64,000 nt of DNA from Nitrososphaerota archaeon (lineage in GTDB: Archaea > Thermoproteota > Nitrososphaeria > Nitrososphaerales > JACPRH01). The notes beneath the pieces were generated by a model that saw only the letters and a program-made list of their open reading frames with translations, searched no databases and had not been told where the DNA came from. Position numbers and translations under genes: made by a program. How positions within the stretch are numbered: the first letter of the stretch is position 1; the number at the start of each line of letters is the position of its first letter. The stretch lies in the NCBI GenBank assembly GCA_016190055.1, contig JACPRH010000017.1:6601-70600 (forward strand), read 5' to 3'. Positions 1 to 64,000 of this stretch are shown in pieces.

Positions 1-920
1 AGGAGCCTTCACAAGGCGGAGTCAAATTCCATCTCACAGATCCTCTCAGCTTCTACGATCTAAGAGAGTGGGGTTTCCCCGACAACGGCAAATACTGCGG
101 CTCACCCTGCATTAACTTCCCATCAGCGTTCAACGGCATCTTCGCCACAGACATGTCCATCAACCCGAATACACAAACACTATTCCACTACTCTAACGTG
201 GTAATGTGGGCCTTCAAATCACTACCAATGACTGCAGGAAAAACCGTGCAACAGTCAGTCCCCATCACCGCCCGTGACAACTCAACAATCGTAGCAAGAG
301 ATGTCGCAACAGGCAAAGTCAAGTGGACCTACTTCTACCCATACAGCGCCCAACGCAGCCACATGGTCGTCACAGGAGGCATGGTGTTCACTGGCTTCAC
401 AGACGGCAACATGAGATTCCTAAACGAAGACACCGGCAACCTTCTAAGAACAATAAACCTAGGAACAGGCATAGTCACCGGCCCAACAATAGGGAAGGAC
501 TCTGACGGAAACTCAAAGATCTTCGTAATAGCAGGCTCAACAAGCATAGTCGGCCCCTACGGCGGAGCAGCCTACGGAGGACTAGGAGCCCTAGTACCCG
601 GCACACTAGTAGCAATCGGCCTCTCAGACAGAGCAGCCTCCACAGTCACAACAACTTCGGTAACAACCACCACCGCAACCACAACAGCAACCTCAACAAC
701 CACAGCCACAACAACCACAGCCACAACAAGCATATCCACCACAACCGCAACCACCACAGCCACAACATCAACCACAATCACCTCAACACAACCAGCACAA
801 ACCACCACCCTAACCTCAGAAGTCACCACAGGACTACCCTCAGAAATCACCTACGCAGTAGCAGCAATAGCAGTAATCGCAATCATCGCAGCAGCATTCC
901 TAGCAATGCGACGAAGATAA
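1..920 (+). CDS. PQQ-dependent dehydrogenase-like surface protein, 3' part (5' end outside window), Thr-rich stalk + C-terminal TM anchor
   Basis: Frame is open from position 3 (EPSQGGVKFHLTDP...NGIFATDM) and is clearly paralogous to 23284-25446. It has beta-propeller motifs (ARDVATGKVKW), a Thr-rich run and GLPSEITYA-TM-RRR. Confidence 0.8.
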   Translation, partial: EPSQGGVKFHLTDPLSFYDLREWGFPDNGKYCGSPCINFPSAFNGIFATDMSINPNTQTLFHYSNVVMWAFKSLPMTAGKTVQQSVPITARDNSTIVARDVATGKVKWTYFYPYSAQRSHMVVTGGMVFTGFTDGNMRFLNEDTGNLLRTINLGTGIVTGPTIGKDSDGNSKIFVIAGSTSIVGPYGGAAYGGLGALVPGTLVAIGLSDRAASTVTTTSVTTTTATTTATSTTTATTTTATTSISTTTATTTATTSTTITSTQPAQTTTLTSEVTTGLPSEITYAVAAIAVIAIIAAAFLAMRRR

Positions 921-937
921 ACCCCAGTAACATTAAT

Positions 938-977
938 AGACGATCTCCACATGGAGATCGTCTCTCCCCTTTTTCTT
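938..977 (+). terminator. Hairpin + pyrimidine tract after PQQ-DH gene
   Basis: AGACGATCTCCA/TGGAGATCGTCT stem followed by CTCCCCTTTTTCTT. Confidence 0.7.
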
Positions 978-1072
978 GACCTTGACGCAACTCAATATAT
1001 CAGTAACAGTTTTAGTCTATCTACAAACTGCGTAGCATATTTGCGTGAATTGCTTCTAGTTGATTAGAAATA

Positions 1073-1108
1073 TTGGTTGTATAGGTGCCGTCTTACCACA
1101 GTTTATAT
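1073..1108 (+). promoter_or_regulatory. Conserved upstream box + TATA box of PQQ-DH gene
   Basis: TTGGTTGTATAGGTGCCGTCTTACCACAGTTTATAT, 31/36 identical to 8205-8240 (- strand). The TATA lies ~26 nt before ATG 1134. Confidence 0.7.
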
Positions 1109-1133
1109 CTCACCATCAAACGAAATATTATTA

Positions 1134-3323
1134 ATGATATTAGGAAAATCTCGTATAACTATTCTATCCGTACTTATTGTGCTGACATTCAGCACCTTCG
1201 CACCTGTACTAGTATATGCAGCACCTCTCGCGAACAATAGTAAAGATTGGCAGCACATAGAGGGCAACTCATGGGGATGGAACTACAGCCCTCAAACCCA
1301 AATCAACAAGGACAACGTGAACCAGCTTGAAGTTAAATGGATTGCACCAATACCGGGTGTAGCAAGCAGACCCGCAGGACTACAATCCATAAGCCTAGGT
1401 GAAGGAATCTCAGCACCCCTGCTGATCCATGGTGGCAAGGTCGCCGGTGTTACCAACTTTCTTAAAACGCTACAGTATGATATGGTGACTGGGCAGCTCC
1501 TGTGGACAAACGACTACACTGTTGATGTCACGAAGGAGATTACCAGATTGCCGCTGCAAGCATCCCAACCTCTTCACCTTCACGGCACACGCTACTGGGA
1601 GGCAGGTAACGCAGTCCTGCAGGTCGGACTGGTCTGCGACTTCTACGGAGTGGACTGGAACACAGGCAAAACCTCATTCAGAGTACCAGATCTCTGTCTC
1701 AATATCCCTGGTAACGTCTACAAGTACCAGAGTCAACTTATGGGATCAGGTGAAGCGGCAATAGGAACTTGGGAGAAGGGAAAACAGTTCATCTACGGGC
1801 TGCAGGGCTCCTTACAGGGTGACTTCGTATCAGGCCGCAGCCTGTTCGAAGGTATCGATATGGACACAAAGCAGGTGGTGTGGAGAGTCTTCAACCAGCC
1901 ACCTCAGGATATGGCTGACAAAGACTGGGCGCTACAAGAATGCGACATAGGTTATCTTGTAACAACATCCTGCAGCAAGTTCGCCTCAGATCCAAGTAAC
2001 CGAGCACTACTCGAATACGATTGGCAGGCCGTCCCCGGGCAACCTCCTCACAGGCTGAACGGTGTCAGCGCAAGCTGGGCTGAACCAATAGTCGACGAGG
2101 ACACAGGCCTGATGTACATACAGACCGGTAACCAGAGCCCCTACTCAAACCTCACCTCAAGACCCGGACCAAACCTGTACGGATCAACAATAATGGCTAT
2201 CGACATGAATGCAGGCAAACGTGCTTGGTGGGTACAACCCTATCCACATGATCCATATGATAAGGACTGCAACTGGGGCGGGATGCTGATAGATCATCCG
2301 AAGATTGGCAAGGTCTTCGTGAAAGGATGCAAGGACGGATTCATGTATGTAATTGACGCGAAGACAGGAAAGCCTCTACAGAGATGGGATGCCGTCGTCG
2401 AATCATATGGTGAGAACGATCGCTCATACATAATATATGATCCGCCAACCAAGGAAATGTTAACTCTACCTTGGGCAGGAGCAGGGAAAGAAGAGGTCAA
2501 GGCTTGGGCGAGGGTTAACCCAACCACCGTACTTTTGCGTCCAGGAGTCAATGACTTCGCTGGAGACGCCGCATACGATGGTGAAAACACTATCTACTAC
2601 AAGCCTACCGCCGGCGAATGGAAGATGCAGACTATAGATCTAGAACAATCAGGGGCAAAGGGATTAGCCTCATGGATAGTGTTACCCAGCAGCGCCCCAG
2701 CAAACACCACACTTGTTGCAAGAGACCTAGTGACTGGCCAAATTAAGTGGAGTTATGGGCCCTTCCCAGGTGCACACCGCGTAATGGGTGACCACGTGGT
2801 TATCACAGGAGGCATGATAATTGCTCCTAACAATGACGGATACATATACTACCTAGACAAAGACACAGGTAAGCTTCTCCGCAAAATGGTCATGGGCGCA
2901 ACAATGATAACAGGAGCCTCAGTAGGACAAGATTCTGCCGGTAATACGAAGATCATGCAAATAGTCGGTGTAGGCGTCCAAATGATGGCAGGATTCGTAA
3001 CCCCAATGGGCTCCCCGTCAGCCGGCACAATAGTAGCCATAGGACTATCAGAACAAGCAGGAGGCAAGGCCACAACAGTGACGACTACCGCCGTATCAAC
3101 ATCTGTCACTACCTCAATATCTACATCAATAGCCACCTCAACAACAACCTCGGCCACAACAGTTACAACAGCAACCACCATAACCTCCAGTGCGCCAACA
3201 CAAACCGTGACTCAATCAGTTACCCAGACTACAGGACTACCTTCAGAAGTCACCTACGCAGCAGTAGCAGTAGCAGTAATAGCTATCATAGGCGCAGCAG
3301 TACTACTAATGAGAAAGAAGTAG
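1134..3323 (+). CDS. PQQ-dependent dehydrogenase-like surface protein (signal peptide, beta-propeller, Thr stalk, TM anchor)
   Basis: Motifs DWQ..GN..WNYSPQTQINKDNVNQLEVKW, TGN, NLYGSTIMAIDMNAGKRAWW, PHDPYDKDCNW and KGCKDG are typical of quinoprotein alcohol/sugar dehydrogenases. Start moved from 1077 to ATG 1134 on TATA spacing. Confidence 0.8.
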   Translation: MILGKSRITILSVLIVLTFSTFAPVLVYAAPLANNSKDWQHIEGNSWGWNYSPQTQINKDNVNQLEVKWIAPIPGVASRPAGLQSISLGEGISAPLLIHGGKVAGVTNFLKTLQYDMVTGQLLWTNDYTVDVTKEITRLPLQASQPLHLHGTRYWEAGNAVLQVGLVCDFYGVDWNTGKTSFRVPDLCLNIPGNVYKYQSQLMGSGEAAIGTWEKGKQFIYGLQGSLQGDFVSGRSLFEGIDMDTKQVVWRVFNQPPQDMADKDWALQECDIGYLVTTSCSKFASDPSNRALLEYDWQAVPGQPPHRLNGVSASWAEPIVDEDTGLMYIQTGNQSPYSNLTSRPGPNLYGSTIMAIDMNAGKRAWWVQPYPHDPYDKDCNWGGMLIDHPKIGKVFVKGCKDGFMYVIDAKTGKPLQRWDAVVESYGENDRSYIIYDPPTKEMLTLPWAGAGKEEVKAWARVNPTTVLLRPGVNDFAGDAAYDGENTIYYKPTAGEWKMQTIDLEQSGAKGLASWIVLPSSAPANTTLVARDLVTGQIKWSYGPFPGAHRVMGDHVVITGGMIIAPNNDGYIYYLDKDTGKLLRKMVMGATMITGASVGQDSAGNTKIMQIVGVGVQMMAGFVTPMGSPSAGTIVAIGLSEQAGGKATTVTTTAVSTSVTTSISTSIATSTTTSATTVTTATTITSSAPTQTVTQSVTQTTGLPSEVTYAAVAVAVIAIIGAAVLLMRKK

Positions 3324-3337
3324 GAAAAAGCAGAAGA

Positions 3338-3372
3338 GACGATCCTGTGAGGATCGTCACTCCCTTCTTTTT
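3338..3372 (+). terminator. Hairpin + pyrimidine tract
   Basis: GACGATCCT/AGGATCGTC stem then ACTCCCTTCTTTTT. Confidence 0.7.
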
Positions 3373-3401
3373 ACCGTAACTAAACCTTGCGCTTCGTAGT
3401 T

Positions 3402-3486
3402 GGGGTACTGCGGAGGTGGGGTTGTGGCGGCCAAGACAGCTGGTCAAATTTTCCCCACAGGGTGCAGGAGCCACATGCCTGCACCC
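3402..3486. ncRNA. Candidate pseudoknotted structured RNA, copy 1 (unknown family; strand unresolved)
   Basis: Near-identical to 5772-5856 and 22951-23038. Stems GTGGGG/CCCCAC and GGGTGCAGG/CCTGCACCC; loop GCCACA is complementary to upstream TGTGGC. Confidence 0.6.
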
Positions 3487-3603
3487 AAAGCCCTACTCCA
3501 ATTAATCATCAGCAATTCTCAACACTCATTGATCGCAGGAAACTCTCAGAAACCGACTATTCCAGCCAAATCTAGCCACGCTAGGAACTGGCGGAGTAGC
3601 AGG

Positions 3604-4200
3604 CTAATTCTGCTCCGGCAGCTCTTTTCTAATATGGAACCAGTTTCTCCACATTAAGGGTAGGTTTTTGCCGTACCATTGGTGGAACCAGCTGAGTATT
3701 TCGCTGCGTGTTAGGCCGGCGAGCTGCGCATCCTCCTCAGATAGCTTGTATGGATCTATCTGCTCTGTCTTGTATACTTCAATAACACACTGTGGTTCTT
3801 TGAGATGTGCTTTTACGAAGCGGCTGTGAATAACATAGTAGTAGCCGTGTTTCGGAGTCGTCCTGTAGGTGCACTGGACTTCGCCTCGAAGAATCTTCTC
3901 AATAAGAGGAGCAATAAACACAATCTGCTTAACCCGATTATAATACGCGTCAACAGCCTCAACCCTGAAAGCCTCAGGAAACTTTGCTAGCAGTAAACTC
4001 ACATTCTCATTAAAACTTAGAGTCGGGTCCATCTCACTATCCCAATCAACCCTGCTAAACACATCAGCAGCAGCAACAGACTCAGCAATCCACTTCTTAC
4101 ACCGCTTAACAACAACAGCAGAACCAACACCCCCACTACCACCACTACGACTACTGCGACGCAACCCTAAATCACCAACACCCTCTAAACAACCAAGCAA
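3604..4200 (-). CDS. ASCH/PUA-like domain protein (start uncertain)
   Basis: C-terminal half resembles ASCH proteins (EKILRGEVQCTYR...KLSEEDAQLAG...W). The 5' part is low-complexity, so the true start is probably further downstream. Confidence 0.5.
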   Translation of the reverse strand: MLGCLEGVGDLGLRRSSRSGGSGGVGSAVVVKRCKKWIAESVAAADVFSRVDWDSEMDPTLSFNENVSLLLAKFPEAFRVEAVDAYYNRVKQIVFIAPLIEKILRGEVQCTYRTTPKHGYYYVIHSRFVKAHLKEPQCVIEVYKTEQIDPYKLSEEDAQLAGLTRSEILSWFHQWYGKNLPLMWRNWFHIRKELPEQN

Positions 4201-4644
4201 ACAACAAACAAAGCCCCTCAGAATATAAAACTTACAGCAAGCACCCCGGTTCTGTTGATTGTTTGGGTGTTGTACTTGGATGTTGGAATCTGGGTGGTAA
4301 GGATTAGAGGGAATGAACGGTACTCAGAGAGAGGGTTAAGGTTCAGCGAGGCTGGAAAACGATGAGTACACCCTTAGCGGAGGGAGCAAGAATCAATTAC
4401 AATTTCATCAAGCCACACTCAGCATTAGACGGTCAAACTCCAGCTGAGCGAGCTAAGCTAGATAGAGAAACATGGATGACCTGCTAAAGAAAAGCCTAAG
4501 CCAAGTACCTTAAACTATCAGAACCCGCCATGAAATACTTTATATTTCCTGTACGCTGACGGAAAGGTTGCATGAAATTGAGCGAAAAAGTCGTTTCTCG
4601 TTCCGTGGCCATTTACACGGCATGAAGAAGATAAAGAAAGGAAA

Positions 4645-5526
4645 TTGTCCAAGCATCATAACCCATACGTTAAGAAGGCGGAAAATATTGCGCTACTATC
4701 CGCAATCATCGTCGGCAGCATAGGCATTGCCGAACTCAGCGTAGCGCAGATATCTGGAAGCATTTCACTGCTGGCAGACGGCATCGACGCCATGTCTGAC
4801 GCAAGCGTAACCACAATAGTGTGGTTAGGCATTCGAATAAGCCGTAAGAAAGCTGATAGCCTATTCCACTACGGCTATTACCGTGCAGAGAACCTTTCTG
4901 CATTTCTAATCGCCATAATGCTTGCAATAGTGAGCGGTCTAACATTCTATAATGGATATCTTAGATTTTTTTCACCCATTGCGATAGGATCACCTGCTAT
5001 AGCGCTAGCAACCGCATTCATAGCAGGAACCGTGTCACTGATCTTAGCATTCATCAAGAGAAACATAGCTATCAAATCGAACCTTCTCTCCCTTAAAGCT
5101 GAGGCGACAAACGCAATCAAGGACGGCTCAGCATCCTTTATAGTGTTCTTTAGCATCCTCGCCTCTTTTCTAGGTTTCACACAGATGGACTCGATTGGAG
5201 CAATGATCGTGACCGTATTAATCGCCACAGTGTCGATGACAATCTTGAAGGAAACCACTCTCATACTTCTAGATGCTTGGCATAATCCTGAAGTAGTTAC
5301 TGAGATGAAAAAAATGGTCGAGAATGTTGACGGCGTACGCCTGAAAACTATTAAGCTCAGACAAAGCGGGCCCTACATAGTCGGTGAAATGATAATAACT
5401 GTCAACCCAGAACTAACAGTAGCCGAACTAACCAAGATAAAGGATAAAATTCAGGAAACAGTAAAAAACAAGATAAAAGGATTAGAGAGCCTCATAATTT
5501 CTGCGGAACCACATGGCGATAGATAA
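4645..5526 (+). CDS. Cation diffusion facilitator (CDF/FieF-like) transporter
   Basis: GSISLLADGIDAMSD, HYGYYRAE, six TM segments and a C-terminal ZT dimer domain ending in EPH. Confidence 0.9.
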   Translation: MSKHHNPYVKKAENIALLSAIIVGSIGIAELSVAQISGSISLLADGIDAMSDASVTTIVWLGIRISRKKADSLFHYGYYRAENLSAFLIAIMLAIVSGLTFYNGYLRFFSPIAIGSPAIALATAFIAGTVSLILAFIKRNIAIKSNLLSLKAEATNAIKDGSASFIVFFSILASFLGFTQMDSIGAMIVTVLIATVSMTILKETTLILLDAWHNPEVVTEMKKMVENVDGVRLKTIKLRQSGPYIVGEMIITVNPELTVAELTKIKDKIQETVKNKIKGLESLIISAEPHGDR

Positions 5527-5771
5527 CTCCGGTCAGTCTAATAGCAGTTAACAGTAAAATCCGATAGCTAGCAAGTTGAATATTACCACCCGAATTTCAA
5601 CACCCGTTTTAAACACCCGAAGAATGAACAGACCTTAACGTGCCACTAAACCAACTATCTAAGGCTCGAAGAGATTCCCGTCCGAATTTTGCTAGAAACT
5701 AAAAGATCATGTGACCTGGCCTGTAGGTGGAAAGATAGTAGAATCGCTCGTACCGATTTTGATAAATGTTT

Positions 5772-5856
5772 GGATGCAGTCATGTGGCTCCTGCACCCGT
5801 GGGGAAAATATGACCAGCCTGTCGTTTGAGCCGCCACAACCCCACCTCTACGGTAG
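5772..5856. ncRNA. Candidate pseudoknotted structured RNA, copy 2 (inverted relative to copy 1)
   Basis: Reverse complement reads GAGGTGGGGTTGTGGCGGCTCAAACGACAGGCTGGTCATATTTTCCCCACGGGTGCAGGAGCCACATGACTGCATCC. Confidence 0.6.
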
Positions 5857-5876
5857 TAGAGCTAAAGGTTGAACAC

Positions 5877-5913
5877 AAAAAATGGGGAAGGACGATCCTT
5901 GCTCAGGATCGTC
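5877..5913 (-). terminator. Hairpin + pyrimidine tract
   Basis: On the - strand, GACGATCCT/AGGATCGTC stem then CTTCCCCATTTTTT. Confidence 0.7.
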
Positions 5914-5926
5914 TACACGCTGTTTC

Positions 5927-8179
5927 TTACTTCTTTCGCATCATCATTACTGCTGCTGCGACTATGGCAATGACTGCTATTCCGATTGCTGCGTAGGTTA
6001 CTGGACCCATGGTTTCTGTAGCTGACGTAGCGGTTACGGTCTGTCCAGGTGCAGTAGTAGTTACCGTAGTAGCTACAGTTGTTGCAGAGGTGCTTATGGC
6101 TGTTGTTGTGACGGTTGTGCTCGCGGTGGTGGTTGCAGTGGTTGCTGATGTTGATGTGACAGTCTGGGTTGTTGATGAGGTGATAGTGGTGCTGGCGGTT
6201 GTTGTCACGGTTGTTGTTTTGGCCTCGGCTGCAGCTCGATCGGATAGACCTAGAGCAATTATGGTGGCCGACAAGGCGCGACCAGCGCTGCCGGTTGCGC
6301 CGCCGGATACGAGAGTCAGTATCTTTGAGTTGCCGGCGGAGTCTGCGCCTATTGTAGGTCCGACCCACATCGCTGCACCGACGTTGATTTCATGCAGAAG
6401 TTTGCCTGTATCCTTGTCTAGGAATCTCACGTAGCCGTCTCCAAAGCCGCTGTAAACCATGCCGCCTGTTACGACCATGTGTGAGCGCTGCTGATTGACT
6501 GGCCAGAACCAGGTCCATTTGGCCTTGCCGGTAGCCAAGTCTCTTGCGACAATGGTGGTGTTCGTTATGGGGTAACTCTTAGTAGTGAAGAGGTTTCCTC
6601 CAACGACGTAGGGATTCTCCTTCAGTATATCCACCTGCAGGCCTATTGCATAGTGAATTACTGTCTGTGTCTCCGGGTCGTATGACGGATCTGTGGCGAA
6701 GAGTCCATTGGACCAGAACGGATAGACTGTACATGGGAGAGTGCAGGCTTTACCCTTGTCACCTGGCTTAGTAGCTGGATAGCTTATCCAGTTCCATTCT
6801 CTCATATCGTAGCTGCTATATGGGTCTGGTCGATAGTACTTGACACCCTCAGGCATCGTCTTCAATGCTGATGCACCTATTTGTCCCCAACTTACCTGCT
6901 CAGCCACCACATCGGCTGTCCATACGGGTTTGCCGGTCTTGGCGTCCATTGCGTACAATACTCCTTCCTTGCAGCCCTTCACGTAGATTTTGCCTACTGT
7001 AGATGACTCAGCTAGCATGCCGCTCCAGTTGCAGTCGTAGTCATATGGATCGTGCGGGAATGGCTGTAGCCACCAGGCGCGTTGACCCTTGTTCATATCG
7101 ATGGCCATGATGGTGCTTCCATACAGCCGCGGACCTGGAGCCAGAGACATGTTCGAGTAGGGCCCTTGGTTGCCGGTATTGGTGTATAATATGCCTGTGT
7201 CCTCATCAATTACGGGTTGACCCCAGTTCGAGGTTACACCAGCCCACTTGCTCGGAGCTTGGTTAGGTAGAGCAAAGTCCCATTCGAGTCCAGCTTGGTT
7301 CTTAGCTGCCACATCTGTACATGGATTTGTGCGGAAGTAGCCTATGTCGCATTCCTGTAGGGCCCAGTCTTTTGTAAGCCGGTCATATGGTGGGCTGCTG
7401 TAGACTTTCCATATGATATTGTAGGGTGCATCCATACTTATGCCGACAGTAGTATGCCTTCCATTTCCTGCTCCGTCAGCTCTTAGCGAGCTGTGAATGT
7501 AGCCGGGGAGGACGTAGACGAATTGACGACCCTTTTCGTATGTTCCAACATCCGCTACAGAGTTTAATGTTTGTCTATAGATGAAATTGCTTGAAACCAG
7601 TTGTCCATCGATATTTGTTTTACAGATATCCGCGATCCGGAACTTTGTCTTACCTGTCTTCGCATCTATAGCGTAGATGTCACAGGCCTTTCCGCCGACA
7701 AGTATTGCATCTCCACCCTCCCAGTACCTTACACCGTGAGAGTGACCCGAACCGAATATTACGGGTAGCTTCGCCGCTTCTGTGGCGTTGATCAGATAGT
7801 CGTGTGACCATACCTGTTTGCCGGTCTTCATGTCAATAGCGTATGTTCTGAAGAAGTTCGTGGTGACATAAGCTATGCCGTTGTGGATTATAGGCGGCGC
7901 GGTTGAACCATCCTCCATACCTAGAGAGGTCATCGCCGCCGGCGATAGGGCTTTGCTTCCGAGTGGGAACACCCACTTTACCTCCAGATCCTTCACGTTG
8001 TTCTTGTTGATCTGGGTCTGTGGGCTGTAGTTCCAAGCCCATGAGTTGCCGTTCACACGCTGCCAATCCTTGTCACTATTCGACAGGGGTGCTGCGTACG
8101 CGAGTGCTGGAATGAATGCGCTGAACGCTAGTATAACTAGTACAGTATAATTTGTTACTCTATATCTTCTAGATAACAT
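5927..8179 (-). CDS. PQQ-dependent dehydrogenase-like surface protein
   Basis: Same motifs as 1134-3323 (YSPQTQIN, TGNQGP, PHDPYDYDCNW, GCKEG), Thr stalk, TM-RKK. Start MLSRRY at 8179 chosen from TATA spacing. Confidence 0.8.
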   Translation of the reverse strand: MLSRRYRVTNYTVLVILAFSAFIPALAYAAPLSNSDKDWQRVNGNSWAWNYSPQTQINKNNVKDLEVKWVFPLGSKALSPAAMTSLGMEDGSTAPPIIHNGIAYVTTNFFRTYAIDMKTGKQVWSHDYLINATEAAKLPVIFGSGHSHGVRYWEGGDAILVGGKACDIYAIDAKTGKTKFRIADICKTNIDGQLVSSNFIYRQTLNSVADVGTYEKGRQFVYVLPGYIHSSLRADGAGNGRHTTVGISMDAPYNIIWKVYSSPPYDRLTKDWALQECDIGYFRTNPCTDVAAKNQAGLEWDFALPNQAPSKWAGVTSNWGQPVIDEDTGILYTNTGNQGPYSNMSLAPGPRLYGSTIMAIDMNKGQRAWWLQPFPHDPYDYDCNWSGMLAESSTVGKIYVKGCKEGVLYAMDAKTGKPVWTADVVAEQVSWGQIGASALKTMPEGVKYYRPDPYSSYDMREWNWISYPATKPGDKGKACTLPCTVYPFWSNGLFATDPSYDPETQTVIHYAIGLQVDILKENPYVVGGNLFTTKSYPITNTTIVARDLATGKAKWTWFWPVNQQRSHMVVTGGMVYSGFGDGYVRFLDKDTGKLLHEINVGAAMWVGPTIGADSAGNSKILTLVSGGATGSAGRALSATIIALGLSDRAAAEAKTTTVTTTASTTITSSTTQTVTSTSATTATTTASTTVTTTAISTSATTVATTVTTTAPGQTVTATSATETMGPVTYAAIGIAVIAIVAAAVMMMRKK

Positions 8180-8204
8180 TAGAGCCTTATTTGAAAATGG
8201 CCGC

Positions 8205-8240
8205 ATATAAATGGTGGTAAGACGGCATCCATACGACCAA
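8205..8240 (-). promoter_or_regulatory. Conserved upstream box + TATA box
   Basis: TTGGTCGTATGGATGCCGTCTTACCACCATTTATAT, matches 1073-1108. Confidence 0.7.
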
Positions 8241-8474
8241 ACAGATCATAACTTACTAAAAAGTGCAAATTATACAATCAGGACTTACCGCTTTAGCATC
8301 CATCCAATGCACTAATTATCAGCAATAGGCTGGAGCTGCGCCGTGTGTCGACCGGCTTACTCTATATGCAAATAGGTGATGCTTCTTAACCGGGCAGAAT
8401 CTGATCGAGCCATAATTAGCCCAAAAAATGAGGGTGATTACCGCATTGAAAAGATCGTTCGCTACACCTATCTA

Positions 8475-9884
8475 TCATCTTTTCTTTCTCGCTATGAGTA
8501 GTGCGGCTACTATTACAATAGCGACGAGCGCTACTGCAGATACTGCGTACGTGACTTCTGAGGACAGCCCGCTGGTCTGGGTGAAAGATTGAATGGTAGC
8601 TGCTGTCTGTGCAGGAACTGTGCTGGTGACTGAAGTTGTTGTTGGTGATGCTTGAGTCGAGGTTGTCGTAGTTGTGTTTACGTTGCTTTTAGATCCTAAA
8701 AGAAACTTTTGGACTGTAGCTTCGTAAAAGCCGGCGCCTATGCCCCAAGTAACTCCTGCCGTGTAGATACTGGCGCCTGAGACAACGATACCGTATGCCC
8801 CACCGAACCGAGATCTTTCATAAGTATTGTTCCAGATTATGTTCCCGTTGGAATCATACTTCAAGAGAAGTGTACCAAACCTTTGGAAGTATCCCTTCTT
8901 CCCTGCAACGTAAACGTTGTCATCTGAAACGGCAACCCCGTAAGCTATCTCTGTTTCAATATCACCATATGTTCTACTCCATATCAGGTTCCCGTCGGAG
9001 CCATATTTCAGGAGAATCGCATCTTCTACGTCATTGTCAGGCTCGACTATCCACCCAGCTACATAGATATCCTGCTCAGAGATGCTGATACTCCGCGCCT
9101 CACTAGATCGGTTATTATCCCAGATCTTACGCCATATGGGGCTCCCGTTAGAATTCATTTTTAGGAGAAAGACATCATAGTCCTCTTCACTGCCTGTCGA
9201 TCCTGCCAGGTAGATGTTGTCACCTGAAACTGATACGCCATAAGCGTGAGTCCTATTATTTACACCTCCATCATCATAGGTTTTGTTCCAAATTAACGCC
9301 CCGTCGAGATTGAACGTTGAGATGAACGCGGTGTAACCCTTGTCGCCACCCATAGATCCTGCCACGTATATGCGGTCACCTGAAACGGTGAGACTCTGCG
9401 CCCAATGATACTGATATTCACCCCAAACTTTCTCCCATAGCAGATTCCCGTCTAAATCATACTTCAAAAGAAAGGCATCGAAGTTATCAGTACTACCCGT
9501 ATACCCCACTACATAGACACTGTTACTCGAGACTACTACACTATGCGCCTCATTAATCTGGTTCCTCGTCCAATTCCTGCTCCACAGCAAGTTCCCTTCT
9601 AAATCATACTTCAAAAGAAAAGTAGAGACACCTACGAGATATTCCCCCGACGACGTCACCACATAGACACCATCATCCGAAGTAGCGACACCATACGCCA
9701 CATCATGCCCCTCATGAGTCCATATCTCATACCAACCCATAGGCGGAGCCTCCTCAGCCACTACCGGTGAACACAACAAAATTACAGATACAACCCCAAG
9801 AAACGCAGCATAAAACAAAACCCTCAACTGCCCACTGCCTAGATAATTATTAGCTAAACGAGTCGTCAGCGAAACGCCTACCAA
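8475..9884 (-). CDS. Secreted beta-propeller repeat (SBBP-like) protein with Thr/Ser stalk and TM anchor
   Basis: About seven repeats of AYGV.VS.D.VYV.G...FLLKYD.DGNL.W; C-terminus GLSSEVTYA-TM-RKKR. Confidence 0.75.
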   Translation of the reverse strand: MVGVSLTTRLANNYLGSGQLRVLFYAAFLGVVSVILLCSPVVAEEAPPMGWYEIWTHEGHDVAYGVATSDDGVYVVTSSGEYLVGVSTFLLKYDLEGNLLWSRNWTRNQINEAHSVVVSSNSVYVVGYTGSTDNFDAFLLKYDLDGNLLWEKVWGEYQYHWAQSLTVSGDRIYVAGSMGGDKGYTAFISTFNLDGALIWNKTYDDGGVNNRTHAYGVSVSGDNIYLAGSTGSEEDYDVFLLKMNSNGSPIWRKIWDNNRSSEARSISISEQDIYVAGWIVEPDNDVEDAILLKYGSDGNLIWSRTYGDIETEIAYGVAVSDDNVYVAGKKGYFQRFGTLLLKYDSNGNIIWNNTYERSRFGGAYGIVVSGASIYTAGVTWGIGAGFYEATVQKFLLGSKSNVNTTTTTSTQASPTTTSVTSTVPAQTAATIQSFTQTSGLSSEVTYAVSAVALVAIVIVAALLIARKKR

Positions 9885-10138
9885 AGCTTTCGAATCTCAA
9901 GAATAGCTCCATTATCTAAGTCTTATGCAGATAGAAGATGGCTAAGTTACCTAACTTTGATTCAAATTGGCTTATGTAATGTAGTCGAGTAGCGACTCGT
10001 CTCCACACCCAAGCTAAGAAAACCCCATCCACCTAACTAACTACCTGTCCAGCCTTGCATTAACCCAATTAACCCAGTACAGTAAACAACGCTCAAACTA
10101 ACAGCACATACAATTCTAAGATATATTCAACCAAAATT

Positions 10139-10307
10139 CTTCGGGGATAATCTTGCAAACAGAAACAATGCTTTCAACAAGCATTGCAAGCTTGGGGATC
10201 CTATCCAAGCAGATCCTGTAGAACAGCAGCTTGATTCTTATGCCGCTTTCAATAGTATTTAGATCCTCCCCCCTAGGTCGGCAGCAGGCGTGCGTGCTTC
10301 TCGAAGC
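10139..10307 (+). repeat. Dispersed ~170-bp repeat, copy A
   Basis: Colinear with 57861-58019 (CTTCGGGGATAATCTTGCA...AATGCTTTCAACAAGCA...CAAGCAGATCC...GGCAGCA.GCGTGCGTGC). Confidence 0.75.
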
Positions 10308-10530
10308 ATTGCAAGTATTGCTAAGCATCAATCATTGAACAGTAAGATAACAAACACTAGTATCGGCTATTGACGGAACTGAGAATATCCTGAACATATC
10401 CTGCAACTCCAACATCCCCACCTAAGGAGACCTAAGCAAGCGGACAGTTTTGGAAGCAGGACAAGACATAAGTGGGATTAACTTAACAGTTAAATCCCAC
10501 CGTACACTAGACCCAAGTGGGAAAGAAGGT

Positions 10531-10878
10531 ATGTCCGTTACAGTAACGGAGAGGAAGATAGACGAGAAGCGAAGAGTAACTTTACCGCTCAATGTATCTC
10601 TTAAAGAGGGAGCTAGTGTTGTAATGATTGCATCACAAGACGCAGCAATCATTACGTCAAACAAACACATCGTAAAGAAACTAGCGAAGATTCTACGCGA
10701 ACTCGAAACTAGCCGCAAAACAGTGACCCTGACCGAATGGGAGAAAATGATTAATGAAGCAGGGCTGGGCGGCTTAACGTCTGAAAGCATAGATCGCGCC
10801 GTTGCAGAAAGCATCTCGAGGCCGAAAAGACCCTATGTCAGAAAAGCAACAGCGGCAACAAAAACAGGTAGTGATTGA
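10531..10878 (+). CDS. AbrB/MazE-like antitoxin (VapB type)
   Basis: RKIDEKRRVTLP AbrB-like N-terminus; overlaps the downstream PIN gene. Confidence 0.7.
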   Translation: MSVTVTERKIDEKRRVTLPLNVSLKEGASVVMIASQDAAIITSNKHIVKKLAKILRELETSRKTVTLTEWEKMINEAGLGGLTSESIDRAVAESISRPKRPYVRKATAATKTGSD

Positions 10879-11278
10879 CACATCCGCGTTCTTCGCGGGA
10901 ACAAAAAAGATACGTTCACTCATCGAAAACGGAATCAAACTCTCAACAATAGACCTAGTAGTATTCGAATTCACAAAGGTAATGGAGACAGAAATAGCGC
11001 AGGCAAGGCGCTCCGGAAAAACCCAGCGACTCGAACTACTACAAGCCCTAAAAGAAAGATACCCAAAACTCCTCCGCACCTTCGAAATAGAAGTCAAATC
11101 ACCAGAATTCTCCATCGACGACGTTGACCAACTCTACACCGAAATCTCAAAAGGACACGACTCCGGCGACGCCATGATCTGGCTAAAAATGCAGAAAGCC
11201 GGATTAAACACTATAGTCACCGACAACACATTCGACTGGATCAACCTAGGAGCAAAAGTCATCAACCTAAAGCACTAG
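10835..11278 (+). CDS. PIN-domain toxin (VapC-like)
   Basis: VVIDTSAF, VFEF, DSGDA, IVTDN.DW acidic PIN residues. Confidence 0.75.
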   Translation: MSEKQQRQQKQVVIDTSAFFAGTKKIRSLIENGIKLSTIDLVVFEFTKVMETEIAQARRSGKTQRLELLQALKERYPKLLRTFEIEVKSPEFSIDDVDQLYTEISKGHDSGDAMIWLKMQKAGLNTIVTDNTFDWINLGAKVINLKH

Positions 11279-11290
11279 TTAGCCGCCGGC

Positions 11291-11407
11291 TTATCGAGCC
11301 CTTCGACTTTCTCGGATAGCCTCAACTAGCTCCTCTATCTCAATCTTCCGAAGAATCTCACCAACATCCTCAACCATCCTCCGAAGATCCTTCTTCTCCA
11401 AATTCAA
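11291..11407 (-). CDS. Small antitoxin-like ORF (38 aa, not in ORF track)
   Basis: MNLEKKDLRRMVEDVGEILRKIEIEELVEAIRESRRAR; frame is preserved in the paralog at 14670-14783. Confidence 0.45.
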   Translation of the reverse strand: MNLEKKDLRRMVEDVGEILRKIEIEELVEAIRESRRAR

Positions 11408-11591
11408 CCCAACCAGCCAACCAAACCATTCCTACGGAGAAACCTAAGCTCTTTAAAACCATTCAATTAGGTGCAATCTGAGAGTTAGTCAACCAGTAAG
11501 TCAAGCTGGACGGTGGCGTAAATTAATCAATTAGCTACCCGGGAGGTGTAGCGATCAGCTTAACAGCGTCTTAGTTTAGTTAAATGTTTTT

Positions 11592-11631
11592 ATATTCACA
11601 ATACACATATGGATAAGTGTATTATGAATAT
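11592..11631. promoter_or_regulatory. Inverted-repeat operator of AbiE locus
   Basis: ATATTCACAATACAC-N10-GTGTATTATGAATAT (14/15 complementary) just 3' of TTTTTATA. AbiEi proteins are known to autoregulate via inverted repeats. Confidence 0.6.
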
Positions 11632-12817
11632 GAAAACTTTTGAAGTGGAGAAAGATGTAGCGCGGAGGCTTAGAGCGCTACTTCCTAACCTAGAATCTCT
11701 ATCATCGCAACCGCCATCCGCTGGATTTGACCGTGGATTCGATTTTTATGGGAAGGACAGCGAGGGCAACGACTACTTTATTGAAGTCAAAGCACGCCGC
11801 TGCAACCGGATTGATATAGGGCAGATCGTAGAACAGGCCTCAGCCGTACAAAAGAAACACCCTAACGCCAAAGCTGTTCTTGTGTGCGCATCTATCGATC
11901 CCGCAGTAGGAGCCCTGCTTGAAAAGGCAGGCATCAAAACTCTACTGCTAGCCGATCTTAAACCAAAAAAACCAGTAGCACACGAAGGTAAAGAAAAAGA
12001 GCTTAATCTCTCACCAACCGAGCAGCAGGCCTACTTCGCATTAATACGGAACGAAAAGAAGATAATCTCTACTAATGATTTGGCATCGCTTCTGGACATA
12101 CCGGTTGAACGGGCGAGAAACCTCCTCGTATCTTTAAACAAACATCAAGCAGTCTTCCGGTTCGGCAGAGGAAAATTCGCAGTTATTCCTCCTGATATAC
12201 TATACGAAAGAAAGAGCTACACCGCCGATCCTTACCTTATCATAGATAGCATCATGAGCGGTGAACAGTACTACGTAGCATACGGCTCCGCGGCCCACCT
12301 CCACGGCATCGCAACACAGCTTCCAGTCTCAGCCTTCATCGCAACCCTGAAGCAGCAGAGACCAATCCATCTAAACGGAACCGAGATCCGCTTCATCACA
12401 GCGGCAAAACCCCGATTCTTCGGTATTGAGCAACAAGAGTACTTCGGCGCACCTCTCCAAATATCTGACCTTGAAAGAACTGTTATCGACTGTATAGATC
12501 GACCAGACCTTGTCGGAGGCATTGATGAAGCTGCTAGAGTGACAGCCGAATCTCTTCAAAGGCTAGATTTCGACAAGCTTGTGAACTACGCGAAAAAGAT
12601 GAAGCGACAATCACTAGTCCAGCGACTGGGATTTATTCTGGAAAAACTCTCCAAATCCCACTACACCGTTCCAGCGCATACATTAAATCAGCTCAAGCTT
12701 TTGGTTCAGAACGCGTACCCTTATCCTCTAGACCCCAAGCGCGGAAAGAAAGGAGCACTATCCCCCCACTGGCACATCTACGAGAATGTAGATAATCTGA
12801 GGTGGCACTTTGATTAG
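11609..12817 (+). CDS. Type IV TA antitoxin AbiEi with N-terminal PD-(D/E)XK-like domain
   Basis: wHTH (RFGRGKF), YVAYGSAAHLHG, SDLERTVIDCIDRPDLVGGIDE, QRLGFILE; N-terminal FDFYGKD...FIEVK. Start may be 11624 or 11630. Confidence 0.8.
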   Translation: MDKCIMNMKTFEVEKDVARRLRALLPNLESLSSQPPSAGFDRGFDFYGKDSEGNDYFIEVKARRCNRIDIGQIVEQASAVQKKHPNAKAVLVCASIDPAVGALLEKAGIKTLLLADLKPKKPVAHEGKEKELNLSPTEQQAYFALIRNEKKIISTNDLASLLDIPVERARNLLVSLNKHQAVFRFGRGKFAVIPPDILYERKSYTADPYLIIDSIMSGEQYYVAYGSAAHLHGIATQLPVSAFIATLKQQRPIHLNGTEIRFITAAKPRFFGIEQQEYFGAPLQISDLERTVIDCIDRPDLVGGIDEAARVTAESLQRLDFDKLVNYAKKMKRQSLVQRLGFILEKLSKSHYTVPAHTLNQLKLLVQNAYPYPLDPKRGKKGALSPHWHIYENVDNLRWHFD

Positions 12818-13835
12818 AGTCACTCCGACCGCGGTCAGATCCTGGGCTGACGAAATAGGTATAACAAATCAACTTTTTGCGGAACAGGACTTTCGCCTCG
12901 TCCACATGCTCACAGCAATTGCGGAGAACACAGACACTGCGCAAAAGCTTTACCTGAAAGGCGGAACCGCCATCAACAAGCTCTACCTGCAAGACAAAGG
13001 TCTTTCACGGCTATCTGTCGACCTCGATTTCAACCATATTGGCTCCAAAGAACAAGTAATTCAAGAGAGAAACGAAATAATCAACCAACTTCTAAAAACA
13101 GTCAGGAAGCATGACAGCTATTACCATCTTGACATCAGAAAAAAACGATATGAGCAAACCACGATCCACGCCACCTACACCTCCTTGGCTATCTCAGATC
13201 CCCAGCATATCAAGATAGAAATATCACATGTTGAACGGTTTCCCATACTTCCTACCCAAATAAGACCGCTCAGCCTTCCCAAAGAAGGAAAGGTTTCGCT
13301 GACCACTTACAGTTTAGAGGAGCTGATTTCAACTAAGATTCGCGCATTCTACGACAGGCTGAAAGGAAGGGATGTTTACGACTTATGGTCAGCAAACCGC
13401 ACAGGATCACTGGACAAAACGGCTGTCCGGAAACTCTTCCTCTACTACTTCTATAAAGACCGAAAAATATTCAACCCAAAGACCTTCTTCAAGCAGATGC
13501 ACAAGGCAATTACTGAAAACACCATAAGCAACGACGTATCTGGATACGTAAGACCAGACATCGGTTTTAACCTTCAACAGGCATCAAATGACACGGTAAA
13601 TTGGCTCGGCTTCCTCTCGAACTTAGACTCCTCAGATCAAGACTTCACTCTACTCGCGCGCCTACTACTCGGAAAAGGAAATATTCCAAAAGATAGAATT
13701 AGCCACATAGGCTCGATAAGATATCCCATAAGATCCCTCTTTAGTGACAATAAAATAACCGAAGCAGCTCGCCAAATCACACGCGCTGACATAGCACCAT
13801 TCACCAAAAAAGGAAGCAACAATCTCAACCTTTAG
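12810..13835 (+). CDS. AbiEii/AbiGii nucleotidyltransferase toxin
   Basis: LKGGTAI...RLSVDLDF, ELISTKIRA, RDVYDL; overlaps the abiEi stop. Confidence 0.85.
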   Translation: MIRVTPTAVRSWADEIGITNQLFAEQDFRLVHMLTAIAENTDTAQKLYLKGGTAINKLYLQDKGLSRLSVDLDFNHIGSKEQVIQERNEIINQLLKTVRKHDSYYHLDIRKKRYEQTTIHATYTSLAISDPQHIKIEISHVERFPILPTQIRPLSLPKEGKVSLTTYSLEELISTKIRAFYDRLKGRDVYDLWSANRTGSLDKTAVRKLFLYYFYKDRKIFNPKTFFKQMHKAITENTISNDVSGYVRPDIGFNLQQASNDTVNWLGFLSNLDSSDQDFTLLARLLLGKGNIPKDRISHIGSIRYPIRSLFSDNKITEAARQITRADIAPFTKKGSNNLNL

Positions 13836-13919
13836 CGTCTATTGGACATAAATTAAGTATCAACATCCACACCAACCGCACTAAACATCAACAGCAACGA
13901 CAACAACAACAGTCACAAC

Positions 13920-13996
13920 CAAAACACCTCAACACAACCAACCTTCTCCAAGGCTCTAAGGACTTCCCGTGCAGATAATACGGGTAACTTCGTCAA
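13920..13996 (-). pseudogene. Truncated HicA toxin
   Basis: MTKLPVLSAREVLRALEKVG (HicA-like start) overlaps the hicB stop, then decays into GTT-rich sequence with no GSH motif. Confidence 0.6.
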
Positions 13997-14238
13997 ATCT
14001 GGACAGCCGCTGTCTCAATCTTTCTATCTGAGGGAACAGTCTCCCCATGCTTCCGCATCGATTCAATGTACGCCTCTATGGCCTCCTGAATATTAGCTAA
14101 GGCCTCTTTCTTCGTCTTACCCTGAGAAATGCAGCCGGGAAGGCTGGGACACTCAACTACCCAATAGCCGTCTTCACCCTTGTAAATTATCACATGCCTC
14201 TGCATCGACATAACCACTCGACTCCGAGAGAAATACAA
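13993..14238 (-). CDS. hicB: HicB family antitoxin (likely start ~14205-14211)
   Basis: EDGYWVVECPSLPGCISQGKTKKEALANIQEAIEAY. Confidence 0.85.
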   Translation of the reverse strand: MYFSRSRVVMSMQRHVIIYKGEDGYWVVECPSLPGCISQGKTKKEALANIQEAIEAYIESMRKHGETVPSDRKIETAAVQI

Positions 14239-14323
14239 GAATACTACTTATGAAGGTTCAGGTAAGATCACTGGGAACCTTAAACTCAAATCCCGCCGCA
14301 TACAAGACCCAAGTGAGAAGCAG

Positions 14324-14644
14324 ATGCCTGTTACAGTAACAAATAGGAAGGTAGACAAGAAGCGAAGAGTAACTCTACCACCTAACATAAACCTCAAGGA
14401 AGGCAGCAAAATCTTCATAGTCTCATCACTAGACACAGCCATCATAACATCAAACAAACACATAGCAGAAAGACTAGCAAAAACCCTACGCAAACTCGAA
14501 ACCAACCTCAAAACACAGACACTAACCGAATGGGGAAGAATGATAGATGAGGCAGGGCTAACCAGCCTAACATCTCAAAGCATAGATCACACCATCGCAC
14601 ACAACATCCAGAGACCGAAAAACCTCTTACCCAAACAAAACTAA
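14324..14644 (+). CDS. AbrB-like antitoxin paralog, partner PIN gene missing
   Basis: Closely similar to 10531-10878. The sequence after it resumes at the 3' end of the PIN gene region (CTAAAGCACTAGT). Confidence 0.65.
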   Translation: MPVTVTNRKVDKKRRVTLPPNINLKEGSKIFIVSSLDTAIITSNKHIAERLAKTLRKLETNLKTQTLTEWGRMIDEAGLTSLTSQSIDHTIAHNIQRPKNLLPKQN

Positions 14645-14669
14645 AGCACTAGTCAGTTAGTCGCGCATC

Positions 14670-14783
14670 TTATCGAGCTTTTCGACTCGCTCGGATAGCC
14701 TCAACTAGCTCCTCCACCTCAATCTTCCGAAGAACCTCACCAGCATCCTCAGCCATTCTCCGAATATTCTTCTCCAAATCCAA
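14670..14783 (-). CDS. Small antitoxin-like ORF (37 aa, paralog of 11291-11407)
   Basis: MDLEKNIRRMAEDAGEVLRKIEVEELVEAIRASRKAR. Confidence 0.45.
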   Translation of the reverse strand: MDLEKNIRRMAEDAGEVLRKIEVEELVEAIRASRKAR

Positions 14784-14900
14784 CTCAACTAACTAAGCCT
14801 GTCCTACAGATAAACCCATTTCTTCAAAACCATCAGATTGAAGCCACAAACCTAGACAGACCAGTATACGCGTTCATTTCAAGAAGGCTTAACTAGAACT

Positions 14901-15227
14901 TTGACATATCTCATAATCAGAAGGAGAATAGAAGTTGACACTATATATCCGACTGATAAAGTTTACAGAAAAAGGTTTGAAGGCCTAAAGGACTTTTCGA
15001 AGGCGCGAAAAGAGTTCCTACAGAAGGCGAAGGAATTAGGCATTAAAGTACAGGCAACATACGTAACACTGGGCCGCTACGACCTCATAACAATAATAGA
15101 GGCACCTGATGAAAAAGCACTTTTGAAACTCACCGCAAGCTACGTCGGTCCAAAAGGACGCACAACAACAGAAACACTAACCGCAATACCCGCCGAAGAA
15201 TTCGAACAAATCATAAAAACACTCTAA
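14901..15227 (+). CDS. GYD domain protein
   Basis: YVTLGRYDLITIIEAPDE...RTTTETLTA. Confidence 0.75.
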   Translation: MTYLIIRRRIEVDTIYPTDKVYRKRFEGLKDFSKARKEFLQKAKELGIKVQATYVTLGRYDLITIIEAPDEKALLKLTASYVGPKGRTTTETLTAIPAEEFEQIIKTL

Positions 15228-15400
15228 ACACCCTTCAAAAAACACGTAGTAATAGTAGGCTAAGATGGAGCCCCTTAGCGAAAAATGGGGCTCTTATGAC
15301 TAGCCTATAACTTATCTTGAAAAAATGCAGCAGGGATTGCCGATGACTAGCTAAGCTGTACGTATACACAGCTGTTTACGCTGAGACAGCTTAGCTTAGC

Positions 15401-17191
15401 TTAGCTTACTAGTGGTCCGGGGCTCTTCAGATATTTTTGTATGCCGTCTGCGGCGAGGTAGGCCATTGCGCCCGCTGGATGTGTACCGGGTGAGATGTTG
15501 TCTCCGAATGGGTAGCAGATTTCTCCTGCCGCGAACATGTTTTCCACATCCCAGCTCTGCATCCACTTGTTGAATGCAGAGGTCTCCGGCTTCGAGCCTG
15601 TTCTAGCACCGTTCCTGACGTGTGCAGCCCAGAGGTCTGGTTTACTTGACAGTTCAGCAACCTTGTTCACCTTTACGTCGGTGCAGCCCATCTTCGTCTG
15701 GATCTCCTGCAGCTTAGGAGCCAAGGCATCAGCTACTCGCCACCTGTTCGCCCCCCAATTAATCGTGATCCTCGCTACGGGGTCGCCGTAGATGTCGTTG
15801 TAATGCGGGTCAAGACTCACATACTGATCCTTGGTAGGTATCTCGGGCCCTGTGGCTGAGAATGAGACTGTAAGCTTAGTTGGGAGCTTCATATCCTTCA
15901 ACCCTTTCTTCCAAGCGCTGCCCCAAGTGGTCTTGCTGGCGTTGAAGGCCGTCACCATGTTGGGCCCTGCGCCCAAGTAGTTCCCGTAAGAGATGGAGGC
16001 GCCGCCTACGAAGTTCTGCCCTTTATGATCAAAGTTGTCATCGGCAAGATCCAGCATCACGAAGCCTCCTCCCGCCTGATTCCCAGAGCTGTAGGTGTTC
16101 ACAGTCATATTCAGAGTACCAGAGACGCTAGTTACAGCGGGCCCGTCACCCAACGTAGGCGCCCTGCCCAGAGAACCAGATATCGTAACCGGATCATAGG
16201 GTTTGCCTATGCCTGATAGAAGCATCAACCTGACAAGGTTGAAACCCCATATCCCGTTAAACACGGTTTTAGCAGGCTGGATGTTTATGTTTCCCTGAGC
16301 ATCGTAATACCTTACACCAGTAGCCTTCTTCCCTGACGCATCCAAGTCTATCCTGTACACGTAGCTGTGCAGCCTGAGATCAAAGTTCCCGGATTTCATC
16401 GCAGCCGGAACCGTTGTCACATGAGAGCTACCTTTCGCACCGGTTTCGCAGGGGAAGTTGCATCGACCAGAGCACCAGCCGCAGTAGATACAACCGTTCC
16501 TAGCGATCCCGTACTGATTCGTATAGGCCTGCGAGATAAGCGCACTAGGCTGCGGATACGGGTGGTAACCGAGGCTTTCCGCCGCGCCTTGAAACACATC
16601 CCCATAGGGTGAGGATGGATGAGCAGGCGTAGGATACTTTACGCCGGGAACAAACGGATCCTGGTTTGTACCAGAGATACCCATCGCCTTCTCCCACTTC
16701 TCGTAGTAAGGCACCATGTCCTCGTAGGAGACCGGGAAATCCTCCATGTCGTGGTTCGCAGGTAGAACCGACTCACCGTACTTGTTGACTGTCTCCGAAT
16801 ACGGCTTGTACGACCACGGACTGTACCGCCCCATAACTCCCCCATAATGGGTACCGGCGCCGCCTACGCCGTGACCTAACGCCTGATACTGAGCCAGCTT
16901 AGTGTATCTTCGGACAGGAAGCGCGACTTGATCCCTGTCGTTCCTCACCGTGAAGGTTGAGAGGTGAAGCGGGTGATCAAACTTCCGCTCAAGCATAATC
17001 GCCCACTCATCATGGATGTTAGATGGAGCCCAATCAGTAGCATAATCCCAGTAAGGCCCCTTCTCAATCCCAACCACCTTGTACCCGGCGGTTGAAAGCT
17101 CAGCGGCAACAGGGCCACCCATATGCCCTAAACCAAGGACAACAACATCAGCCGGCGGATGAGTAATAACGTTGCTGGACATGCTTATCAC
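15401..17191 (-). CDS. GMC family flavoprotein, gluconate 2-dehydrogenase large-subunit-like
   Basis: DVVVLGLGHMGG FAD motif, GVGGAGTHYGG, Cys cluster CIYCGWCSGRCNFPCE, QSWDVENMF. Confidence 0.85.
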   Translation of the reverse strand: MISMSSNVITHPPADVVVLGLGHMGGPVAAELSTAGYKVVGIEKGPYWDYATDWAPSNIHDEWAIMLERKFDHPLHLSTFTVRNDRDQVALPVRRYTKLAQYQALGHGVGGAGTHYGGVMGRYSPWSYKPYSETVNKYGESVLPANHDMEDFPVSYEDMVPYYEKWEKAMGISGTNQDPFVPGVKYPTPAHPSSPYGDVFQGAAESLGYHPYPQPSALISQAYTNQYGIARNGCIYCGWCSGRCNFPCETGAKGSSHVTTVPAAMKSGNFDLRLHSYVYRIDLDASGKKATGVRYYDAQGNINIQPAKTVFNGIWGFNLVRLMLLSGIGKPYDPVTISGSLGRAPTLGDGPAVTSVSGTLNMTVNTYSSGNQAGGGFVMLDLADDNFDHKGQNFVGGASISYGNYLGAGPNMVTAFNASKTTWGSAWKKGLKDMKLPTKLTVSFSATGPEIPTKDQYVSLDPHYNDIYGDPVARITINWGANRWRVADALAPKLQEIQTKMGCTDVKVNKVAELSSKPDLWAAHVRNGARTGSKPETSAFNKWMQSWDVENMFAAGEICYPFGDNISPGTHPAGAMAYLAADGIQKYLKSPGPLVS

Positions 17192-18063
17192 ATACCTCCG
17201 CCTTGAATATCCGTCAAACTCTGCGGAGTCAACCTAACATGGCTAGTCATCCGCATAATCTCCTTAGTTGTCTTCCCGACTTCGCTACCCATGTTCGTGC
17301 CGTTGAACCCCGCTAACTTCCAGCTAACCAGCCCCCGGTTTCCACCGTAAAGCGGATCCGCGAAGAAGCCGCCCATAACCATGTCATGCACCTCTGAAAC
17401 GAACTCCGCGGCAGTAGGGCCGGTGAAGTTAGTCGGCTTGTTATCGAACAGATCCTGCAGCACCTGAATCTTCTTATCCGCACTTAGACTCTCGAAAACC
17501 GCGCCATACGCGCTCTTCGAGTAATCCTGTAGAAACTGTATCCCTCGCCTCCAAAACTCACGGAGCGAAAAAGCATGCTGATACCTAGCACCGGCATTAA
17601 CCCTGATTACAGGAGAACCCTTCGAATAAGTAACCGAACCCACAGTAACCGGGCCAGTTAACCCAGGCTTGATGAACGGCCCCTGCATATACATGTTCCC
17701 GTTCTTCCCATAGCTCCCAGCAAGCTGCCGATCAATGAAGTAAACCACACCAGCCTCCTTCGCCCCAGGCCCCGTTTCCGCATCACTAGGAACCATAGTC
17801 TCAGCCATAGCCTCCACCACAGGCCGCTCACTAGGATTCAAAGACAGAAAACCAGTCAACCTAGAAGAATCATTAACCTGACCCTGAAGCTGAGTAATCT
17901 GCTGATCCTTCTGCTGAAGCTGCGCATCCTTCTGCTGAAGCTCATCAGCCTTCTGCTGCGTCTGCGACGTCAGGAGAGGAATCTCAACCGCTGACGCGAC
18001 AGCAGCACCGCCCACAGCCGCGGCACCAATTTTGATAAAATCACGTCTAGACTTGGACGACAT
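17188..18063 (-). CDS. Gluconate 2-dehydrogenase subunit 3 family protein (Tat signal)
   Basis: SRRDFIK Tat motif, PGAKEAGVVYFIDRQL, GFFADPLYGGNR..SWKLAGF. Confidence 0.85.
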   Translation of the reverse strand: MSSKSRRDFIKIGAAAVGGAAVASAVEIPLLTSQTQQKADELQQKDAQLQQKDQQITQLQGQVNDSSRLTGFLSLNPSERPVVEAMAETMVPSDAETGPGAKEAGVVYFIDRQLAGSYGKNGNMYMQGPFIKPGLTGPVTVGSVTYSKGSPVIRVNAGARYQHAFSLREFWRRGIQFLQDYSKSAYGAVFESLSADKKIQVLQDLFDNKPTNFTGPTAAEFVSEVHDMVMGGFFADPLYGGNRGLVSWKLAGFNGTNMGSEVGKTTKEIMRMTSHVRLTPQSLTDIQGGGM

Positions 18064-18305
18064 ATACCCTTGATTAACACTTGAAATATATATACTTTAT
18101 ACCTAAAATTTTAGTTCATCACTACATACTTTTTTGCTATTTTAAGGGGCGCCGTCTTATTATAGATATTCTAACCAGCCATCTCAACAATATATTGGTC
18201 CGAAAAAACACCTCTAACCGCTACAGTTAGTGCAAGACGCAAGTGAGTTAACTTAATAGCTAAATCCCACCATACACCGACCTGAGTAAGAAACAGCATG
18301 CCCAC

Positions 18306-18630
18306 GGAGGCATCGATGAAGCCGCCAGAATCGCAGCCGAAGCTCTTCAAAGACTAGGTTTTGATAAGCTTGTGAACTACGCGAAAAAAATGAATCGACA
18401 ATCGCTAGTCCAGCGGCTCGGCTTCATTCTGGAAAAACTCTCCAAAAATCAATACACCGTTCCAGCGCATGCATTAGACTAACTCAAGATTCTGGCCCAG
18501 AACGCGTACTCGTATCCTCTAGACCCCAAGAGCGAAAAGGAAGGAGCACTGTCTCCCCGCTGGCACATCTATGCGAACATAGACTGTCTGAGGTGGCTCT
18601 GTGCTTAGAGTCCTACTATCGCGGTCAGAT
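18306..18630 (+). pseudogene. Degraded copy of abiEi 3' end / abiEii 5' end
   Basis: Aligns with ~12514-12841 (GGIDEAAR...QRLGFILEKLSK) with an in-frame TAA near 18480. Confidence 0.8.
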
Positions 18631-18717
18631 CACGGGCACCATTTAACGGCAAGTAGCTGGCTGGACTATAGCGACCAGAAAAATGCACTTATATTACGTA
18701 ATACGATAGTGTTACGT

Positions 18718-18993
18718 ATGGAGATCCTTAACGTTAAGGTTGAGGAAGAGATTAAGGAGAAGCTGGAGAGACTTGTCAAGAGAAGAGCCTACAAGAACAA
18801 GAGCGAAGCAGTAAGAAAGATGTTGGAGGAGCACTTTAACGAGCACCCAGAACTCTTCGCCTCTGATGACCTAGAGGAGATAACCGAAGAGGCAGATAAG
18901 ATGACGGATGAACAGTTCGAGAAGATCGCCGCCGAGGTCTTCAAAGGACCAAAAACAGCAGCTGAACTAGTCGCCGAAGGCAGAGGAAGATAA
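18718..18993 (+). CDS. Ribbon-helix-helix antitoxin
   Basis: MEILNVKV...YKNKSEAVR...AAELVAEGR; palindrome TATTACGTAATA just upstream. Confidence 0.75.
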   Translation: MEILNVKVEEEIKEKLERLVKRRAYKNKSEAVRKMLEEHFNEHPELFASDDLEEITEEADKMTDEQFEKIAAEVFKGPKTAAELVAEGRGR

Positions 18994-19028
18994 CAAGCAA
19001 ACAGCCGCCGAATAATAGTGGATGATGC

Positions 19029-19589
19029 GTGCTTATGCGGCAGTTCTATATGGACACAAATGTCTTCATAGCTCAATTGAAACCTGATGATCCTTACTAT
19101 TTAGAGGCGAAGACTATAGCGCAGCAGATTCAAGATAACGAGATTCAAGCGGAGACATCAGTCCTCACACTAGTTGAAACAGCCTCAGTTGCAAGCAGGC
19201 TTTACCACGCGTCAAAGAGAGGAGAGAAGGGAAACAACAGAGAACGAAAAGCCTTTACCATAAAGCTCCTACGAAGACTCACAACCCTCACAACAAGATT
19301 CATACACATAGCAGGAGACTCACCTATAGCAGTAAGAAGCATCAAAACAAACCTCCCAGAAATATTCAACGAAGCAATCATTCTAAGCCTACAAACCCCT
19401 TTAAGGACATTCGACTTAATGCACCTAGCAGCGGCAAAACATGCAAAACAAATGAACCCAGAGCTAGCCGCATTTGTAACCGGAGACGGCGAATTCCTAT
19501 CAAGAAAACAAGAACTCTCCAAAATCATCAAAATAGCAATACTCTCCCCCAAAGAATACGTAGACGCATTAGGACTCAAGCAGAGATAA
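19029..19589 (+). CDS. PIN-domain toxin (VapC-like)
   Basis: FYMDTNVF, TLVET, LRTFDLMHLA, FVTGD. Confidence 0.8.
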   Translation: MLMRQFYMDTNVFIAQLKPDDPYYLEAKTIAQQIQDNEIQAETSVLTLVETASVASRLYHASKRGEKGNNRERKAFTIKLLRRLTTLTTRFIHIAGDSPIAVRSIKTNLPEIFNEAIILSLQTPLRTFDLMHLAAAKHAKQMNPELAAFVTGDGEFLSRKQELSKIIKIAILSPKEYVDALGLKQR

Positions 19590-19685
19590 ACAGTACACGC
19601 TTAGCCGTTAGCGACGAGCTACAAGCTGACCAAACAAACATTCACCACGATTTATCTTTCAACAATGAAGAACCTAAGGAAGAGT

Positions 19686-20294
19686 TTACTGCGCCTTCTG
19701 TGGTGTCGATGTTTGATATTGGTCGAAGTCTGAGGCGAGCTTCCGCTCCTCAAGATATCCGCATTCGTTGCATTTCACGCTGTCCCTGACCCGTATTACG
19801 GATCCGCCGCACTGGCTGCAGATAGTGTACAGCACACCATCCTCAGGCCTATCCACCGAGAGATGGTAGATTGAGTTTTTGACGCTGTAAACATGAGCTC
19901 GGACAACATCGCCAGGTTTGCAGGTTACTCGGCGACGGTCACGTGCTCGAGGATCGCCGCTGGATTGAAGCATACCGCTGAAACTAGCCTCACTATACTG
20001 ATCGTTAATCTCCTCAATCAAGATATTAGCGATACTCGGCTGCGCAGTCTCCACTGTGCCGATAATAACGTCACCCGGCTTAGGAACACCAATACTGCCC
20101 CTAGAGGGCTTAACCGAAATAACTCTCTGCTTCTTATCAGGCTCCGCGTAACCAACCCGGAGAGCCCGCACCTCACCATTGTCAACAAAAGTGTTCGAAC
20201 CAGCCTCAAACGCCTCAATAACCGCCAACTCATCCCCAGGCATAACCGCCTTCCCCTTACCCTTGGACTTTTGCAGCTTCTCTTCTTCACCCAA
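19686..20294 (-). CDS. csl4: Exosome RNA-binding protein Csl4
   Basis: VMPGDELAVIE, S1 domain, C-terminal Zn ribbon CSQCG...CNECGYLEERKLA. Confidence 0.9.
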   Translation of the reverse strand: MGEEEKLQKSKGKGKAVMPGDELAVIEAFEAGSNTFVDNGEVRALRVGYAEPDKKQRVISVKPSRGSIGVPKPGDVIIGTVETAQPSIANILIEEINDQYSEASFSGMLQSSGDPRARDRRRVTCKPGDVVRAHVYSVKNSIYHLSVDRPEDGVLYTICSQCGGSVIRVRDSVKCNECGYLEERKLASDFDQYQTSTPQKAQ

Positions 20295-20431
20295 CTAAAT
20301 CAAACCGCCGTAGAACGAGGGGGTTCACAGAACTATTTAACCAATTACATACAACAAACAGGTTCTGCTAAGTTAAGGGACAATGGGCTAGTGTGACAAT
20401 TTTCTTATTTTAACAGTTCATTATCAGGTGC

Positions 20432-21589
20432 TCATGTCAAGATTTTAACTATATCATGCGCCATGAACATTCTTCCGTGTTTTCTCTCCGGGGACAGTTC
20501 AGTTAAAATCCCCATGTCTACTAAACATTCTACAGCATTCTTGGCGGGGGGATATGTTACATGAAGGTAGGCCATTGCGTGAGGTATGGTGGTTATCGGA
20601 TTTGTGAAGAGATTGTCAATAAGCCTTGTCGCGCTACCTGACGCCTTTTTGTCAATCAGCTTTTTCTCATAATCGGCTTTCAAGGCCATAAGTGATTGTA
20701 TGTTCTTCACAGTGTCTGTCGCCTGAGATATTACTCCATGCAAGAAGAATCGTATCCACTCCACCCACTCACTTTTCTGACTAACGTCAAGCAATAAATC
20801 ATAATATTTCACTTTGTTACGTTCGATATATGCGCTGAGATACAGTAGCGGTTGGTCTAGTAAGCCTCTGTCTGCTAGTAAAACGGGAATTAACAAGCGC
20901 CCAATTCTTCCATTACCATCACTGAACGGGTGTATAGCCTCGAATTGATAGTGAAGCATGGCGCATTGAACCAATACAGGTATTCGCCCAGGCGGGTTCT
21001 GAATAAATTTCTCAAGATCAGCCATAAGCTGATTTACGTGTTCGGGTAGAGATGGCACATATCTTGCATCCTCAATCTTCGTACCTTCTATCCCTATCCA
21101 GTTCTGTACCGTTCTAAACTCTCCGGGGTGCTTTTCTTGTCCTCTTACATTCAACATCAATATTTTATGCGCACTCTTAATCATTGATACGTCTATTGGT
21201 ACATTGCTTTTGATTCTGCGCAAACATGCATCTAACGCATAAACGTAATTCACTACCTCAGTTACTCTTTTTGTGTCCTCCTCGTCTTCTTTTTCCATGC
21301 CCCTTGCCTCAAAACGGAATACATCAAGAATTGACGCTTGCGTTCCTTCTATCTTGGAACTTAGAACGGCCTCACGCTTTAGATATGGTCTAATCAGCAG
21401 ATTGGGATCAGGCATCAATTTGCCTATCCCCGATAAGGCACCGAGTTGTAAGCTGGCTTCTGCGACTAATGAAGCTAGACTTTCATCATAGTTAATTGTA
21501 GGTGGAAGACTATTGGGAATAAATGTGAGACATCCGTCTTTGTTTTTTACTAAATTACCGCAAGGATTAATAAAATCTTTTTGTTCCAA
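20432..21589 (-). CDS. Fic family protein (DUF4172-type N-terminus, C-terminal HTH)
   Basis: HPFSDGNGRIGR Fic motif, EAVLSSKIEG inhibitory motif. Confidence 0.9.
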   Translation of the reverse strand: MEQKDFINPCGNLVKNKDGCLTFIPNSLPPTINYDESLASLVAEASLQLGALSGIGKLMPDPNLLIRPYLKREAVLSSKIEGTQASILDVFRFEARGMEKEDEEDTKRVTEVVNYVYALDACLRRIKSNVPIDVSMIKSAHKILMLNVRGQEKHPGEFRTVQNWIGIEGTKIEDARYVPSLPEHVNQLMADLEKFIQNPPGRIPVLVQCAMLHYQFEAIHPFSDGNGRIGRLLIPVLLADRGLLDQPLLYLSAYIERNKVKYYDLLLDVSQKSEWVEWIRFFLHGVISQATDTVKNIQSLMALKADYEKKLIDKKASGSATRLIDNLFTNPITTIPHAMAYLHVTYPPAKNAVECLVDMGILTELSPERKHGRMFMAHDIVKILT

Positions 21590-21633
21590 ACATTTTCACC
21601 ACATATATAGGTCAGTCAGTGGTTCATGACGCC

Positions 21634-21653
21634 CATTATAGTATACTATAATG
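21634..21653. promoter_or_regulatory. Perfect 20-bp palindrome upstream of fic (candidate operator)
   Basis: CATTATAGTATACTATAATG. Confidence 0.5.
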
Positions 21654-21801
21654 AACGGGTTTGTAATTATACAAAAACTCATTTTAGTATAATAGGTATG
21701 AGGGCGCTATCATAAATAATTTGCGGTAAATGCCTATTAATGAACGGAAAAGAATGCCACAACATCATGGTAATTGGCATTAAACGCATTTAACCGTTTA
21801 G

Positions 21802-22077
21802 TTATTGCTTCGCAATTTTGTTTCCTATTCTTGCCTCTAATTCAGCGTAATTGAGTTGTCCTTTTTCTTCAAGTATTTCCGCTAAAGATGATATTATAGT
21901 ATCGACTGTCTCTATTTTTTCATTCACAGATTGGCAAGCAAAATACCCTTGTTGAGTTAAAAACGCAATAACGATATTCCGTATTATCTCTGAGTCTTTA
22001 TCACCCATTTCTCCGCGTAGCTGTTCATCAATTATCTTCCAAACGCCTTCGGGTAAGGAAACTAATGCGCGTCTCAT
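21802..22077 (-). CDS. Small RHH/CopG-like protein
   Basis: MRRALVSLPEGVWKII...DSEIIRNIV; ATGA overlap with the transposase stop. Confidence 0.6.
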   Translation of the reverse strand: MRRALVSLPEGVWKIIDEQLRGEMGDKDSEIIRNIVIAFLTQQGYFACQSVNEKIETVDTIISSLAEILEEKGQLNYAELEARIGNKIAKQ

Positions 22078-22618
22078 ACTTTCACCTCCACCTCTTTCTC
22101 GACGTTCTGTTTTTGAGCCGCTTCGATTAGTTTTCTCCACCCCTTGATCTCTATGCCTGATGCCTGCGCAGGTGTTTTACCTAGTACTTGGTGATCTCTG
22201 CAAAAGTTGTAATTCGCCACATATCCCTCTAGTAGCGTTTTGGCGGTCTCCATTGATTTCAAGCCGCGCATCACCTTGACTCTATCCTTTAGTGAACCAT
22301 GTGGCCTTTCTACGATGTTATTGGTTTCTCGCGCTCGGATACCTACACGCTTGACTAGCTCGACTTGACCTACTTTCTTTGGATCTCCAAAGGCAAACAG
22401 GAAGGCATCATCGTAAGTGTTTGAACCATCTACGAATATTGCGCTCGGTCTTGAGCCGCATTCATCCTTAATTCGCTTAAATTGCTAATAGGTTTGCGCT
22501 AGACTTCTGCTATCTGAGAGATACGATGCTACTAGGAAACGAGTTTCCTCGTCTATCGCCTCCCAGAACCACTTGTTGTTGCCGTCAACTTTGATTACGG
22601 TTTCGTCGTGAAAGATTA
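22074..22618 (-). mobile_element. IS6-like DDE transposase/integrase pseudogene
   Basis: HDETVIKVDG..WFWEAIDEETRFLV...FVDG...NNIVERPHGSLKDR...YNFCRDH..LGKTPA; internal TAG near 22488; 5' part missing. Confidence 0.8.
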
Positions 22619-22950
22619 ACCTTCAAAATTTTTTGCCTCCTCGTCCTCCAAAAACGCGCAAGCCATGTTCCTTAACTTAACAGGATCTGGCTAGAGCCCC
22701 TGCGGTTCTTGCGCCACTGAGCGCGATTAACAGGTTGGGCCAACGGCTATGTATGCGAAAGCCACAATGCTCCTCAGAGAGCGAATGGGAGAGTGCCCAT
22801 CTAGCATCCAAGCCAAAATCGACATGGGAGAACCCAACAAACACGCAACAAGCAGATAAATAGAAAGAAAGAGGAAGAAAACAGCTCCACTACAACAGTA
22901 GAGTAGAGTAGAGCCATCACCTACTTTTGATATTTTTCAAAGGGACGATA

Positions 22951-23038
22951 GACGCAGGCATGTGACTCCTGCGTCCGTGGGGAAAATATTAACCAGCCTG
23001 AAGCGGGCCGTCACAATCCCACACCTCCGCAGCACCCC
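22951..23038. ncRNA. Candidate pseudoknotted structured RNA, copy 3
   Basis: Reverse complement reads GGAGGTGTGGGATTGTGACGG...TTTTCCCCACGGACGCAGGAGTCACATGCCTGCGTC, with compensatory changes relative to copies 1 and 2. Confidence 0.6.
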
Positions 23039-23208
23039 TAAGTTCCGCGAAAGTATCTACACAATAGTATCCTTGATTCCCCCTAAAAGCGTTGCGGATG
23101 AAGATTCTGTAACGTACATATAGAATATATGCTCAACAAGAAAATTGGGTACGTACAAATTTACACTATACACACTAACACCTATGTTATAGCAAAATAA
23201 CCTAATTT

Positions 23209-23262
23209 AAAGAAGAAAAAGAAAAGGAAGGGAAACGAGCCCATTTGTTTAGGCTCGCTTCC
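23209..23262 (-). terminator. Hairpin + long pyrimidine tract
   Basis: On the - strand, GGAAGCGAGCCT/GGGCTCGTTTCC then CTTCCTTTTCTTTTTC. Confidence 0.65.
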
Positions 23263-23283
23263 GCATCGCTAATGCTATTGTTG

Positions 23284-25446
23284 TTACTTCTTTCGCATTA
23301 CTAGTACTGCTGCTGCAATCAGAGCTATTACTGCTACTCCAATTGCTGCATAGGTGACTTCTGCGGGTAGACCTGAGGTCTCAGTCTGGGTTACTTGTGA
23401 TGTTACTGTTGTTGAAGAGGTGCTTACCGCTGTTGTTGTAACGGTTGTGCTTGCGGTGGTTGTGGCCGTGGCTGTGGTTGTGGCTGTGGTTGTGGCTGTG
23501 GTTGTGGCTACGGATGTTACTGTGGATGCTGCTTTAGCTGAGAGTCCTATGGATACTAGAGTCATTGGGCTTGTTGGAGCAATAGCGCCCATTCCTTGTC
23601 CTGCGCCGACTAGGGCGAAGATTCTCTGGTTTCCGTCAGAGTCTTGACCGGTTGTGACACCGACCTTAACGTCTGAACCGAGAGATACTTCCTTCAGGAC
23701 TTTGCCGCTGCTCTTGTCGAAGACACGGATTACACCGTCGATTGAGCCTGTGATGAGTAGTTCAGGTGTAGCGATCATTGCGGCTCGCTCGTTACCGTTC
23801 TTGTTGAAGTAGTTCCACTTGATAGCACCGGTAGCTGCATCACGTGCAATTATCGAGGTGTTTTGAATTGCGTAAGCAGTTGATTTGCTGACAACGCTTC
23901 CAGGTCCGTTGTAGTTAGGTGAGGTGATGCGTGTCTGTAAGGCTAATGCATAGTGGAAGAGCATTCCCGTCTCTGGGTCATAGGTCATGTCTGTGCCGAA
24001 GATGCCGTTGTACCAGTATGGATAGACATCACATGGAGAACCACAGTACTTGCTGCCGTCAGGAGCCTTCATTTCCCTCATGTCGTATGTGCTGGTTGGG
24101 TCGTTAAGGTGGTACTTGACTCCGCCTTGGTTAGGCTCAAGTGTTCCTGCCTTGGTGATTTGTCCTAGCTGGAACTGCTCTTCGATAACATCCTTCACGT
24201 ATATTGGCTTACCTGTCGCGGCATCCATTACGTACAGCCGTCCTTCCTTGCATCCCTTCATGTAGACCTTACCGAGAGTAGGTACTTCTGCAAGTACTCC
24301 GCTCCAGTTGCAGTCATAGTCGTATGGATCGCGTGGGAATGGCTGTAGCCACCAGACACGCTTACCAGCGTTCATATCGATAGCCATGAAAGTGCTACCG
24401 TAGAGACGAGGTCCAGGTGTCATAGTGACGTTTGTGAATGGTCCTTGGTTACCTGTGTTTGTGTAAAGGATACCTGTGTCTTCATCTACGACCATTTGTC
24501 CCCAGTTGGAGGTTACTCCACCCCATCTGCTTGGTGCTTCTCCGGGCTGAGACCAGTCCCACTCGAGTGCAGCTTGATTCTTAGCTGCTACCTCGGTACA
24601 TGGGGTTGTTAGGAAGTATCCAATGCTACATTCCTGTAATGCCCAGTCCTTAGTGGCTTTGTCTTGTGGTGGGTAGCTGAAGACGCGCCAGACTACTTGA
24701 TTAGTGTTCATGTCGATGCCCATTGTGACGTGGCGGCCGTCTCCGTCGTAGAGGGAGCTGTGAATAGCGCCCGGAACGACGTAGGAGAACTGCTTGCCTT
24801 TGTCATATGTTCCGATGTTTGCTTGTGCAGAGACGCCGCCGAGAGGATTGCGGTATTGGTAGATGTTTCCAGGTACGTCCTTGCACAGGTCTTTGACCCA
24901 TATGGATGTCTTACCTGTGTTTGCATCTATACCGTAGAAGTCACATGCCATACCGCTGACTAGGATTGCGTTTCCGCCAGCCCAGTATCTAATACCGTGG
25001 AGGTGTGGCGTGGTGATATCAAGCGGCAGTCTTTGCTTTGTTTCAGTTATGTTGATTGAGTAGTCGTGAGCCCATAGTTGTTTACCGGTCTTGGCGTCGA
25101 TTGCATATGTTCTCAGGTAGTTGGTTGTTAGGTAGACCTTGCCGTTGGCAACAATTGGTGGAGTTGTTGAACCCTGCCTTAGAGTAAGAGACTTTAGTGC
25201 TGCGATGGCGTCGCTTGAGCCTTGCAGCGGGAAGATCCACTTGACCTCCAGCTGGTCTGCATTACTCTTTGTGATCTGTGTCTCAGGGCTGTAGTTCTGA
25301 GCCCATGAGTCGCCGTTCACGTATTGCCAGTCCTTCGCACTGCTTGCGACAGGCGCTGCGTATACAAGTGATGGTACGATTGTTCCGAATGCGAGAATTA
25401 CGAGTACGGAGAGTATTGCTACTCTAGACTGTTTAGAAGATGACAT
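23284..25446 (-). CDS. PQQ-dependent dehydrogenase-like surface protein
   Basis: Same motif set (YSPETQIT, TGNQGP, PRDPYDYDCNW, GCKEG), Thr stalk with (GTGGCTGTGGTT)n repeats, GLPAEVTYA-TM-RKK. Confidence 0.8.
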   Translation of the reverse strand: MSSSKQSRVAILSVLVILAFGTIVPSLVYAAPVASSAKDWQYVNGDSWAQNYSPETQITKSNADQLEVKWIFPLQGSSDAIAALKSLTLRQGSTTPPIVANGKVYLTTNYLRTYAIDAKTGKQLWAHDYSINITETKQRLPLDITTPHLHGIRYWAGGNAILVSGMACDFYGIDANTGKTSIWVKDLCKDVPGNIYQYRNPLGGVSAQANIGTYDKGKQFSYVVPGAIHSSLYDGDGRHVTMGIDMNTNQVVWRVFSYPPQDKATKDWALQECSIGYFLTTPCTEVAAKNQAALEWDWSQPGEAPSRWGGVTSNWGQMVVDEDTGILYTNTGNQGPFTNVTMTPGPRLYGSTFMAIDMNAGKRVWWLQPFPRDPYDYDCNWSGVLAEVPTLGKVYMKGCKEGRLYVMDAATGKPIYVKDVIEEQFQLGQITKAGTLEPNQGGVKYHLNDPTSTYDMREMKAPDGSKYCGSPCDVYPYWYNGIFGTDMTYDPETGMLFHYALALQTRITSPNYNGPGSVVSKSTAYAIQNTSIIARDAATGAIKWNYFNKNGNERAAMIATPELLITGSIDGVIRVFDKSSGKVLKEVSLGSDVKVGVTTGQDSDGNQRIFALVGAGQGMGAIAPTSPMTLVSIGLSAKAASTVTSVATTTATTTATTTATATTTASTTVTTTAVSTSSTTVTSQVTQTETSGLPAEVTYAAIGVAVIALIAAAVLVMRKK

Positions 25447-25650
25447 AATATCTTCAAGACGCCACTACTGGCCTAGACAAATATAAGCCTTTAATATATA
25501 CAATACCGATGAAGTTTTAATAAATATCTTGCATAACTATTCCCATAATCTCTACAACTCTTGAAAAAGTAAAACGCTAAGACCCAACTAAAAGCGGAAA
25601 AATTGCTCTAACTTAAGAAAAACCAGTTAAACAAGCCACAAACCGGACGA

Positions 25651-26649
25651 TCAAACCCAGCTGGGTCGCTCCAGAAAGGCCGAGAGTTCTTTACCCTCCC
25701 AAATCCCGAATAACGCCTCAGCCTGTGGTGTAGATAACACCGGTCGACTGAAAACCGAACCATCAATAGAGATGCGCGGACACGCGGTCTGGATGAATGC
25801 GTCAAGATCTCTGAAGGGCGCAAGCCGTTCCTCAGTCACCTCGCGCAACGTAATTAACCGCGCCTCCCTGCCGTGCTTCTGGAAACGCTTCTTCAAATGA
25901 ACCGCCTGCGCAGAAAGCATCTGCCCATCCCTTAACCCGACAATAATCCCGAAGCGCTTCGCGTCAACAGCCTTGTAAATCTGAAGCACAGTCCGTTTAC
26001 CCCACTGCTCAGCCTGAACCCCCATATCCTCAACTGTCTCAGAATACGGATCAAGCATAAACGTAGACTTACCGGATGAAAGAGCCACACCAACAGCATG
26101 GAAACGGCTCTGCCCAAGAAACACCAGAGCGTCAACCTCACCCCTGATACTGAAAGAGGTGGTGAAACGGCAACCCATAACCTGCCCATCAAGTAGCCGC
26201 TCATGACCCTTCCCAACATAAACCTCGAACCCAGCTGACTCTAACAACCCTTTAGCAGAATCAAGACTGTGAAGATGCTGACTAATCGTGCATAAACCGA
26301 GACGCCGATAAGGCTTCAGCAAAACAACAGCCTTCTCAATCACCTTACTGAAATCAGCATCGTCAAAAACATCAACCATAACAGTACGCTCACCTATCTT
26401 GGTAAAACCTGAGCGATGCCCAATATGAAACGCCAAATCAGCCCCAAGCTTCAAAGCATCCAAATCAGCAGTATCACAAACCCCATAACACAAATCAGCA
26501 GAAACCATCGTCTCCACACCAAACTCCCGCTCCAACCTAGAAGCCAAATCCCCAACCTGCCTCAAATAACCCTCAGGACAACTAAGCAAAACCAGCCGAG
26601 GCTTAACACGCCTAATCTCCTCAACAACCCGCCCCTCATCAATCTTCAC
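25651..26649 (-). CDS. dph2: Diphthamide biosynthesis enzyme Dph2
   Basis: CYGVCD, HIGH, GQVMGC, QTACPRISID. Confidence 0.9.
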   Translation of the reverse strand: MKIDEGRVVEEIRRVKPRLVLLSCPEGYLRQVGDLASRLEREFGVETMVSADLCYGVCDTADLDALKLGADLAFHIGHRSGFTKIGERTVMVDVFDDADFSKVIEKAVVLLKPYRRLGLCTISQHLHSLDSAKGLLESAGFEVYVGKGHERLLDGQVMGCRFTTSFSIRGEVDALVFLGQSRFHAVGVALSSGKSTFMLDPYSETVEDMGVQAEQWGKRTVLQIYKAVDAKRFGIIVGLRDGQMLSAQAVHLKKRFQKHGREARLITLREVTEERLAPFRDLDAFIQTACPRISIDGSVFSRPVLSTPQAEALFGIWEGKELSAFLERPSWV

Positions 26650-26812
26650 TGACAGATCACCTCAACACATGTTCCGAACTGAAACAGCACATACAGCCAG
26701 CCTAATCCTTCCTAGCAAACTGAAGTACACATATGCTTTATAGTTTCTGAATGAAACAAGATGTGATCCCTGCAAAACAAGCTAAGTCGAAGATCTCCAA
26801 GTTTGCCGCATA

Positions 26813-27094
26813 TTAGAGGATTAGGTTGGTTGATTGCAACATCTCTTTGGGGTCGAACTCTACCCATGGGATGTTCTCCTTCCTTAGCACGTTAAGGAAG
26901 TCCCAAAGATTCATACCGGACATTTCAGCCGCCTTCCAGACAGACAATTTACCCTCTTGAAGAAAACGAAGGGACTGTTGAAGATTCCATTTCTTATGTC
27001 CGATCTCGATCAACATCCTCACCGCGGTAGGCCTGTCAACTCCTTCTCGTATAACTTCCCTTATGCCTTCTCCATAGTCGCGGTAAGCCCACAA
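26813..27094 (-). CDS. UPF0175 family protein (orphan antitoxin-like)
   Basis: EGKLSVWKAAEMSGMNLWDF. Confidence 0.65.
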   Translation of the reverse strand: MWAYRDYGEGIREVIREGVDRPTAVRMLIEIGHKKWNLQQSLRFLQEGKLSVWKAAEMSGMNLWDFLNVLRKENIPWVEFDPKEMLQSTNLIL

Positions 27095-27167
27095 CCATTA
27101 TCTATGATAGCGTTGACCAATAAATATTTGTTTGAGTAACACAAAGTCATTCTTGGAGTGAGAAAAA

Positions 27168-27425
27168 GTGAGAATCAAAGTTAAACTAGGGGATAAAGGC
27201 CAAATTGTCATCCCGAAAGCTGTAAGGGAGTACCTTGGCTTACACCCGAGAGGTTATGCTGAGCTTGAGGTAAAGGACAAGTCACTTGAGATAAAACCGG
27301 TTTCACAAAAAGACATTGTCAAGGAATGGAGAGAAATAGCCAAGAAGCACGGTGGGGATCTAGAGAAAATGGGTCTGATATACGGAGACAAGCTGTATGA
27401 AGAGGAATTCGGAGGATATACCTAG
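27168..27425 (+). CDS. AbrB/MazE antitoxin
   Basis: KLGDKGQIVIPKAVREYLGL. Confidence 0.85.
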   Translation: MRIKVKLGDKGQIVIPKAVREYLGLHPRGYAELEVKDKSLEIKPVSQKDIVKEWREIAKKHGGDLEKMGLIYGDKLYEEEFGGYT

Positions 27426-27811
27426 ACGCAAACTTCTTCGCATTCGCCCTCCTAGACACAACCTCTAAAGGCCAAAACGCGTCCAGCATTCAAGAAGATA
27501 TAGTAAATGGAAAGGAAGACGCGATAACATCATCACTGACTTTAGATGAGCTAATGTGGGTTCTACTGAAAAACAAGAAGAAAGAACTGCTTAGAAGAGC
27601 AGTAGAGGGAGTATACGAGATGCCCAATCTAAAAGTAATAACAGTCGAACCGGATATACCGCTGCTTGCTCTAGATTTCATTGAGCAATATAACCTAAAA
27701 CCCAGAGATGCTTTTCACATTGCAATTATGAAAAACTCTGGAGTAGCACGAGTTGTCACAGATGATTCAGATTTTGACAGAGTCGAATGGATAGAAAGAA
27801 TCAATCTGTAA
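27407..27811 (+). CDS. PIN-domain toxin (VapC-like), non-canonical start
   Basis: Frame extends upstream of 27554 to RRIYLDANFF; LDEL, PRDAFH, VTDDSDFD. Confidence 0.75.
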   Translation: MRRIYLDANFFAFALLDTTSKGQNASSIQEDIVNGKEDAITSSLTLDELMWVLLKNKKKELLRRAVEGVYEMPNLKVITVEPDIPLLALDFIEQYNLKPRDAFHIAIMKNSGVARVVTDDSDFDRVEWIERINL

Positions 27812-27874
27812 CAAACCATCTAGTCCCATAGTACTCAGAGTGAGGGTTAGGAGGCGGGATAGGTATCTGCTTGT

Positions 27875-28384
27875 TTACTGTTTCTTCGGGATTGGTTCCA
27901 CTACGACCTTCATCGGGGCAGGGAACTTGCTGGCAGCGAGTTTCAGAGCCAGCTTTGCTTTGCCGAGCTTATCGTTCTTGATGCTTAGCTCAAGGATGGT
28001 GTCGCCTGGCCTTACTCGTGCAGCTAACCCGGTTGGTTTCCCATAGGCCTTCCGCATTCCTTCCTGAAGACGGTCTGCACCAGCAGTAGCAATCATCTTG
28101 TTCTCACGCAGAATAATGTGAGGATACTTCTTCACCATCAGGAAGTACTCTTCAAAACCATCCTCGTTGATCTTCTTGTTAGCAGCGACACGGGTCGCCT
28201 CAATAGCTGTATCCCTAACCTGAACACGCTCAGTCGTAATAAGCTTCAGCTTCCAATCATAATCAATCTTAGCGGTTCCAGTGGTGAACTTGGCAATCCT
28301 TACATCACGAGCACCAGGCAAAAACTTCTTCCGAGTAGTCGCCTGTCCACGTGCAAGCTTATAGTTACGTCCCTTCAAACTCAC
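27875..28384 (-). CDS. rpl10e: 50S ribosomal protein uL16 (L10e)
   Basis: YPHIILRENKMIATAGADRLQEGMRKAYGKP. Confidence 0.95.
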   Translation of the reverse strand: MSLKGRNYKLARGQATTRKKFLPGARDVRIAKFTTGTAKIDYDWKLKLITTERVQVRDTAIEATRVAANKKINEDGFEEYFLMVKKYPHIILRENKMIATAGADRLQEGMRKAYGKPTGLAARVRPGDTILELSIKNDKLGKAKLALKLAASKFPAPMKVVVEPIPKKQ

Positions 28385-28697
28385 TCAGCCCCTCTCTAAA
28401 TCCTTCTCGATGCGCAAACTGTTTCGAAACCGGTAATTAAGCCTGACGGACACAGGCTCATGTTAATGCCTAGAAGTCCAAACGTAACTAGAATACCACC
28501 GAGGAAAAGGAAGGCCATCGTTTCCCTAAAGGTAAGAACCCAATAGGAGTACCATAGTGGCGAAAGTAGTTACTCTAAAGCGGCTAGGAATAAGTAAAAA
28601 ATGTTTCTTAGGCGCATCTTCGTTAATAATTTGCCACACTTAAAGATCCACACTCACCACAAAAGACTTAACGGTACCAGCGTCGGTTGTCTATTTT

Positions 28698-29018
28698 ATG
28701 GATAAATCATATCGCGCTCATTTCAAGTGGGAAGTTAGCGAGCGCGACGAAAACGGGAAAGTATCATCAATGATAAAAGTCACAAGACCAGGTGGAATAA
28801 GTGAAAAGGATGAACAAGAAATAAAGGATTATCTGGCAGAAGTATTTCCTAGAGCGCAATACAATATAATATATTCAAAGCATAATGATGATAGTGATAA
28901 TGATAACTTGATAGCGCACGTTCACTTGACTCCCGATGAAAGGCAGAGGAGACTCGTTGCAGGAGAGAACCCGACGGTCACAGGTCCAGAGATTAATGGC
29001 AAGCTCAGGCTGAAATAG
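28698..29018 (+). CDS. Hypothetical protein
   Basis: ATG-initiated 106-aa ORF with no recognised motif. Confidence 0.5.
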   Translation: MDKSYRAHFKWEVSERDENGKVSSMIKVTRPGGISEKDEQEIKDYLAEVFPRAQYNIIYSKHNDDSDNDNLIAHVHLTPDERQRRLVAGENPTVTGPEINGKLRLK

Positions 29019-29158
29019 TTCTAAAACCTGAAACCTCATCCATATCTCAATGTTCTTTCAGGAATCCGCCGCAAAAAAAACAACCTTAGCCTAGGTCAAA
29101 AAACAACAGAATCGCTTCAGCGTCAACTATTAATACGGAAGCAGCAGGCGTTGAGGCA

Positions 29159-29229
29159 GGCTATGGCATTAGCCTTAGCGTAACAGCCTAGAACCGCATC
29201 CCTCAAACAAGGATGCTGATAATGCCTAC
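29159..29229 (+). ncRNA. Fluoride riboswitch (crcB motif)
   Basis: GGCTATGGCATTAGCC...AACCGCATCC-loop-GGATGCTGATAATGCCTAC fits the crcB consensus (GGCATT/AATGCC pseudoknot) and lies directly upstream of fluC. Confidence 0.85.
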
Positions 29230-29268
29230 CTAGCACAATAAGAGTGAAAAACAGTAGGTAGGCAAAAG

Positions 29269-29658
29269 TTGAAAGGAATTGAATTAGTTTTCCTGTTAAT
29301 CGGAGGCACAGTCGGACTCTACCTCCGCTACCGAATGACAGCCCAGTCAGCAACAATCGGGCCCCTCCCCGTGACCGTTCTGCTCGTCAATATCCTAGGC
29401 AGCTTCATGCTCGGCGTCTTCTCAATCCTCGCCATCTCATGGAGCCTAGACGCAAAATACGCGCTACTCGTAGCGGTCGGATTCTGCGGCTCATTCACCA
29501 CAATGTCCTCATTCGCACTAGACACAGTCAACCTCATAGACCACAAACAAATAGAGGCGGCCATCATCAACATATTCGCAAACATCAGCTTATCCCTAGC
29601 AGCAGTAATTGCAGGCAGAACCCTAATCAACATACTACTAGAACTAACCCTACACTAG
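29269..29658 (+). CDS. crcB: Fluoride efflux channel Fluc/CrcB
   Basis: GG..G..LRY, TVLLVNILGSF, GFCGSFTTMSSF. Confidence 0.92.
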   Translation: MKGIELVFLLIGGTVGLYLRYRMTAQSATIGPLPVTVLLVNILGSFMLGVFSILAISWSLDAKYALLVAVGFCGSFTTMSSFALDTVNLIDHKQIEAAIINIFANISLSLAAVIAGRTLINILLELTLH

Positions 29659-29767
29659 AAGTATCTAGAATAGGCGAACAGGCCAGTTTTGAAACCAGAT
29701 GAGTACCTAACCAACCGAAAATTTGCGTCGAAGTTCTTAATATAGGAAGGCATTTCTGAAAGATACC

Positions 29768-30004
29768 GTGGTGCAAATGCTGAACTACCGCATCATGCTT
29801 AGAAAAGAGCCAGAAGGAGGTTACACAGTTACTGTATCAACGCTTGCTGGCTGTATTACCTATGGTGAAAATGTGGATGAGGCAATATCTAATGCAAGAG
29901 AAGCTATAGAGCTGTATATCGAGAGCCTAAAGGAGCATGGGGAAGATATTCCAACCGAAGAAGGAACCTTAGAATACATCTTGACTATCAGGTCAAATGC
30001 TTAA
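29768..30004 (+). CDS. hicB: HicB family antitoxin
   Basis: EPEGGYTVTVSTLAGCITYGENVDEAISNAREAIELY; only a short hicA-like stub (MLKPPSLT) follows. Confidence 0.8.
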   Translation: MVQMLNYRIMLRKEPEGGYTVTVSTLAGCITYGENVDEAISNAREAIELYIESLKEHGEDIPTEEGTLEYILTIRSNA

Positions 30005-30067
30005 ACCTCCTTCTCTTACGTCTGTGAAAAACTTAAATCATACATCTTGTAAGACACGGTGTAAGAC

Positions 30068-30286
30068 ATGCCAACGATTAGTATCAGAATTTCTGAGAAG
30101 GAGAAGAAGGAGTTACTTGAATATGGGAATCTATCAGACTCCGTTAGAGAGGCTCTACGCCTCTACCTAGACAAGAAAAAGTCTCAGCGAATACTGCGTA
30201 GACTCGAAGAGCTTCAGCGAAAAAACCCCGTGAAGACCACAACGCTGGATGAGGTTAAACTTCTCAAGGAGGATAGAGGCCGCTGA
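30068..30286 (+). CDS. RHH-type antitoxin
   Basis: MPTISIRIS...LSDSVREAL...LLKEDR; TGTAAGACA direct repeats at 30048 and 30060. Confidence 0.75.
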   Translation: MPTISIRISEKEKKELLEYGNLSDSVREALRLYLDKKKSQRILRRLEELQRKNPVKTTTLDEVKLLKEDRGR

Positions 30287-30663
30287 AGGTTGCCGACAGC
30301 AGCTATATCGTAGAAGGCTTGCTTAAACACAAAAAACTTTTGGGGAAAGACGAGTTTCTTACGCCGGATCTAGCGCTTTACGAAATAACTAACTCCGTCT
30401 GGAAACATCAATATATCCTCAAAGATCTTGAGAACGGTCTACCCTACATATCGATACTCTATGATTTAGTTGACTCAGGCGCAATAAAAATAGTGTCACC
30501 CAATGAAAAAATCTTATTCAGATCATATGATATCGCTGCGAGAAGTAAGGCGTCGATATACGATGCGATATTTATTGCTCTTTCACTAGAGACCAATCTA
30601 GAATTAAAGACTTTCGATAAACAGCAGACTGAAATCATGCTGCATGAAACCAAACTGCAGTGA
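30283..30663 (+). CDS. PIN-domain toxin (VapC-like), probable CTG start
   Basis: (M)KVADSSYI, TPDLALYEITN, SIYDAIFIAL, TFDKQQ. Confidence 0.75.
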   Translation: MKVADSSYIVEGLLKHKKLLGKDEFLTPDLALYEITNSVWKHQYILKDLENGLPYISILYDLVDSGAIKIVSPNEKILFRSYDIAARSKASIYDAIFIALSLETNLELKTFDKQQTEIMLHETKLQ

Positions 30664-30750
30664 ACTGACGCTTCCTATTTTCAATACCATCCGGAATTAT
30701 GTTCGAGATTACGCCTAGGAAGATAAGGAACAGACTCTTTATCTATACAC

Positions 30751-32010
30751 ATGATATCACGTAGGGGCACTTTGTCTGAAGACCGTTTTATCCTCGTCAC
30801 CGCTCAGGGGGAGCTTTCGCTAGCTGAGGTTGCAGCCTACCTCAACAAAAGCGGAGCGCATTTTCAGGTAGAGGCTTCTTCAAGCCAAACAGCGATTCTC
30901 TACGCGCCCAAGCTTGACGCCAAGAAGATGATGGATAGGCTCGGTGGACTCTTCAAGATTGGGGATGCAGCCTGCGTCCTCCACGAGAAGGATGTTGAAG
31001 ATATAGATGTGCTGACGGAGAAGCTCAACAACACGGCAAAGTTCTACGACTGGGTTGAGGACAAGGCTCGGTGGAGCATCTCAACTTACAGCGACGAAAC
31101 AGGCTTCGACACCGACTTCCCAGCACTCCTGCAGGAATACTTCAAACAACGGTTGAGAAACGACCATGTGAGCAAAGCTCGATATGTGCCCCCGAAACGC
31201 ACCCGAGAAATCGATCAGGAAATCATCGCGGACGAACTGATACGGCAGAAAATACTTGACGGCGGCTTCGAAATAATGGCGGCGCATCTAGCCGGCAAAT
31301 ACTACGTCGGCAGAACCCTTGCAGCCATATCTAACGAGGAGTACCGAAAACGAGACCTTGGCCGCCCAGTTCAAAACCCTAGGCTCACCATACCGCCAAA
31401 AATAGCTCGAATACTGATTAACCTCACCGGCTTAGGACCCGGTCAATCGCTCCTAGATCCTTTCTGCGGACTAGGAACAATCCTGCAGGAAGCCGCGGTT
31501 CTCGGCCTCAAAGTCACTGGATGCGACATAAGAGGTGACCGCGTCGAAGGAGCAGCTGAAAACATGAAATGGCTCGCCGAAACCTACAACCTGAAAATAC
31601 GCGATGTTGAGAAGCAGGTCTTCAGAGCAGACGCGAAAAACCTCTCACAAATAATCAAGAGACCAATAGACGGCATCGCCACCGAACCGATCTTGCTACC
31701 TCCACTCAGAAGCTACCCGTCGGAAGCAAACGCCACAAAAATGCTGCAGGAAGCCGCAGAAACATATGAAGAAACCATACCCGAAATGGCGGCTGTCCTG
31801 AGAAGCCATGGAAAACTAGTGCTAGTGGCCCCGTACATTCAGACCAACAGCGGAAGCAAAGTATCCTTCAACCTAGAAGACGTGTTCAAAGAAGCAGGGT
31901 TGAAACTACATAAATTCACCCATCTGCCCTCACTAGGCACCCCGGTGATGGCGCCACCGGCCCGCGACCAAAAAATCCGCAGAGGCGTCTACGTACTAGA
32001 CAAGCTCTAA
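30751..32010 (+). CDS. Trm11/TrmG10-like RNA methyltransferase
   Basis: IPPKIARILINL, LLDPFCGLGTILQEA, ATEP. Confidence 0.75.
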   Translation: MISRRGTLSEDRFILVTAQGELSLAEVAAYLNKSGAHFQVEASSSQTAILYAPKLDAKKMMDRLGGLFKIGDAACVLHEKDVEDIDVLTEKLNNTAKFYDWVEDKARWSISTYSDETGFDTDFPALLQEYFKQRLRNDHVSKARYVPPKRTREIDQEIIADELIRQKILDGGFEIMAAHLAGKYYVGRTLAAISNEEYRKRDLGRPVQNPRLTIPPKIARILINLTGLGPGQSLLDPFCGLGTILQEAAVLGLKVTGCDIRGDRVEGAAENMKWLAETYNLKIRDVEKQVFRADAKNLSQIIKRPIDGIATEPILLPPLRSYPSEANATKMLQEAAETYEETIPEMAAVLRSHGKLVLVAPYIQTNSGSKVSFNLEDVFKEAGLKLHKFTHLPSLGTPVMAPPARDQKIRRGVYVLDKL

Positions 32011-32744
32011 GCATCATCATCGTTACCATTATCATTTGCCGCCGGCCTCGTCTTGACGGCTCTGTTCGCAAGCCTAAACAGCCCGAGCAACAAAGTGGCC
32101 TCCCGTGAAGACGGTCTTCCTCTACTGATTAGCCGGTTGACAGCGGTCTCGACGATCGGAATCTTGTACTCAGCGTAGCCGAGAGCTTTTGCGAGGTTAA
32201 CCGTGTACTGCACAACACGGTTACGCTGCTCCTCATTCGCAACTGTATCCAAATCCTCGAAAGTGTGTTTTGAAAGCTCGTAGAGAAGAATGGCTGCAGC
32301 GTGACTGATGTTCAGGGTTGGGTAGGAAGGTGCCGAGTATATGCTGACAACCATATCCAACGCTTCAAGCTCCTCATTCGTTAAACCAGTGGTCTCCCGA
32401 CCGAACACCAAGCAAACAGACCCGGAGAAACGACTAAGCTCCTCAGCCATAAAACTAGGAGGAACAGTTGATCTCAAAACATTGCTAGGACTCACTTTAA
32501 AAATAGCAGTGGTCCCCACAAGATAATCAAACCTACGCAGATCCTCGAAACTGCAGATCTTAGCATCATCCAGCACCGAAACAGCATGCGAAGCAAACAT
32601 CCTAGCCTTACCTAAATCAACCTCAGGCTTCACAAGCAGCAAATCGTGAAAACCAAAGTTAGCCATAACCCGCGCAACATGACCAACATTTACCTCATAC
32701 CTCGGCTCAACCAACGCAACACTAAGCCTCAACAGCAACAACAC
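32007..32744 (-). CDS. trmJ: tRNA (C32/U32) 2'-O-methyltransferase, TrmJ family
   Basis: LVEPRYEVNVGHVARVMANFG, VFGRETTGLTNEEL, YPTLNISHA. Confidence 0.85.
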   Translation of the reverse strand: MLLLLRLSVALVEPRYEVNVGHVARVMANFGFHDLLLVKPEVDLGKARMFASHAVSVLDDAKICSFEDLRRFDYLVGTTAIFKVSPSNVLRSTVPPSFMAEELSRFSGSVCLVFGRETTGLTNEELEALDMVVSIYSAPSYPTLNISHAAAILLYELSKHTFEDLDTVANEEQRNRVVQYTVNLAKALGYAEYKIPIVETAVNRLISRGRPSSREATLLLGLFRLANRAVKTRPAANDNGNDDDA

Positions 32745-32788
32745 CTACTGCTACTTACTACTCTTCAAAACCGTCGCCAACCCATATT

Positions 32789-33382
32789 TCAAATTGATGC
32801 CACCGACAAGCAGCGGCGCGCCTCAACCGCAGAGAGCTCCTCAAAGAAGAAGCGAACCTGCTTCAACAAACGGGTCTCAAAACCAAGCCCCTTAACGTAT
32901 CTGAGCATATCTTCAGCATCCGAGAGACTAGAGACCAAGAAGACTATCCGCCCATCCCGCTGGAGACATCTCGAAGCATCTTGAAACCACGCCTCCGAAA
33001 CCTCAACCCCGCCGCGCCCACCATCAACCGCCTTATCCTCAACCCCGCTTGAAGGCAGGTAAGGCGGATTAAACACCACAAGATCAAACACACCTTCCCG
33101 AAACGACCTCGCCGAATCCCCGCAGACAAAATCAACCCCACCTCGAGAAGCAACTCGATCTTTCGCCATCTTGACCGCCGCGGGATCAACATCAACACCC
33201 ACAGCTGAGCCAAACCTTGCAGCCAGCTCCACGATCACCGCGCCGGAGCCGACACCTATCTCCAGAACCCGCTCCCCAGCATATTCTTGAACAGCGTCTA
33301 TCAGGAGAAGTGTATCCTTAGCAGGAGAATAAACCGCGCCACGGTCACCAACAGGAGCATGACTCTTTTCTCGACTGGTCAA
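32789..33382 (-). CDS. HemK2/MTQ2 protein-glutamine methyltransferase
   Basis: VYSPAKDTLLL, LEIGVGSG, FNPPYLP, DGGRGG. Confidence 0.85.
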   Translation of the reverse strand: MTSREKSHAPVGDRGAVYSPAKDTLLLIDAVQEYAGERVLEIGVGSGAVIVELAARFGSAVGVDVDPAAVKMAKDRVASRGGVDFVCGDSARSFREGVFDLVVFNPPYLPSSGVEDKAVDGGRGGVEVSEAWFQDASRCLQRDGRIVFLVSSLSDAEDMLRYVKGLGFETRLLKQVRFFFEELSAVEARRCLSVASI

Positions 33383-34140
33383 TCGGTGGATTTCACCAGC
33401 CTCTTAGCTATGTTTACTGCTTCATCGACAGTTAGATGTTCAACCCGCGTCCTAAGCATCTCATCGCCGAGGGTTTCCCGGAAACGTTGAAGCTTCATCT
33501 CATCCTTGAAAATGTGCTTCAGAGCCGATGACACCTGCCTACCTCTGAATGAAAACAAGGTTTTCAAAGACGAAACCAGATGCAAATCCACTTGCACATC
33601 TTTTCTAAGCTGGAGCAGAAGCACAGTCGAATCCACTTGAGGAGGAGGAGAAAACGCTTCACGCCCCACATCAAACAGCCGTGTCACCTGAAAGAACGCC
33701 TGCGCCACAGCAGTCACAGCCCGATAGTTATCTGCACCCGGCTCCGCTAGAAGCTTATCACCGAACTCCTTCTGAATAGTCATCACAGCCCGCTCAGGCC
33801 GCTTCTCAACCAGCCACTCAACGAACTGCCTCGACCTCGAATACGGGATATTCGAAACCAAGACATTGAAGGACCTGTTGACCGAGAAGCCGTCCCCCAA
33901 AATCAGCTCAAGATTTTGACAGCCCTGAAGATTAGAAGCGGCAACCTCGAACATGCCACGGTCAATCTCAGCTGAAATAACCTGTCCCGCGTACCGACAC
34001 AGCCGCTCCGTCAGATCACCCTCACCGGTACCGATCTCGAAGACAATCGAATCCTTTGAGAGGTGAGCAGTCTCAACTATCCGGTCGAGAATCTCAGCGT
34101 CCTTCAGCAGATGTTGACCAAGCTTACGCCGGCGCTTCAC
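33379..34140 (-). CDS. ksgA: 16S rRNA adenine dimethyltransferase
   Basis: LGQHLL, EIGTGEG, SNIPY, QKEF, FSPPPQVDS. Confidence 0.92.
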   Translation of the reverse strand: MKRRRKLGQHLLKDAEILDRIVETAHLSKDSIVFEIGTGEGDLTERLCRYAGQVISAEIDRGMFEVAASNLQGCQNLELILGDGFSVNRSFNVLVSNIPYSRSRQFVEWLVEKRPERAVMTIQKEFGDKLLAEPGADNYRAVTAVAQAFFQVTRLFDVGREAFSPPPQVDSTVLLLQLRKDVQVDLHLVSSLKTLFSFRGRQVSSALKHIFKDEMKLQRFRETLGDEMLRTRVEHLTVDEAVNIAKRLVKSTD

Positions 34141-34205
34141 TGCAGAGAAGTCCCCTATTCTTCTTCCCTAGGCACCGCGCCCAAGCAAGCCGAGTGCTCA
34201 TTTGC

Positions 34206-34775
34206 CTACCGGCGGACGAAGATGTTGATGCGTGAGCCTCCCGCCATCTCTTCAACGATTCTTTTCGCGATAAGCTTAGCAGGATCTCTCAGCCCAGTTC
34301 TTTCTTGTAGATCTTGGAAGCTTGTGAATGGTTTACGCTCCCGCTCGCGGATTAACTGATGCATGAAGGTTTTCCCAATCCCCGGGATCAGTTCAAGAGC
34401 GTGCAGTCTAGGTGTAACAGGTTGAAGACGGTTCATAATGTCGACGTACTTCTCCTCCTTGTTCTTCACAAGCTGCTCGACAGCGGGTTCAAGCTCGCTC
34501 TTAGCGTCGCCAGTAAGCTCCTCATACGTCAGCTTGCCTAAGACGCTCACAATCTTCGCGCGACCCTCCTTCCCAATGTAGATCCGCTCACCGGGATCAA
34601 AGTCAGATCCGGTTATAGCGAGTATCTCTAGAAGCGTAAGCATATCTTCTCCGACGGCCTGCACAATCGGGCCCTCACGGCCTTTAATGACTTGAGATCG
34701 ACCCCGCTGAACAAAGTCCAAGACGTAAGCGTACTCTTCATACTTCTTCTGGGGGTGTAAACTACTACTTACCAA
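34206..34775 (-). CDS. DUF655 predicted RNA-binding protein
   Basis: EEYAYVLDF, RLHALELIPGIGK; conserved neighbour of rpo4 and ksgA. Confidence 0.88.
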   Translation of the reverse strand: MVSSSLHPQKKYEEYAYVLDFVQRGRSQVIKGREGPIVQAVGEDMLTLLEILAITGSDFDPGERIYIGKEGRAKIVSVLGKLTYEELTGDAKSELEPAVEQLVKNKEEKYVDIMNRLQPVTPRLHALELIPGIGKTFMHQLIRERERKPFTSFQDLQERTGLRDPAKLIAKRIVEEMAGGSRINIFVRR

Positions 34776-34932
34776 TCTAATATCCTCCGAGGAGCGAGTT
34801 TAACGTGAAGTCTCCGGTTCAAGCCGGGAAAATATAGTGCACACTACTGCATAACTTTTAGTCAATTTCTCCCGCTCACTCTAATTAAGGCTTTAAGGTG
34901 TTATCTGCCTTTAAACTTTCCGCATCTGAAAT

Positions 34933-35253
34933 CTAAATGTTGAGGATTTCGAGAATCTTATCCATTATGTCTTCAGGAAGGAGCTTCTTCCACCCAGATG
35001 TGAAGACACGGAGCTCCTCCTTACTCTTAGGTATAATATTTGTAATCTCAACAGCCTCACGCTCGGAAAGCTTCGCCTCACTAACAAGCCGTTCGCGGAT
35101 CTTCTCAGACTCCTCCGCAGAGGTCTTCGAAAACTTCGACACATAATCAAGCGTACGACGCTGAATCTGATCAGCAGTCTCCGCGTTAAGCCCCCCAAGA
35201 AGCTTCTGAACCTCAGGAAGAGTAATCAGCTTCTTCTCCTTAGTAGCAGACAC
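34933..35253 (-). CDS. rpoF: RNA polymerase subunit F (Rpo4)
   Basis: ITLPEV, RRTLDYVSKFSK, NIIPKSKEELR; synteny with eL21 and DUF655. Confidence 0.9.
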   Translation of the reverse strand: MSATKEKKLITLPEVQKLLGGLNAETADQIQRRTLDYVSKFSKTSAEESEKIRERLVSEAKLSEREAVEITNIIPKSKEELRVFTSGWKKLLPEDIMDKILEILNI

Positions 35254-35263
35254 CGCAGATCAT

Positions 35264-35689
35264 CTACTCCTTAGAAGCACGAGGTGCCTTGGCCTTAGGT
35301 TTAGCGGTAGTCTTAGCCTTAGCCTTGGTAGTCTCAGCTTTAGTCTTAGTTTTAGTCTTAATCTCGGTCTCAGTCTTAGTAGCGGTCTTCCCAACGGAGA
35401 CAGAGGATCCTCGATGAGGTCGGATATGCTCCAGCCGCGGTGATATCTGCTTCATCTTGTTACCGATCGGGAGACTGATAACAAGTGAACGCGGCCGAAT
35501 CTCCTCCACAACTCCAACTTTACCTTGAAATCTTCGATGAGGCATGCCTTTAACCTGACTTGGATCAATATCGATCACAACCTCATCATTAACCGAGTAC
35601 TGCGTCAAGATATTCGATAAACCGTGAGCGTGCTTGCTATCCTTCTTCAAACCTCTTGTCTTATGTCTAAACCCTTTACTGTGCGTCAT
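35264..35689 (-). CDS. rpl21e: 50S ribosomal protein eL21 with Lys/Thr/Ala-rich C-terminal extension
   Basis: SKGFRHKTR, IDPSQVKGMPHRRFQGKVG, EHIRP. Confidence 0.93.
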   Translation of the reverse strand: MTHSKGFRHKTRGLKKDSKHAHGLSNILTQYSVNDEVVIDIDPSQVKGMPHRRFQGKVGVVEEIRPRSLVISLPIGNKMKQISPRLEHIRPHRGSSVSVGKTATKTETEIKTKTKTKAETTKAKAKTTAKPKAKAPRASKE

Positions 35690-35940
35690 CCTCTATTCAC
35701 CCTGAGATATTAGTCGAGCACGGTCTGAAGCTCCCTAATATAGGTGTTGCCATCAAATACCCCTCAACCATTACATTAAGTGAGACACTCGCTCTTAGAC
35801 ATATATGCGAAACACATCCGTTTTCGAGCCGATCAAGCCGATTACGGTAGGTAAAGATCGCTTTGACCACGTTTTTTACTGAGGTTCCACTAAGGCAACG
35901 AAGCGCGTTTGTTTGCTTGCCTGCCAGCCTATTTGCTAAT

Positions 35941-36333
35941 TCACTCTATCTTTAGGCCGATTTTCTTTTGGGCTCGAGGCAGAGTAACTGTTAGGATGCC
36001 ACTGGTGAACTTTGCTCTAGCCTTCTCAGTGTTAACTTTGACGGGTAGATGTATCATCGTTTTGAACGAGTTGAACTCGATGTGTTTCTGAGAAGTGCCC
36101 CACCGCTCCCACTTCAGGTTTTGATGCAGCACCGCTTTGACTTCCAGTGAATTGTCAGTGACGCTCAGCGAAATGTCGTCTTTGCTGGTTACGCAGGGAA
36201 GATCAACCGTCACAACCACGTTATCATCGGTCGTTGACACATCGAGCAGCGGCTCTAAGCAGCTCTCCGAAGCACTCCAGAGCGGCCTGAACTCCTCATC
36301 AAACTCATCAATTACTTCATCAACCCAATCCAC
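35941..36333 (-). CDS. Hsp20/alpha-crystallin small heat-shock protein
   Basis: PLLDV...VDLP...LPVKVNTEKARAKFTSGILTVTLP. Confidence 0.85.
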   Translation of the reverse strand: MDWVDEVIDEFDEEFRPLWSASESCLEPLLDVSTTDDNVVVTVDLPCVTSKDDISLSVTDNSLEVKAVLHQNLKWERWGTSQKHIEFNSFKTMIHLPVKVNTEKARAKFTSGILTVTLPRAQKKIGLKIE

Positions 36334-36386
36334 GGTTCTTCTACCCCCGCTCCCAGCAAGCTCTCAATCTCCATCATCTACTACTG

Positions 36387-37136
36387 TTACCTGTACATGA
36401 TTGGGATGCCTTGCTCCATAGGCTTCTGCATATCAGTAATCGAGCCTTCAGCCTGCTTCATTAGGTCCCGCGCCTTCACACGAATCTCATCACCCTTCTC
36501 AAGAAGACTCTTCACTTCCACGTTCGTCCCGATGAGCTTGTTTAGAGCCTGAATCACTGAGGCGGCGGCACCCGGATCCGGGTACTTCAAGAAGGATTGA
36601 GACAGAAGCGCGACCGCAGGCAGCTCAATCCTGCTAGACTCCTTCAGCAGAACCGCGTAAATCCCGGCGATGAAACCCTCCTCCATCACCTCTATACCTT
36701 TGTTCTTCAGAAACTCCCGCGACTCAATATTGTTAGCTACACCGTAAACACTGGGCGTCTGAATGTCAACCCGCTCCTGAACAGGAACTCCGCTGAGCGA
36801 AACAGCCAGCTTCACATTCTTCGACTTGAACCACTTAATGATAGCGCGAGCAGCAGGGTTAAGCGCAGTAATAGGCAGTGGAACCTCCGACGTCAAAACA
36901 AGCAGATTCTCATTCCCGTAAATCCGAACCGGATCCTTCAGAATACCGTCATGCAGAACCATAACAGGAGGAAACTCATCCGACTCCAAGTGAGCTACCT
37001 CACTCAACCCAAGCTGCTCAATTATATGCGACCCCGCTATCGTACCGACCAGCCCAACATCAGGCAACCCCTCAATAGCTATAGGTGAGTGGAACCGCAC
37101 ATCTCGATCTTCAATAACCTGAACTATTTCCGGCAT
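36387..37136 (-). CDS. Proteasome assembly chaperone PAC2 family protein
   Basis: IEGLPDVGLVGTIA, PVRIY, YPDPGAAA. Confidence 0.88.
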   Translation of the reverse strand: MPEIVQVIEDRDVRFHSPIAIEGLPDVGLVGTIAGSHIIEQLGLSEVAHLESDEFPPVMVLHDGILKDPVRIYGNENLLVLTSEVPLPITALNPAARAIIKWFKSKNVKLAVSLSGVPVQERVDIQTPSVYGVANNIESREFLKNKGIEVMEEGFIAGIYAVLLKESSRIELPAVALLSQSFLKYPDPGAAASVIQALNKLIGTNVEVKSLLEKGDEIRVKARDLMKQAEGSITDMQKPMEQGIPIMYR

Positions 37137-37303
37137 CTAAACAAAAAAGGCGAACAACCAATTTAATCCTTATGTTCACCTGCTCTCGCTAAGGCTCCTC
37201 CTAAACCCTTCACTACAAGCATTCCCAGCCAGCGACACAAACCGACTATCAGCTCAGGAGACCCGCAAAGAAATTAAATAGCCAGCATCTCATCACAAGA
37301 GCC

Positions 37304-37735
37304 GTGGTTACAGTAGCAGACGTTATGACGAAGGACGTTGTCACCATCGAAGGCGACAAAACAGTCCTAGAGGCCGCTAAAACGATGCGGCTGAAAAAGT
37401 TCAGCAGTCTAGTTGTCACAGACAAAGGAAAGACAGCGGGCATCGTAACCGAGCGGGACCTCGTCAGAAAAGTCTTGGCTGAAGACCGTGACCCCAACAA
37501 ACTGCTGATCTATCAGATAATGTCCACCGAGTTAATCACTACAACTCCTGAAACATCGATCGAAAACGCCGCCAAAGTCATGACTGAACAGCGCGTCAGA
37601 CGATTACCCGTCATGAAGAACAAAAAACTAGTAGGCATCATCACAGCCAGCGATATTGCCAGACACCTCAGCGACGCCACCAGCAGCATAGAAATGCTCC
37701 TACGATCGCTCAGAAAATCCCCAAACCACATCTAA
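37304..37735 (+). CDS. CBS domain pair protein
   Basis: VADVMTKDVVT, GIVTERDL, RRLPV, GIITASDI. Confidence 0.88.
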   Translation: MVTVADVMTKDVVTIEGDKTVLEAAKTMRLKKFSSLVVTDKGKTAGIVTERDLVRKVLAEDRDPNKLLIYQIMSTELITTTPETSIENAAKVMTEQRVRRLPVMKNKKLVGIITASDIARHLSDATSSIEMLLRSLRKSPNHI

Positions 37736-37790
37736 CTAGCTAGCCAGCCAAAAGACTAACTGGCTGAGCAGCAGCAACAGTCCAACCTAC

Positions 37791-39017
37791 CTAGGTTTCG
37801 AAGCCAACATCTAGGATATCGAATGGAGCCGACTCATCTAGAACCACCTTTCGCTCCAAAACCTCTGCCACGTTAGGCTTCACTTCGCTGTTCTCACCGG
37901 TGAGAAACCGCCTGATGCTCAGCCCACCGTCGCACTCAACACGGAGACGCAACCGCTTCTTATCATCACCCTCCACCGATTCTACAGTCAACTTGTGGAT
38001 CTTCTTAGTTAAGCTGCTCCTTCCAGGCGGAGTCATCGTAACCGCAGCGCCAGTGAAAGCGGTTTCAAGCTTCTTCACCACATCCTCGGCTACAGGCTGA
38101 TCCAGAGCCGCGTTGCTTTCAAAGGTGACGGTGAAGCCTCTATCGCTGCTCGGCACGCCTTCAAGGATTGAAATCTCCTTCAGAGCTATGGCGCCATTAA
38201 CTGTCTGCATTACTGACTCAAGGTTTGAGGGCTTACGCACCATCGGCTCAGATACCTCTGCGTAGAAGGGGCGTCCACGCCCCAGAACAAGGCTATCAGT
38301 GTCTTCGCCGCCGAGCCACGTGAACTTCACTTTGCCTGCTTTGAAGAGGTTGAGGAGAGGTTCAGAGAGCCGCTGCTCAACGCTGTCGCTGGTGGAGTAC
38401 CCGGTGAGGTTGCATTTAGGGCAGCCTTCTCCTCTACATTCAGGGCAGCGTCTCCGCTTCTGCGGGATGCCGCGTTGAGTCTTCACGTATCTTCCGTATA
38501 CGTAGAGAGGGCGGGGAGTCACTTCAGCATGATCTATGAGAGTATCAATTACGACAGTAATATCCGGAACATGATGCTTAGCCTCAACGCCGAGCCGCCT
38601 TGAAACAATCCGGTTCAACTCGCCTGTAAAGTTGGTTTTAACGGTCTCGCCGCCGCGGAGTTTCATCTCAGCCCTCAAATGATCCTCCTTCTCAGTGATA
38701 GATATCGGGATCTTGGCCCCAATAATGATGCTGCTGAACTCGTAGCCTTTAATCGCATTCACCACAAGCTCAACATACCTATCCAAGTTAGAGAGAAGAC
38801 TACCGCAGATGTAGCAAGGCTTCTGCTGCTGTTGCTGCTCAGCTGTATTGGTTAACTCGGCCTGCTGCCTCAGGTCTCTACCCTTCGAAGCATAGTCGAG
38901 ACTCCTATGCTCAGATGAAAACTGTCTTCCAAGACATGAGTCACAGAGAGGATACTGCTTCAAAAGATCCTCCACTTTTTTCTGGCTCTGCATACTAACT
39001 AACCAATCATCCAACAA
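37791..39017 (-). CDS. pus10: tRNA pseudouridine(54/55) synthase Pus10
   Basis: LCDSCLGRQF, CYIC, YGRYVK..RGIPQ, GGEDTD..LGRGRPF. Confidence 0.85.
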   Translation of the reverse strand: MLDDWLVSMQSQKKVEDLLKQYPLCDSCLGRQFSSEHRSLDYASKGRDLRQQAELTNTAEQQQQQKPCYICGSLLSNLDRYVELVVNAIKGYEFSSIIIGAKIPISITEKEDHLRAEMKLRGGETVKTNFTGELNRIVSRRLGVEAKHHVPDITVVIDTLIDHAEVTPRPLYVYGRYVKTQRGIPQKRRRCPECRGEGCPKCNLTGYSTSDSVEQRLSEPLLNLFKAGKVKFTWLGGEDTDSLVLGRGRPFYAEVSEPMVRKPSNLESVMQTVNGAIALKEISILEGVPSSDRGFTVTFESNAALDQPVAEDVVKKLETAFTGAAVTMTPPGRSSLTKKIHKLTVESVEGDDKKRLRLRVECDGGLSIRRFLTGENSEVKPNVAEVLERKVVLDESAPFDILDVGFET

Positions 39018-39052
39018 TAACTACTAGATTAACTAATTCATCCACGTTACTA

Positions 39053-40378
39053 CTACTGCTGTTCTAGACGCTTCATCATCTGGCGGAACTGCCGGCCGCG
39101 GCTAGCTTTCATAACAGACTTTGTCTGCCTATATCTAGCCATCATATCCTTAACATCCTTCTCGGTGGTTCCGGAACCCTCGGCTATTCGGTGAATCCTA
39201 GATGAGTTCAGAAGATCAGGATCGGCACGCTCAACCTTCGTCATCGACTGAATAATTACTCGCCAATAACGCATCTTCTCCTCTAAACCTTCAATATCCT
39301 GATCCTTCACCGCGCCTGAGAAGCCCGGTACCAGATCAAGCATCTTCTTCAACGACCCCATCTTCGTGATCTGCTCAAGCTGATAGTAAAGATCGTCAAT
39401 CGTCATCTTGCCGGAGGTGATACGCTGAATCTTCTTCGTATCAGCTTCAAGCTCCAGATCCTTAACACGGTCAAGGAGAGCTTTGAGATCACCCATATCC
39501 AGCAGCCGACCGACAAACCGGGTCGGAGAGAACTGCTCCAAATCATCGATTCGCTCACCCGTTCCGATGAAGGTAATCTTCGCGCCTGTAGCGGCGGCCG
39601 CAGCTAAAGCACCACCACCTTTAGCAGCACCGTCAAGCTTCGTGATGATGATGCCGCCCACAGGAACAGTCTTATGGAACGCCTCAGCCTGATTGTAACA
39701 CTGCTGCCCAATCGTGCCATCAATCACTAGAAGAACACGGTCAGGGTTAATGCGGTTACTGATCTGCTGCATCTCGTCGAGAAGACCTTTCTCCTCCTTA
39801 TGCCTGCCAGAGGTATCAACAATTATCGCGGTCTTTCCCTGCTCCCTGAACGTCTTGACGCCTTCAGACGCGACTTTAACAGCATCCTTGCTCTTTTCAT
39901 TCCCGTAAACAGGCACATTCACCTTTTCACAAAGCATTTGAAGCTGAGTTAAAGCGCCTGGACGGAAAGTATCAGCACCTACGACACCAACGTTGTAGCC
40001 TTGTTTAGAGAGGTATCTAGAGAGCTTACCGACGACTGTTGTCTTGCCGCTGCCCTGAATTCCGATTAGCATGATAACGTTATTTTTATCGGTGGGAATC
40101 GTGAACGGGCTCTCTTCACCGAGCGTCTTTGAGAGCTCTTCGTAAAGGATCTTCACAACGTGATCTTTACGTGGAAGACCAGGCGGAGGCTTCTCATTCA
40201 GAGCACGTTCCTCAATCTTCTTCGAGGTCTCAAGAACAAGCTTTACGTTAACATCAGCCTGAAGCAACGTGCGTTGAAGGTCTCGAACAAACTCTTTGAC
40301 CGTCGCCTCATCAATAGCCCCGGCTCCGAGGAGGTTCTTTACAGCCTTCCTAAGACCATCCTGAAGACCTGAGAGCAT
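39053..40378 (-). CDS. srp54: Signal recognition particle protein SRP54
   Basis: GIQGSGKTT, DTSGRH, TKLDG.AKGGGAL, M domain IIQSMT..ER. Confidence 0.96.
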   Translation of the reverse strand: MLSGLQDGLRKAVKNLLGAGAIDEATVKEFVRDLQRTLLQADVNVKLVLETSKKIEERALNEKPPPGLPRKDHVVKILYEELSKTLGEESPFTIPTDKNNVIMLIGIQGSGKTTVVGKLSRYLSKQGYNVGVVGADTFRPGALTQLQMLCEKVNVPVYGNEKSKDAVKVASEGVKTFREQGKTAIIVDTSGRHKEEKGLLDEMQQISNRINPDRVLLVIDGTIGQQCYNQAEAFHKTVPVGGIIITKLDGAAKGGGALAAAAATGAKITFIGTGERIDDLEQFSPTRFVGRLLDMGDLKALLDRVKDLELEADTKKIQRITSGKMTIDDLYYQLEQITKMGSLKKMLDLVPGFSGAVKDQDIEGLEEKMRYWRVIIQSMTKVERADPDLLNSSRIHRIAEGSGTTEKDVKDMMARYRQTKSVMKASRGRQFRQMMKRLEQQ

Positions 40379-40412
40379 TTATCTCTAAGATTAGCTCCTC
40401 CGATCTGCAATA

Positions 40413-41120
40413 TTAACTCTTTTGGACGACGCCCTTATCCACCAGTCGAGCATCTCGGATCTCAAGAAACCCTCGATCACCAAACCAGTGCCGCACAGCA
40501 TCCAGCACCTCAATCCTACGTTTGAAAAGCGGGCAGTCGAGAACAAAAGTCTCAGCTTCACCGCCTTCAAAACCAATATGCACACCTACACGCCTATGCA
40601 GCTTCACAAGCTCATCAACCATCGCTTCATCGATAACTCTGCCTAACCACGCTTCAGTAAGACCCTCAGCCGCAACACCTGTAACAATAACATTGAAGCC
40701 GTCACGAACAATGCTCCGCATATACACTTCAGGATCAACCTGCCAAAGAGGAGAAACAGGAGTCAAACCTACGCGGACACATGCTTTCTCAAACCGATCC
40801 TTCTGATATTGACTTGCAAGCCCGCCTGTAACAAGCCCTTCAAACCCGTGCTGCGTCTTCGCCGCCTCAAGAATCTCGTCAAGATCGTACGCTTCACCTT
40901 CACCCACCTGCTTAATCTCAGCAGTCATAAGAGGCACCCCGATAGCCTCAGCCTGCAGACGCGTCCAACCAACGTTCGGATAATGGAACAAGTAGCTCTC
41001 TGAGCTCTCAGGCTTTATTGTGATGAAGCAGGAGAGACTATGACCCTGCCGCTGCGCAAGATATGCGGCATACGTGCTGTCCTTCCCACCGGAGTAGAGA
41101 ACACCGACCTTCGAAGCCAA
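40413..41120 (-). CDS. dph6: Diphthine--ammonia ligase
   Basis: LYSGGKDS, PLWQ, GEGGEAET-like motif with LDCPLF. Confidence 0.88.
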   Translation of the reverse strand: MASKVGVLYSGGKDSTYAAYLAQRQGHSLSCFITIKPESSESYLFHYPNVGWTRLQAEAIGVPLMTAEIKQVGEGEAYDLDEILEAAKTQHGFEGLVTGGLASQYQKDRFEKACVRVGLTPVSPLWQVDPEVYMRSIVRDGFNVIVTGVAAEGLTEAWLGRVIDEAMVDELVKLHRRVGVHIGFEGGEAETFVLDCPLFKRRIEVLDAVRHWFGDRGFLEIRDARLVDKGVVQKS

Positions 41121-41364
41121 CGCACTCCTTAACAGAACAGTGGTAGTAGACCCATCAGTACTCGATATTCATCAGCTATCAGACGGCTCTTCCGTAACAT
41201 CATCTAGGTCCAATCTGAGAGTACCCTTCAAGCTGCATTAAAGGCTTGCCAACTAACTGAAGAAAGCGCGTCTGTCTCGCTGTTCTACTTTCTAGACACC
41301 CCGTTCCAAACAGTAGAATTATACACTCTACAGCCCATATACAATATAGGAGGAATAGAAACAA

Positions 41365-42228
41365 ATGGAGTCTAAAACAATACTCCTCGGAACCACAATT
41401 GTCCTGCTCGCCGCACTAGTAGCAGTCACAGGAATCTACTTTACAAGTACACCGCAGGTGGGCTCTACACCACCCCTTGGATTAGGAGACGTCAACACAC
41501 CAACAGCAAAGACCAATCAAAACGTCGGTCTAGCTGGCGCATCAGCTACACCACTCTACACCCAGTCAGGAAACTACACAAAGGCAAGTATTCTCAGCGT
41601 GTCAGGAACAGGCGTCGTCAGCGTAAAGCCTGATAGAGCAGTGATCCAGATGGCGATACTTACAGAAGCACCAACAGCCGAGAAAGCTTCTGCACAGAAT
41701 GCCGACAGCTTCAACGTTCTTCTAAAGGCTCTTCTCGACGAAGGCATCCCTAGAGACAATATAGAAACAGTTCAGTACACAATTTACCCGAACTACGACT
41801 ATAACGCTAAGATCCCGTACATTCTAGGCTACAGAGCATACCACGTCATCTCGGTGACGGTGGTGCCGACTCAAGTAGCCGACTTAGGTAAACTCACCGG
41901 CAAAATTATTGACGTAGCGGTCGCAGCTGGCGTAAACCAGATCAACAGCATCCAGTTCACAGTCTCTGATGACAAAATCAAGGATCTACGAAACGACGCG
42001 TTGAAAGAAGCGGTCTTGGACGCGAGGAAAAAGGCTGATGTCATGGTGGCAGCCTTAGGGGTACATATCTTGGCTGTACAGCAGGCGTCGGAGAGCAGCT
42101 ATCTGCCTTCGCCAGTCTACTACAGAGATGCGGCCCCGGTCGCGGCAGGAGCCAAGTCGAGCACAGAGCTGGTTCCCGGAGAACTAAGCATAACTGCATC
42201 AGTAAGCATAGTCTACGAGATAGGTTAG
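41365..42228 (+). CDS. SIMPL (DUF541) domain membrane-anchored protein
   Basis: SVSGTGVVSVKPDRA, GVNQINSIQF, ALKEAVLDARKKA, PGE. Confidence 0.85.
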   Translation: MESKTILLGTTIVLLAALVAVTGIYFTSTPQVGSTPPLGLGDVNTPTAKTNQNVGLAGASATPLYTQSGNYTKASILSVSGTGVVSVKPDRAVIQMAILTEAPTAEKASAQNADSFNVLLKALLDEGIPRDNIETVQYTIYPNYDYNAKIPYILGYRAYHVISVTVVPTQVADLGKLTGKIIDVAVAAGVNQINSIQFTVSDDKIKDLRNDALKEAVLDARKKADVMVAALGVHILAVQQASESSYLPSPVYYRDAAPVAAGAKSSTELVPGELSITASVSIVYEIG

Positions 42229-42381
42229 CGAACTACGAGTCTCGCAACCTATCCCCTTTTTCTTTCAATGCAGATTAGCTGGGGAACAGAATGATAGTCC
42301 TCGTTTTTTTCGATTTAATTACCAATCTTTTCAGTATCTCGGTTAACGTTTAATAAGTAGCGAACAAGATCTAGCTACGTT

Positions 42382-42843
42382 TTGAGCACTCCAAACGAAC
42401 CGCCAGAGGTTAAGCGGGTATACAGATCCCGAACGGAGCGGATGATAGCAGGCGTCTGCGGAGGCATCGCGGAGTACTTCAACATCGACCCGACGCTTGT
42501 CCGATTAGCGTTCGTCCTCCTAATATTCGCCAATGGCATTGGGCTTATCCTATACGTTATAGCGGCTATAATTATTCCACTAAACCCAACCGCTGTGCCT
42601 TCAAGAGGTCCGCCGGTCGAGATTCCTATAGCAGGTAGCGCGGCGAGTGTTATAGTGCTCGTGATAGGAGTGCTTATCCTGCTCCTCGGAGTAGCAAGTC
42701 TCATATCGCTCTACGCAGGAGCAGCGTGGAGTCCATGGAGCATCCTCGGCTTCGTAGGCCAAGTATTCTGGCCACTTTCACTGATAGCTGTGGGCATCAT
42801 AGTGCTATTCGTCGCTCTAGGCTCAGGCCGGAGAAGAGCATAG
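42382..42843 (+). CDS. PspC domain membrane protein
   Basis: RSRTERMIAGVCGGIAEYFNIDPTLVRL. Confidence 0.88.
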   Translation: MSTPNEPPEVKRVYRSRTERMIAGVCGGIAEYFNIDPTLVRLAFVLLIFANGIGLILYVIAAIIIPLNPTAVPSRGPPVEIPIAGSAASVIVLVIGVLILLLGVASLISLYAGAAWSPWSILGFVGQVFWPLSLIAVGIIVLFVALGSGRRRA

Positions 42844-42900
42844 CCACGCCAACCTGAAAAGAAGAGAAGATGCTGCGGACGTAACGCAAAAAATCTACTC

Positions 42901-43569
42901 TTACAGTAGGGCTGCTAAGCCTGACGTGTAGTATAGGTAAATCAGATACAGGCCGCCCAAGATCATTACTGCGCCGCTGATTTTGTGCAGCATCGGGGTT
43001 AGGTTCTGTATTTTTGCCAGAAGCGGCCGCTTAGCCATCGCCACAAGTATGCTTGTGATTATCAGCGGAACCCCGACTCCTAACGCGTAGAGAATTAGGG
43101 TGATAACTCCGTCGAAGGGTCCTGAACGGGTGAACGCCAAGAGGACAACTGAGAAGAAGAGCGGGGCGGTGCAGCCTGCAGCAGCCAAGCCGTACGCTAT
43201 CCCGTAGACGAAAAAGCCGCGTAACCCTTTTCGCTTAGAGGATATTACTTGGTAGGCGAACGGGAGCTGCACGTTGGCAATTATCAGTACGCCCAGAACT
43301 ATCATCATAACTCCGGAGAAAACTGTTAGCAGAGTAATGTAAGGCTTGATTAACCCGCCTATCGTAGTTGTACTGATTCCTACAGCTGCGTAAACAGTGA
43401 TGAGGCCAATTGTGGACACGATTCCCCCTTTCAAGGCGCGGGAGACAGTTATTTCAGAGCCAAGATAGTAAGTGATGTAGCCGGGGATAAGCGCGTACCC
43501 GCAGGGTGAAAGCATAACAAATATCCCCATAATGAAAGGGTATGCAAGCGAAACTATGTCTGAAGCCAT
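42901..43569 (-). CDS. ccdA: Cytochrome c biogenesis protein CcdA
   Basis: LSPCGYALIP, GCTAP, six TM helices. Confidence 0.85.
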   Translation of the reverse strand: MASDIVSLAYPFIMGIFVMLSPCGYALIPGYITYYLGSEITVSRALKGGIVSTIGLITVYAAVGISTTTIGGLIKPYITLLTVFSGVMMIVLGVLIIANVQLPFAYQVISSKRKGLRGFFVYGIAYGLAAAGCTAPLFFSVVLLAFTRSGPFDGVITLILYALGVGVPLIITSILVAMAKRPLLAKIQNLTPMLHKISGAVMILGGLYLIYLYYTSGLAALL

Positions 43570-43664
43570 GCTTGAAAACAGCTCTCTGCGTTAGAGACGC
43601 AGTGAAAAAAACTCCGGTTTATAGATGTATAGTAGACGCGGCATAACTATCTTGCATTAGCAGG

Positions 43665-44252
43665 CTAGGGTTGAAGAAGCGGATCAACAGCACCTGAAAG
43701 CGTGTCTAGCTGAGTGAGTCCTAAGAAGGTGTTCTTAACCTCGCCGTCAGGTGAGATAACTAACGTGGTGGAGAGCTCAGTCACCTTGAAGTGGTCAGTC
43801 AGCCCCAAAGTAGTATCCCTCAACATAGTCCACTCAATCCCCTTCTTCTCAATATGGTTCTTTAGCACGTCAGGAGTATCATAGGTGGGATCAACCGTGA
43901 CTGAGAGCAGTACGAAGTTCTTGTCCTTATACTTGGGATAGAAGTCGTTCTTGAACACCTGCTCCTGCTGCGCACAGGTTAAACACCAAGAAGCCATAAA
44001 CTCTAGAACAACTACCTTCCCTTGGTAATCCTTCAGAAAATACTGCTTACCGTTAACATCCTCCAACGGAATAGATCTCCAATCACTGATTGTGGAAATT
44101 GGTTTATTGTCTGACGGATCCGTTGATGTGGGCAACCCGCCTGATGGGTAGATTGTGATGGCCGCGAATGAAGTGGCCAATATCAGGCCGAGAGCAATCA
44201 TTCTGAGATTACTGGGTGACTTCCAAGATCTCGCTGCGTCACTGGTGCTCAA
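43665..44252 (-). CDS. Membrane-anchored thioredoxin-like protein (TlpA/ResA family)
   Basis: GKVVVLEFMASWCLTC; start shortened to TTG 44252. Confidence 0.8.
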   Translation of the reverse strand: MSTSDAARSWKSPSNLRMIALGLILATSFAAITIYPSGGLPTSTDPSDNKPISTISDWRSIPLEDVNGKQYFLKDYQGKVVVLEFMASWCLTCAQQEQVFKNDFYPKYKDKNFVLLSVTVDPTYDTPDVLKNHIEKKGIEWTMLRDTTLGLTDHFKVTELSTTLVISPDGEVKNTFLGLTQLDTLSGAVDPLLQP

Positions 44253-44365
44253 AGTAAGTTTGCGCTCCAATCTCCAACTCGAATGTCCGACAATTAAGTA
44301 TTGCGTTCTAAAAATAAAAAGAATCCCATCACATTCAGCTACGTAGTCACGTGCTAGCTGAATGA

Positions 44366-45664
44366 TCATTCGTGCTGTGCAGTGGTCTGGTGATGCTGGA
44401 CTGCTGTGGTTTCCCCGCTTAAGGAGAATATTTTCCCGCCTATGGAGTAGACTAGTGCTGCTAGAGCTATCAGGCTGACTAGTAGCGTGATCTCCATTTG
44501 TGATGGGATGTAGAGGCTCTGCGATCCCTCTAGTGCTGTAACAACCTGTCCTGCGATTATCAGATCATATCTTACGAAGAACATGCCTATTAGTACCAGC
44601 GATGCTGCTGCGAGAATTCCCCAGAGGCTTTTACCTGTTCTAGGATAGATTAGGAGAAGAAGCGGAGCGATGCCTCCGACTATGACTTCTAAGCCCCAGA
44701 ACTGCAGCATCATTGGACCGCTGACTAGGAGAGCTAGTGCATCGGCTTCATGTGGAATTTGGCTGAAGAGAGAGGTCATGGTCTTCCAGGATATGAAGAG
44801 GAGATATATCACGAGCAGCAGACCCATTATTCTGCCTAGACTAGTGAAGACTCCGCGTGACTCTTGGCTTACGCTTTGCCGCGTAACTCTCTGCGTAAGT
44901 ATCGTTGTGAGCAGTAGCACAGCTGCGCCAGATACTAGTGCGGTAAGTACGAAGAATATGGGCATGTAGGCTCCGAACAGCAGCGGTCTAGCCTTGAGGA
45001 CACCGAAGAGTGCTCCGAGGTTGCTTGGAGCCGCTACCGCTAAAGCTAAGGCGCCGACACCAATCATTCGGGCTATACGGTGGTCGCGTTCTTCCGATTC
45101 CTCTGAGAGGGAGCGGTAGCCCAGGGTTAGCACGGTGTAGAAGAGAGACTTGATTCCAGAGGAGGATCTTGCTTTCACCGACAGATCTATCCTGTTCAGA
45201 AGCCAGAACTCGACTATTACAACGACGAGGTACAGGACGTAGAGGAGCATCATCCACATCATCGGTGAGGAGAAGTTCTGGCTCACCAAGAAGGGGATAT
45301 AGGCGCGGTCTAGCCGTCCGAGATCTATGGCTATCGCTGTGAAGCCTGTGAGAAGCATCACGATAGCGAGGAAGATTGCACTTCTGCTGATTAGCTCGAA
45401 GTCGCCTATTCTGAAGATGTGGCCCAGCGAAGCGATTAGGCACAGTCCTGAGCCTGCGAGTACGAAGAACACGTAGACGGGTACCAGAAGACCCCAAGCC
45501 ACGCTTGAACTCACGTACTCTGCGAAGATCGGGGTGCCGAAAAACAGGTATCCACCTACAGAGTACCCCAGCGGAAGCAAGCCTAACACGAGGACAGCTA
45601 GCCATGCGTAGAACTGGATAGATACTCCGCCAATCTGTTTCGGATATTCAAACCTAGGTTTCAT
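44366..45664 (-). CDS. NrfD/PsrC family membrane subunit
   Basis: WGLLVPVYVFF, DLGRLDR, SPM, ARP, RYDLIIAGQ. Confidence 0.88.
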   Translation of the reverse strand: MKPRFEYPKQIGGVSIQFYAWLAVLVLGLLPLGYSVGGYLFFGTPIFAEYVSSSVAWGLLVPVYVFFVLAGSGLCLIASLGHIFRIGDFELISRSAIFLAIVMLLTGFTAIAIDLGRLDRAYIPFLVSQNFSSPMMWMMLLYVLYLVVVIVEFWLLNRIDLSVKARSSSGIKSLFYTVLTLGYRSLSEESEERDHRIARMIGVGALALAVAAPSNLGALFGVLKARPLLFGAYMPIFFVLTALVSGAAVLLLTTILTQRVTRQSVSQESRGVFTSLGRIMGLLLVIYLLFISWKTMTSLFSQIPHEADALALLVSGPMMLQFWGLEVIVGGIAPLLLLIYPRTGKSLWGILAAASLVLIGMFFVRYDLIIAGQVVTALEGSQSLYIPSQMEITLLVSLIALAALVYSIGGKIFSLSGETTAVQHHQTTAQHE

Positions 45665-45684
45665 TTTCTTTTCTCACCCATCTC

Positions 45685-46476
45685 CTAATACACATAGTAG
45701 ATCTGCGGCTCCGTTCCCAGCGACTCCTTAAGCCTGAACACCTGCCGTTTTGTTTTGATCAGCTTCGATACTTCGCTGTTAGGATCGTTGAGATCTCCGA
45801 AGTGTCTAGCACCCACAGGGCACACCTCGACGCAGCGCGGATGCAAGCCTCTCCTAGTCCTGAGGGCGCAGAAGGTGCACTTCTCAACCACCCCAGCGGG
45901 ACGAACCGGGGAAGTGACCGAGGGTAAACCATACATGCCTCCTATAGGGTTAACCTCTTCAGCCGGTACCTCAGGCTTTTTCCAGTTGAAATTACGCGCC
46001 CAATATGGGCACGCAACCATACAGTACTTGCAACCGATGCATTTGCTGTAATCAATTACAACAATTCCGTCCGGATCTTTCCATGTCGCTTTAACTGGGC
46101 ATACATCTACGCATGGAGGGTTTTTGCACTGCATGCACTGTGTTGGCAGATACCATTTTCCTTTGATCGGCGCCTCCTCGTAATACAGGTCTCCAGAGTC
46201 CATGTCGGTGGTTCCCGGCTCCATCTGGAACACTCTAATCCATTGAATATTGGAGTCTCGCCCGATATTGTTCTCTTTGATACAGGCGTAGACGCAGCGT
46301 CTGCAACCTACACATGCGCCGACGTCGATGACCATGCCGAAGTTAGTGCTGGAAGAGGAGGGTTTCTCTGCTGACTGCCCTAGCACCGGTTCGACGAGTT
46401 TTAGGCTTGAAAGGCCGACTACACCAACCCCTACTGTGCCAGAGACAGCTTTGATGAAGGTTCTTCGGTTAACCAA
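45685..46476 (-). CDS. NrfC/DsrO-like 4x[4Fe-4S] protein with Tat signal
   Basis: NRRTFIK; CVGCRRCVYAC, CMQCKNPPCVDVCP, CIGCKYCMVACPY, KCTFC...CVEVCP. Confidence 0.9.
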   Translation of the reverse strand: MVNRRTFIKAVSGTVGVGVVGLSSLKLVEPVLGQSAEKPSSSSTNFGMVIDVGACVGCRRCVYACIKENNIGRDSNIQWIRVFQMEPGTTDMDSGDLYYEEAPIKGKWYLPTQCMQCKNPPCVDVCPVKATWKDPDGIVVIDYSKCIGCKYCMVACPYWARNFNWKKPEVPAEEVNPIGGMYGLPSVTSPVRPAGVVEKCTFCALRTRRGLHPRCVEVCPVGARHFGDLNDPNSEVSKLIKTKRQVFRLKESLGTEPQIYYVY

Positions 46477-46481
46477 CTTCC

Positions 46482-47159
46482 CTAGACACCTCCACTCCTT
46501 CTGGAAAATGTGACAGTGAAGATCGCTACCCCAGCGATTAGAGCCATTACGGGAGAGAGAAGTGCAGCTAAGATGACTGTTGATCGCTCAGGCCTTTCAG
46601 GAGGCGGAAGGGCCTGGACAGCAGGTAGATCAGGGGGGTGCGGGTTGTGGCAGGCAACGCAGCTCGGAGCCGCGCCTTCACTCGTTGACGTGTAGTTGAG
46701 ACCATGCGTGCCGTGAACACCGATCTTCCAGTCCGCGTATCTTTCGCGGTGGCAGTTAGCGCACAGGTTTGATGCAGTAGCATTTGTGAGGAGTATACCA
46801 TTCAATGTGTGTGGCTGCATCGCGAAGTTGTCGTGGCAGACTAGGCAGGCCTGCTCTCCTGCTCCCAGATTACTATGTAGCCCCAGGTTTTGTTTGTGGC
46901 ATGTGGTGCAGCTTAAGCTAGGTTCTGTTGAGTTAGACAGGATGCGTTGATGATTCAGGGTGAGCTGATTGGGCTTAGTTGAGAGGCTTCCGTGGCATGT
47001 CTGGCAGGCGATGTTAGAGAAACTGGCGTGGGAGTTCGGCACCGTGTGACAGGTTGTGCATGTGACTTCCGGTTGGACTTGAGATTCTGCGATAGCAAGC
47101 GGGATAACAGCGAGGCTCGAAGCTATTATTGCAATTATTATCGTAATTTTTATAGTCAA
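46482..47159 (-). CDS. Hexaheme c-type cytochrome, signal peptide and C-terminal TM
   Basis: Six CxxCH motifs (CTTCH, CQTCH, CTTCH, CLVCH, CANCH, CVACH). Confidence 0.88.
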   Translation of the reverse strand: MTIKITIIIAIIASSLAVIPLAIAESQVQPEVTCTTCHTVPNSHASFSNIACQTCHGSLSTKPNQLTLNHQRILSNSTEPSLSCTTCHKQNLGLHSNLGAGEQACLVCHDNFAMQPHTLNGILLTNATASNLCANCHRERYADWKIGVHGTHGLNYTSTSEGAAPSCVACHNPHPPDLPAVQALPPPERPERSTVILAALLSPVMALIAGVAIFTVTFSRRSGGV

Positions 47160-47275
47160 TCGGTTTTCATCGCCATCGTGTTTTTAGAGAGTAGGCCACA
47201 TATTTATATTTGTTGATTTAATTATTCTCCTTATTACACAATGTTTAAATAATATATTGTGTATCAATTATACAA

Positions 47276-47998
47276 ATGATGCCCGTTCGAAACTACGCGA
47301 ACATAATGCTGTGGATAGCACTCTTCCCGTTGCTAGTAATGGCAGGCAACGCAATCATAATAATTGAAGGCGCACTACTGCTCCTAAACCTCTACACACT
47401 TCCTTGGCTGAGCACATTTCTGAGATACATACCAGCATATGCTGTAATGATTACCGGGATCCTGCTGATCTCGCGATGGAACAGCAAAAAAAGCATCATT
47501 GAAACAATAAAGTACCTTGGATGGCCATACGACACAATAGATGCGGTAATCGCATTCGCAGCAGGAACAATCACAGGCTTCCTCAACGTTTTCTTAATAC
47601 TAGGGATCCTGCTTCTACAGGTAATAGTAGTACAGAGTCTAAGCGTCGGCTTCCCTGCTACAGCTCTGGCGGTTGCACTCGCAGGTCCACCTGAAGAACT
47701 GGCCAGATGCTATATTCAGAAAAACCTAGCAGGCTCAATCACAAAGTGCCAGAACACCGCGCCAATCAAAGCATTAACAATTATCATAATGACAGCCACA
47801 TTTGGTCTCACTCACGAGGTTAGCAGATTTGTTCTGAACCTCGGCACCAGCTCAACCCCCTTCTTTTCGGTGCAGGACTTGGGATGGTACATAGGCGGGT
47901 TCGTTCTCGCATCGTTGTATGTGGTGATGAAGAGCTGGTTCGCTAACAGTGTCGCACACTCCTGGTACAACATAATTATGTCGTTCTTCCTGCATTGA
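47276..47998 (+). CDS. CPBP (Abi/CAAX) family intramembrane protease
   Basis: EELAR, FGLTH, AHSWYN motifs in a polytopic membrane protein. Confidence 0.7.
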   Translation: MMPVRNYANIMLWIALFPLLVMAGNAIIIIEGALLLLNLYTLPWLSTFLRYIPAYAVMITGILLISRWNSKKSIIETIKYLGWPYDTIDAVIAFAAGTITGFLNVFLILGILLLQVIVVQSLSVGFPATALAVALAGPPEELARCYIQKNLAGSITKCQNTAPIKALTIIIMTATFGLTHEVSRFVLNLGTSSTPFFSVQDLGWYIGGFVLASLYVVMKSWFANSVAHSWYNIIMSFFLH

Positions 47999-48094
47999 GC
48001 TGCAGAGACAGCTGCTACAGCAAACAAGCCTTATTTTCTGAGCTTCTTATAATTAGAAAAATATATTAACACAATTACACCAATAGTTATCGAG

Positions 48095-48856
48095 GTGTCT
48101 GAAATAGAAGACGCTACATCAACAAGCAAAACTAGGCGACTGATACTGCACCTACTATCAACTCAGGCAATGAGCGTCAAAGAATTAGCTAAAAAACTCT
48201 CGATGGAACCCATAGCTATTAGACATCACATACGGGTGCTCAAAAACTCAGGAGCAATTGAGGAGTGGGAGCACAAGCGAGGAAAGGTTGGGCGGCCAGT
48301 CATCAAATACCGCGCAGTACAGGTTCCAGCAAACCAAACGATAGCCAGTGAAGCACACTGGTTCTATAGCTTCTTCCAGAGACCCCTATCCACAGTTGTG
48401 AGAAGAAGACTCTTCACCGTCGGTAAAGAAGCAACCATACTAGACGCTGCCGAGATAATGCGTGACAACGGGATAGGCAGTATCCTCATAATGGATGATG
48501 CGACCAAAGAGGTAGTAGGTATTGTTACCGAGAAAGATCTAGTTAACAAGGTGGTTGCGAGGAATCTTCTGCCACTCGATGTTAAGGTTGAGAGGATAAT
48601 GACAAGCCCAGTCATAACAATACAGGAGACAGCTGAGATAGCAGAAGCGCTGGAGTCTATGGCGAAGTACAGGATCAGGCGTTTGCTCGTCCTCAGAGAT
48701 AAAGAGCCTTTAGGATTAATTACTCAGGAGAACATCATCGATGCATTCGTGCTTGAAGGCGGTATTCGAGCGTTTAAGGAAAGATCGATGAGCCCAAGAA
48801 CCAAGCTGAGTCAAGTTGAGCAATCTTCATTCATGCCCGAGACAAGCAAAGAATAA
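48095..48856 (+). CDS. ArsR-like HTH + CBS-pair transcriptional regulator
   Basis: MSVKELAKKL....AIRHHIRVL...VGRP followed by two CBS domains. Confidence 0.8.
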   Translation: MSEIEDATSTSKTRRLILHLLSTQAMSVKELAKKLSMEPIAIRHHIRVLKNSGAIEEWEHKRGKVGRPVIKYRAVQVPANQTIASEAHWFYSFFQRPLSTVVRRRLFTVGKEATILDAAEIMRDNGIGSILIMDDATKEVVGIVTEKDLVNKVVARNLLPLDVKVERIMTSPVITIQETAEIAEALESMAKYRIRRLLVLRDKEPLGLITQENIIDAFVLEGGIRAFKERSMSPRTKLSQVEQSSFMPETSKE

Positions 48857-48968
48857 TATAAATCATTTAACTATTATTTTAATAAGTCATCCATTCCTTC
48901 AGAAACGTTAATATAAAGTAATTGATATAATAAATATAGTTAGCGTGGACTGGGAGTAAAGATGTTTT

Positions 48969-49730
48969 GTGGCGATAATTAGAACAGAGGCGAACGAAAT
49001 AAGAAACGGTATTGAGTTTGGAAAAGCCCTCTCAAGCAAGAGGCGGCTCGAAATACTCAGAGTATTATCGAACGAGCCTATGAGTATTAAAGAGATCGCG
49101 GACACCTTGTGCTTAAACTCGGTCGCGATCAGACATCACATTAAGATTTTGATGAGATCAGATCTGGTTGAAGAGGTGGGGGAGAAACGGCTGAGGTTCG
49201 GTCGCCCAACAACACTCTACGGAACTAGGCAAGTACCTCAGTCCCTAGGGTACCCGAGACGCAAGTACGATACGCTCTCGGAGATTTTGATTCAAGCTCT
49301 TATCCAGAACCTACCAACCTCAAAAACCGCGAAGATCTTGAAAAACCTAGGCTACCAGTACGGGGCCAGCCTCATTAACGACTTATCGCTTCACCGCGGT
49401 ATACGGAAATGGGACATGTACTCCTTGAAGCAGCACTTTGTGGATGAGTATCTCAAGGAGGAAGGGTCGCAGCCGGAAGTGGTTAAGGTTGACGGAGAGG
49501 AGATGGTTTACAGGATCCATAACTGCGTCTTCTCCGAGATCTCTAGAAAGTACCCTGAGATAATCTGCAACGGCCTTGATCTAGGGGTGAGAGAAGGAAT
49601 CTTGGAGAGATCTCTCGGCTTTTCTGAGCAGATGAGAAGTAAGTGCAAAGGCCACGGAGACCCCTACTGCGAATTCATGTTCAGAGTAAAAAAGCCGGAT
49701 ATGGAAAAGGTAAAGGAAACCACCGCCTGA
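48969..49730 (+). CDS. ArsR-like HTH + V4R/SufR-like regulator
   Basis: AIRHHIKIL...FGRP; HNCVF...IC...CKGHGDPYCEF. Confidence 0.8.
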   Translation: MAIIRTEANEIRNGIEFGKALSSKRRLEILRVLSNEPMSIKEIADTLCLNSVAIRHHIKILMRSDLVEEVGEKRLRFGRPTTLYGTRQVPQSLGYPRRKYDTLSEILIQALIQNLPTSKTAKILKNLGYQYGASLINDLSLHRGIRKWDMYSLKQHFVDEYLKEEGSQPEVVKVDGEEMVYRIHNCVFSEISRKYPEIICNGLDLGVREGILERSLGFSEQMRSKCKGHGDPYCEFMFRVKKPDMEKVKETTA

Positions 49731-49912
49731 TCGTCTCTCCAAGCTCCTGTCGATTAATGTAGCAGATGTTCTATTGAAGTGTTTAGCCAGTCGTATTAAC
49801 GTGATTATCGTTAATTAAAACATATTCGTAATCGTAAACATATTATAGATAATAACTTTCTTGAAAAACAATATTTATTAACATAAGTACCCAACCAGTT
49901 ATTGAGAGAAAG

Positions 49913-50803
49913 TTGTTGCCAAGTTTCCTTAAGAACCGAAAGACAGTAGCACTCATACTAGTAATAGCCGCTTTAGCCCTATCGACACCAATGTACATTG
50001 GCTACAACTACTACCAAAATGATCCTAAGTTCTGCACATCCTGCCACCTAATGAACAAACCATACGAACTATGGCGCACAAGCGCAATGCATGAAGTAAC
50101 CTGCCACAACTGCCACGAACTAAGCCCAGCCGCAGCAATGAACCTAGTCTATTTGACCGTTGTAGAAAACCCAACGGAGATTAAAAGTCACGCTGAAGTC
50201 CAAGAAGAATTCTGCCTCAAATGTCATACAGAAGGAGAAATCAATATTCCACAGATAACCGAGCAGATCGGACATCAAGTCCACACCTTCCAAAGCAACG
50301 TGACTTGCCTGCAGTGCCACAGCACAAGCCTCCACCAGTTCACACCCCCAGACAGCATCTGCTCAACATGCCACACCGAGAAGCAGAAGACAGCCGGCAT
50401 GGCTAGCCTAGACTGCAAAACCTGCCACACCTACTCCGCTACCGGAAAACTCAGCCTAATACCAGGTCAAGTCGAGTGCCTTACATGCCACAGCGAACGC
50501 CAAACAATAATGGCGGTTCCAGCAGCTGCGCACCAAGACTCAAATTGCGCAACCTGCCACCAACTCCACAACAACAGCAAACCCCAAAGCTGCACATCCT
50601 GCCACGCCCGTGAAGAACTACCTGGATTACACCAGCTACAGAGCCACAACCTCGAGCAAAACCAGAACGACTGCCAAAGATGCCACCAATCTCATCAGAA
50701 GAGCGAAGTCAGAACCACCTGCACCAGCTGCCACTACAACAAAGTTGAACACAACAAAGGCATAGACTGCAACACCTGCCATAAGTTCACCAAGACAGCG
50801 TAA
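49913..50803 (+). CDS. Dodecaheme c-type cytochrome with NapC/NirT-like N-terminus
   Basis: N-terminal TM, PKFCTSCH.M, 12 CxxCH motifs. Confidence 0.88.
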   Translation: MLPSFLKNRKTVALILVIAALALSTPMYIGYNYYQNDPKFCTSCHLMNKPYELWRTSAMHEVTCHNCHELSPAAAMNLVYLTVVENPTEIKSHAEVQEEFCLKCHTEGEINIPQITEQIGHQVHTFQSNVTCLQCHSTSLHQFTPPDSICSTCHTEKQKTAGMASLDCKTCHTYSATGKLSLIPGQVECLTCHSERQTIMAVPAAAHQDSNCATCHQLHNNSKPQSCTSCHAREELPGLHQLQSHNLEQNQNDCQRCHQSHQKSEVRTTCTSCHYNKVEHNKGIDCNTCHKFTKTA

Positions 50804-50832
50804 AAGAAAAACGTACATAGTAAGAAAAAGAG

Positions 50833-50863
50833 AAAACCTCTCCTAGCGGTTAGGAGAGGTTTT
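50833..50863. terminator. Strong intergenic hairpin
   Basis: AAAACCTCTCCTA/TAGGAGAGGTTTT. Confidence 0.55.
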
Positions 50864-50908
50864 TAGGAACCTATTTGTCACACTATTCGACCAGTGAGGT
50901 AAAGCACA

Positions 50909-52051
50909 GTGGGCTCTATCTTCTTTGATGTACTCAGAAGACTCTCAGAATCCCAGCTGAGCGAGATCGCCATAGATCAGGAGAGGTGCATTGACATTGG
51001 ACGAAAAGAAAAAAGGCTCTGCACAGCCTGCCAAGAAAATTGCGTAGCAGACGCCATAAAAATTTGGGAAAGAGTCGATATCGACTGGAACAGATGCGTT
51101 CGCTGCGGAGTCTGCGCTGCAGTCTGCCCCACTGAGGTCTTCACAATGCAAGTTCTCTCAGATAACATGGTTCTCAAGGAAATCACTGCGCAGTCAGAGA
51201 AGGAACCTGTTCTTGTTGAGTGCAATTTTGTTAATAAACGGTTCGAAGGCAAAGAAAAACATCCTCAAGCAAAAGGGAAAAAGATAGTCGTACCGTGCCT
51301 AGCACGGTTCTCCGAAACATTCCTCCTTCAAAGTAGCCTCGCTGCCGGCAACAACCTAGAGTTCGCAAAATGCACTAGCGACTGCAGCTTCAAAACAGGA
51401 AGAAAAGTCATCGAGGAGATGGGGCAGAGAAGTAACCTACTTCTTGAGAGCTTCCAAGCTGCGTCAAAGAAGAATAATAAACCCTACGAGAAAAAAATCT
51501 CCGAAAGAAGAATCCTACTAGGTGAAGCAGGGCTACAGGCAATTAACATGGTTCTTCCGCGAAACACTCCTAATGCCAAGCAATCCAGTAGCAAAGACAA
51601 GATCCCACTACACCGAGCCGGACTAATCGAGATAGTAAAGGCGCAAACTCCAGAAGGACAGTTTATCCGCGGTAAGATGCCGTTTGGAAACATAACGGTA
51701 GATACAGAGAAGTGTCGGCTTCACGGTCGCTGCGCCGAGGCCTGCCCCACTGGAGCTCTACGGATAGTAGATAACAATCAAGGGAAAGAACTAGTCTTTC
51801 TCTATGGCGCATGCGTCGGCTGCCGGGCCTGTTTAGAGGCATGCTCGGAAGGCGCATTGAAGTTAGAGGAGAATATTGACTTGGCGAGGCTGGCTGCGCC
51901 TTGGGTAACACTGATGTCGAGGCAGTATCAGCTCTGCACTAGCTGCGGGAGACAGTTCTCCGTGAGAATGGGAGCTAATTCCCAAGTCTGCCCCTCCTGT
52001 GAGGGGCGCTGGGCTGAGATCGAAAAATATGCTAATGAAGCCGGAGCCTAG
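50909..52051 (+). CDS. Polyferredoxin-like 4Fe-4S protein
   Basis: CTACQENC, CVRCGVCAAVCP, CRLHGRCAEACP, CVGCRACLEAC, terminal CTSC/CPSC. Confidence 0.8.
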   Translation: MGSIFFDVLRRLSESQLSEIAIDQERCIDIGRKEKRLCTACQENCVADAIKIWERVDIDWNRCVRCGVCAAVCPTEVFTMQVLSDNMVLKEITAQSEKEPVLVECNFVNKRFEGKEKHPQAKGKKIVVPCLARFSETFLLQSSLAAGNNLEFAKCTSDCSFKTGRKVIEEMGQRSNLLLESFQAASKKNNKPYEKKISERRILLGEAGLQAINMVLPRNTPNAKQSSSKDKIPLHRAGLIEIVKAQTPEGQFIRGKMPFGNITVDTEKCRLHGRCAEACPTGALRIVDNNQGKELVFLYGACVGCRACLEACSEGALKLEENIDLARLAAPWVTLMSRQYQLCTSCGRQFSVRMGANSQVCPSCEGRWAEIEKYANEAGA

Positions 52052-52079
52052 GTTGAGTTCAACCGAACTCAGCTAGGCT
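52045..52079. terminator. Hairpin between convergent genes
   Basis: AGCCTAG.TTGAGTTC/GAACTCAGCTAGGCT. Confidence 0.5.
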
Positions 52080-52082
52080 AAG

Positions 52083-53042
52083 CTAGGCTTTCCCGTGTAT
52101 TTCTAGGTAGGTTGGGGAGTATTTCCCTCGCCCAGCTAGTGAGAATAGTCCGATGCCTATGAGGATGACTAGTAGACCTAAACCTAATGCTGTTTCTACT
52201 TGGGTTATGAAGGTCTCCGGTGATTTTATCGCGTCGACAGTGAATACTTCGCTCTCCACTGGCCCGTACTGTTTGTTTCCTTCGAATGTCACACGAACGC
52301 CGTACTGAGCGATATTCTCAGGTACCCATTGGTAGAAGAAGGCTCCATTTGCTCCAGGTTTCACAACACCGATGACGCGCCATGTGGTTCCAGTCTGCAA
52401 CTCTATGTTTAGGTGGTCAACATCTGCTGGTCGGATGCCTCCGGAGATGTAGATTGTATCTTTGTTAGCGTAAACCTCTGTTGGTGATACTAGGAGAGAG
52501 ATTGAACTTGGTTCGCGAGTCTGGCCTGCGACCTTCAAGATTAGGTTGGAGATTACGCCTGATGGACCTGCCTGTGAATAGACAGCGGTCAATGGATATT
52601 CGCCAGCAGGTGCGTTTGAATCTACAGTTATCTGGAATACTCCTTTGACGTCACTTTCCTTTGGGTCTTGATCGTTAGAGTCGCCGTCGCGAACATAGTA
52701 AGAGTAGCTTCCTTCTCCTCCCGCTGTAGCACTCTTTACTACCAAGCGAGTGAAGACGTGCTGGTCAAACACTAGCGCAACGCTGGGTTGATTCTTGTCG
52801 GTAGCACCGATGCCGTAGAGCGAGATTGCAATAGTGTCACCTGGACTCACTGTGTAGGTGTTATTCGCGGGTTTGCTTCCATCAATGAAGGTGGCGGTTA
52901 GAGAGCCTACTCCGCCTGAAGCGTGACATGTATTGCAGGGCGTTTTGTTTGTCGGAATAGGTTGAGCATTTGGAGTGACTAGAGCTGCCGATAGGAAAAG
53001 CGCTCCGATTATTATTGATAGGGTTAGGAGTTTGGAGTTCAT
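52083..53042 (-). CDS. Monoheme c-type cytochrome, beta-rich, C-terminal TM
   Basis: Signal peptide, CNTCH near the mature N-terminus, Ig-like beta-strand pattern; last gene of the cytochrome b operon. Confidence 0.65.
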   Translation of the reverse strand: MNSKLLTLSIIIGALFLSAALVTPNAQPIPTNKTPCNTCHASGGVGSLTATFIDGSKPANNTYTVSPGDTIAISLYGIGATDKNQPSVALVFDQHVFTRLVVKSATAGGEGSYSYYVRDGDSNDQDPKESDVKGVFQITVDSNAPAGEYPLTAVYSQAGPSGVISNLILKVAGQTREPSSISLLVSPTEVYANKDTIYISGGIRPADVDHLNIELQTGTTWRVIGVVKPGANGAFFYQWVPENIAQYGVRVTFEGNKQYGPVESEVFTVDAIKSPETFITQVETALGLGLLVILIGIGLFSLAGRGKYSPTYLEIHGKA

Positions 53043-53048
53043 CTATTT

Positions 53049-53285
53049 TCACCTTGGGTGGTGGTCTGAGACCTTCTTGTAGGCGTTTACACCGATGAAG
53101 ATTCTCAGGTAGATAAGTAGCACTATTGCATACAGGAGAATGTTGAAGCCTAACAATATTGGGATATCAGCGTAGTCTCCAGCCGTATCCAGCGTATAGA
53201 TACGGTAGAATAGGAAGGCTTGTCCAAACGCCAGTATTGCAAGTATAGTTGTAGATATCGACAGGAACATACTACTTCTACTCAT
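53049..53285 (-). CDS. Small two-TM protein in cytochrome b operon
   Basis: Two hydrophobic segments, tightly packed in the operon. Confidence 0.6.
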   Translation of the reverse strand: MSRSSMFLSISTTILAILAFGQAFLFYRIYTLDTAGDYADIPILLGFNILLYAIVLLIYLRIFIGVNAYKKVSDHHPR

Positions 53286-53286
53286 C

Positions 53287-53538
53287 TTAATTCTCCTCCA
53301 CAGCTTCGAACCATTTTATCCGTCTTTTAAGACGACCTCCCCGACTATCTATCTGATAGATTAGCCGGAGGCTAAGTGTGATCCCTACAGCAAATAGAAG
53401 AATCGCGCCGACAAGATACAGTGGCTCAAGTTTCGCGGTGCCTACTATCAAGTTGATTATATAGTTAAAGCCGAGGTTCCCAACCAGAACTAGCCCAAGT
53501 AGCATGAGTACCACTGGGATTGATTTCTTGTTAGCCAC
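53287..53538 (-). CDS. Small two-TM protein in cytochrome b operon
   Basis: Two hydrophobic segments, 1-nt gaps to neighbours. Confidence 0.6.
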   Translation of the reverse strand: MANKKSIPVVLMLLGLVLVGNLGFNYIINLIVGTAKLEPLYLVGAILLFAVGITLSLRLIYQIDSRGGRLKRRIKWFEAVEEN

Positions 53539-53539
53539 T

Positions 53540-54058
53540 CTACACTGCCCCCAATGGTCTATTCCGGAAATATATCATCCTAGCCAACTGCACCGTAATT
53601 ATGGACAGTAACAGGAGAATAGCTGTAATTGCGCCAGCCTGCCACGCGTGAAGCTCCTCTGCCGCAATGTTTGCACCGAGGCTCCAGAATGTGATCAGCC
53701 ACGCTCCGAGGAAGAGGCCGATTGATGTAAAGATAGGTCTCCTTAACGGATGCCTATACTTGCTTCTATCTAGGAAGGGCATTGCCAGTAATCCTAAAAA
53801 TATACCCGTCAAAATCATGAGGCCGATAATAGGAAGTCCCAGACCTTCGGTTTTCAGAACCATGTAGACGGGCATAAAGTACCACTCGGGCTCAAGATGA
53901 ATCGGTGGATTCGCCTGATCGTACTGAGGCCTTACTTCCCATGGGAAGGATGTTGCAGCGAGCAGGATACCTGCTATTATGAGCAACGCAGTGACCTCTA
54001 GCATGATCTGATACGGGAAGAATTTTACATGTGGTTCTTCAGGAAACTCTTCAGGCAT
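53540..54058 (-). CDS. Cytochrome b C-terminal / subunit IV (PetD/QcrC-like)
   Basis: FFP, PIHLEPEWYF, PFLDRS...P.RRP. Confidence 0.88.
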   Translation of the reverse strand: MPEEFPEEPHVKFFPYQIMLEVTALLIIAGILLAATSFPWEVRPQYDQANPPIHLEPEWYFMPVYMVLKTEGLGLPIIGLMILTGIFLGLLAMPFLDRSKYRHPLRRPIFTSIGLFLGAWLITFWSLGANIAAEELHAWQAGAITAILLLLSIITVQLARMIYFRNRPLGAV

Positions 54059-54068
54059 TTTTTCTCAC

Positions 54069-54770
54069 CTATAATGGTCCGGATATACCGTGTTTCTTAA
54101 CCATGTAGAAGTGCAACAGCAACAGCATAGCGAAGGCCGCCGGTAAGATCAGTGTATGGAAGGCAAAGAACCGTTTCAGAGTATCGGCGTCAGTCACACC
54201 TGATAGAATTGATCCCATTATATCGCCTAGTCCTGGGAGCGATTTCGCCATACCTAGACCAATTGTGGTTGCACCCTTAGACATATCTGTCCACGGCAAC
54301 AGGTAACCTGTAAAGCCGAAGGTCAGTGTTATCATGCCGAGGGTTAGCCCAGCCATCCAGTTAAGCTCCCTTGGAGCCTTGTAGCTACCAGTGAAGAAGA
54401 CACGGAACATGTGCAGAAGCGCGGTGAAAATCATCAGGTTCGCAGAATATGCGTGAAGACTTCGGATCAGCGCACCGTATCTTACCTCTTCCATAATGAA
54501 TACTACACTACTATAAGCTTCAGTTTGAGTTGTTCCCGCAACCATTTCCAGAGAAGGCTTGTAGTAGACTGCGAGCAACATTCCTGTTACTCCTTGGATA
54601 ATGAATGAAAGGAAGGTGATGCCGCCTAGACAGTAAATTGGATTGGTTGCATGAATCGGCACGTCAACGCGCGGCAGCTTTGTAAGCTTTGAACGACTAT
54701 CGACCCACTGCCAAAGTCTATCAAGAGGGCTCTGCTTTCGTTTACGCTCTACTTGTTTCTGCACACCCAT
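54069..54770 (-). CDS. Cytochrome b N-terminal / b6-like subunit
   Basis: YCLGGITF, RSLH...LHMFRVF, PRELNW, TGYLLPW, FAFH...LHF, GISGPL. Confidence 0.92.
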   Translation of the reverse strand: MGVQKQVERKRKQSPLDRLWQWVDSRSKLTKLPRVDVPIHATNPIYCLGGITFLSFIIQGVTGMLLAVYYKPSLEMVAGTTQTEAYSSVVFIMEEVRYGALIRSLHAYSANLMIFTALLHMFRVFFTGSYKAPRELNWMAGLTLGMITLTFGFTGYLLPWTDMSKGATTIGLGMAKSLPGLGDIMGSILSGVTDADTLKRFFAFHTLILPAAFAMLLLLHFYMVKKHGISGPL

Positions 54771-54869
54771 GACCTGCCATAATTAATAGATATGTTTTGA
54801 GTTTAAACATTATAAACATATTCTATATCTACCTCGTAGACTTGAGCTAATCGTGGTGCATACAGAGAC

Positions 54870-55412
54870 ATGGGTATAACTAGACGGAACCTTACAAAAG
54901 GAATTGTTCTCTTGTCAACGGCCCTAGCAGTTGCCCCGTTCGGCGCATTATACAAATATCTAAGCGTACCAGCTCCAACTATCAAGCTAACAAGGACCAA
55001 GATAGCTAATAGAAAAGATGTTCCACCAGGCGAATCACTCAGATTCAACTTTCCGCTCAAAGACAGGCCAGCAGTCCTGATACACATGGTCCCTGGAGAA
55101 TACAAGTATGGAGATTATCGACAAGGAAGCAAAACCAAAGCCGTCAACATAGACGAGTTTGTAGCCTATGACAGCATATGTACCCACCTTGGCTGTCCAA
55201 CAAGCTGGAAAGGGAGTGAAAAGGACATGGCTAGCCCCTGCCACGGCGGTGCATTCTCAGCAATTGATGGAACAGTCTTGAAAGGTCCTCCGCTTCGCCC
55301 TGTCCCGAAGATCAAGCTTGAGATAGATGCGAGTGGTGACATCTACGCCGTCGGTTATGAAAGCGGACTCCCGCTCTTCGGGCTAGAGAGCGTCATCTTC
55401 GAGCCAGTTTAG
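54870..55412 (+). CDS. Rieske iron-sulfur protein (Tat signal)
   Basis: TRRNL, CTHLGC, SPCHGG, GPP.RP. Confidence 0.85.
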   Translation: MGITRRNLTKGIVLLSTALAVAPFGALYKYLSVPAPTIKLTRTKIANRKDVPPGESLRFNFPLKDRPAVLIHMVPGEYKYGDYRQGSKTKAVNIDEFVAYDSICTHLGCPTSWKGSEKDMASPCHGGAFSAIDGTVLKGPPLRPVPKIKLEIDASGDIYAVGYESGLPLFGLESVIFEPV

Positions 55413-55491
55413 TAGATAAAAGTAAAGTAACTAGACGCTTAGGCATTATATTTGTATATGGGCAAATACCGGAGGGTAGGGAGGACCACTG

Positions 55492-56166
55492 TTGCTTAGA
55501 CTACCCCAAATACCGATATTAATTGCGGCTCTTGCATTATACGTAGTTGGGCTTTACACGGCGCTAATCTGGGCGCCGGTTGAACTGACGCTCGGCGAAA
55601 GCTACCGAGTGTTCTATCTTCACGTCCCAGTAGCATGGGTCGCCTACCTCGCACTCGGCTTATCATTAATCGGGAGTATCGCTTACCTTAGGACTAGGAA
55701 TACCAAGTTTGATCTCTTAGCAGAGGTTACAGCGGTCTTGGGTGTCCTGTTTGCAAGCCTCACTCTCGTCCTAGGCTCAATATGGGCTAACGTCGCATGG
55801 GGAACATATTGGAACTGGGACCCTAGAGAGACAACTACACTGGTGCTCTGGATATCCTACGCGGGCTATTTGGCGCTACGTTCATCAATTGAAAACGTAA
55901 GTAAGCGAGCAGTGATACCCGCTATCTACAATATTTTCGCCTTTTCAACGGTACCGCTTAGCTACATATCGGTAGTCTACTGGCAGACTCTGCATCCAAC
56001 GATAATCAGCGGCGGAAAATTAATGATTACTCCAGAGATGGTTGCGACTCTAATGATAAATCTAGTCGCCGCGACTTTTCTGTTCATTTTCCTTGCAGGC
56101 TTTCTATACAGGCTTAGGCGCTCTGAGAGGATACTAGAAGAATATGAGGAGCTTACTTGGAGGTGA
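55492..56166 (+). CDS. ccmC: Heme exporter/chaperone loader CcmC
   Basis: FYLHVPVAW, WGTYWNWDPRET, LHP. Confidence 0.9.
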   Translation: MLRLPQIPILIAALALYVVGLYTALIWAPVELTLGESYRVFYLHVPVAWVAYLALGLSLIGSIAYLRTRNTKFDLLAEVTAVLGVLFASLTLVLGSIWANVAWGTYWNWDPRETTTLVLWISYAGYLALRSSIENVSKRAVIPAIYNIFAFSTVPLSYISVVYWQTLHPTIISGGKLMITPEMVATLMINLVAATFLFIFLAGFLYRLRRSERILEEYEELTWR

Positions 56167-56171
56167 AATGT

Positions 56172-56309
56172 GTGCAGATTGACATTTTTGTAGCTTCAGT
56201 AGCGTACTGGGTAATAATAGGTGGCTTCCTACTGGTCTTGAACAGACGTATCTCCAAAGTCAGCCATAAGATAGAAGACGTCGAGAAAAGGCTGAAGAAG
56301 GAGCAGTAG
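56172..56309 (+). CDS. ccmD: CcmD-like small protein (45 aa, not in ORF track)
   Basis: MQIDIFVASVAYWVIIGGFLLVLNRRISKVSHKIEDVEKRLKKEQ; GGAGGTGA upstream; lies between ccmC and ccmA. Confidence 0.7.
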   Translation: MQIDIFVASVAYWVIIGGFLLVLNRRISKVSHKIEDVEKRLKKEQ

Positions 56310-56403
56310 CAGCGGTAAAGCAGTAACGATTACTTTAAACCGGTCTTAGCGAGCGAACACCCCTGTCAAGGTTGAGTAAGAAGAAGAGGCTGATAGGTGA
56401 GAA

Positions 56404-57066
56404 ATGAGCGAATATGCAGTCGAGTGCAAAGATATTGCCAAGAACTACGGGCACATCCACGCGCTACGTAGTGTCAGCCTTAAAATTAAACCGGGAGAAA
56501 TCGTCGGGGTCCTAGGGCATAATGGCGCCGGCAAATCCACCTTTCTGAAAATCGTCGGAACCCAGCTTATGCCTTCGAGGGGAACAGCCCACATACTTGG
56601 AAAAGACGTTGAGAGGCAACGTAAAGAGGTTAGGAGGATCGTCGGATTCCTAGGACACCTAAGCTTCATGTATGATGAGCTTACCGTCGAGGAGAACCTT
56701 CAGTTCTATGGCCAAATGTTCGAAATCAATCAGGTCGATTTGAAGAACAGGATTGAGGAAGTCATAGATTTAGTTGATCTAGACCGGTATAGAGCAGTTG
56801 AGGTGAAGAAGCTCTCACACGGGCTACGGAAGCGATCAGATCTCGCCCGCATCTTTCTCCACTCACCCAAAGTCATAATCCTAGACGAACCGTTCTCAGG
56901 GTTAGATGAGGCTGCAGTGAAGCTGCTGATTAACAGCCTGAAGAGCCAAGGTGAAGGCGCTACAATCCTTCTCTCATCGCATGAATTCGATCTAGTGAAG
57001 GGGACCTGTAACAGAACAATGGTTTTCCGTGACGGAAGAGTCGCCAGCGACACAGGAGGCAGCTAA
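56404..57066 (+). CDS. ccmA: Heme ABC exporter ATPase CcmA
   Basis: GHNGAGKST, LSHG, LDEPFSGLD; ccm context. Confidence 0.85.
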   Translation: MSEYAVECKDIAKNYGHIHALRSVSLKIKPGEIVGVLGHNGAGKSTFLKIVGTQLMPSRGTAHILGKDVERQRKEVRRIVGFLGHLSFMYDELTVEENLQFYGQMFEINQVDLKNRIEEVIDLVDLDRYRAVEVKKLSHGLRKRSDLARIFLHSPKVIILDEPFSGLDEAAVKLLINSLKSQGEGATILLSSHEFDLVKGTCNRTMVFRDGRVASDTGGS

Positions 57067-57744
57067 ATGGGGCTTCTCCAAGAATCACTGCAGATCGCTA
57101 GACGTGACCTACTCATCGAGTCGAGACGCGCCTACGAAATCTTGTCAACCATCTTCTTCACCGTAAGCGCGGTTATACTGATCAGTATCTCATGGGGAGC
57201 ACCCATCTCAATCACAATCGAAGAAGGCGCAGCAGCACTCTGGATCATCATCTTCTTCACCAGCATCCTCTCATTCACAACATCCTTCGCTAGAGAAATG
57301 GATCGAGGCACCATCGGAGGCTTACGAACCATTCCATGCACACCCTTCGCAATTCTACTGGGCAAAGTCATCTATACAATCGTGCTTCTACTCCTAGTAC
57401 TAGTAGTTCTAACCCCGATGTCAATCGTCTTCCTGAACATCCAGCCCACCGCAAAAATATTCGAACTCCTACTAGTACTGGTTGTGGGAATAGTCAATCT
57501 AGCCTTCGCAGGCTCAGTCGTCTCAAGCATCGTAATGTACTCAGAAGGAAAAACACTGCTACTACCCTTCCTCCTCTTCCCAGTCTCAATGCCAATCTTC
57601 GTCCCAGCACTCCTCGCCAGCGAAAAAGTCCTAAGAGGCCTACCCTTCACAGACTACTCAGCTGAGCTAAGACTTCTAGGAGCATTCCTAATACTAGTAA
57701 TCATGATATCAGTCTTCGCATTCGAAGCAATCCTAGAAGAATAA
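57067..57744 (+). CDS. ccmB: Heme exporter permease CcmB
   Basis: DLLIE.R, FARE.DRGT, ILLGK, LLP.LLFP. Confidence 0.85.
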   Translation: MGLLQESLQIARRDLLIESRRAYEILSTIFFTVSAVILISISWGAPISITIEEGAAALWIIIFFTSILSFTTSFAREMDRGTIGGLRTIPCTPFAILLGKVIYTIVLLLLVLVVLTPMSIVFLNIQPTAKIFELLLVLVVGIVNLAFAGSVVSSIVMYSEGKTLLLPFLLFPVSMPIFVPALLASEKVLRGLPFTDYSAELRLLGAFLILVIMISVFAFEAILEE

Positions 57745-57860
57745 AAAATGCTCACCGTCACACCTATACCGAATCCGCTGATAACAAGCCAACCAGCAAT
57801 GTACATCCTGCAACACCAAGCAACACTACAAGCAGTTCCAACATAGAATTAAATGAAAAA

Positions 57861-58019
57861 CTTCGGGGATAATCTTGCAGCCAGAACCAATGCTTTCAAC
57901 AAGCACTGCAAACACAGAGCTACGCATCAAGCAGATCCATTAGAACAACAGTTCAATTTATACGCACATTTCATTAGTATATAGAGCCTCCCTCTTTTAT
58001 TGGCAGCACGCGTGCGTGC
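57861..58019 (+). repeat. Dispersed ~170-bp repeat, copy B (overlaps a 43-aa ORF at 57853-57984)
   Basis: Colinear with 10139-10307. Confidence 0.75.
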
Positions 58020-58111
58020 GCGAAGAGGGAAACTGGCGTTCAAACTAGACAGATAGAAGAGTTCTAACTAGTTCCAACAGTATGAGACGATTACTTTGCC
58101 GGTGAGTTTGC

Positions 58112-58741
58112 CTACTCTTCTTCTTTAGCTTGTTTGGACTTGGTCTTTGAAGCCTTGCGTTTGTCCTTCAACATATCGTCGTACTTCTTTCCTGCGAGCC
58201 TCTCTTTCAGGATATCGTCGTACTTCTTTGTGACTGGGGTTTCAGCACTACTCTTATCGATGTTTATTTGTTGCAGTAGCTCTTCCTCATTCAGCGCAAG
58301 GACTTCGTCAGGATCAATGCGCCAATTGACGTTGCTTCGCCTCCTAGCTACAAGGGCGATCACTATGATACCTACAATGCCTCCGGCGGCTGGATACCAC
58401 CAGAGGGCCAGAGTGAAACCCTCAGCCCTAGGAGTAGCAAGCATGGTGTTCCCGTATTTACCCGTCATGGTGTCTATGATTTCGTCGCGATTCATTCCTT
58501 TGCTGATGTACCCGGCTAACTCAACCTTCAGGCTTTTAGCCACATCACAGGTCATCTGGCTTTCACAGGTCGCGAGAACATAGTTACATCCACAGGTGCA
58601 GAAAAAGTCCTTCGCCATTGTGTCGAGAACTGGTGTTCCCTGAGCGTGAGCCATAGGCATAGCCAGAGACATGGTGAAGAGTGAGATGAATGGGAGGACA
58701 AATATGATGAAGATGATTCCTGTAGCCTTAACCTTGTTCAA
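58112..58741 (-). CDS. ccmH: CcmH-like cytochrome c biogenesis protein
   Basis: FCTCGC...C...C, GM..DEII..M..KYG..LATP, W.P-TM. Confidence 0.75.
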   Translation of the reverse strand: MNKVKATGIIFIIFVLPFISLFTMSLAMPMAHAQGTPVLDTMAKDFFCTCGCNYVLATCESQMTCDVAKSLKVELAGYISKGMNRDEIIDTMTGKYGNTMLATPRAEGFTLALWWYPAAGGIVGIIVIALVARRRSNVNWRIDPDEVLALNEEELLQQINIDKSSAETPVTKKYDDILKERLAGKKYDDMLKDKRKASKTKSKQAKEEE

Positions 58742-60665
58742 GTTTAGCTCCTCCGATTTTCCTAGGAAGCAGGCAGACTAGGACTCCGACAAAGGTGATT
58801 GCGAAGCCGTACCATACGAAGCTGATTAATGGGTTATAATTAATAGTTACGGTTGCAGAGCTCTGATCTACCGCGTCAGGAATAACGTACACATCCTGGA
58901 ATGGAAGGCTCAACACACCTACGTGAACTATCATAGATTCAGTCTTGCTACTATTGGTTAACTTCGCCGTTAACTGATCTTTGAAGCTGCCATCGCTTAC
59001 AAGCAGGTTCACACCGTACTCAGTTTGAGTTGTATCCTGTGTAACGGTCATCCCATTGAAGGTGAAGGTGTACTCACCGACAGTTGTAGGTGTATCCTTC
59101 TGAAGCGTAACTGAGTGAGTTGTCTCGTAGAAGTTTGTTCCGAGCAGCCCAATGAAGATTATGATCATGCTGAAGTGAACGATGTAGCCGCCATATCGTC
59201 GGCGTCTAACCAGAATTAGATGACCCATCGAGCGGAAGAAACCTACTTTTGTCTTACCAGCATAATTCTTCGCGTCAACCAGATAGTCTTCGACGTGTAA
59301 TGCTACTGCGAAGACAGCTACAACGAAGCCTGTCAAAGAGGCGGGATTAGTGAAACCGAGGAAATACATCACCGGCAGAGTAGCTACGCCAGCTATCAAT
59401 GGGAACCTCAGTTTACGAACTAGATCATCGGTGCTGGTTGCGCCCCAGCGTAGAATGATGCAGACCCCCATCAGCGCAGCTAATGAGAGGATTATCCACG
59501 GGGCGATCGCGCTGTAAAACCCTGGGCCTACGCTCATCTTGCTGTGCGTCACAGCCTCGTTAATCATCGGGAAGAGTGTTCCCCACACAACCGTTAAGCC
59601 CATTACGACGAAGAGCAGGTTGTTGAATAGAAATGATGCTTCCCTGCCGGTAGCGGACTGGAATACATTCATACTCTTCACCTGATCGAATTTGAACGCG
59701 AGTATTCCCAGAGAAACCGCCAGTATTATGCCGAGATACGCTGTGAAGATGGGGCCAATACCTGACTCCCCGAAGGAGTGAACTGAGGAGATGAGGCCGC
59801 TACGCGTTAGGAAGGTTGCTAGAATGACTGTCGCAAAGGTGCCGATGCTAAGTAGAACGTTCCAGAGCTTCATAGCCCTTCTGCTCTCTTGAAGCATCAC
59901 GCTGTGCAGAAGAGCAGTCGCTAACAGCCAAGGCACCAGAGAGGAGTTCTCAACCGGATCCCACGCCCAGTAGCCACCCCAGCCTAACACGGTGTAAGAC
60001 CACCATCCGCCCAAGAAGATACCGAAGCCGAGGAAGAGCCAAGAGAAAATCATCCACTTCCTCACTCTGAAAATCCACAGCTCGCTTTCCGCAAGAAGTC
60101 CTGCTAGAGCGAAGGCGAACGGAATTGTGAAGCCCGCATACCCGATGAAGAGAGTAGGCGGATGGAAGAGCATTCCTGGATTAACCAGCAGCGGGTTCAG
60201 ACCGTTACCATCAAATGGCGTGAACGTGAGCCGTGTGAACGGGTTATTGATAGTAACGAGTAGGGATAGGAAGAAGATGTTTATTGTTAATAGTATACCT
60301 AAGGCGTAACCGGTTAACCGGTCCTTCCGCTCCCTGAGTGCAATAGCAGTCATAAACAGAGATAGAAGCCACGCCCAGAGTAGAAGCGAGCCTGATGCAC
60401 CACCCCATAACGCGCTGATCGTGTATTCTAGTGAGAGACTTCGCTCAGAATATAGAGCCACATACTCTACGTTAAAGTCGTGTATCAGGAAGTAGTAAAG
60501 CAGAAGCGAGATTGCGGCAGTAAGCAGTACAGTCTGGATGACAAGTGCTATCCGGGCGAAGCCGTACTGCGACTCATCCTGCTTTCTAAGATAGAGGACG
60601 AATGAGACAAACGATATAGCCGAAGCTATTAGCGCGACTGCTAGAGCTGAATAACCGATATCCAA
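58728..60665 (-). CDS. ccmF: Heme lyase CcmF
   Basis: GSLLLW, GLNPLL, HPP, LGWGGYWAWDPVENSS, SVHSF. Confidence 0.95.
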   Translation of the reverse strand: MDIGYSALAVALIASAISFVSFVLYLRKQDESQYGFARIALVIQTVLLTAAISLLLYYFLIHDFNVEYVALYSERSLSLEYTISALWGGASGSLLLWAWLLSLFMTAIALRERKDRLTGYALGILLTINIFFLSLLVTINNPFTRLTFTPFDGNGLNPLLVNPGMLFHPPTLFIGYAGFTIPFAFALAGLLAESELWIFRVRKWMIFSWLFLGFGIFLGGWWSYTVLGWGGYWAWDPVENSSLVPWLLATALLHSVMLQESRRAMKLWNVLLSIGTFATVILATFLTRSGLISSVHSFGESGIGPIFTAYLGIILAVSLGILAFKFDQVKSMNVFQSATGREASFLFNNLLFVVMGLTVVWGTLFPMINEAVTHSKMSVGPGFYSAIAPWIILSLAALMGVCIILRWGATSTDDLVRKLRFPLIAGVATLPVMYFLGFTNPASLTGFVVAVFAVALHVEDYLVDAKNYAGKTKVGFFRSMGHLILVRRRRYGGYIVHFSMIIIFIGLLGTNFYETTHSVTLQKDTPTTVGEYTFTFNGMTVTQDTTQTEYGVNLLVSDGSFKDQLTAKLTNSSKTESMIVHVGVLSLPFQDVYVIPDAVDQSSATVTINYNPLISFVWYGFAITFVGVLVCLLPRKIGGAKLEQG

Positions 60666-60668
60666 GAG

Positions 60669-61067
60669 TTAACCCTCCTTCGCGGCAGCCTCATACTTTG
60701 ATGGACATTTTACCAAGATTTTTTCTGCCTGAATGACGCCGCCCTTGTACACACCTATAGCTACTACTTCCGTGGAGTTCTGAAGATTATTGACGATCCC
60801 ACGGTATTGTACGGTCACAGTGTTGTTTCCATCAGTTAAATCGAACGTCAAGATGTTTGTGTTTCGATTGTAGTTGATTGTGTCCATTACTGCTTGTCCG
60901 TAGACTTGGATGTTACGCTGAGTCATGTTGCCTTGCTTAACTTGGCTTACGCTGACGTAGGGAGAGACGTTTTGGCTGAAGACACCTGAGATCAGCACAA
61001 TAAAGATAACAGGTAGTGCAACCATCGCCAGAAGCTTAACTTTGTTCATCTGCTTAATCTTGCTCAT
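60669..61067 (-). CDS. ccmE: Heme chaperone CcmE, CxxxY type
   Basis: LVKCPSKY. Confidence 0.9.
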   Translation of the reverse strand: MSKIKQMNKVKLLAMVALPVIFIVLISGVFSQNVSPYVSVSQVKQGNMTQRNIQVYGQAVMDTINYNRNTNILTFDLTDGNNTVTVQYRGIVNNLQNSTEVVAIGVYKGGVIQAEKILVKCPSKYEAAAKEG

Positions 61068-62295
61068 CCTTCGCCGCGTCCTCCTCTACAGTCTCTTCAG
61101 TCTCCGCCTTTTCCTTCGCCTTCCCCTTCCCCTTAGCTTTTGGCTTGGCTGATGCCTTCACTTTAGCAACCTCTTGGAGCCTAGATTCGACTTTTTCAAG
61201 CCTGCTCTTGTACTTGAGCTTCAGCTTGAGATAGTCGACCTCACTTATCTTTCCTTCCTTATAGTCCTTCTCTAGCTCCGCCATCACGGTGTTAAGCGCC
61301 TCAGCCTCAGACTCTAGTTTCTCAACTGAAACCTTGTTTCCACGGAAACCGTAGACTACTGCGCCGGCGATTAGGGCGAACAGAATGCCCGTCCCCACCC
61401 AAACGATGTTTATTCCGGCCGCTGACTTGTAGCCAGTGAGTGAGATTGCGAAACCTTCTCCGGCGTAGACGCTCGCAGCGCTGTACGCATCATATGTCTG
61501 CCCCTGAATCTCGACTGGACCTTCGCTAAAAAGAGTCCGATTCGAGCCTGGAACCGCGCTAAAATCATTACCAGCTAGTACCGTGACGACCGCGAAACCA
61601 GTATCATAGTACTCACGTTTCGAAAGCTCGTATTGATCTGAGTCTGGGCTGATCTCGTATTTGAGGTCAAGCACCTGTGTTCCATTAGGAAAAACAGGTT
61701 CAGGTATTGTGAAGAAGAAGCCAAAGTCAGCCTTCGTCATACAGCAGCTGTGCGAGCTCCTGAAGTTCTTGAAGCCCGCAGGCATAGAGACCTTCAGTTC
61801 AGTTCCATTCTGCACCTTATCTCCAACGTTAACGTACTCAATGTACTCAGTTACGTTTATGCTGTTATCACCTTTGCTGATAGCTACGTGGTGGAACGAT
61901 ATCATAATGTTCTCATCAGAAGTAGCCCGCTCAAAGACCCTTATGTTGACCTGCTGCTGCGGGTCCTGAGTAGCGTTAACTTGAGTAGTGTAAGGAATAT
62001 CTTTGTAGGTTAGAACAATGGTGTGAGGCTGGTTCAATACAACACCGGTGAATGAGAACGAGGCGGTGTTAACGGTCTTATTCTCCAAATAATGCGCTGT
62101 AGCATCAAGAAGGCTGGCGGTCATTGTGGAGCTGCCGTCATACCCTTGGACTGAAACATCTATCTTGCCCGTCTGCTGTGCGAAAGCTACCTCTAAAAAT
62201 GGGGTAAAAGAAAGGATAAGCACGCTTATCAGCAGAATAGACATTGTTTTTGAACGAATATTTGATTTACAATTTTGATTTACCATAATTAACAT
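61054..62295 (-). CDS. Membrane-anchored ccm-associated protein (beta-rich ectodomain, CcmI-like C-terminal helix)
   Basis: Signal peptide, TM, ELEKDYKEGKISEVDY..LK..Y; first gene of the ccmEFH operon. Confidence 0.55.
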   Translation of the reverse strand: MLIMVNQNCKSNIRSKTMSILLISVLILSFTPFLEVAFAQQTGKIDVSVQGYDGSSTMTASLLDATAHYLENKTVNTASFSFTGVVLNQPHTIVLTYKDIPYTTQVNATQDPQQQVNIRVFERATSDENIMISFHHVAISKGDNSINVTEYIEYVNVGDKVQNGTELKVSMPAGFKNFRSSHSCCMTKADFGFFFTIPEPVFPNGTQVLDLKYEISPDSDQYELSKREYYDTGFAVVTVLAGNDFSAVPGSNRTLFSEGPVEIQGQTYDAYSAASVYAGEGFAISLTGYKSAAGINIVWVGTGILFALIAGAVVYGFRGNKVSVEKLESEAEALNTVMAELEKDYKEGKISEVDYLKLKLKYKSRLEKVESRLQEVAKVKASAKPKAKGKGKAKEKAETEETVEEDAAKDEQD

Positions 62296-62506
62296 ACCTC
62301 ACTAATTGTCCGGCTCTTCCTTAAAGTACTCCCGTGTTATAGCATTATCCGATATATGATCGCACTATATACTTTTCGATTTTAGTTTGGAAAACACCGA
62401 TCAGGGCGATAAAATAAGTAATAACAGTAAATAGAGGTATCATCTAAATGTACTTACCGCTTATAGGTGTCTCGCACTAAAATAAATTATTCCGCGAGGC
62501 CTAATA

Positions 62507-63580
62507 ATGGGAGAAGTAAGAAAAATTCAACAAGTCGGCCATTCTACACTCGTTGTAACAATCCCAAAGAAGTGGGCCAATGAGATGAATCTGCGGGCAG
62601 GACAACAGGTAAGCCTCGAAAGAGAGATAGACGGCTCAATCAGAATATACACAAGAGAGGTTGTAAAGAAGGGGACATCCACCTGCAACATCAATGTAGA
62701 AGAATTTAACGCTACAGAAATGCTTGTCAGAGCACTGATAGGCATCTACCTCTCAGGACGAAACACGATTAGAGTCTACTCGGAAAAAGGTATTGAACCG
62801 CACTACACCGATCAAATCCGATGCGTCACCCAGAGCTTAACTGGACTAGGCATAATTGAACAAACCTCGAACGAAGTGATCATTCACGATATACTTGACT
62901 CCACGAAATTCCCGTTTGAAAATTTAATCCGACACATGTTCAAAATCATCTCCTTCATCGAGGAGATTCTCGCTAAGACCATCGACGAGGTTGACAACAG
63001 GTTAGCCGGAGAAATCACTAACCTAGAGGTTGAGATTGATCGAGTATACTGGCTGGCTGTGAGACAACTCCTACTCGTTGTGCGAGACAGCACAGTCGGA
63101 GAGAAGATAGGAATACCTTCACTATCAGACGCGGTCGGCTACACCATAGTAGTAAAGTGCCTCGAAGAGATCGCGGATCATTACGACGATATAGGGAGAA
63201 CCATATCAAGCGCGATTGACAACGGTCTTGAAGCCAAGAACAAGAACCTGAAGGAGGTTAAGCGGCATTTCACCCAGTTATACGGGATGGGCGACGAGGT
63301 GCTGCAGACTCTTCTAGCTAAAGACGGCTTCCGCGCTAACGATACGATAAACACAATAGAGAACATTCTGAAGGAGATGAACGACACCTCAAAGAGACTT
63401 TTGCAGCAGAAAAACAAGGAAGAATATGATATCGAGCTCAACTCGGTTCTCCTAAACCTAATACAAATAGCGCGGCAAAACCGCAACATCTTAGAAACTG
63501 TCATAAACCAGTGCATGAACGGTTTCCAAGATACCCGTGACTCGAAACCAAGCGACAAACGCGAACTCGTCGAAGCATAG
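62507..63580 (+). CDS. AbrB-PhoU family (archaeal phosphate uptake regulator-like)
   Basis: RKIQQVGHSTLVVTIPKKWA, EIDRVY...RQL, LEEIADH. Confidence 0.85.
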   Translation: MGEVRKIQQVGHSTLVVTIPKKWANEMNLRAGQQVSLEREIDGSIRIYTREVVKKGTSTCNINVEEFNATEMLVRALIGIYLSGRNTIRVYSEKGIEPHYTDQIRCVTQSLTGLGIIEQTSNEVIIHDILDSTKFPFENLIRHMFKIISFIEEILAKTIDEVDNRLAGEITNLEVEIDRVYWLAVRQLLLVVRDSTVGEKIGIPSLSDAVGYTIVVKCLEEIADHYDDIGRTISSAIDNGLEAKNKNLKEVKRHFTQLYGMGDEVLQTLLAKDGFRANDTINTIENILKEMNDTSKRLLQQKNKEEYDIELNSVLLNLIQIARQNRNILETVINQCMNGFQDTRDSKPSDKRELVEA

Positions 63581-63660
63581 CCACAGCCAACCAGCAACGC
63601 ATCTAGCCGTATTGGTGACTATCCCAGACGTTTTGAGAAGGAGAAGGAAGTAGAAAACAG

Positions 63661-64000
63661 ATGCTGATAGACCTTTTCCTAAAGGGCCAAAAAACGCTTG
63701 TAGTAGGCGGAGGCAACGTAGGTGAGAGAAAGACACTGCAGCTCCTCGACGCTGGAGCCGAAGTTACGGTTGTCAGCAAGGAGTTCACTGAGAAGCTTAT
63801 CGAGCTAAGCAGAGCTGGAGAAATCAAGATAGAGAAGATTGATGTTGAGAAGGGATTATCAGCCACCCGAATCGGCTTCGCTCCAAAGGTTGTGATAGTT
63901 TCACTTGACAATCAGCTGCTTAATCGGAAGGTGGCGAAGGATGCTAAGGCTAACGGCGCGCTTGTCTGCGTGGTTGACGATCCCGCTGCCAGCGACTTTG
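63661..64000 (+). CDS. Precorrin-2 dehydrogenase (SirC/CysG N-terminal-like), runs off window
   Basis: MLIDLFLKGQKTLVVGGGNVGERK...LLDAGAEVTVVS...VCVVDDPAASDF. Confidence 0.85.
   Translation, partial: MLIDLFLKGQKTLVVGGGNVGERKTLQLLDAGAEVTVVSKEFTEKLIELSRAGEIKIEKIDVEKGLSATRIGFAPKVVIVSLDNQLLNRKVAKDAKANGALVCVVDDPAASDF

What the first reader, a model, noticed from the sequence alone, without database searches (positions are those of the whole stretch)
3402..23038. Unknown pseudoknotted ~85-90 nt element present three times, each just downstream of a PQQ-dehydrogenase gene
Seen: copies at 3402-3486, 5772-5856 and 22951-23038, all in the same orientation relative to the adjacent PQQ-DH gene and about 70-250 nt past its stop, beyond the terminator hairpin. 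Read in gene sense: GAGGTG(TG)GGRTTGTGRCGG-variable-CTGGTYA..TTTTCCCCAC(A)GGRYGCAGGAGYCACATGMCTGCRYC. Stem B co-varies (GGTGCAGG/CCTGCACC in copy 1, GACGCAGG/CCTGCGTC in copy 3). Its loop co-varies with an upstream segment (GCCACA:TGTGGC in copies 1-2, GTCACA:TGTGAC in copy 3), which indicates a pseudoknot enclosed by GTGGG/CCCAC. Indels break any common reading frame. I cannot match it to a riboswitch or ribozyme I know. Inference: a new structured RNA tied to this paralog family, such as an sRNA, a 3'-end processing or nuclease-blocking element, a ribozyme or a ligand sensor. A single-stranded-DNA recombination site for gene-cassette shuffling is also possible. G-U evidence for strand is conflicting.
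Basis: partly seen in the sequence, partly recalled or inferred. Interest (0 to 1): 0.88.

Follow-up and report, generated by a model that had tools for sequence, protein, structure and literature searches.

The report
Multi-copy pseudoknotted RNA-like element in archaea
The three copies belong to a conserved, folded repeat of roughly 100-130 bases, found so far only in one family of heterotrophic Nitrososphaerota archaea, that often but not always follows PQQ-dehydrogenase genes and looks like an undescribed small structured RNA of unknown function.

Summary
The three window copies belong to a family of 17 copies in this 2.2-Mb genome. Four of five related genomes of the same family hold 2-14 copies. 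None was found in 145 other genomes of the order or 150 of the class. Rfam has no match.

Helices P1, P2 and P3 are supported on 51 distinct sequences: 96.4% of cells paired, 11 of 24 pairs with changes on both sides, 0 of 500 shuffles as high. The pseudoknot is compatible with the data but nearly invariant. G-U counts and folding energies favour the gene-sense strand.

The link to PQQ-dehydrogenase genes is partial: 10 of 17 copies directly follow such a gene here, 10 of 14 in the sister species, 0 of 7 in another genus. Some copies sit at the same non-PQQ loci in different genera. There the core is 79-88% identical while the flanks are near random.

My best reading (0.4) is a lineage-specific small structured RNA, made from its own promoter or by read-through. 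Rivals are a cis-acting 3'-end module, a non-autonomous mobile element and a ligand sensor. No RNA data were available.

The parts
3392..3505 (+). Copy 1, whole module. P0 hairpin 3392-3415; P1 5' strand 3416-3421; pseudoknot 5' strand 3423-3428; P2 hairpin about 3429-3445; P1 3' strand 3453-3458; P3 hairpin 3460-3486, with the pseudoknot 3' strand in its loop at 3470-3475; C-rich tail about 3487-3505.
   Evidence: Sequence. Fold (-47.4 kcal/mol, z -2.28 on the + strand; z 0.04 on the - strand). Model match 85.7 bits.
5752..5861 (-). Copy 2, whole module. P0 5846-5861; P1 strands 5840-5845 and 5799-5804; P3 5772-5798; tail about 5752-5771.
   Evidence: Sequence. Fold (-39.4 kcal/mol, z -2.85 on the - strand; z 0.01 on the + strand). 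Model match 91 bits.
22930..23052 (-). Copy 3, whole module. P0 23025-23052; P1 with the enclosed P2 22977-23024; P3 22950-22976; tail about 22930-22949. In this copy the tail can also pair with the segment that spans the J region, the P1 3' strand and the P3 5' strand.
   Evidence: Sequence. Fold (-43 kcal/mol, z -2.03 on the - strand; z -0.84 on the + strand). Inverted repeat I1. Model match 86.4 bits.
1077..3323 (+). PQQ-dehydrogenase paralog upstream of copy 1. The listed TTG start is probably too far upstream, because a promoter box lies at 1076-1097.
5927..8206 (-). PQQ-dehydrogenase paralog upstream of copy 2.
23284..25446 (-). PQQ-dehydrogenase paralog upstream of copy 3.
3338..3372 (+). 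Terminator-like hairpin plus T5 run between PQQ gene 1 and copy 1. The same hairpin follows PQQ paralogs that lack the element.
5877..5914 (-). Terminator-like hairpin plus T-run between PQQ gene 2 and copy 2.

Best explanation
The element is a functional, lineage-specific structured RNA module. It is read on the strand that matches the upstream PQQ genes. Its core of about 78 nt has helix P1 enclosing hairpin P2, followed at once by hairpin P3. The loop of P3 can pair with the 5' side of the P1 internal loop to form a pseudoknot. In most genera a hairpin of variable sequence (P0) abuts P1, and a G-poor, C-rich single-stranded tail follows P3. I infer that it acts as a small stand-alone RNA. 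At some loci it would be made from its own promoter. Behind PQQ-dehydrogenase genes it would come from read-through past the leaky first terminator, as a 3'-UTR-derived RNA. The folded core would serve as a stable scaffold, binding protein or resisting nucleases. The tail would be the exposed part that contacts a partner. The link to PQQ genes reflects how the module has been propagated in the shared 3' region of an expanded gene family. It is not a function specific to PQQ. Shown: the family, its distribution, the helices, the strand preference, purifying selection and the partial PQQ link. Inferred: transcription, the RNA ends and the trans-acting role.
For: Family and selection. There are 17 copies here and 2-14 in 4 of 5 genomes of the family. 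Orthologous copies are kept across genera with the core at 79-88% identity while the flanks run at about 57-67% (orthology).

Structure. On 51 distinct sequences 96.4% of cells are paired, 11 of 24 pairs have changes on both sides, 0 of 500 shuffles reach this, and slid controls give 34-50% paired. New variants from metagenomes carry further compensatory changes in P1, P2 and P3 (locus L131).

Strand. G-U cells number 97 against 21 A-C cells. Folding z-scores are -2.0 to -2.9 for sense and 0.0 to -0.8 for antisense.

Neither a 5'-UTR nor a 3'-UTR element in every case. At 5 of 17 copies the nearest downstream ORF is convergent. At the MptE-like locus the upstream gene is divergent.

Stand-alone signals, read by eye from the printed sequences. 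In genus g4 two different loci share the same unit, from about 14 nt before P1 to a T-run 17-21 nt after P3, with A/T-rich boxes about 30-40 nt upstream of P1. The C14-type locus has a near-consensus BRE/TATA at -61 (7.4 bits) and a T5 run 3 nt after the core. Four G003 copies share about 190 nt of upstream sequence and three of them share a T-rich 3' end.

Tail. The first 20 nt hold 8% G and 33% C. A CCCAC, CACCC or CCCCC word occurs there in 18 of 48 copies, against 2.5% of random 20-mers.

P0. By my reading of the folds, a hairpin ends within a few nt of P1 in about 15 of 20 copies, with different sequences.
Against: There is no expression evidence. Most copies have no recognisable promoter: only 4 of 49 have a BRE/TATA score of 8 bits or more upstream, against 3% of background windows, and the positions vary. 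Only 25 of 50 copies have a T4+ run within 45 nt downstream. Individual P0 hairpins are mostly not better than shuffles: z is -1.9 or lower in 5 of 20. The pseudoknot has one double change only and competes with a nested extension of P2, which is 97.9% paired. No target or partner protein was identified, and no non-PQQ gene family recurs next to copies. Some copies are decaying (L053 49.8 bits, L028 40.9 bits, L032 partial). Copy number varies from 2 to 17, and the unit is inserted between two otherwise adjacent genes in G003. Both points fit a mobile element as well.
Confidence: 0.4

Rival explanations
1. It is a cis-acting 3'-end module of mRNAs, mainly PQQ-dehydrogenase mRNAs. Transcripts that read through the first terminator fold into the compact element. 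The element then acts as a back-up terminator or insulator, a block to 3'-to-5' exonucleases, or a processing site, possibly self-cleaving.
For: The element lies 63-306 nt behind PQQ genes in the same orientation in 10 of 17 copies here and 10 of 14 in the sister species, always after the hairpin plus T-run. One g4 copy shows the same placement (L028). [quoted passage not shown] In one locus a P-II gene stops about 30 nt before P1 (my count), with no terminator between, and a T-run follows the tail. The G002 ortholog of copy 1 has no PQQ gene upstream and is degenerate at 49.8 bits. Conserved junction nucleotides plus a tertiary loop contact, multiple copies and varied contexts are typical of self-cleaving ribozyme classes (recalled, not tested).
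Against: Copies with a divergent upstream gene cannot be 3'-UTR elements (MptE-like, CheR and UbiA loci). 15 of 26 full-length PQQ paralogs lack the element, and sister paralogs differ in having it. 0 of 7 copies in G003 follow a PQQ gene. Two copies beside decayed PQQ remnants are still intact at 89 and 93.5 bits. No known ribozyme family matches.
Confidence: 0.22
2. It is a non-autonomous mobile element or its relic. It would be mobilised as single-stranded DNA or through an RNA, perhaps by transposon proteins encoded elsewhere. The genome has a dozen or so TnpB-like matches. The fold would be needed for mobilisation rather than for a host function.
For: It occurs in many unrelated intergenic contexts. 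Copy number ranges from 2 to 17 among relatives. In G003 an intergenic stretch of about 384 nt holding the element separates ACT and PfkB genes that are about 16 nt apart in this genome. A 5.6-kb indel against G002 has the element 172 nt from one edge. Element-bearing PQQ paralogs are scattered on the tree: 6 type-A rows need 6 changes. Several copies sit on short contigs or at contig ends. A TTAC-GCTTC motif lies 35-40 nt upstream of P1 in many copies, and the one TnpB element whose empty site I could see sits right after a TTAC (both read by eye).
Against: The window copies have no terminal inverted repeats or target-site duplications. No clean empty site for the element alone was found. No Y1 transposase was found in the genome, which is 87.5% complete. 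The profile finds nothing beside the other tnpB genes. At the C57 locus the TnpB element is a separate insertion that is absent in G002. Positions and structure are kept across genera with compensatory changes. There was no hit in viral contigs.
Confidence: 0.2
3. It is a ligand-sensing aptamer, for example for PQQ, a lanthanide or another metal. It would act in cis, or in trans as an orphan riboswitch.
For: It has a compact, pseudoknotted, three-way-junction-like fold with near-invariant junction nucleotides. It is enriched next to PQQ enzymes. In copy 3 the tail can pair with part of the core, as an expression platform would.
Against: It is not consistently upstream of any gene: 5 of 17 copies have a convergent ORF as nearest downstream neighbour, and distances to same-strand genes run from 122 to 1039 nt. 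The alternative pairing in copy 3 is not seen in other copies I read by eye. No riboswitch family matches. Seventeen copies of one aptamer in 2.2 Mb would be unusual (my judgement).
Confidence: 0.05
4. It is an integron-like attC recombination site that shuffles PQQ gene cassettes as single-stranded DNA.
For: It sits 3' of genes in a fixed orientation. PQQ genes stand in same-strand arrays. The structure is strand-asymmetric.
Against: None of the 5 tyrosine-recombinase matches is near a copy; the closest is 14 kb away. Only 9 of 26 full-length paralogs carry the element. In an array of nine same-strand PQQ genes on contig C53 only one carries it. Sequence conservation is far higher than I recall for attC sites. 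Stand-alone copies exist without a cassette gene.
Confidence: 0.03

Closest known systems
Bacterial repeated extragenic elements transcribed with upstream genes (REP/BIME, Correia/NEMIS, ERIC); recalled from general knowledge
   Same: Multi-copy. Intergenic. Often just past the 3' end of genes in a fixed orientation. Folded as RNA or single-stranded DNA. Able to affect the fate of mRNA 3' ends.
   Different: Those are simple palindromes or elements with terminal inverted repeats, usually present in tens to hundreds of copies. REPs go with a RAYT (Y1) transposase. Here the fold has three or four helices plus a possible pseudoknot. No terminal inverted repeats or target-site duplications were seen. 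No Y1 transposase was found. Positions are kept across genera.
3'-UTR-derived and sibling small RNAs of bacteria and archaea; recalled
   Same: They lie behind the terminator region of expressed genes. There are several similar copies per genome. They have a structured body with a C-rich unpaired stretch.
   Different: No transcript data exist for this element. No target is known. The core is far more conserved and more complex than a typical sRNA body. Part of the copies are stand-alone.
Guide-RNA scaffolds of IS200/IS605-family TnpB elements and their miniature derivatives (PATE); recalled
   Same: A pseudoknotted scaffold that ends next to variable flanking sequence. Multi-copy. TnpB-like genes are present in the genome.
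   Different: No sequence similarity was found beside any other tnpB copy. At C57 the neighbouring tnpB is a separate insertion that is absent in G002. The 3' flank is compositionally constrained rather than arbitrary.
Pistol self-cleaving ribozyme; topology recalled from memory and not tested
   Same: A hairpin whose loop forms a 6-bp pseudoknot with the internal loop of a neighbouring helix, which encloses a third hairpin. This element would match only as a circular permutation.
   Different: The junction lengths and conserved nucleotides differ as far as I recall. The Rfam scans gave no match to any ribozyme family. Cleavage is untested.
Integron attC sites
   Same: 3' of genes. Orientation-specific. 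Strand-asymmetric folding.
   Different: See the rival above: no integrase nearby, not one site per gene, high sequence identity, stand-alone copies.

Membership tests
Any Rfam 15 family | Covariance-model match at the gathering score | tested here: not met
   Whole-window scan: the only hit is a fluoride riboswitch at 29150-29235. Permissive scan of 3340-3520: best E 0.016, to an unrelated model without base pairs.
MITE / simple mobile repeat | Terminal inverted repeats and target-site duplications | tested here: not met
   Only the internal stems were found around the three window copies. Other copies were read by eye only.
MITE / simple mobile repeat | Presence/absence polymorphism with clean empty sites | tested here: inconclusive
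   An insertion-like stretch of about 384 nt lies between ACT and PfkB in G003, where this genome has about 16 nt. No alignable empty site for the element alone was found.
REP / RAYT system | Y1 (IS200-type) transposase in the genome | tested here: not met
   PF01797: 0 matches in G000, which is 87.5% complete. The control search rang in 6 of 14 genomes.
TnpB guide-RNA scaffold / PATE | The element lies at the 3' end of tnpB, or shares sequence with tnpB element ends | tested here: not met
   tblastn finds tnpB-like matches on 13 contigs. The element profile hits none of their flanks. At C57 the element is 5' of a tnpB insertion that is absent in G002.
Integron attC | An integron integrase next to an array in which each cassette ends in a site | tested here: not met
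   Of the 5 PF00589 matches, the nearest to a copy is 14 kb away. 9 of 26 paralogs carry the element.
Riboswitch (cis, 5' UTR) | Constant position upstream of a same-strand gene or gene class | tested here: not met
   5 of 17 copies have a convergent ORF as nearest downstream neighbour. Same-strand distances run from 122 to 1039 nt, to unrelated genes.
Structured non-coding RNA (generic) | Covariation that supports the helices, and a strand preference | tested here: met
   Caveat: the alignment was fitted to the model, and relatedness inflates the shuffle test.
Structured non-coding RNA (generic) | The element is transcribed | not testable with these tools
   No RNA holder was listed for the window stretch.
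Known self-cleaving ribozyme classes | Site-specific self-cleavage | not testable with these tools
   This needs an in vitro assay. No Rfam ribozyme model matches.

The most novel reading that the evidence does not exclude
The core is a new class of catalytic or ligand-binding RNA in archaea. Its three helices meet with 0-2 nt linkers, a hairpin loop docks into an internal loop, and the junction nucleotides are near-invariant. It would be either a self-cleaving ribozyme that cuts read-through and stand-alone transcripts, or an orphan aptamer tied to quinoprotein metabolism. Heterotrophic Nitrososphaerota would have kept it and amplified it beside their expanded PQQ-dehydrogenase genes.
Probability: 0.12. 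Interest if true: 0.85.

Novelty: new variant of a known kind. Interest (0 to 1): 0.55.

Why it matters
Heterotrophic relatives of the ammonia-oxidising archaea are abundant in the dark ocean, soils and groundwater, and they are uncultured. Their hallmark is a large set of highly expressed PQQ dehydrogenases (PMC7300363, passages read). Very little is known about RNA-level regulation in this phylum.

This element is kept under selection even in genomes of about 1 Mb, and it is amplified to 14-17 copies in the larger ones. That makes it a concrete, testable candidate for a new archaeal RNA. If it is an sRNA or a 3'-end module, it bears on how a family of about 26 paralogs is expressed. If it is catalytic or ligand-binding, it would add a rare archaeal example. 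If it is a mobile repeat, it marks the recombination-prone ends of the PQQ gene arrays.

Tried and rejected
Expression. The look-up of sequencing runs on window 1000-9000 listed 20 DNA runs from groundwater, soil and sediment. No RNA holder was listed. I did not use read laying, because DNA contigs cannot show transcripts.

Promoters. A BRE/TATA matrix learned from 200 sites upstream of this genome's own ORFs did not find a general promoter before the element. scan_promoters_terminators was not used, because it models bacterial promoters.

Coding. The conserved ATG in the P3 loop opens frames of 9 to over 60 codons with no conserved sequence beyond P3. The ATG is lost in 4 copies (L139, L028, L053, L032; frames translated by eye). 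Rejected.

Partner genes. An all-against-all comparison of 92 neighbouring ORFs found no recurrent non-PQQ family.

Co-duplication as the sole cause of the PQQ link. The tree shows no clustering of element-bearing paralogs. However, the 3' coding end and the terminator are themselves unusually similar among paralogs. Concerted evolution, repeated loss and insertion therefore cannot be told apart.

Empty sites. Sister paralogs with and without the element lose all similarity right after the terminator T-run. The flanks of the C4 locus are absent from G002. The C29 locus is a 5.6-kb indel.

Wider search. The 64 bacterial stretches that matched the DNA pattern in genome contigs are chance: none reaches E 0.01 with the model, and the best is 0.26. 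Viral contigs gave 0 matches.

The upstream extension specific to G003 is not found in G000.

The MptE|DHS locus could not be checked in G001, G003 or G004. No close DHS ortholog was found there with this query.

Literature. Three full-text searches gave no paper describing this element. For PMC7300363 I read only the passages returned by 'find'. Its supplementary data sets were not seen. The other papers were seen as search listings and abstract starts only.

Full report
WHAT IS THERE

Each lies downstream of a PQQ beta-propeller ORF of about 720-760 aa, on the same strand. A fourth PQQ paralog, cut by the window start (ORF 3-920), has no copy behind it.

The window is contig C49:6601-70600 of a 2.2-Mb assembly with 63 contigs, 87.5% complete. 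A profile of the three copies finds 17 copies genome-wide at E <= 2.5e-13, and the next hit has E 0.34. A covariance model built on the 17 copies finds the same 17.

WHO HAS IT

Four of the five other genomes of the same family have it: G002, same genus, 14 copies; G003, 7; G004, 2; G005, 3. G001 (86% complete) has none. It was not found in 145 genomes of other families of the order, nor in 150 further genomes of the class, both of them samples.

A pattern scan of all species genomes returned 71 stretches. Seven are in records titled Nitrososphaerales or Nitrososphaerota archaeon. The 64 bacterial ones fail the model. A stricter pattern found 19 metagenome stretches, all of which match the model. 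Viral contigs gave none.

Two of the titled records are identical to loci of G004 and G005. The family is therefore the heterotrophic, PQQ-dehydrogenase-rich branch of Nitrososphaerota and its soil and groundwater relatives. This fits PMC7300363 (passages read) and the habitats listed.

ANATOMY

The core is about 78 nt.
- P1 is a 6-bp helix (GTGGGG with CCCCAC).
- P1 encloses an internal loop. The loop holds a near-invariant TTGTGGC, hairpin P2 (4 bp including an invariant G-U, with a loop of variable length and sequence) and a conserved GGTCAGTATTTT.
- After a linker of 0-2 nt comes P3, an 8-9-bp hairpin with a near-invariant 9-nt loop.

On 51 distinct sequences 96.4% of 1215 cells are standard pairs. 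Eleven of 24 pairs show changes on both sides. None of 500 shuffles reaches any of the five measures, and sliding the partners gives 34-50% pairing. By helix, the pairs with double changes are 4 of 6 in P1, 2 of 4 in P2 and 4 of 8 in P3.

The pseudoknot pairs TGTGGC with GCCACA in the P3 loop. It is 98.4% paired, but two of its six pairs never vary and only one shows a change on both sides, in copy 3 of the window. The species ortholog of copy 3 (L046) has a different but still pairing combination. A nested extension of P2 uses the same 5' nucleotides and is 97.9% paired, with no double change in the extra pairs. The pseudoknot is therefore plausible, not shown.

Two caveats apply. The alignments were fitted to the model, and related sequences inflate the shuffle control.

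STRAND

G-U or U-G cells number 97 and A-C cells 21. By helix: P2 54 against 1, P3 29 against 5, pseudoknot 6 against 3, P1 8 against 12. The three window copies fold at -39 to -47 kcal/mol with z -2.0 to -2.9 on the gene-sense strand. On the other strand they fold at -28 to -35 kcal/mol with z 0.0 to -0.8. The functional strand, as RNA or as single-stranded DNA, is the gene-sense one.

THE UNIT IS LONGER THAN THE CORE

A hairpin of variable sequence (P0) ends within a few nt of P1 in about 15 of 20 copies tested, by my reading of the folds. Only 5 of 20 have z of -1.9 or lower, and the marine genus g4 lacks it. A (TT)ACGCTTC-like motif marks its 5' side in g1 and g3, and ATGCTTTC marks it in g4 (read by eye).

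Downstream of P3 the first 20 nt hold 8% G and 33% C. A CCCAC, CACCC or CCCCC word occurs there in 18 of 48 copies, against 2.5% of random 20-mers and 0 of 48 at positions 31-50. A T4+ run follows within 45 nt in 25 of 50 copies.

RELATION TO PQQ GENES

The genome has 26 full-length paralogs, each scoring over 500 bits against the window's PQQ proteins, plus fragments. Of the 17 copies:
- 10 lie 63-244 nt behind a PQQ ORF on the same strand.
- 1 follows a 146-aa remnant (C24).
- 1 follows a DNA remnant of a PQQ 3' end (C29).
- 1 is 348 nt from a contig start.
- 1 (C11) has a G002 ortholog behind a PQQ gene.
- 3 (C4, C14, C57) show no link.

In G002, 10 of 14 copies follow a PQQ gene. In G003 it is 0 of 7, in G004 1 of 2 and in G005 0 of 3, although each of these genomes has a few PQQ genes.

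Of the 26 paralogs, 9 carry the element, 2 end at contig edges and 15 lack it. On the protein tree the carriers are scattered: type-A carriers, 6 rows, need 6 changes, no better than shuffles. Close sister paralogs differ in having it. In such pairs similarity runs through the C-terminal anchor, the stop codon, the conserved hairpin and the T-run, and then stops. The module therefore begins right after the terminator. The 3' coding end and the terminator are themselves unusually alike among paralogs.

STAND-ALONE, CONSERVED LOCI

The first locus has an MptE-like gene on the opposite strand, then the element, then deoxyhypusine synthase. It is seen in G000 (C57), G002 (L034), G005 (L022, L027) and marine metagenomes. 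In G000 a tnpB insertion of about 1.3 kb, absent in G002, lies between the element and the synthase gene.

The second locus has an Hsp20 gene, the element and a convergent HTH gene. It is seen in G000 (C14), G002 (L030) and G003 (L026).

Across genera the core is 79-88% identical while the flanks are at about 57-67%, which is near what global alignment gives unrelated DNA (my judgement). Within the genus the core is 77-99% identical. Other neighbours are unrelated in function: P-II, RNA cyclase, triosephosphate isomerase, UbiA, CheR, and ACT with PfkB. No non-PQQ family recurs.

WHAT THIS EXCLUDES

- A general 5'-UTR regulator. At 5 of 17 copies the nearest downstream ORF is convergent.
- A general 3'-UTR element. 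Several loci have divergent upstream genes.
- Coding sequence. The indels break any frame and the substitutions are compensatory.
- Any Rfam family.
- An integron-like system.

WHAT REMAINS

My preferred reading is a small RNA made on its own or by read-through. In g4 two different loci share one unit bounded by an A/T-rich box upstream and a T-run downstream. The C14-type locus has a near-consensus BRE/TATA and a T5 run. Four G003 copies share about 190 nt upstream, and three of them share a T-rich 3' end.

Against this, only 4 of 49 copies have a strong promoter match, and there are no RNA data.

A cis-acting 3'-end role and a mobile-element origin each explain part of the data. The mobile reading rests on the unit inserted between ACT and PfkB in G003, the 5.6-kb indel, the variation in copy number and the scatter on the tree. 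Against it stand the absence of terminal repeats, the absence of a Y1 transposase, the absence of any clean empty site, and the selection on the fold.

VERDICT

This is a real, previously uncatalogued structured element. The copy number and the exclusive tie to PQQ genes are not. The function is open, and the decisive data are stranded RNA ends and in vitro assays.

Noticed in passing
window 29150-29235 (+): Fluoride riboswitch (crcB motif, RF01734): 41.7 bits against a gathering score of 34, E 3.7e-8.
   Followed up: no
window 1076-1097 (+) and 8216-8237 (-); also upstream of about 11 of 26 PQQ paralogs genome-wide: A conserved box of about 22 nt (GTCGTATRGNNNCYRTCTTACC) lies just upstream of the TATA box of a subset of PQQ-dehydrogenase genes. 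It is probably an operator for a shared regulator. There are 2 matches in the window against 0 expected; the other instances were read by eye. Part of it (GGTCGTAT) resembles the element's GGTCAGTAT in the same sense, which I cannot explain. It also shows that the listed TTG start of ORF 1077-3323 is too far upstream.
   Followed up: partly
G000 contig C57:about 1247-2558 (locus L013); tnpB-like matches on 12 more contigs: A TnpB-like gene (394 aa, Pfam PF07282, E 2e-20) sits in an insertion of about 1.3 kb. The insertion is absent from the orthologous site in G002, lies right after a TTAC and has 11-bp inverted repeats near its ends (the last two read by eye). No Y1 transposase was found in the genome.
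   Followed up: partly
window 3338-3372 (+), 5877-5914 (-), and behind most PQQ paralogs: A conserved terminator-like hairpin (GACGATCC, loop, GGATCGTC) plus T-run follows the PQQ paralogs whether or not the element is present. The last 100 nt or so of coding sequence (the C-terminal membrane anchor) are also unusually alike, which suggests concerted evolution of the 3' ends.
   Followed up: partly
loci L031, L035, L038, L041 (genome G003), about 190 to 40 nt upstream of the core: Four G003 copies share an extra upstream segment of about 150 nt with small covarying hairpins. It is not found in G000. The unit may be a longer RNA or a longer repeat in that genus.
   Followed up: partly
window 20432-21589 (-): A gene for a Fic/DOC-family protein (Fic_N plus Fic domains), about 1.4 kb from copy 3.
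   Followed up: no
window 22927-22992: In copy 3 the 3' tail is 76% complementary over 21 nt to the segment that spans the J region, the P1 3' strand and the P3 5' strand. This is an alternative fold that I did not see in other copies read by eye.
   Followed up: partly
window 3392-3422: In copy 1 the 5' half of P0 with its loop is an 80% direct repeat of the 3' half of P0 plus the P1 5' strand (15 nt, spacing 16). The meaning is unknown.
   Followed up: no
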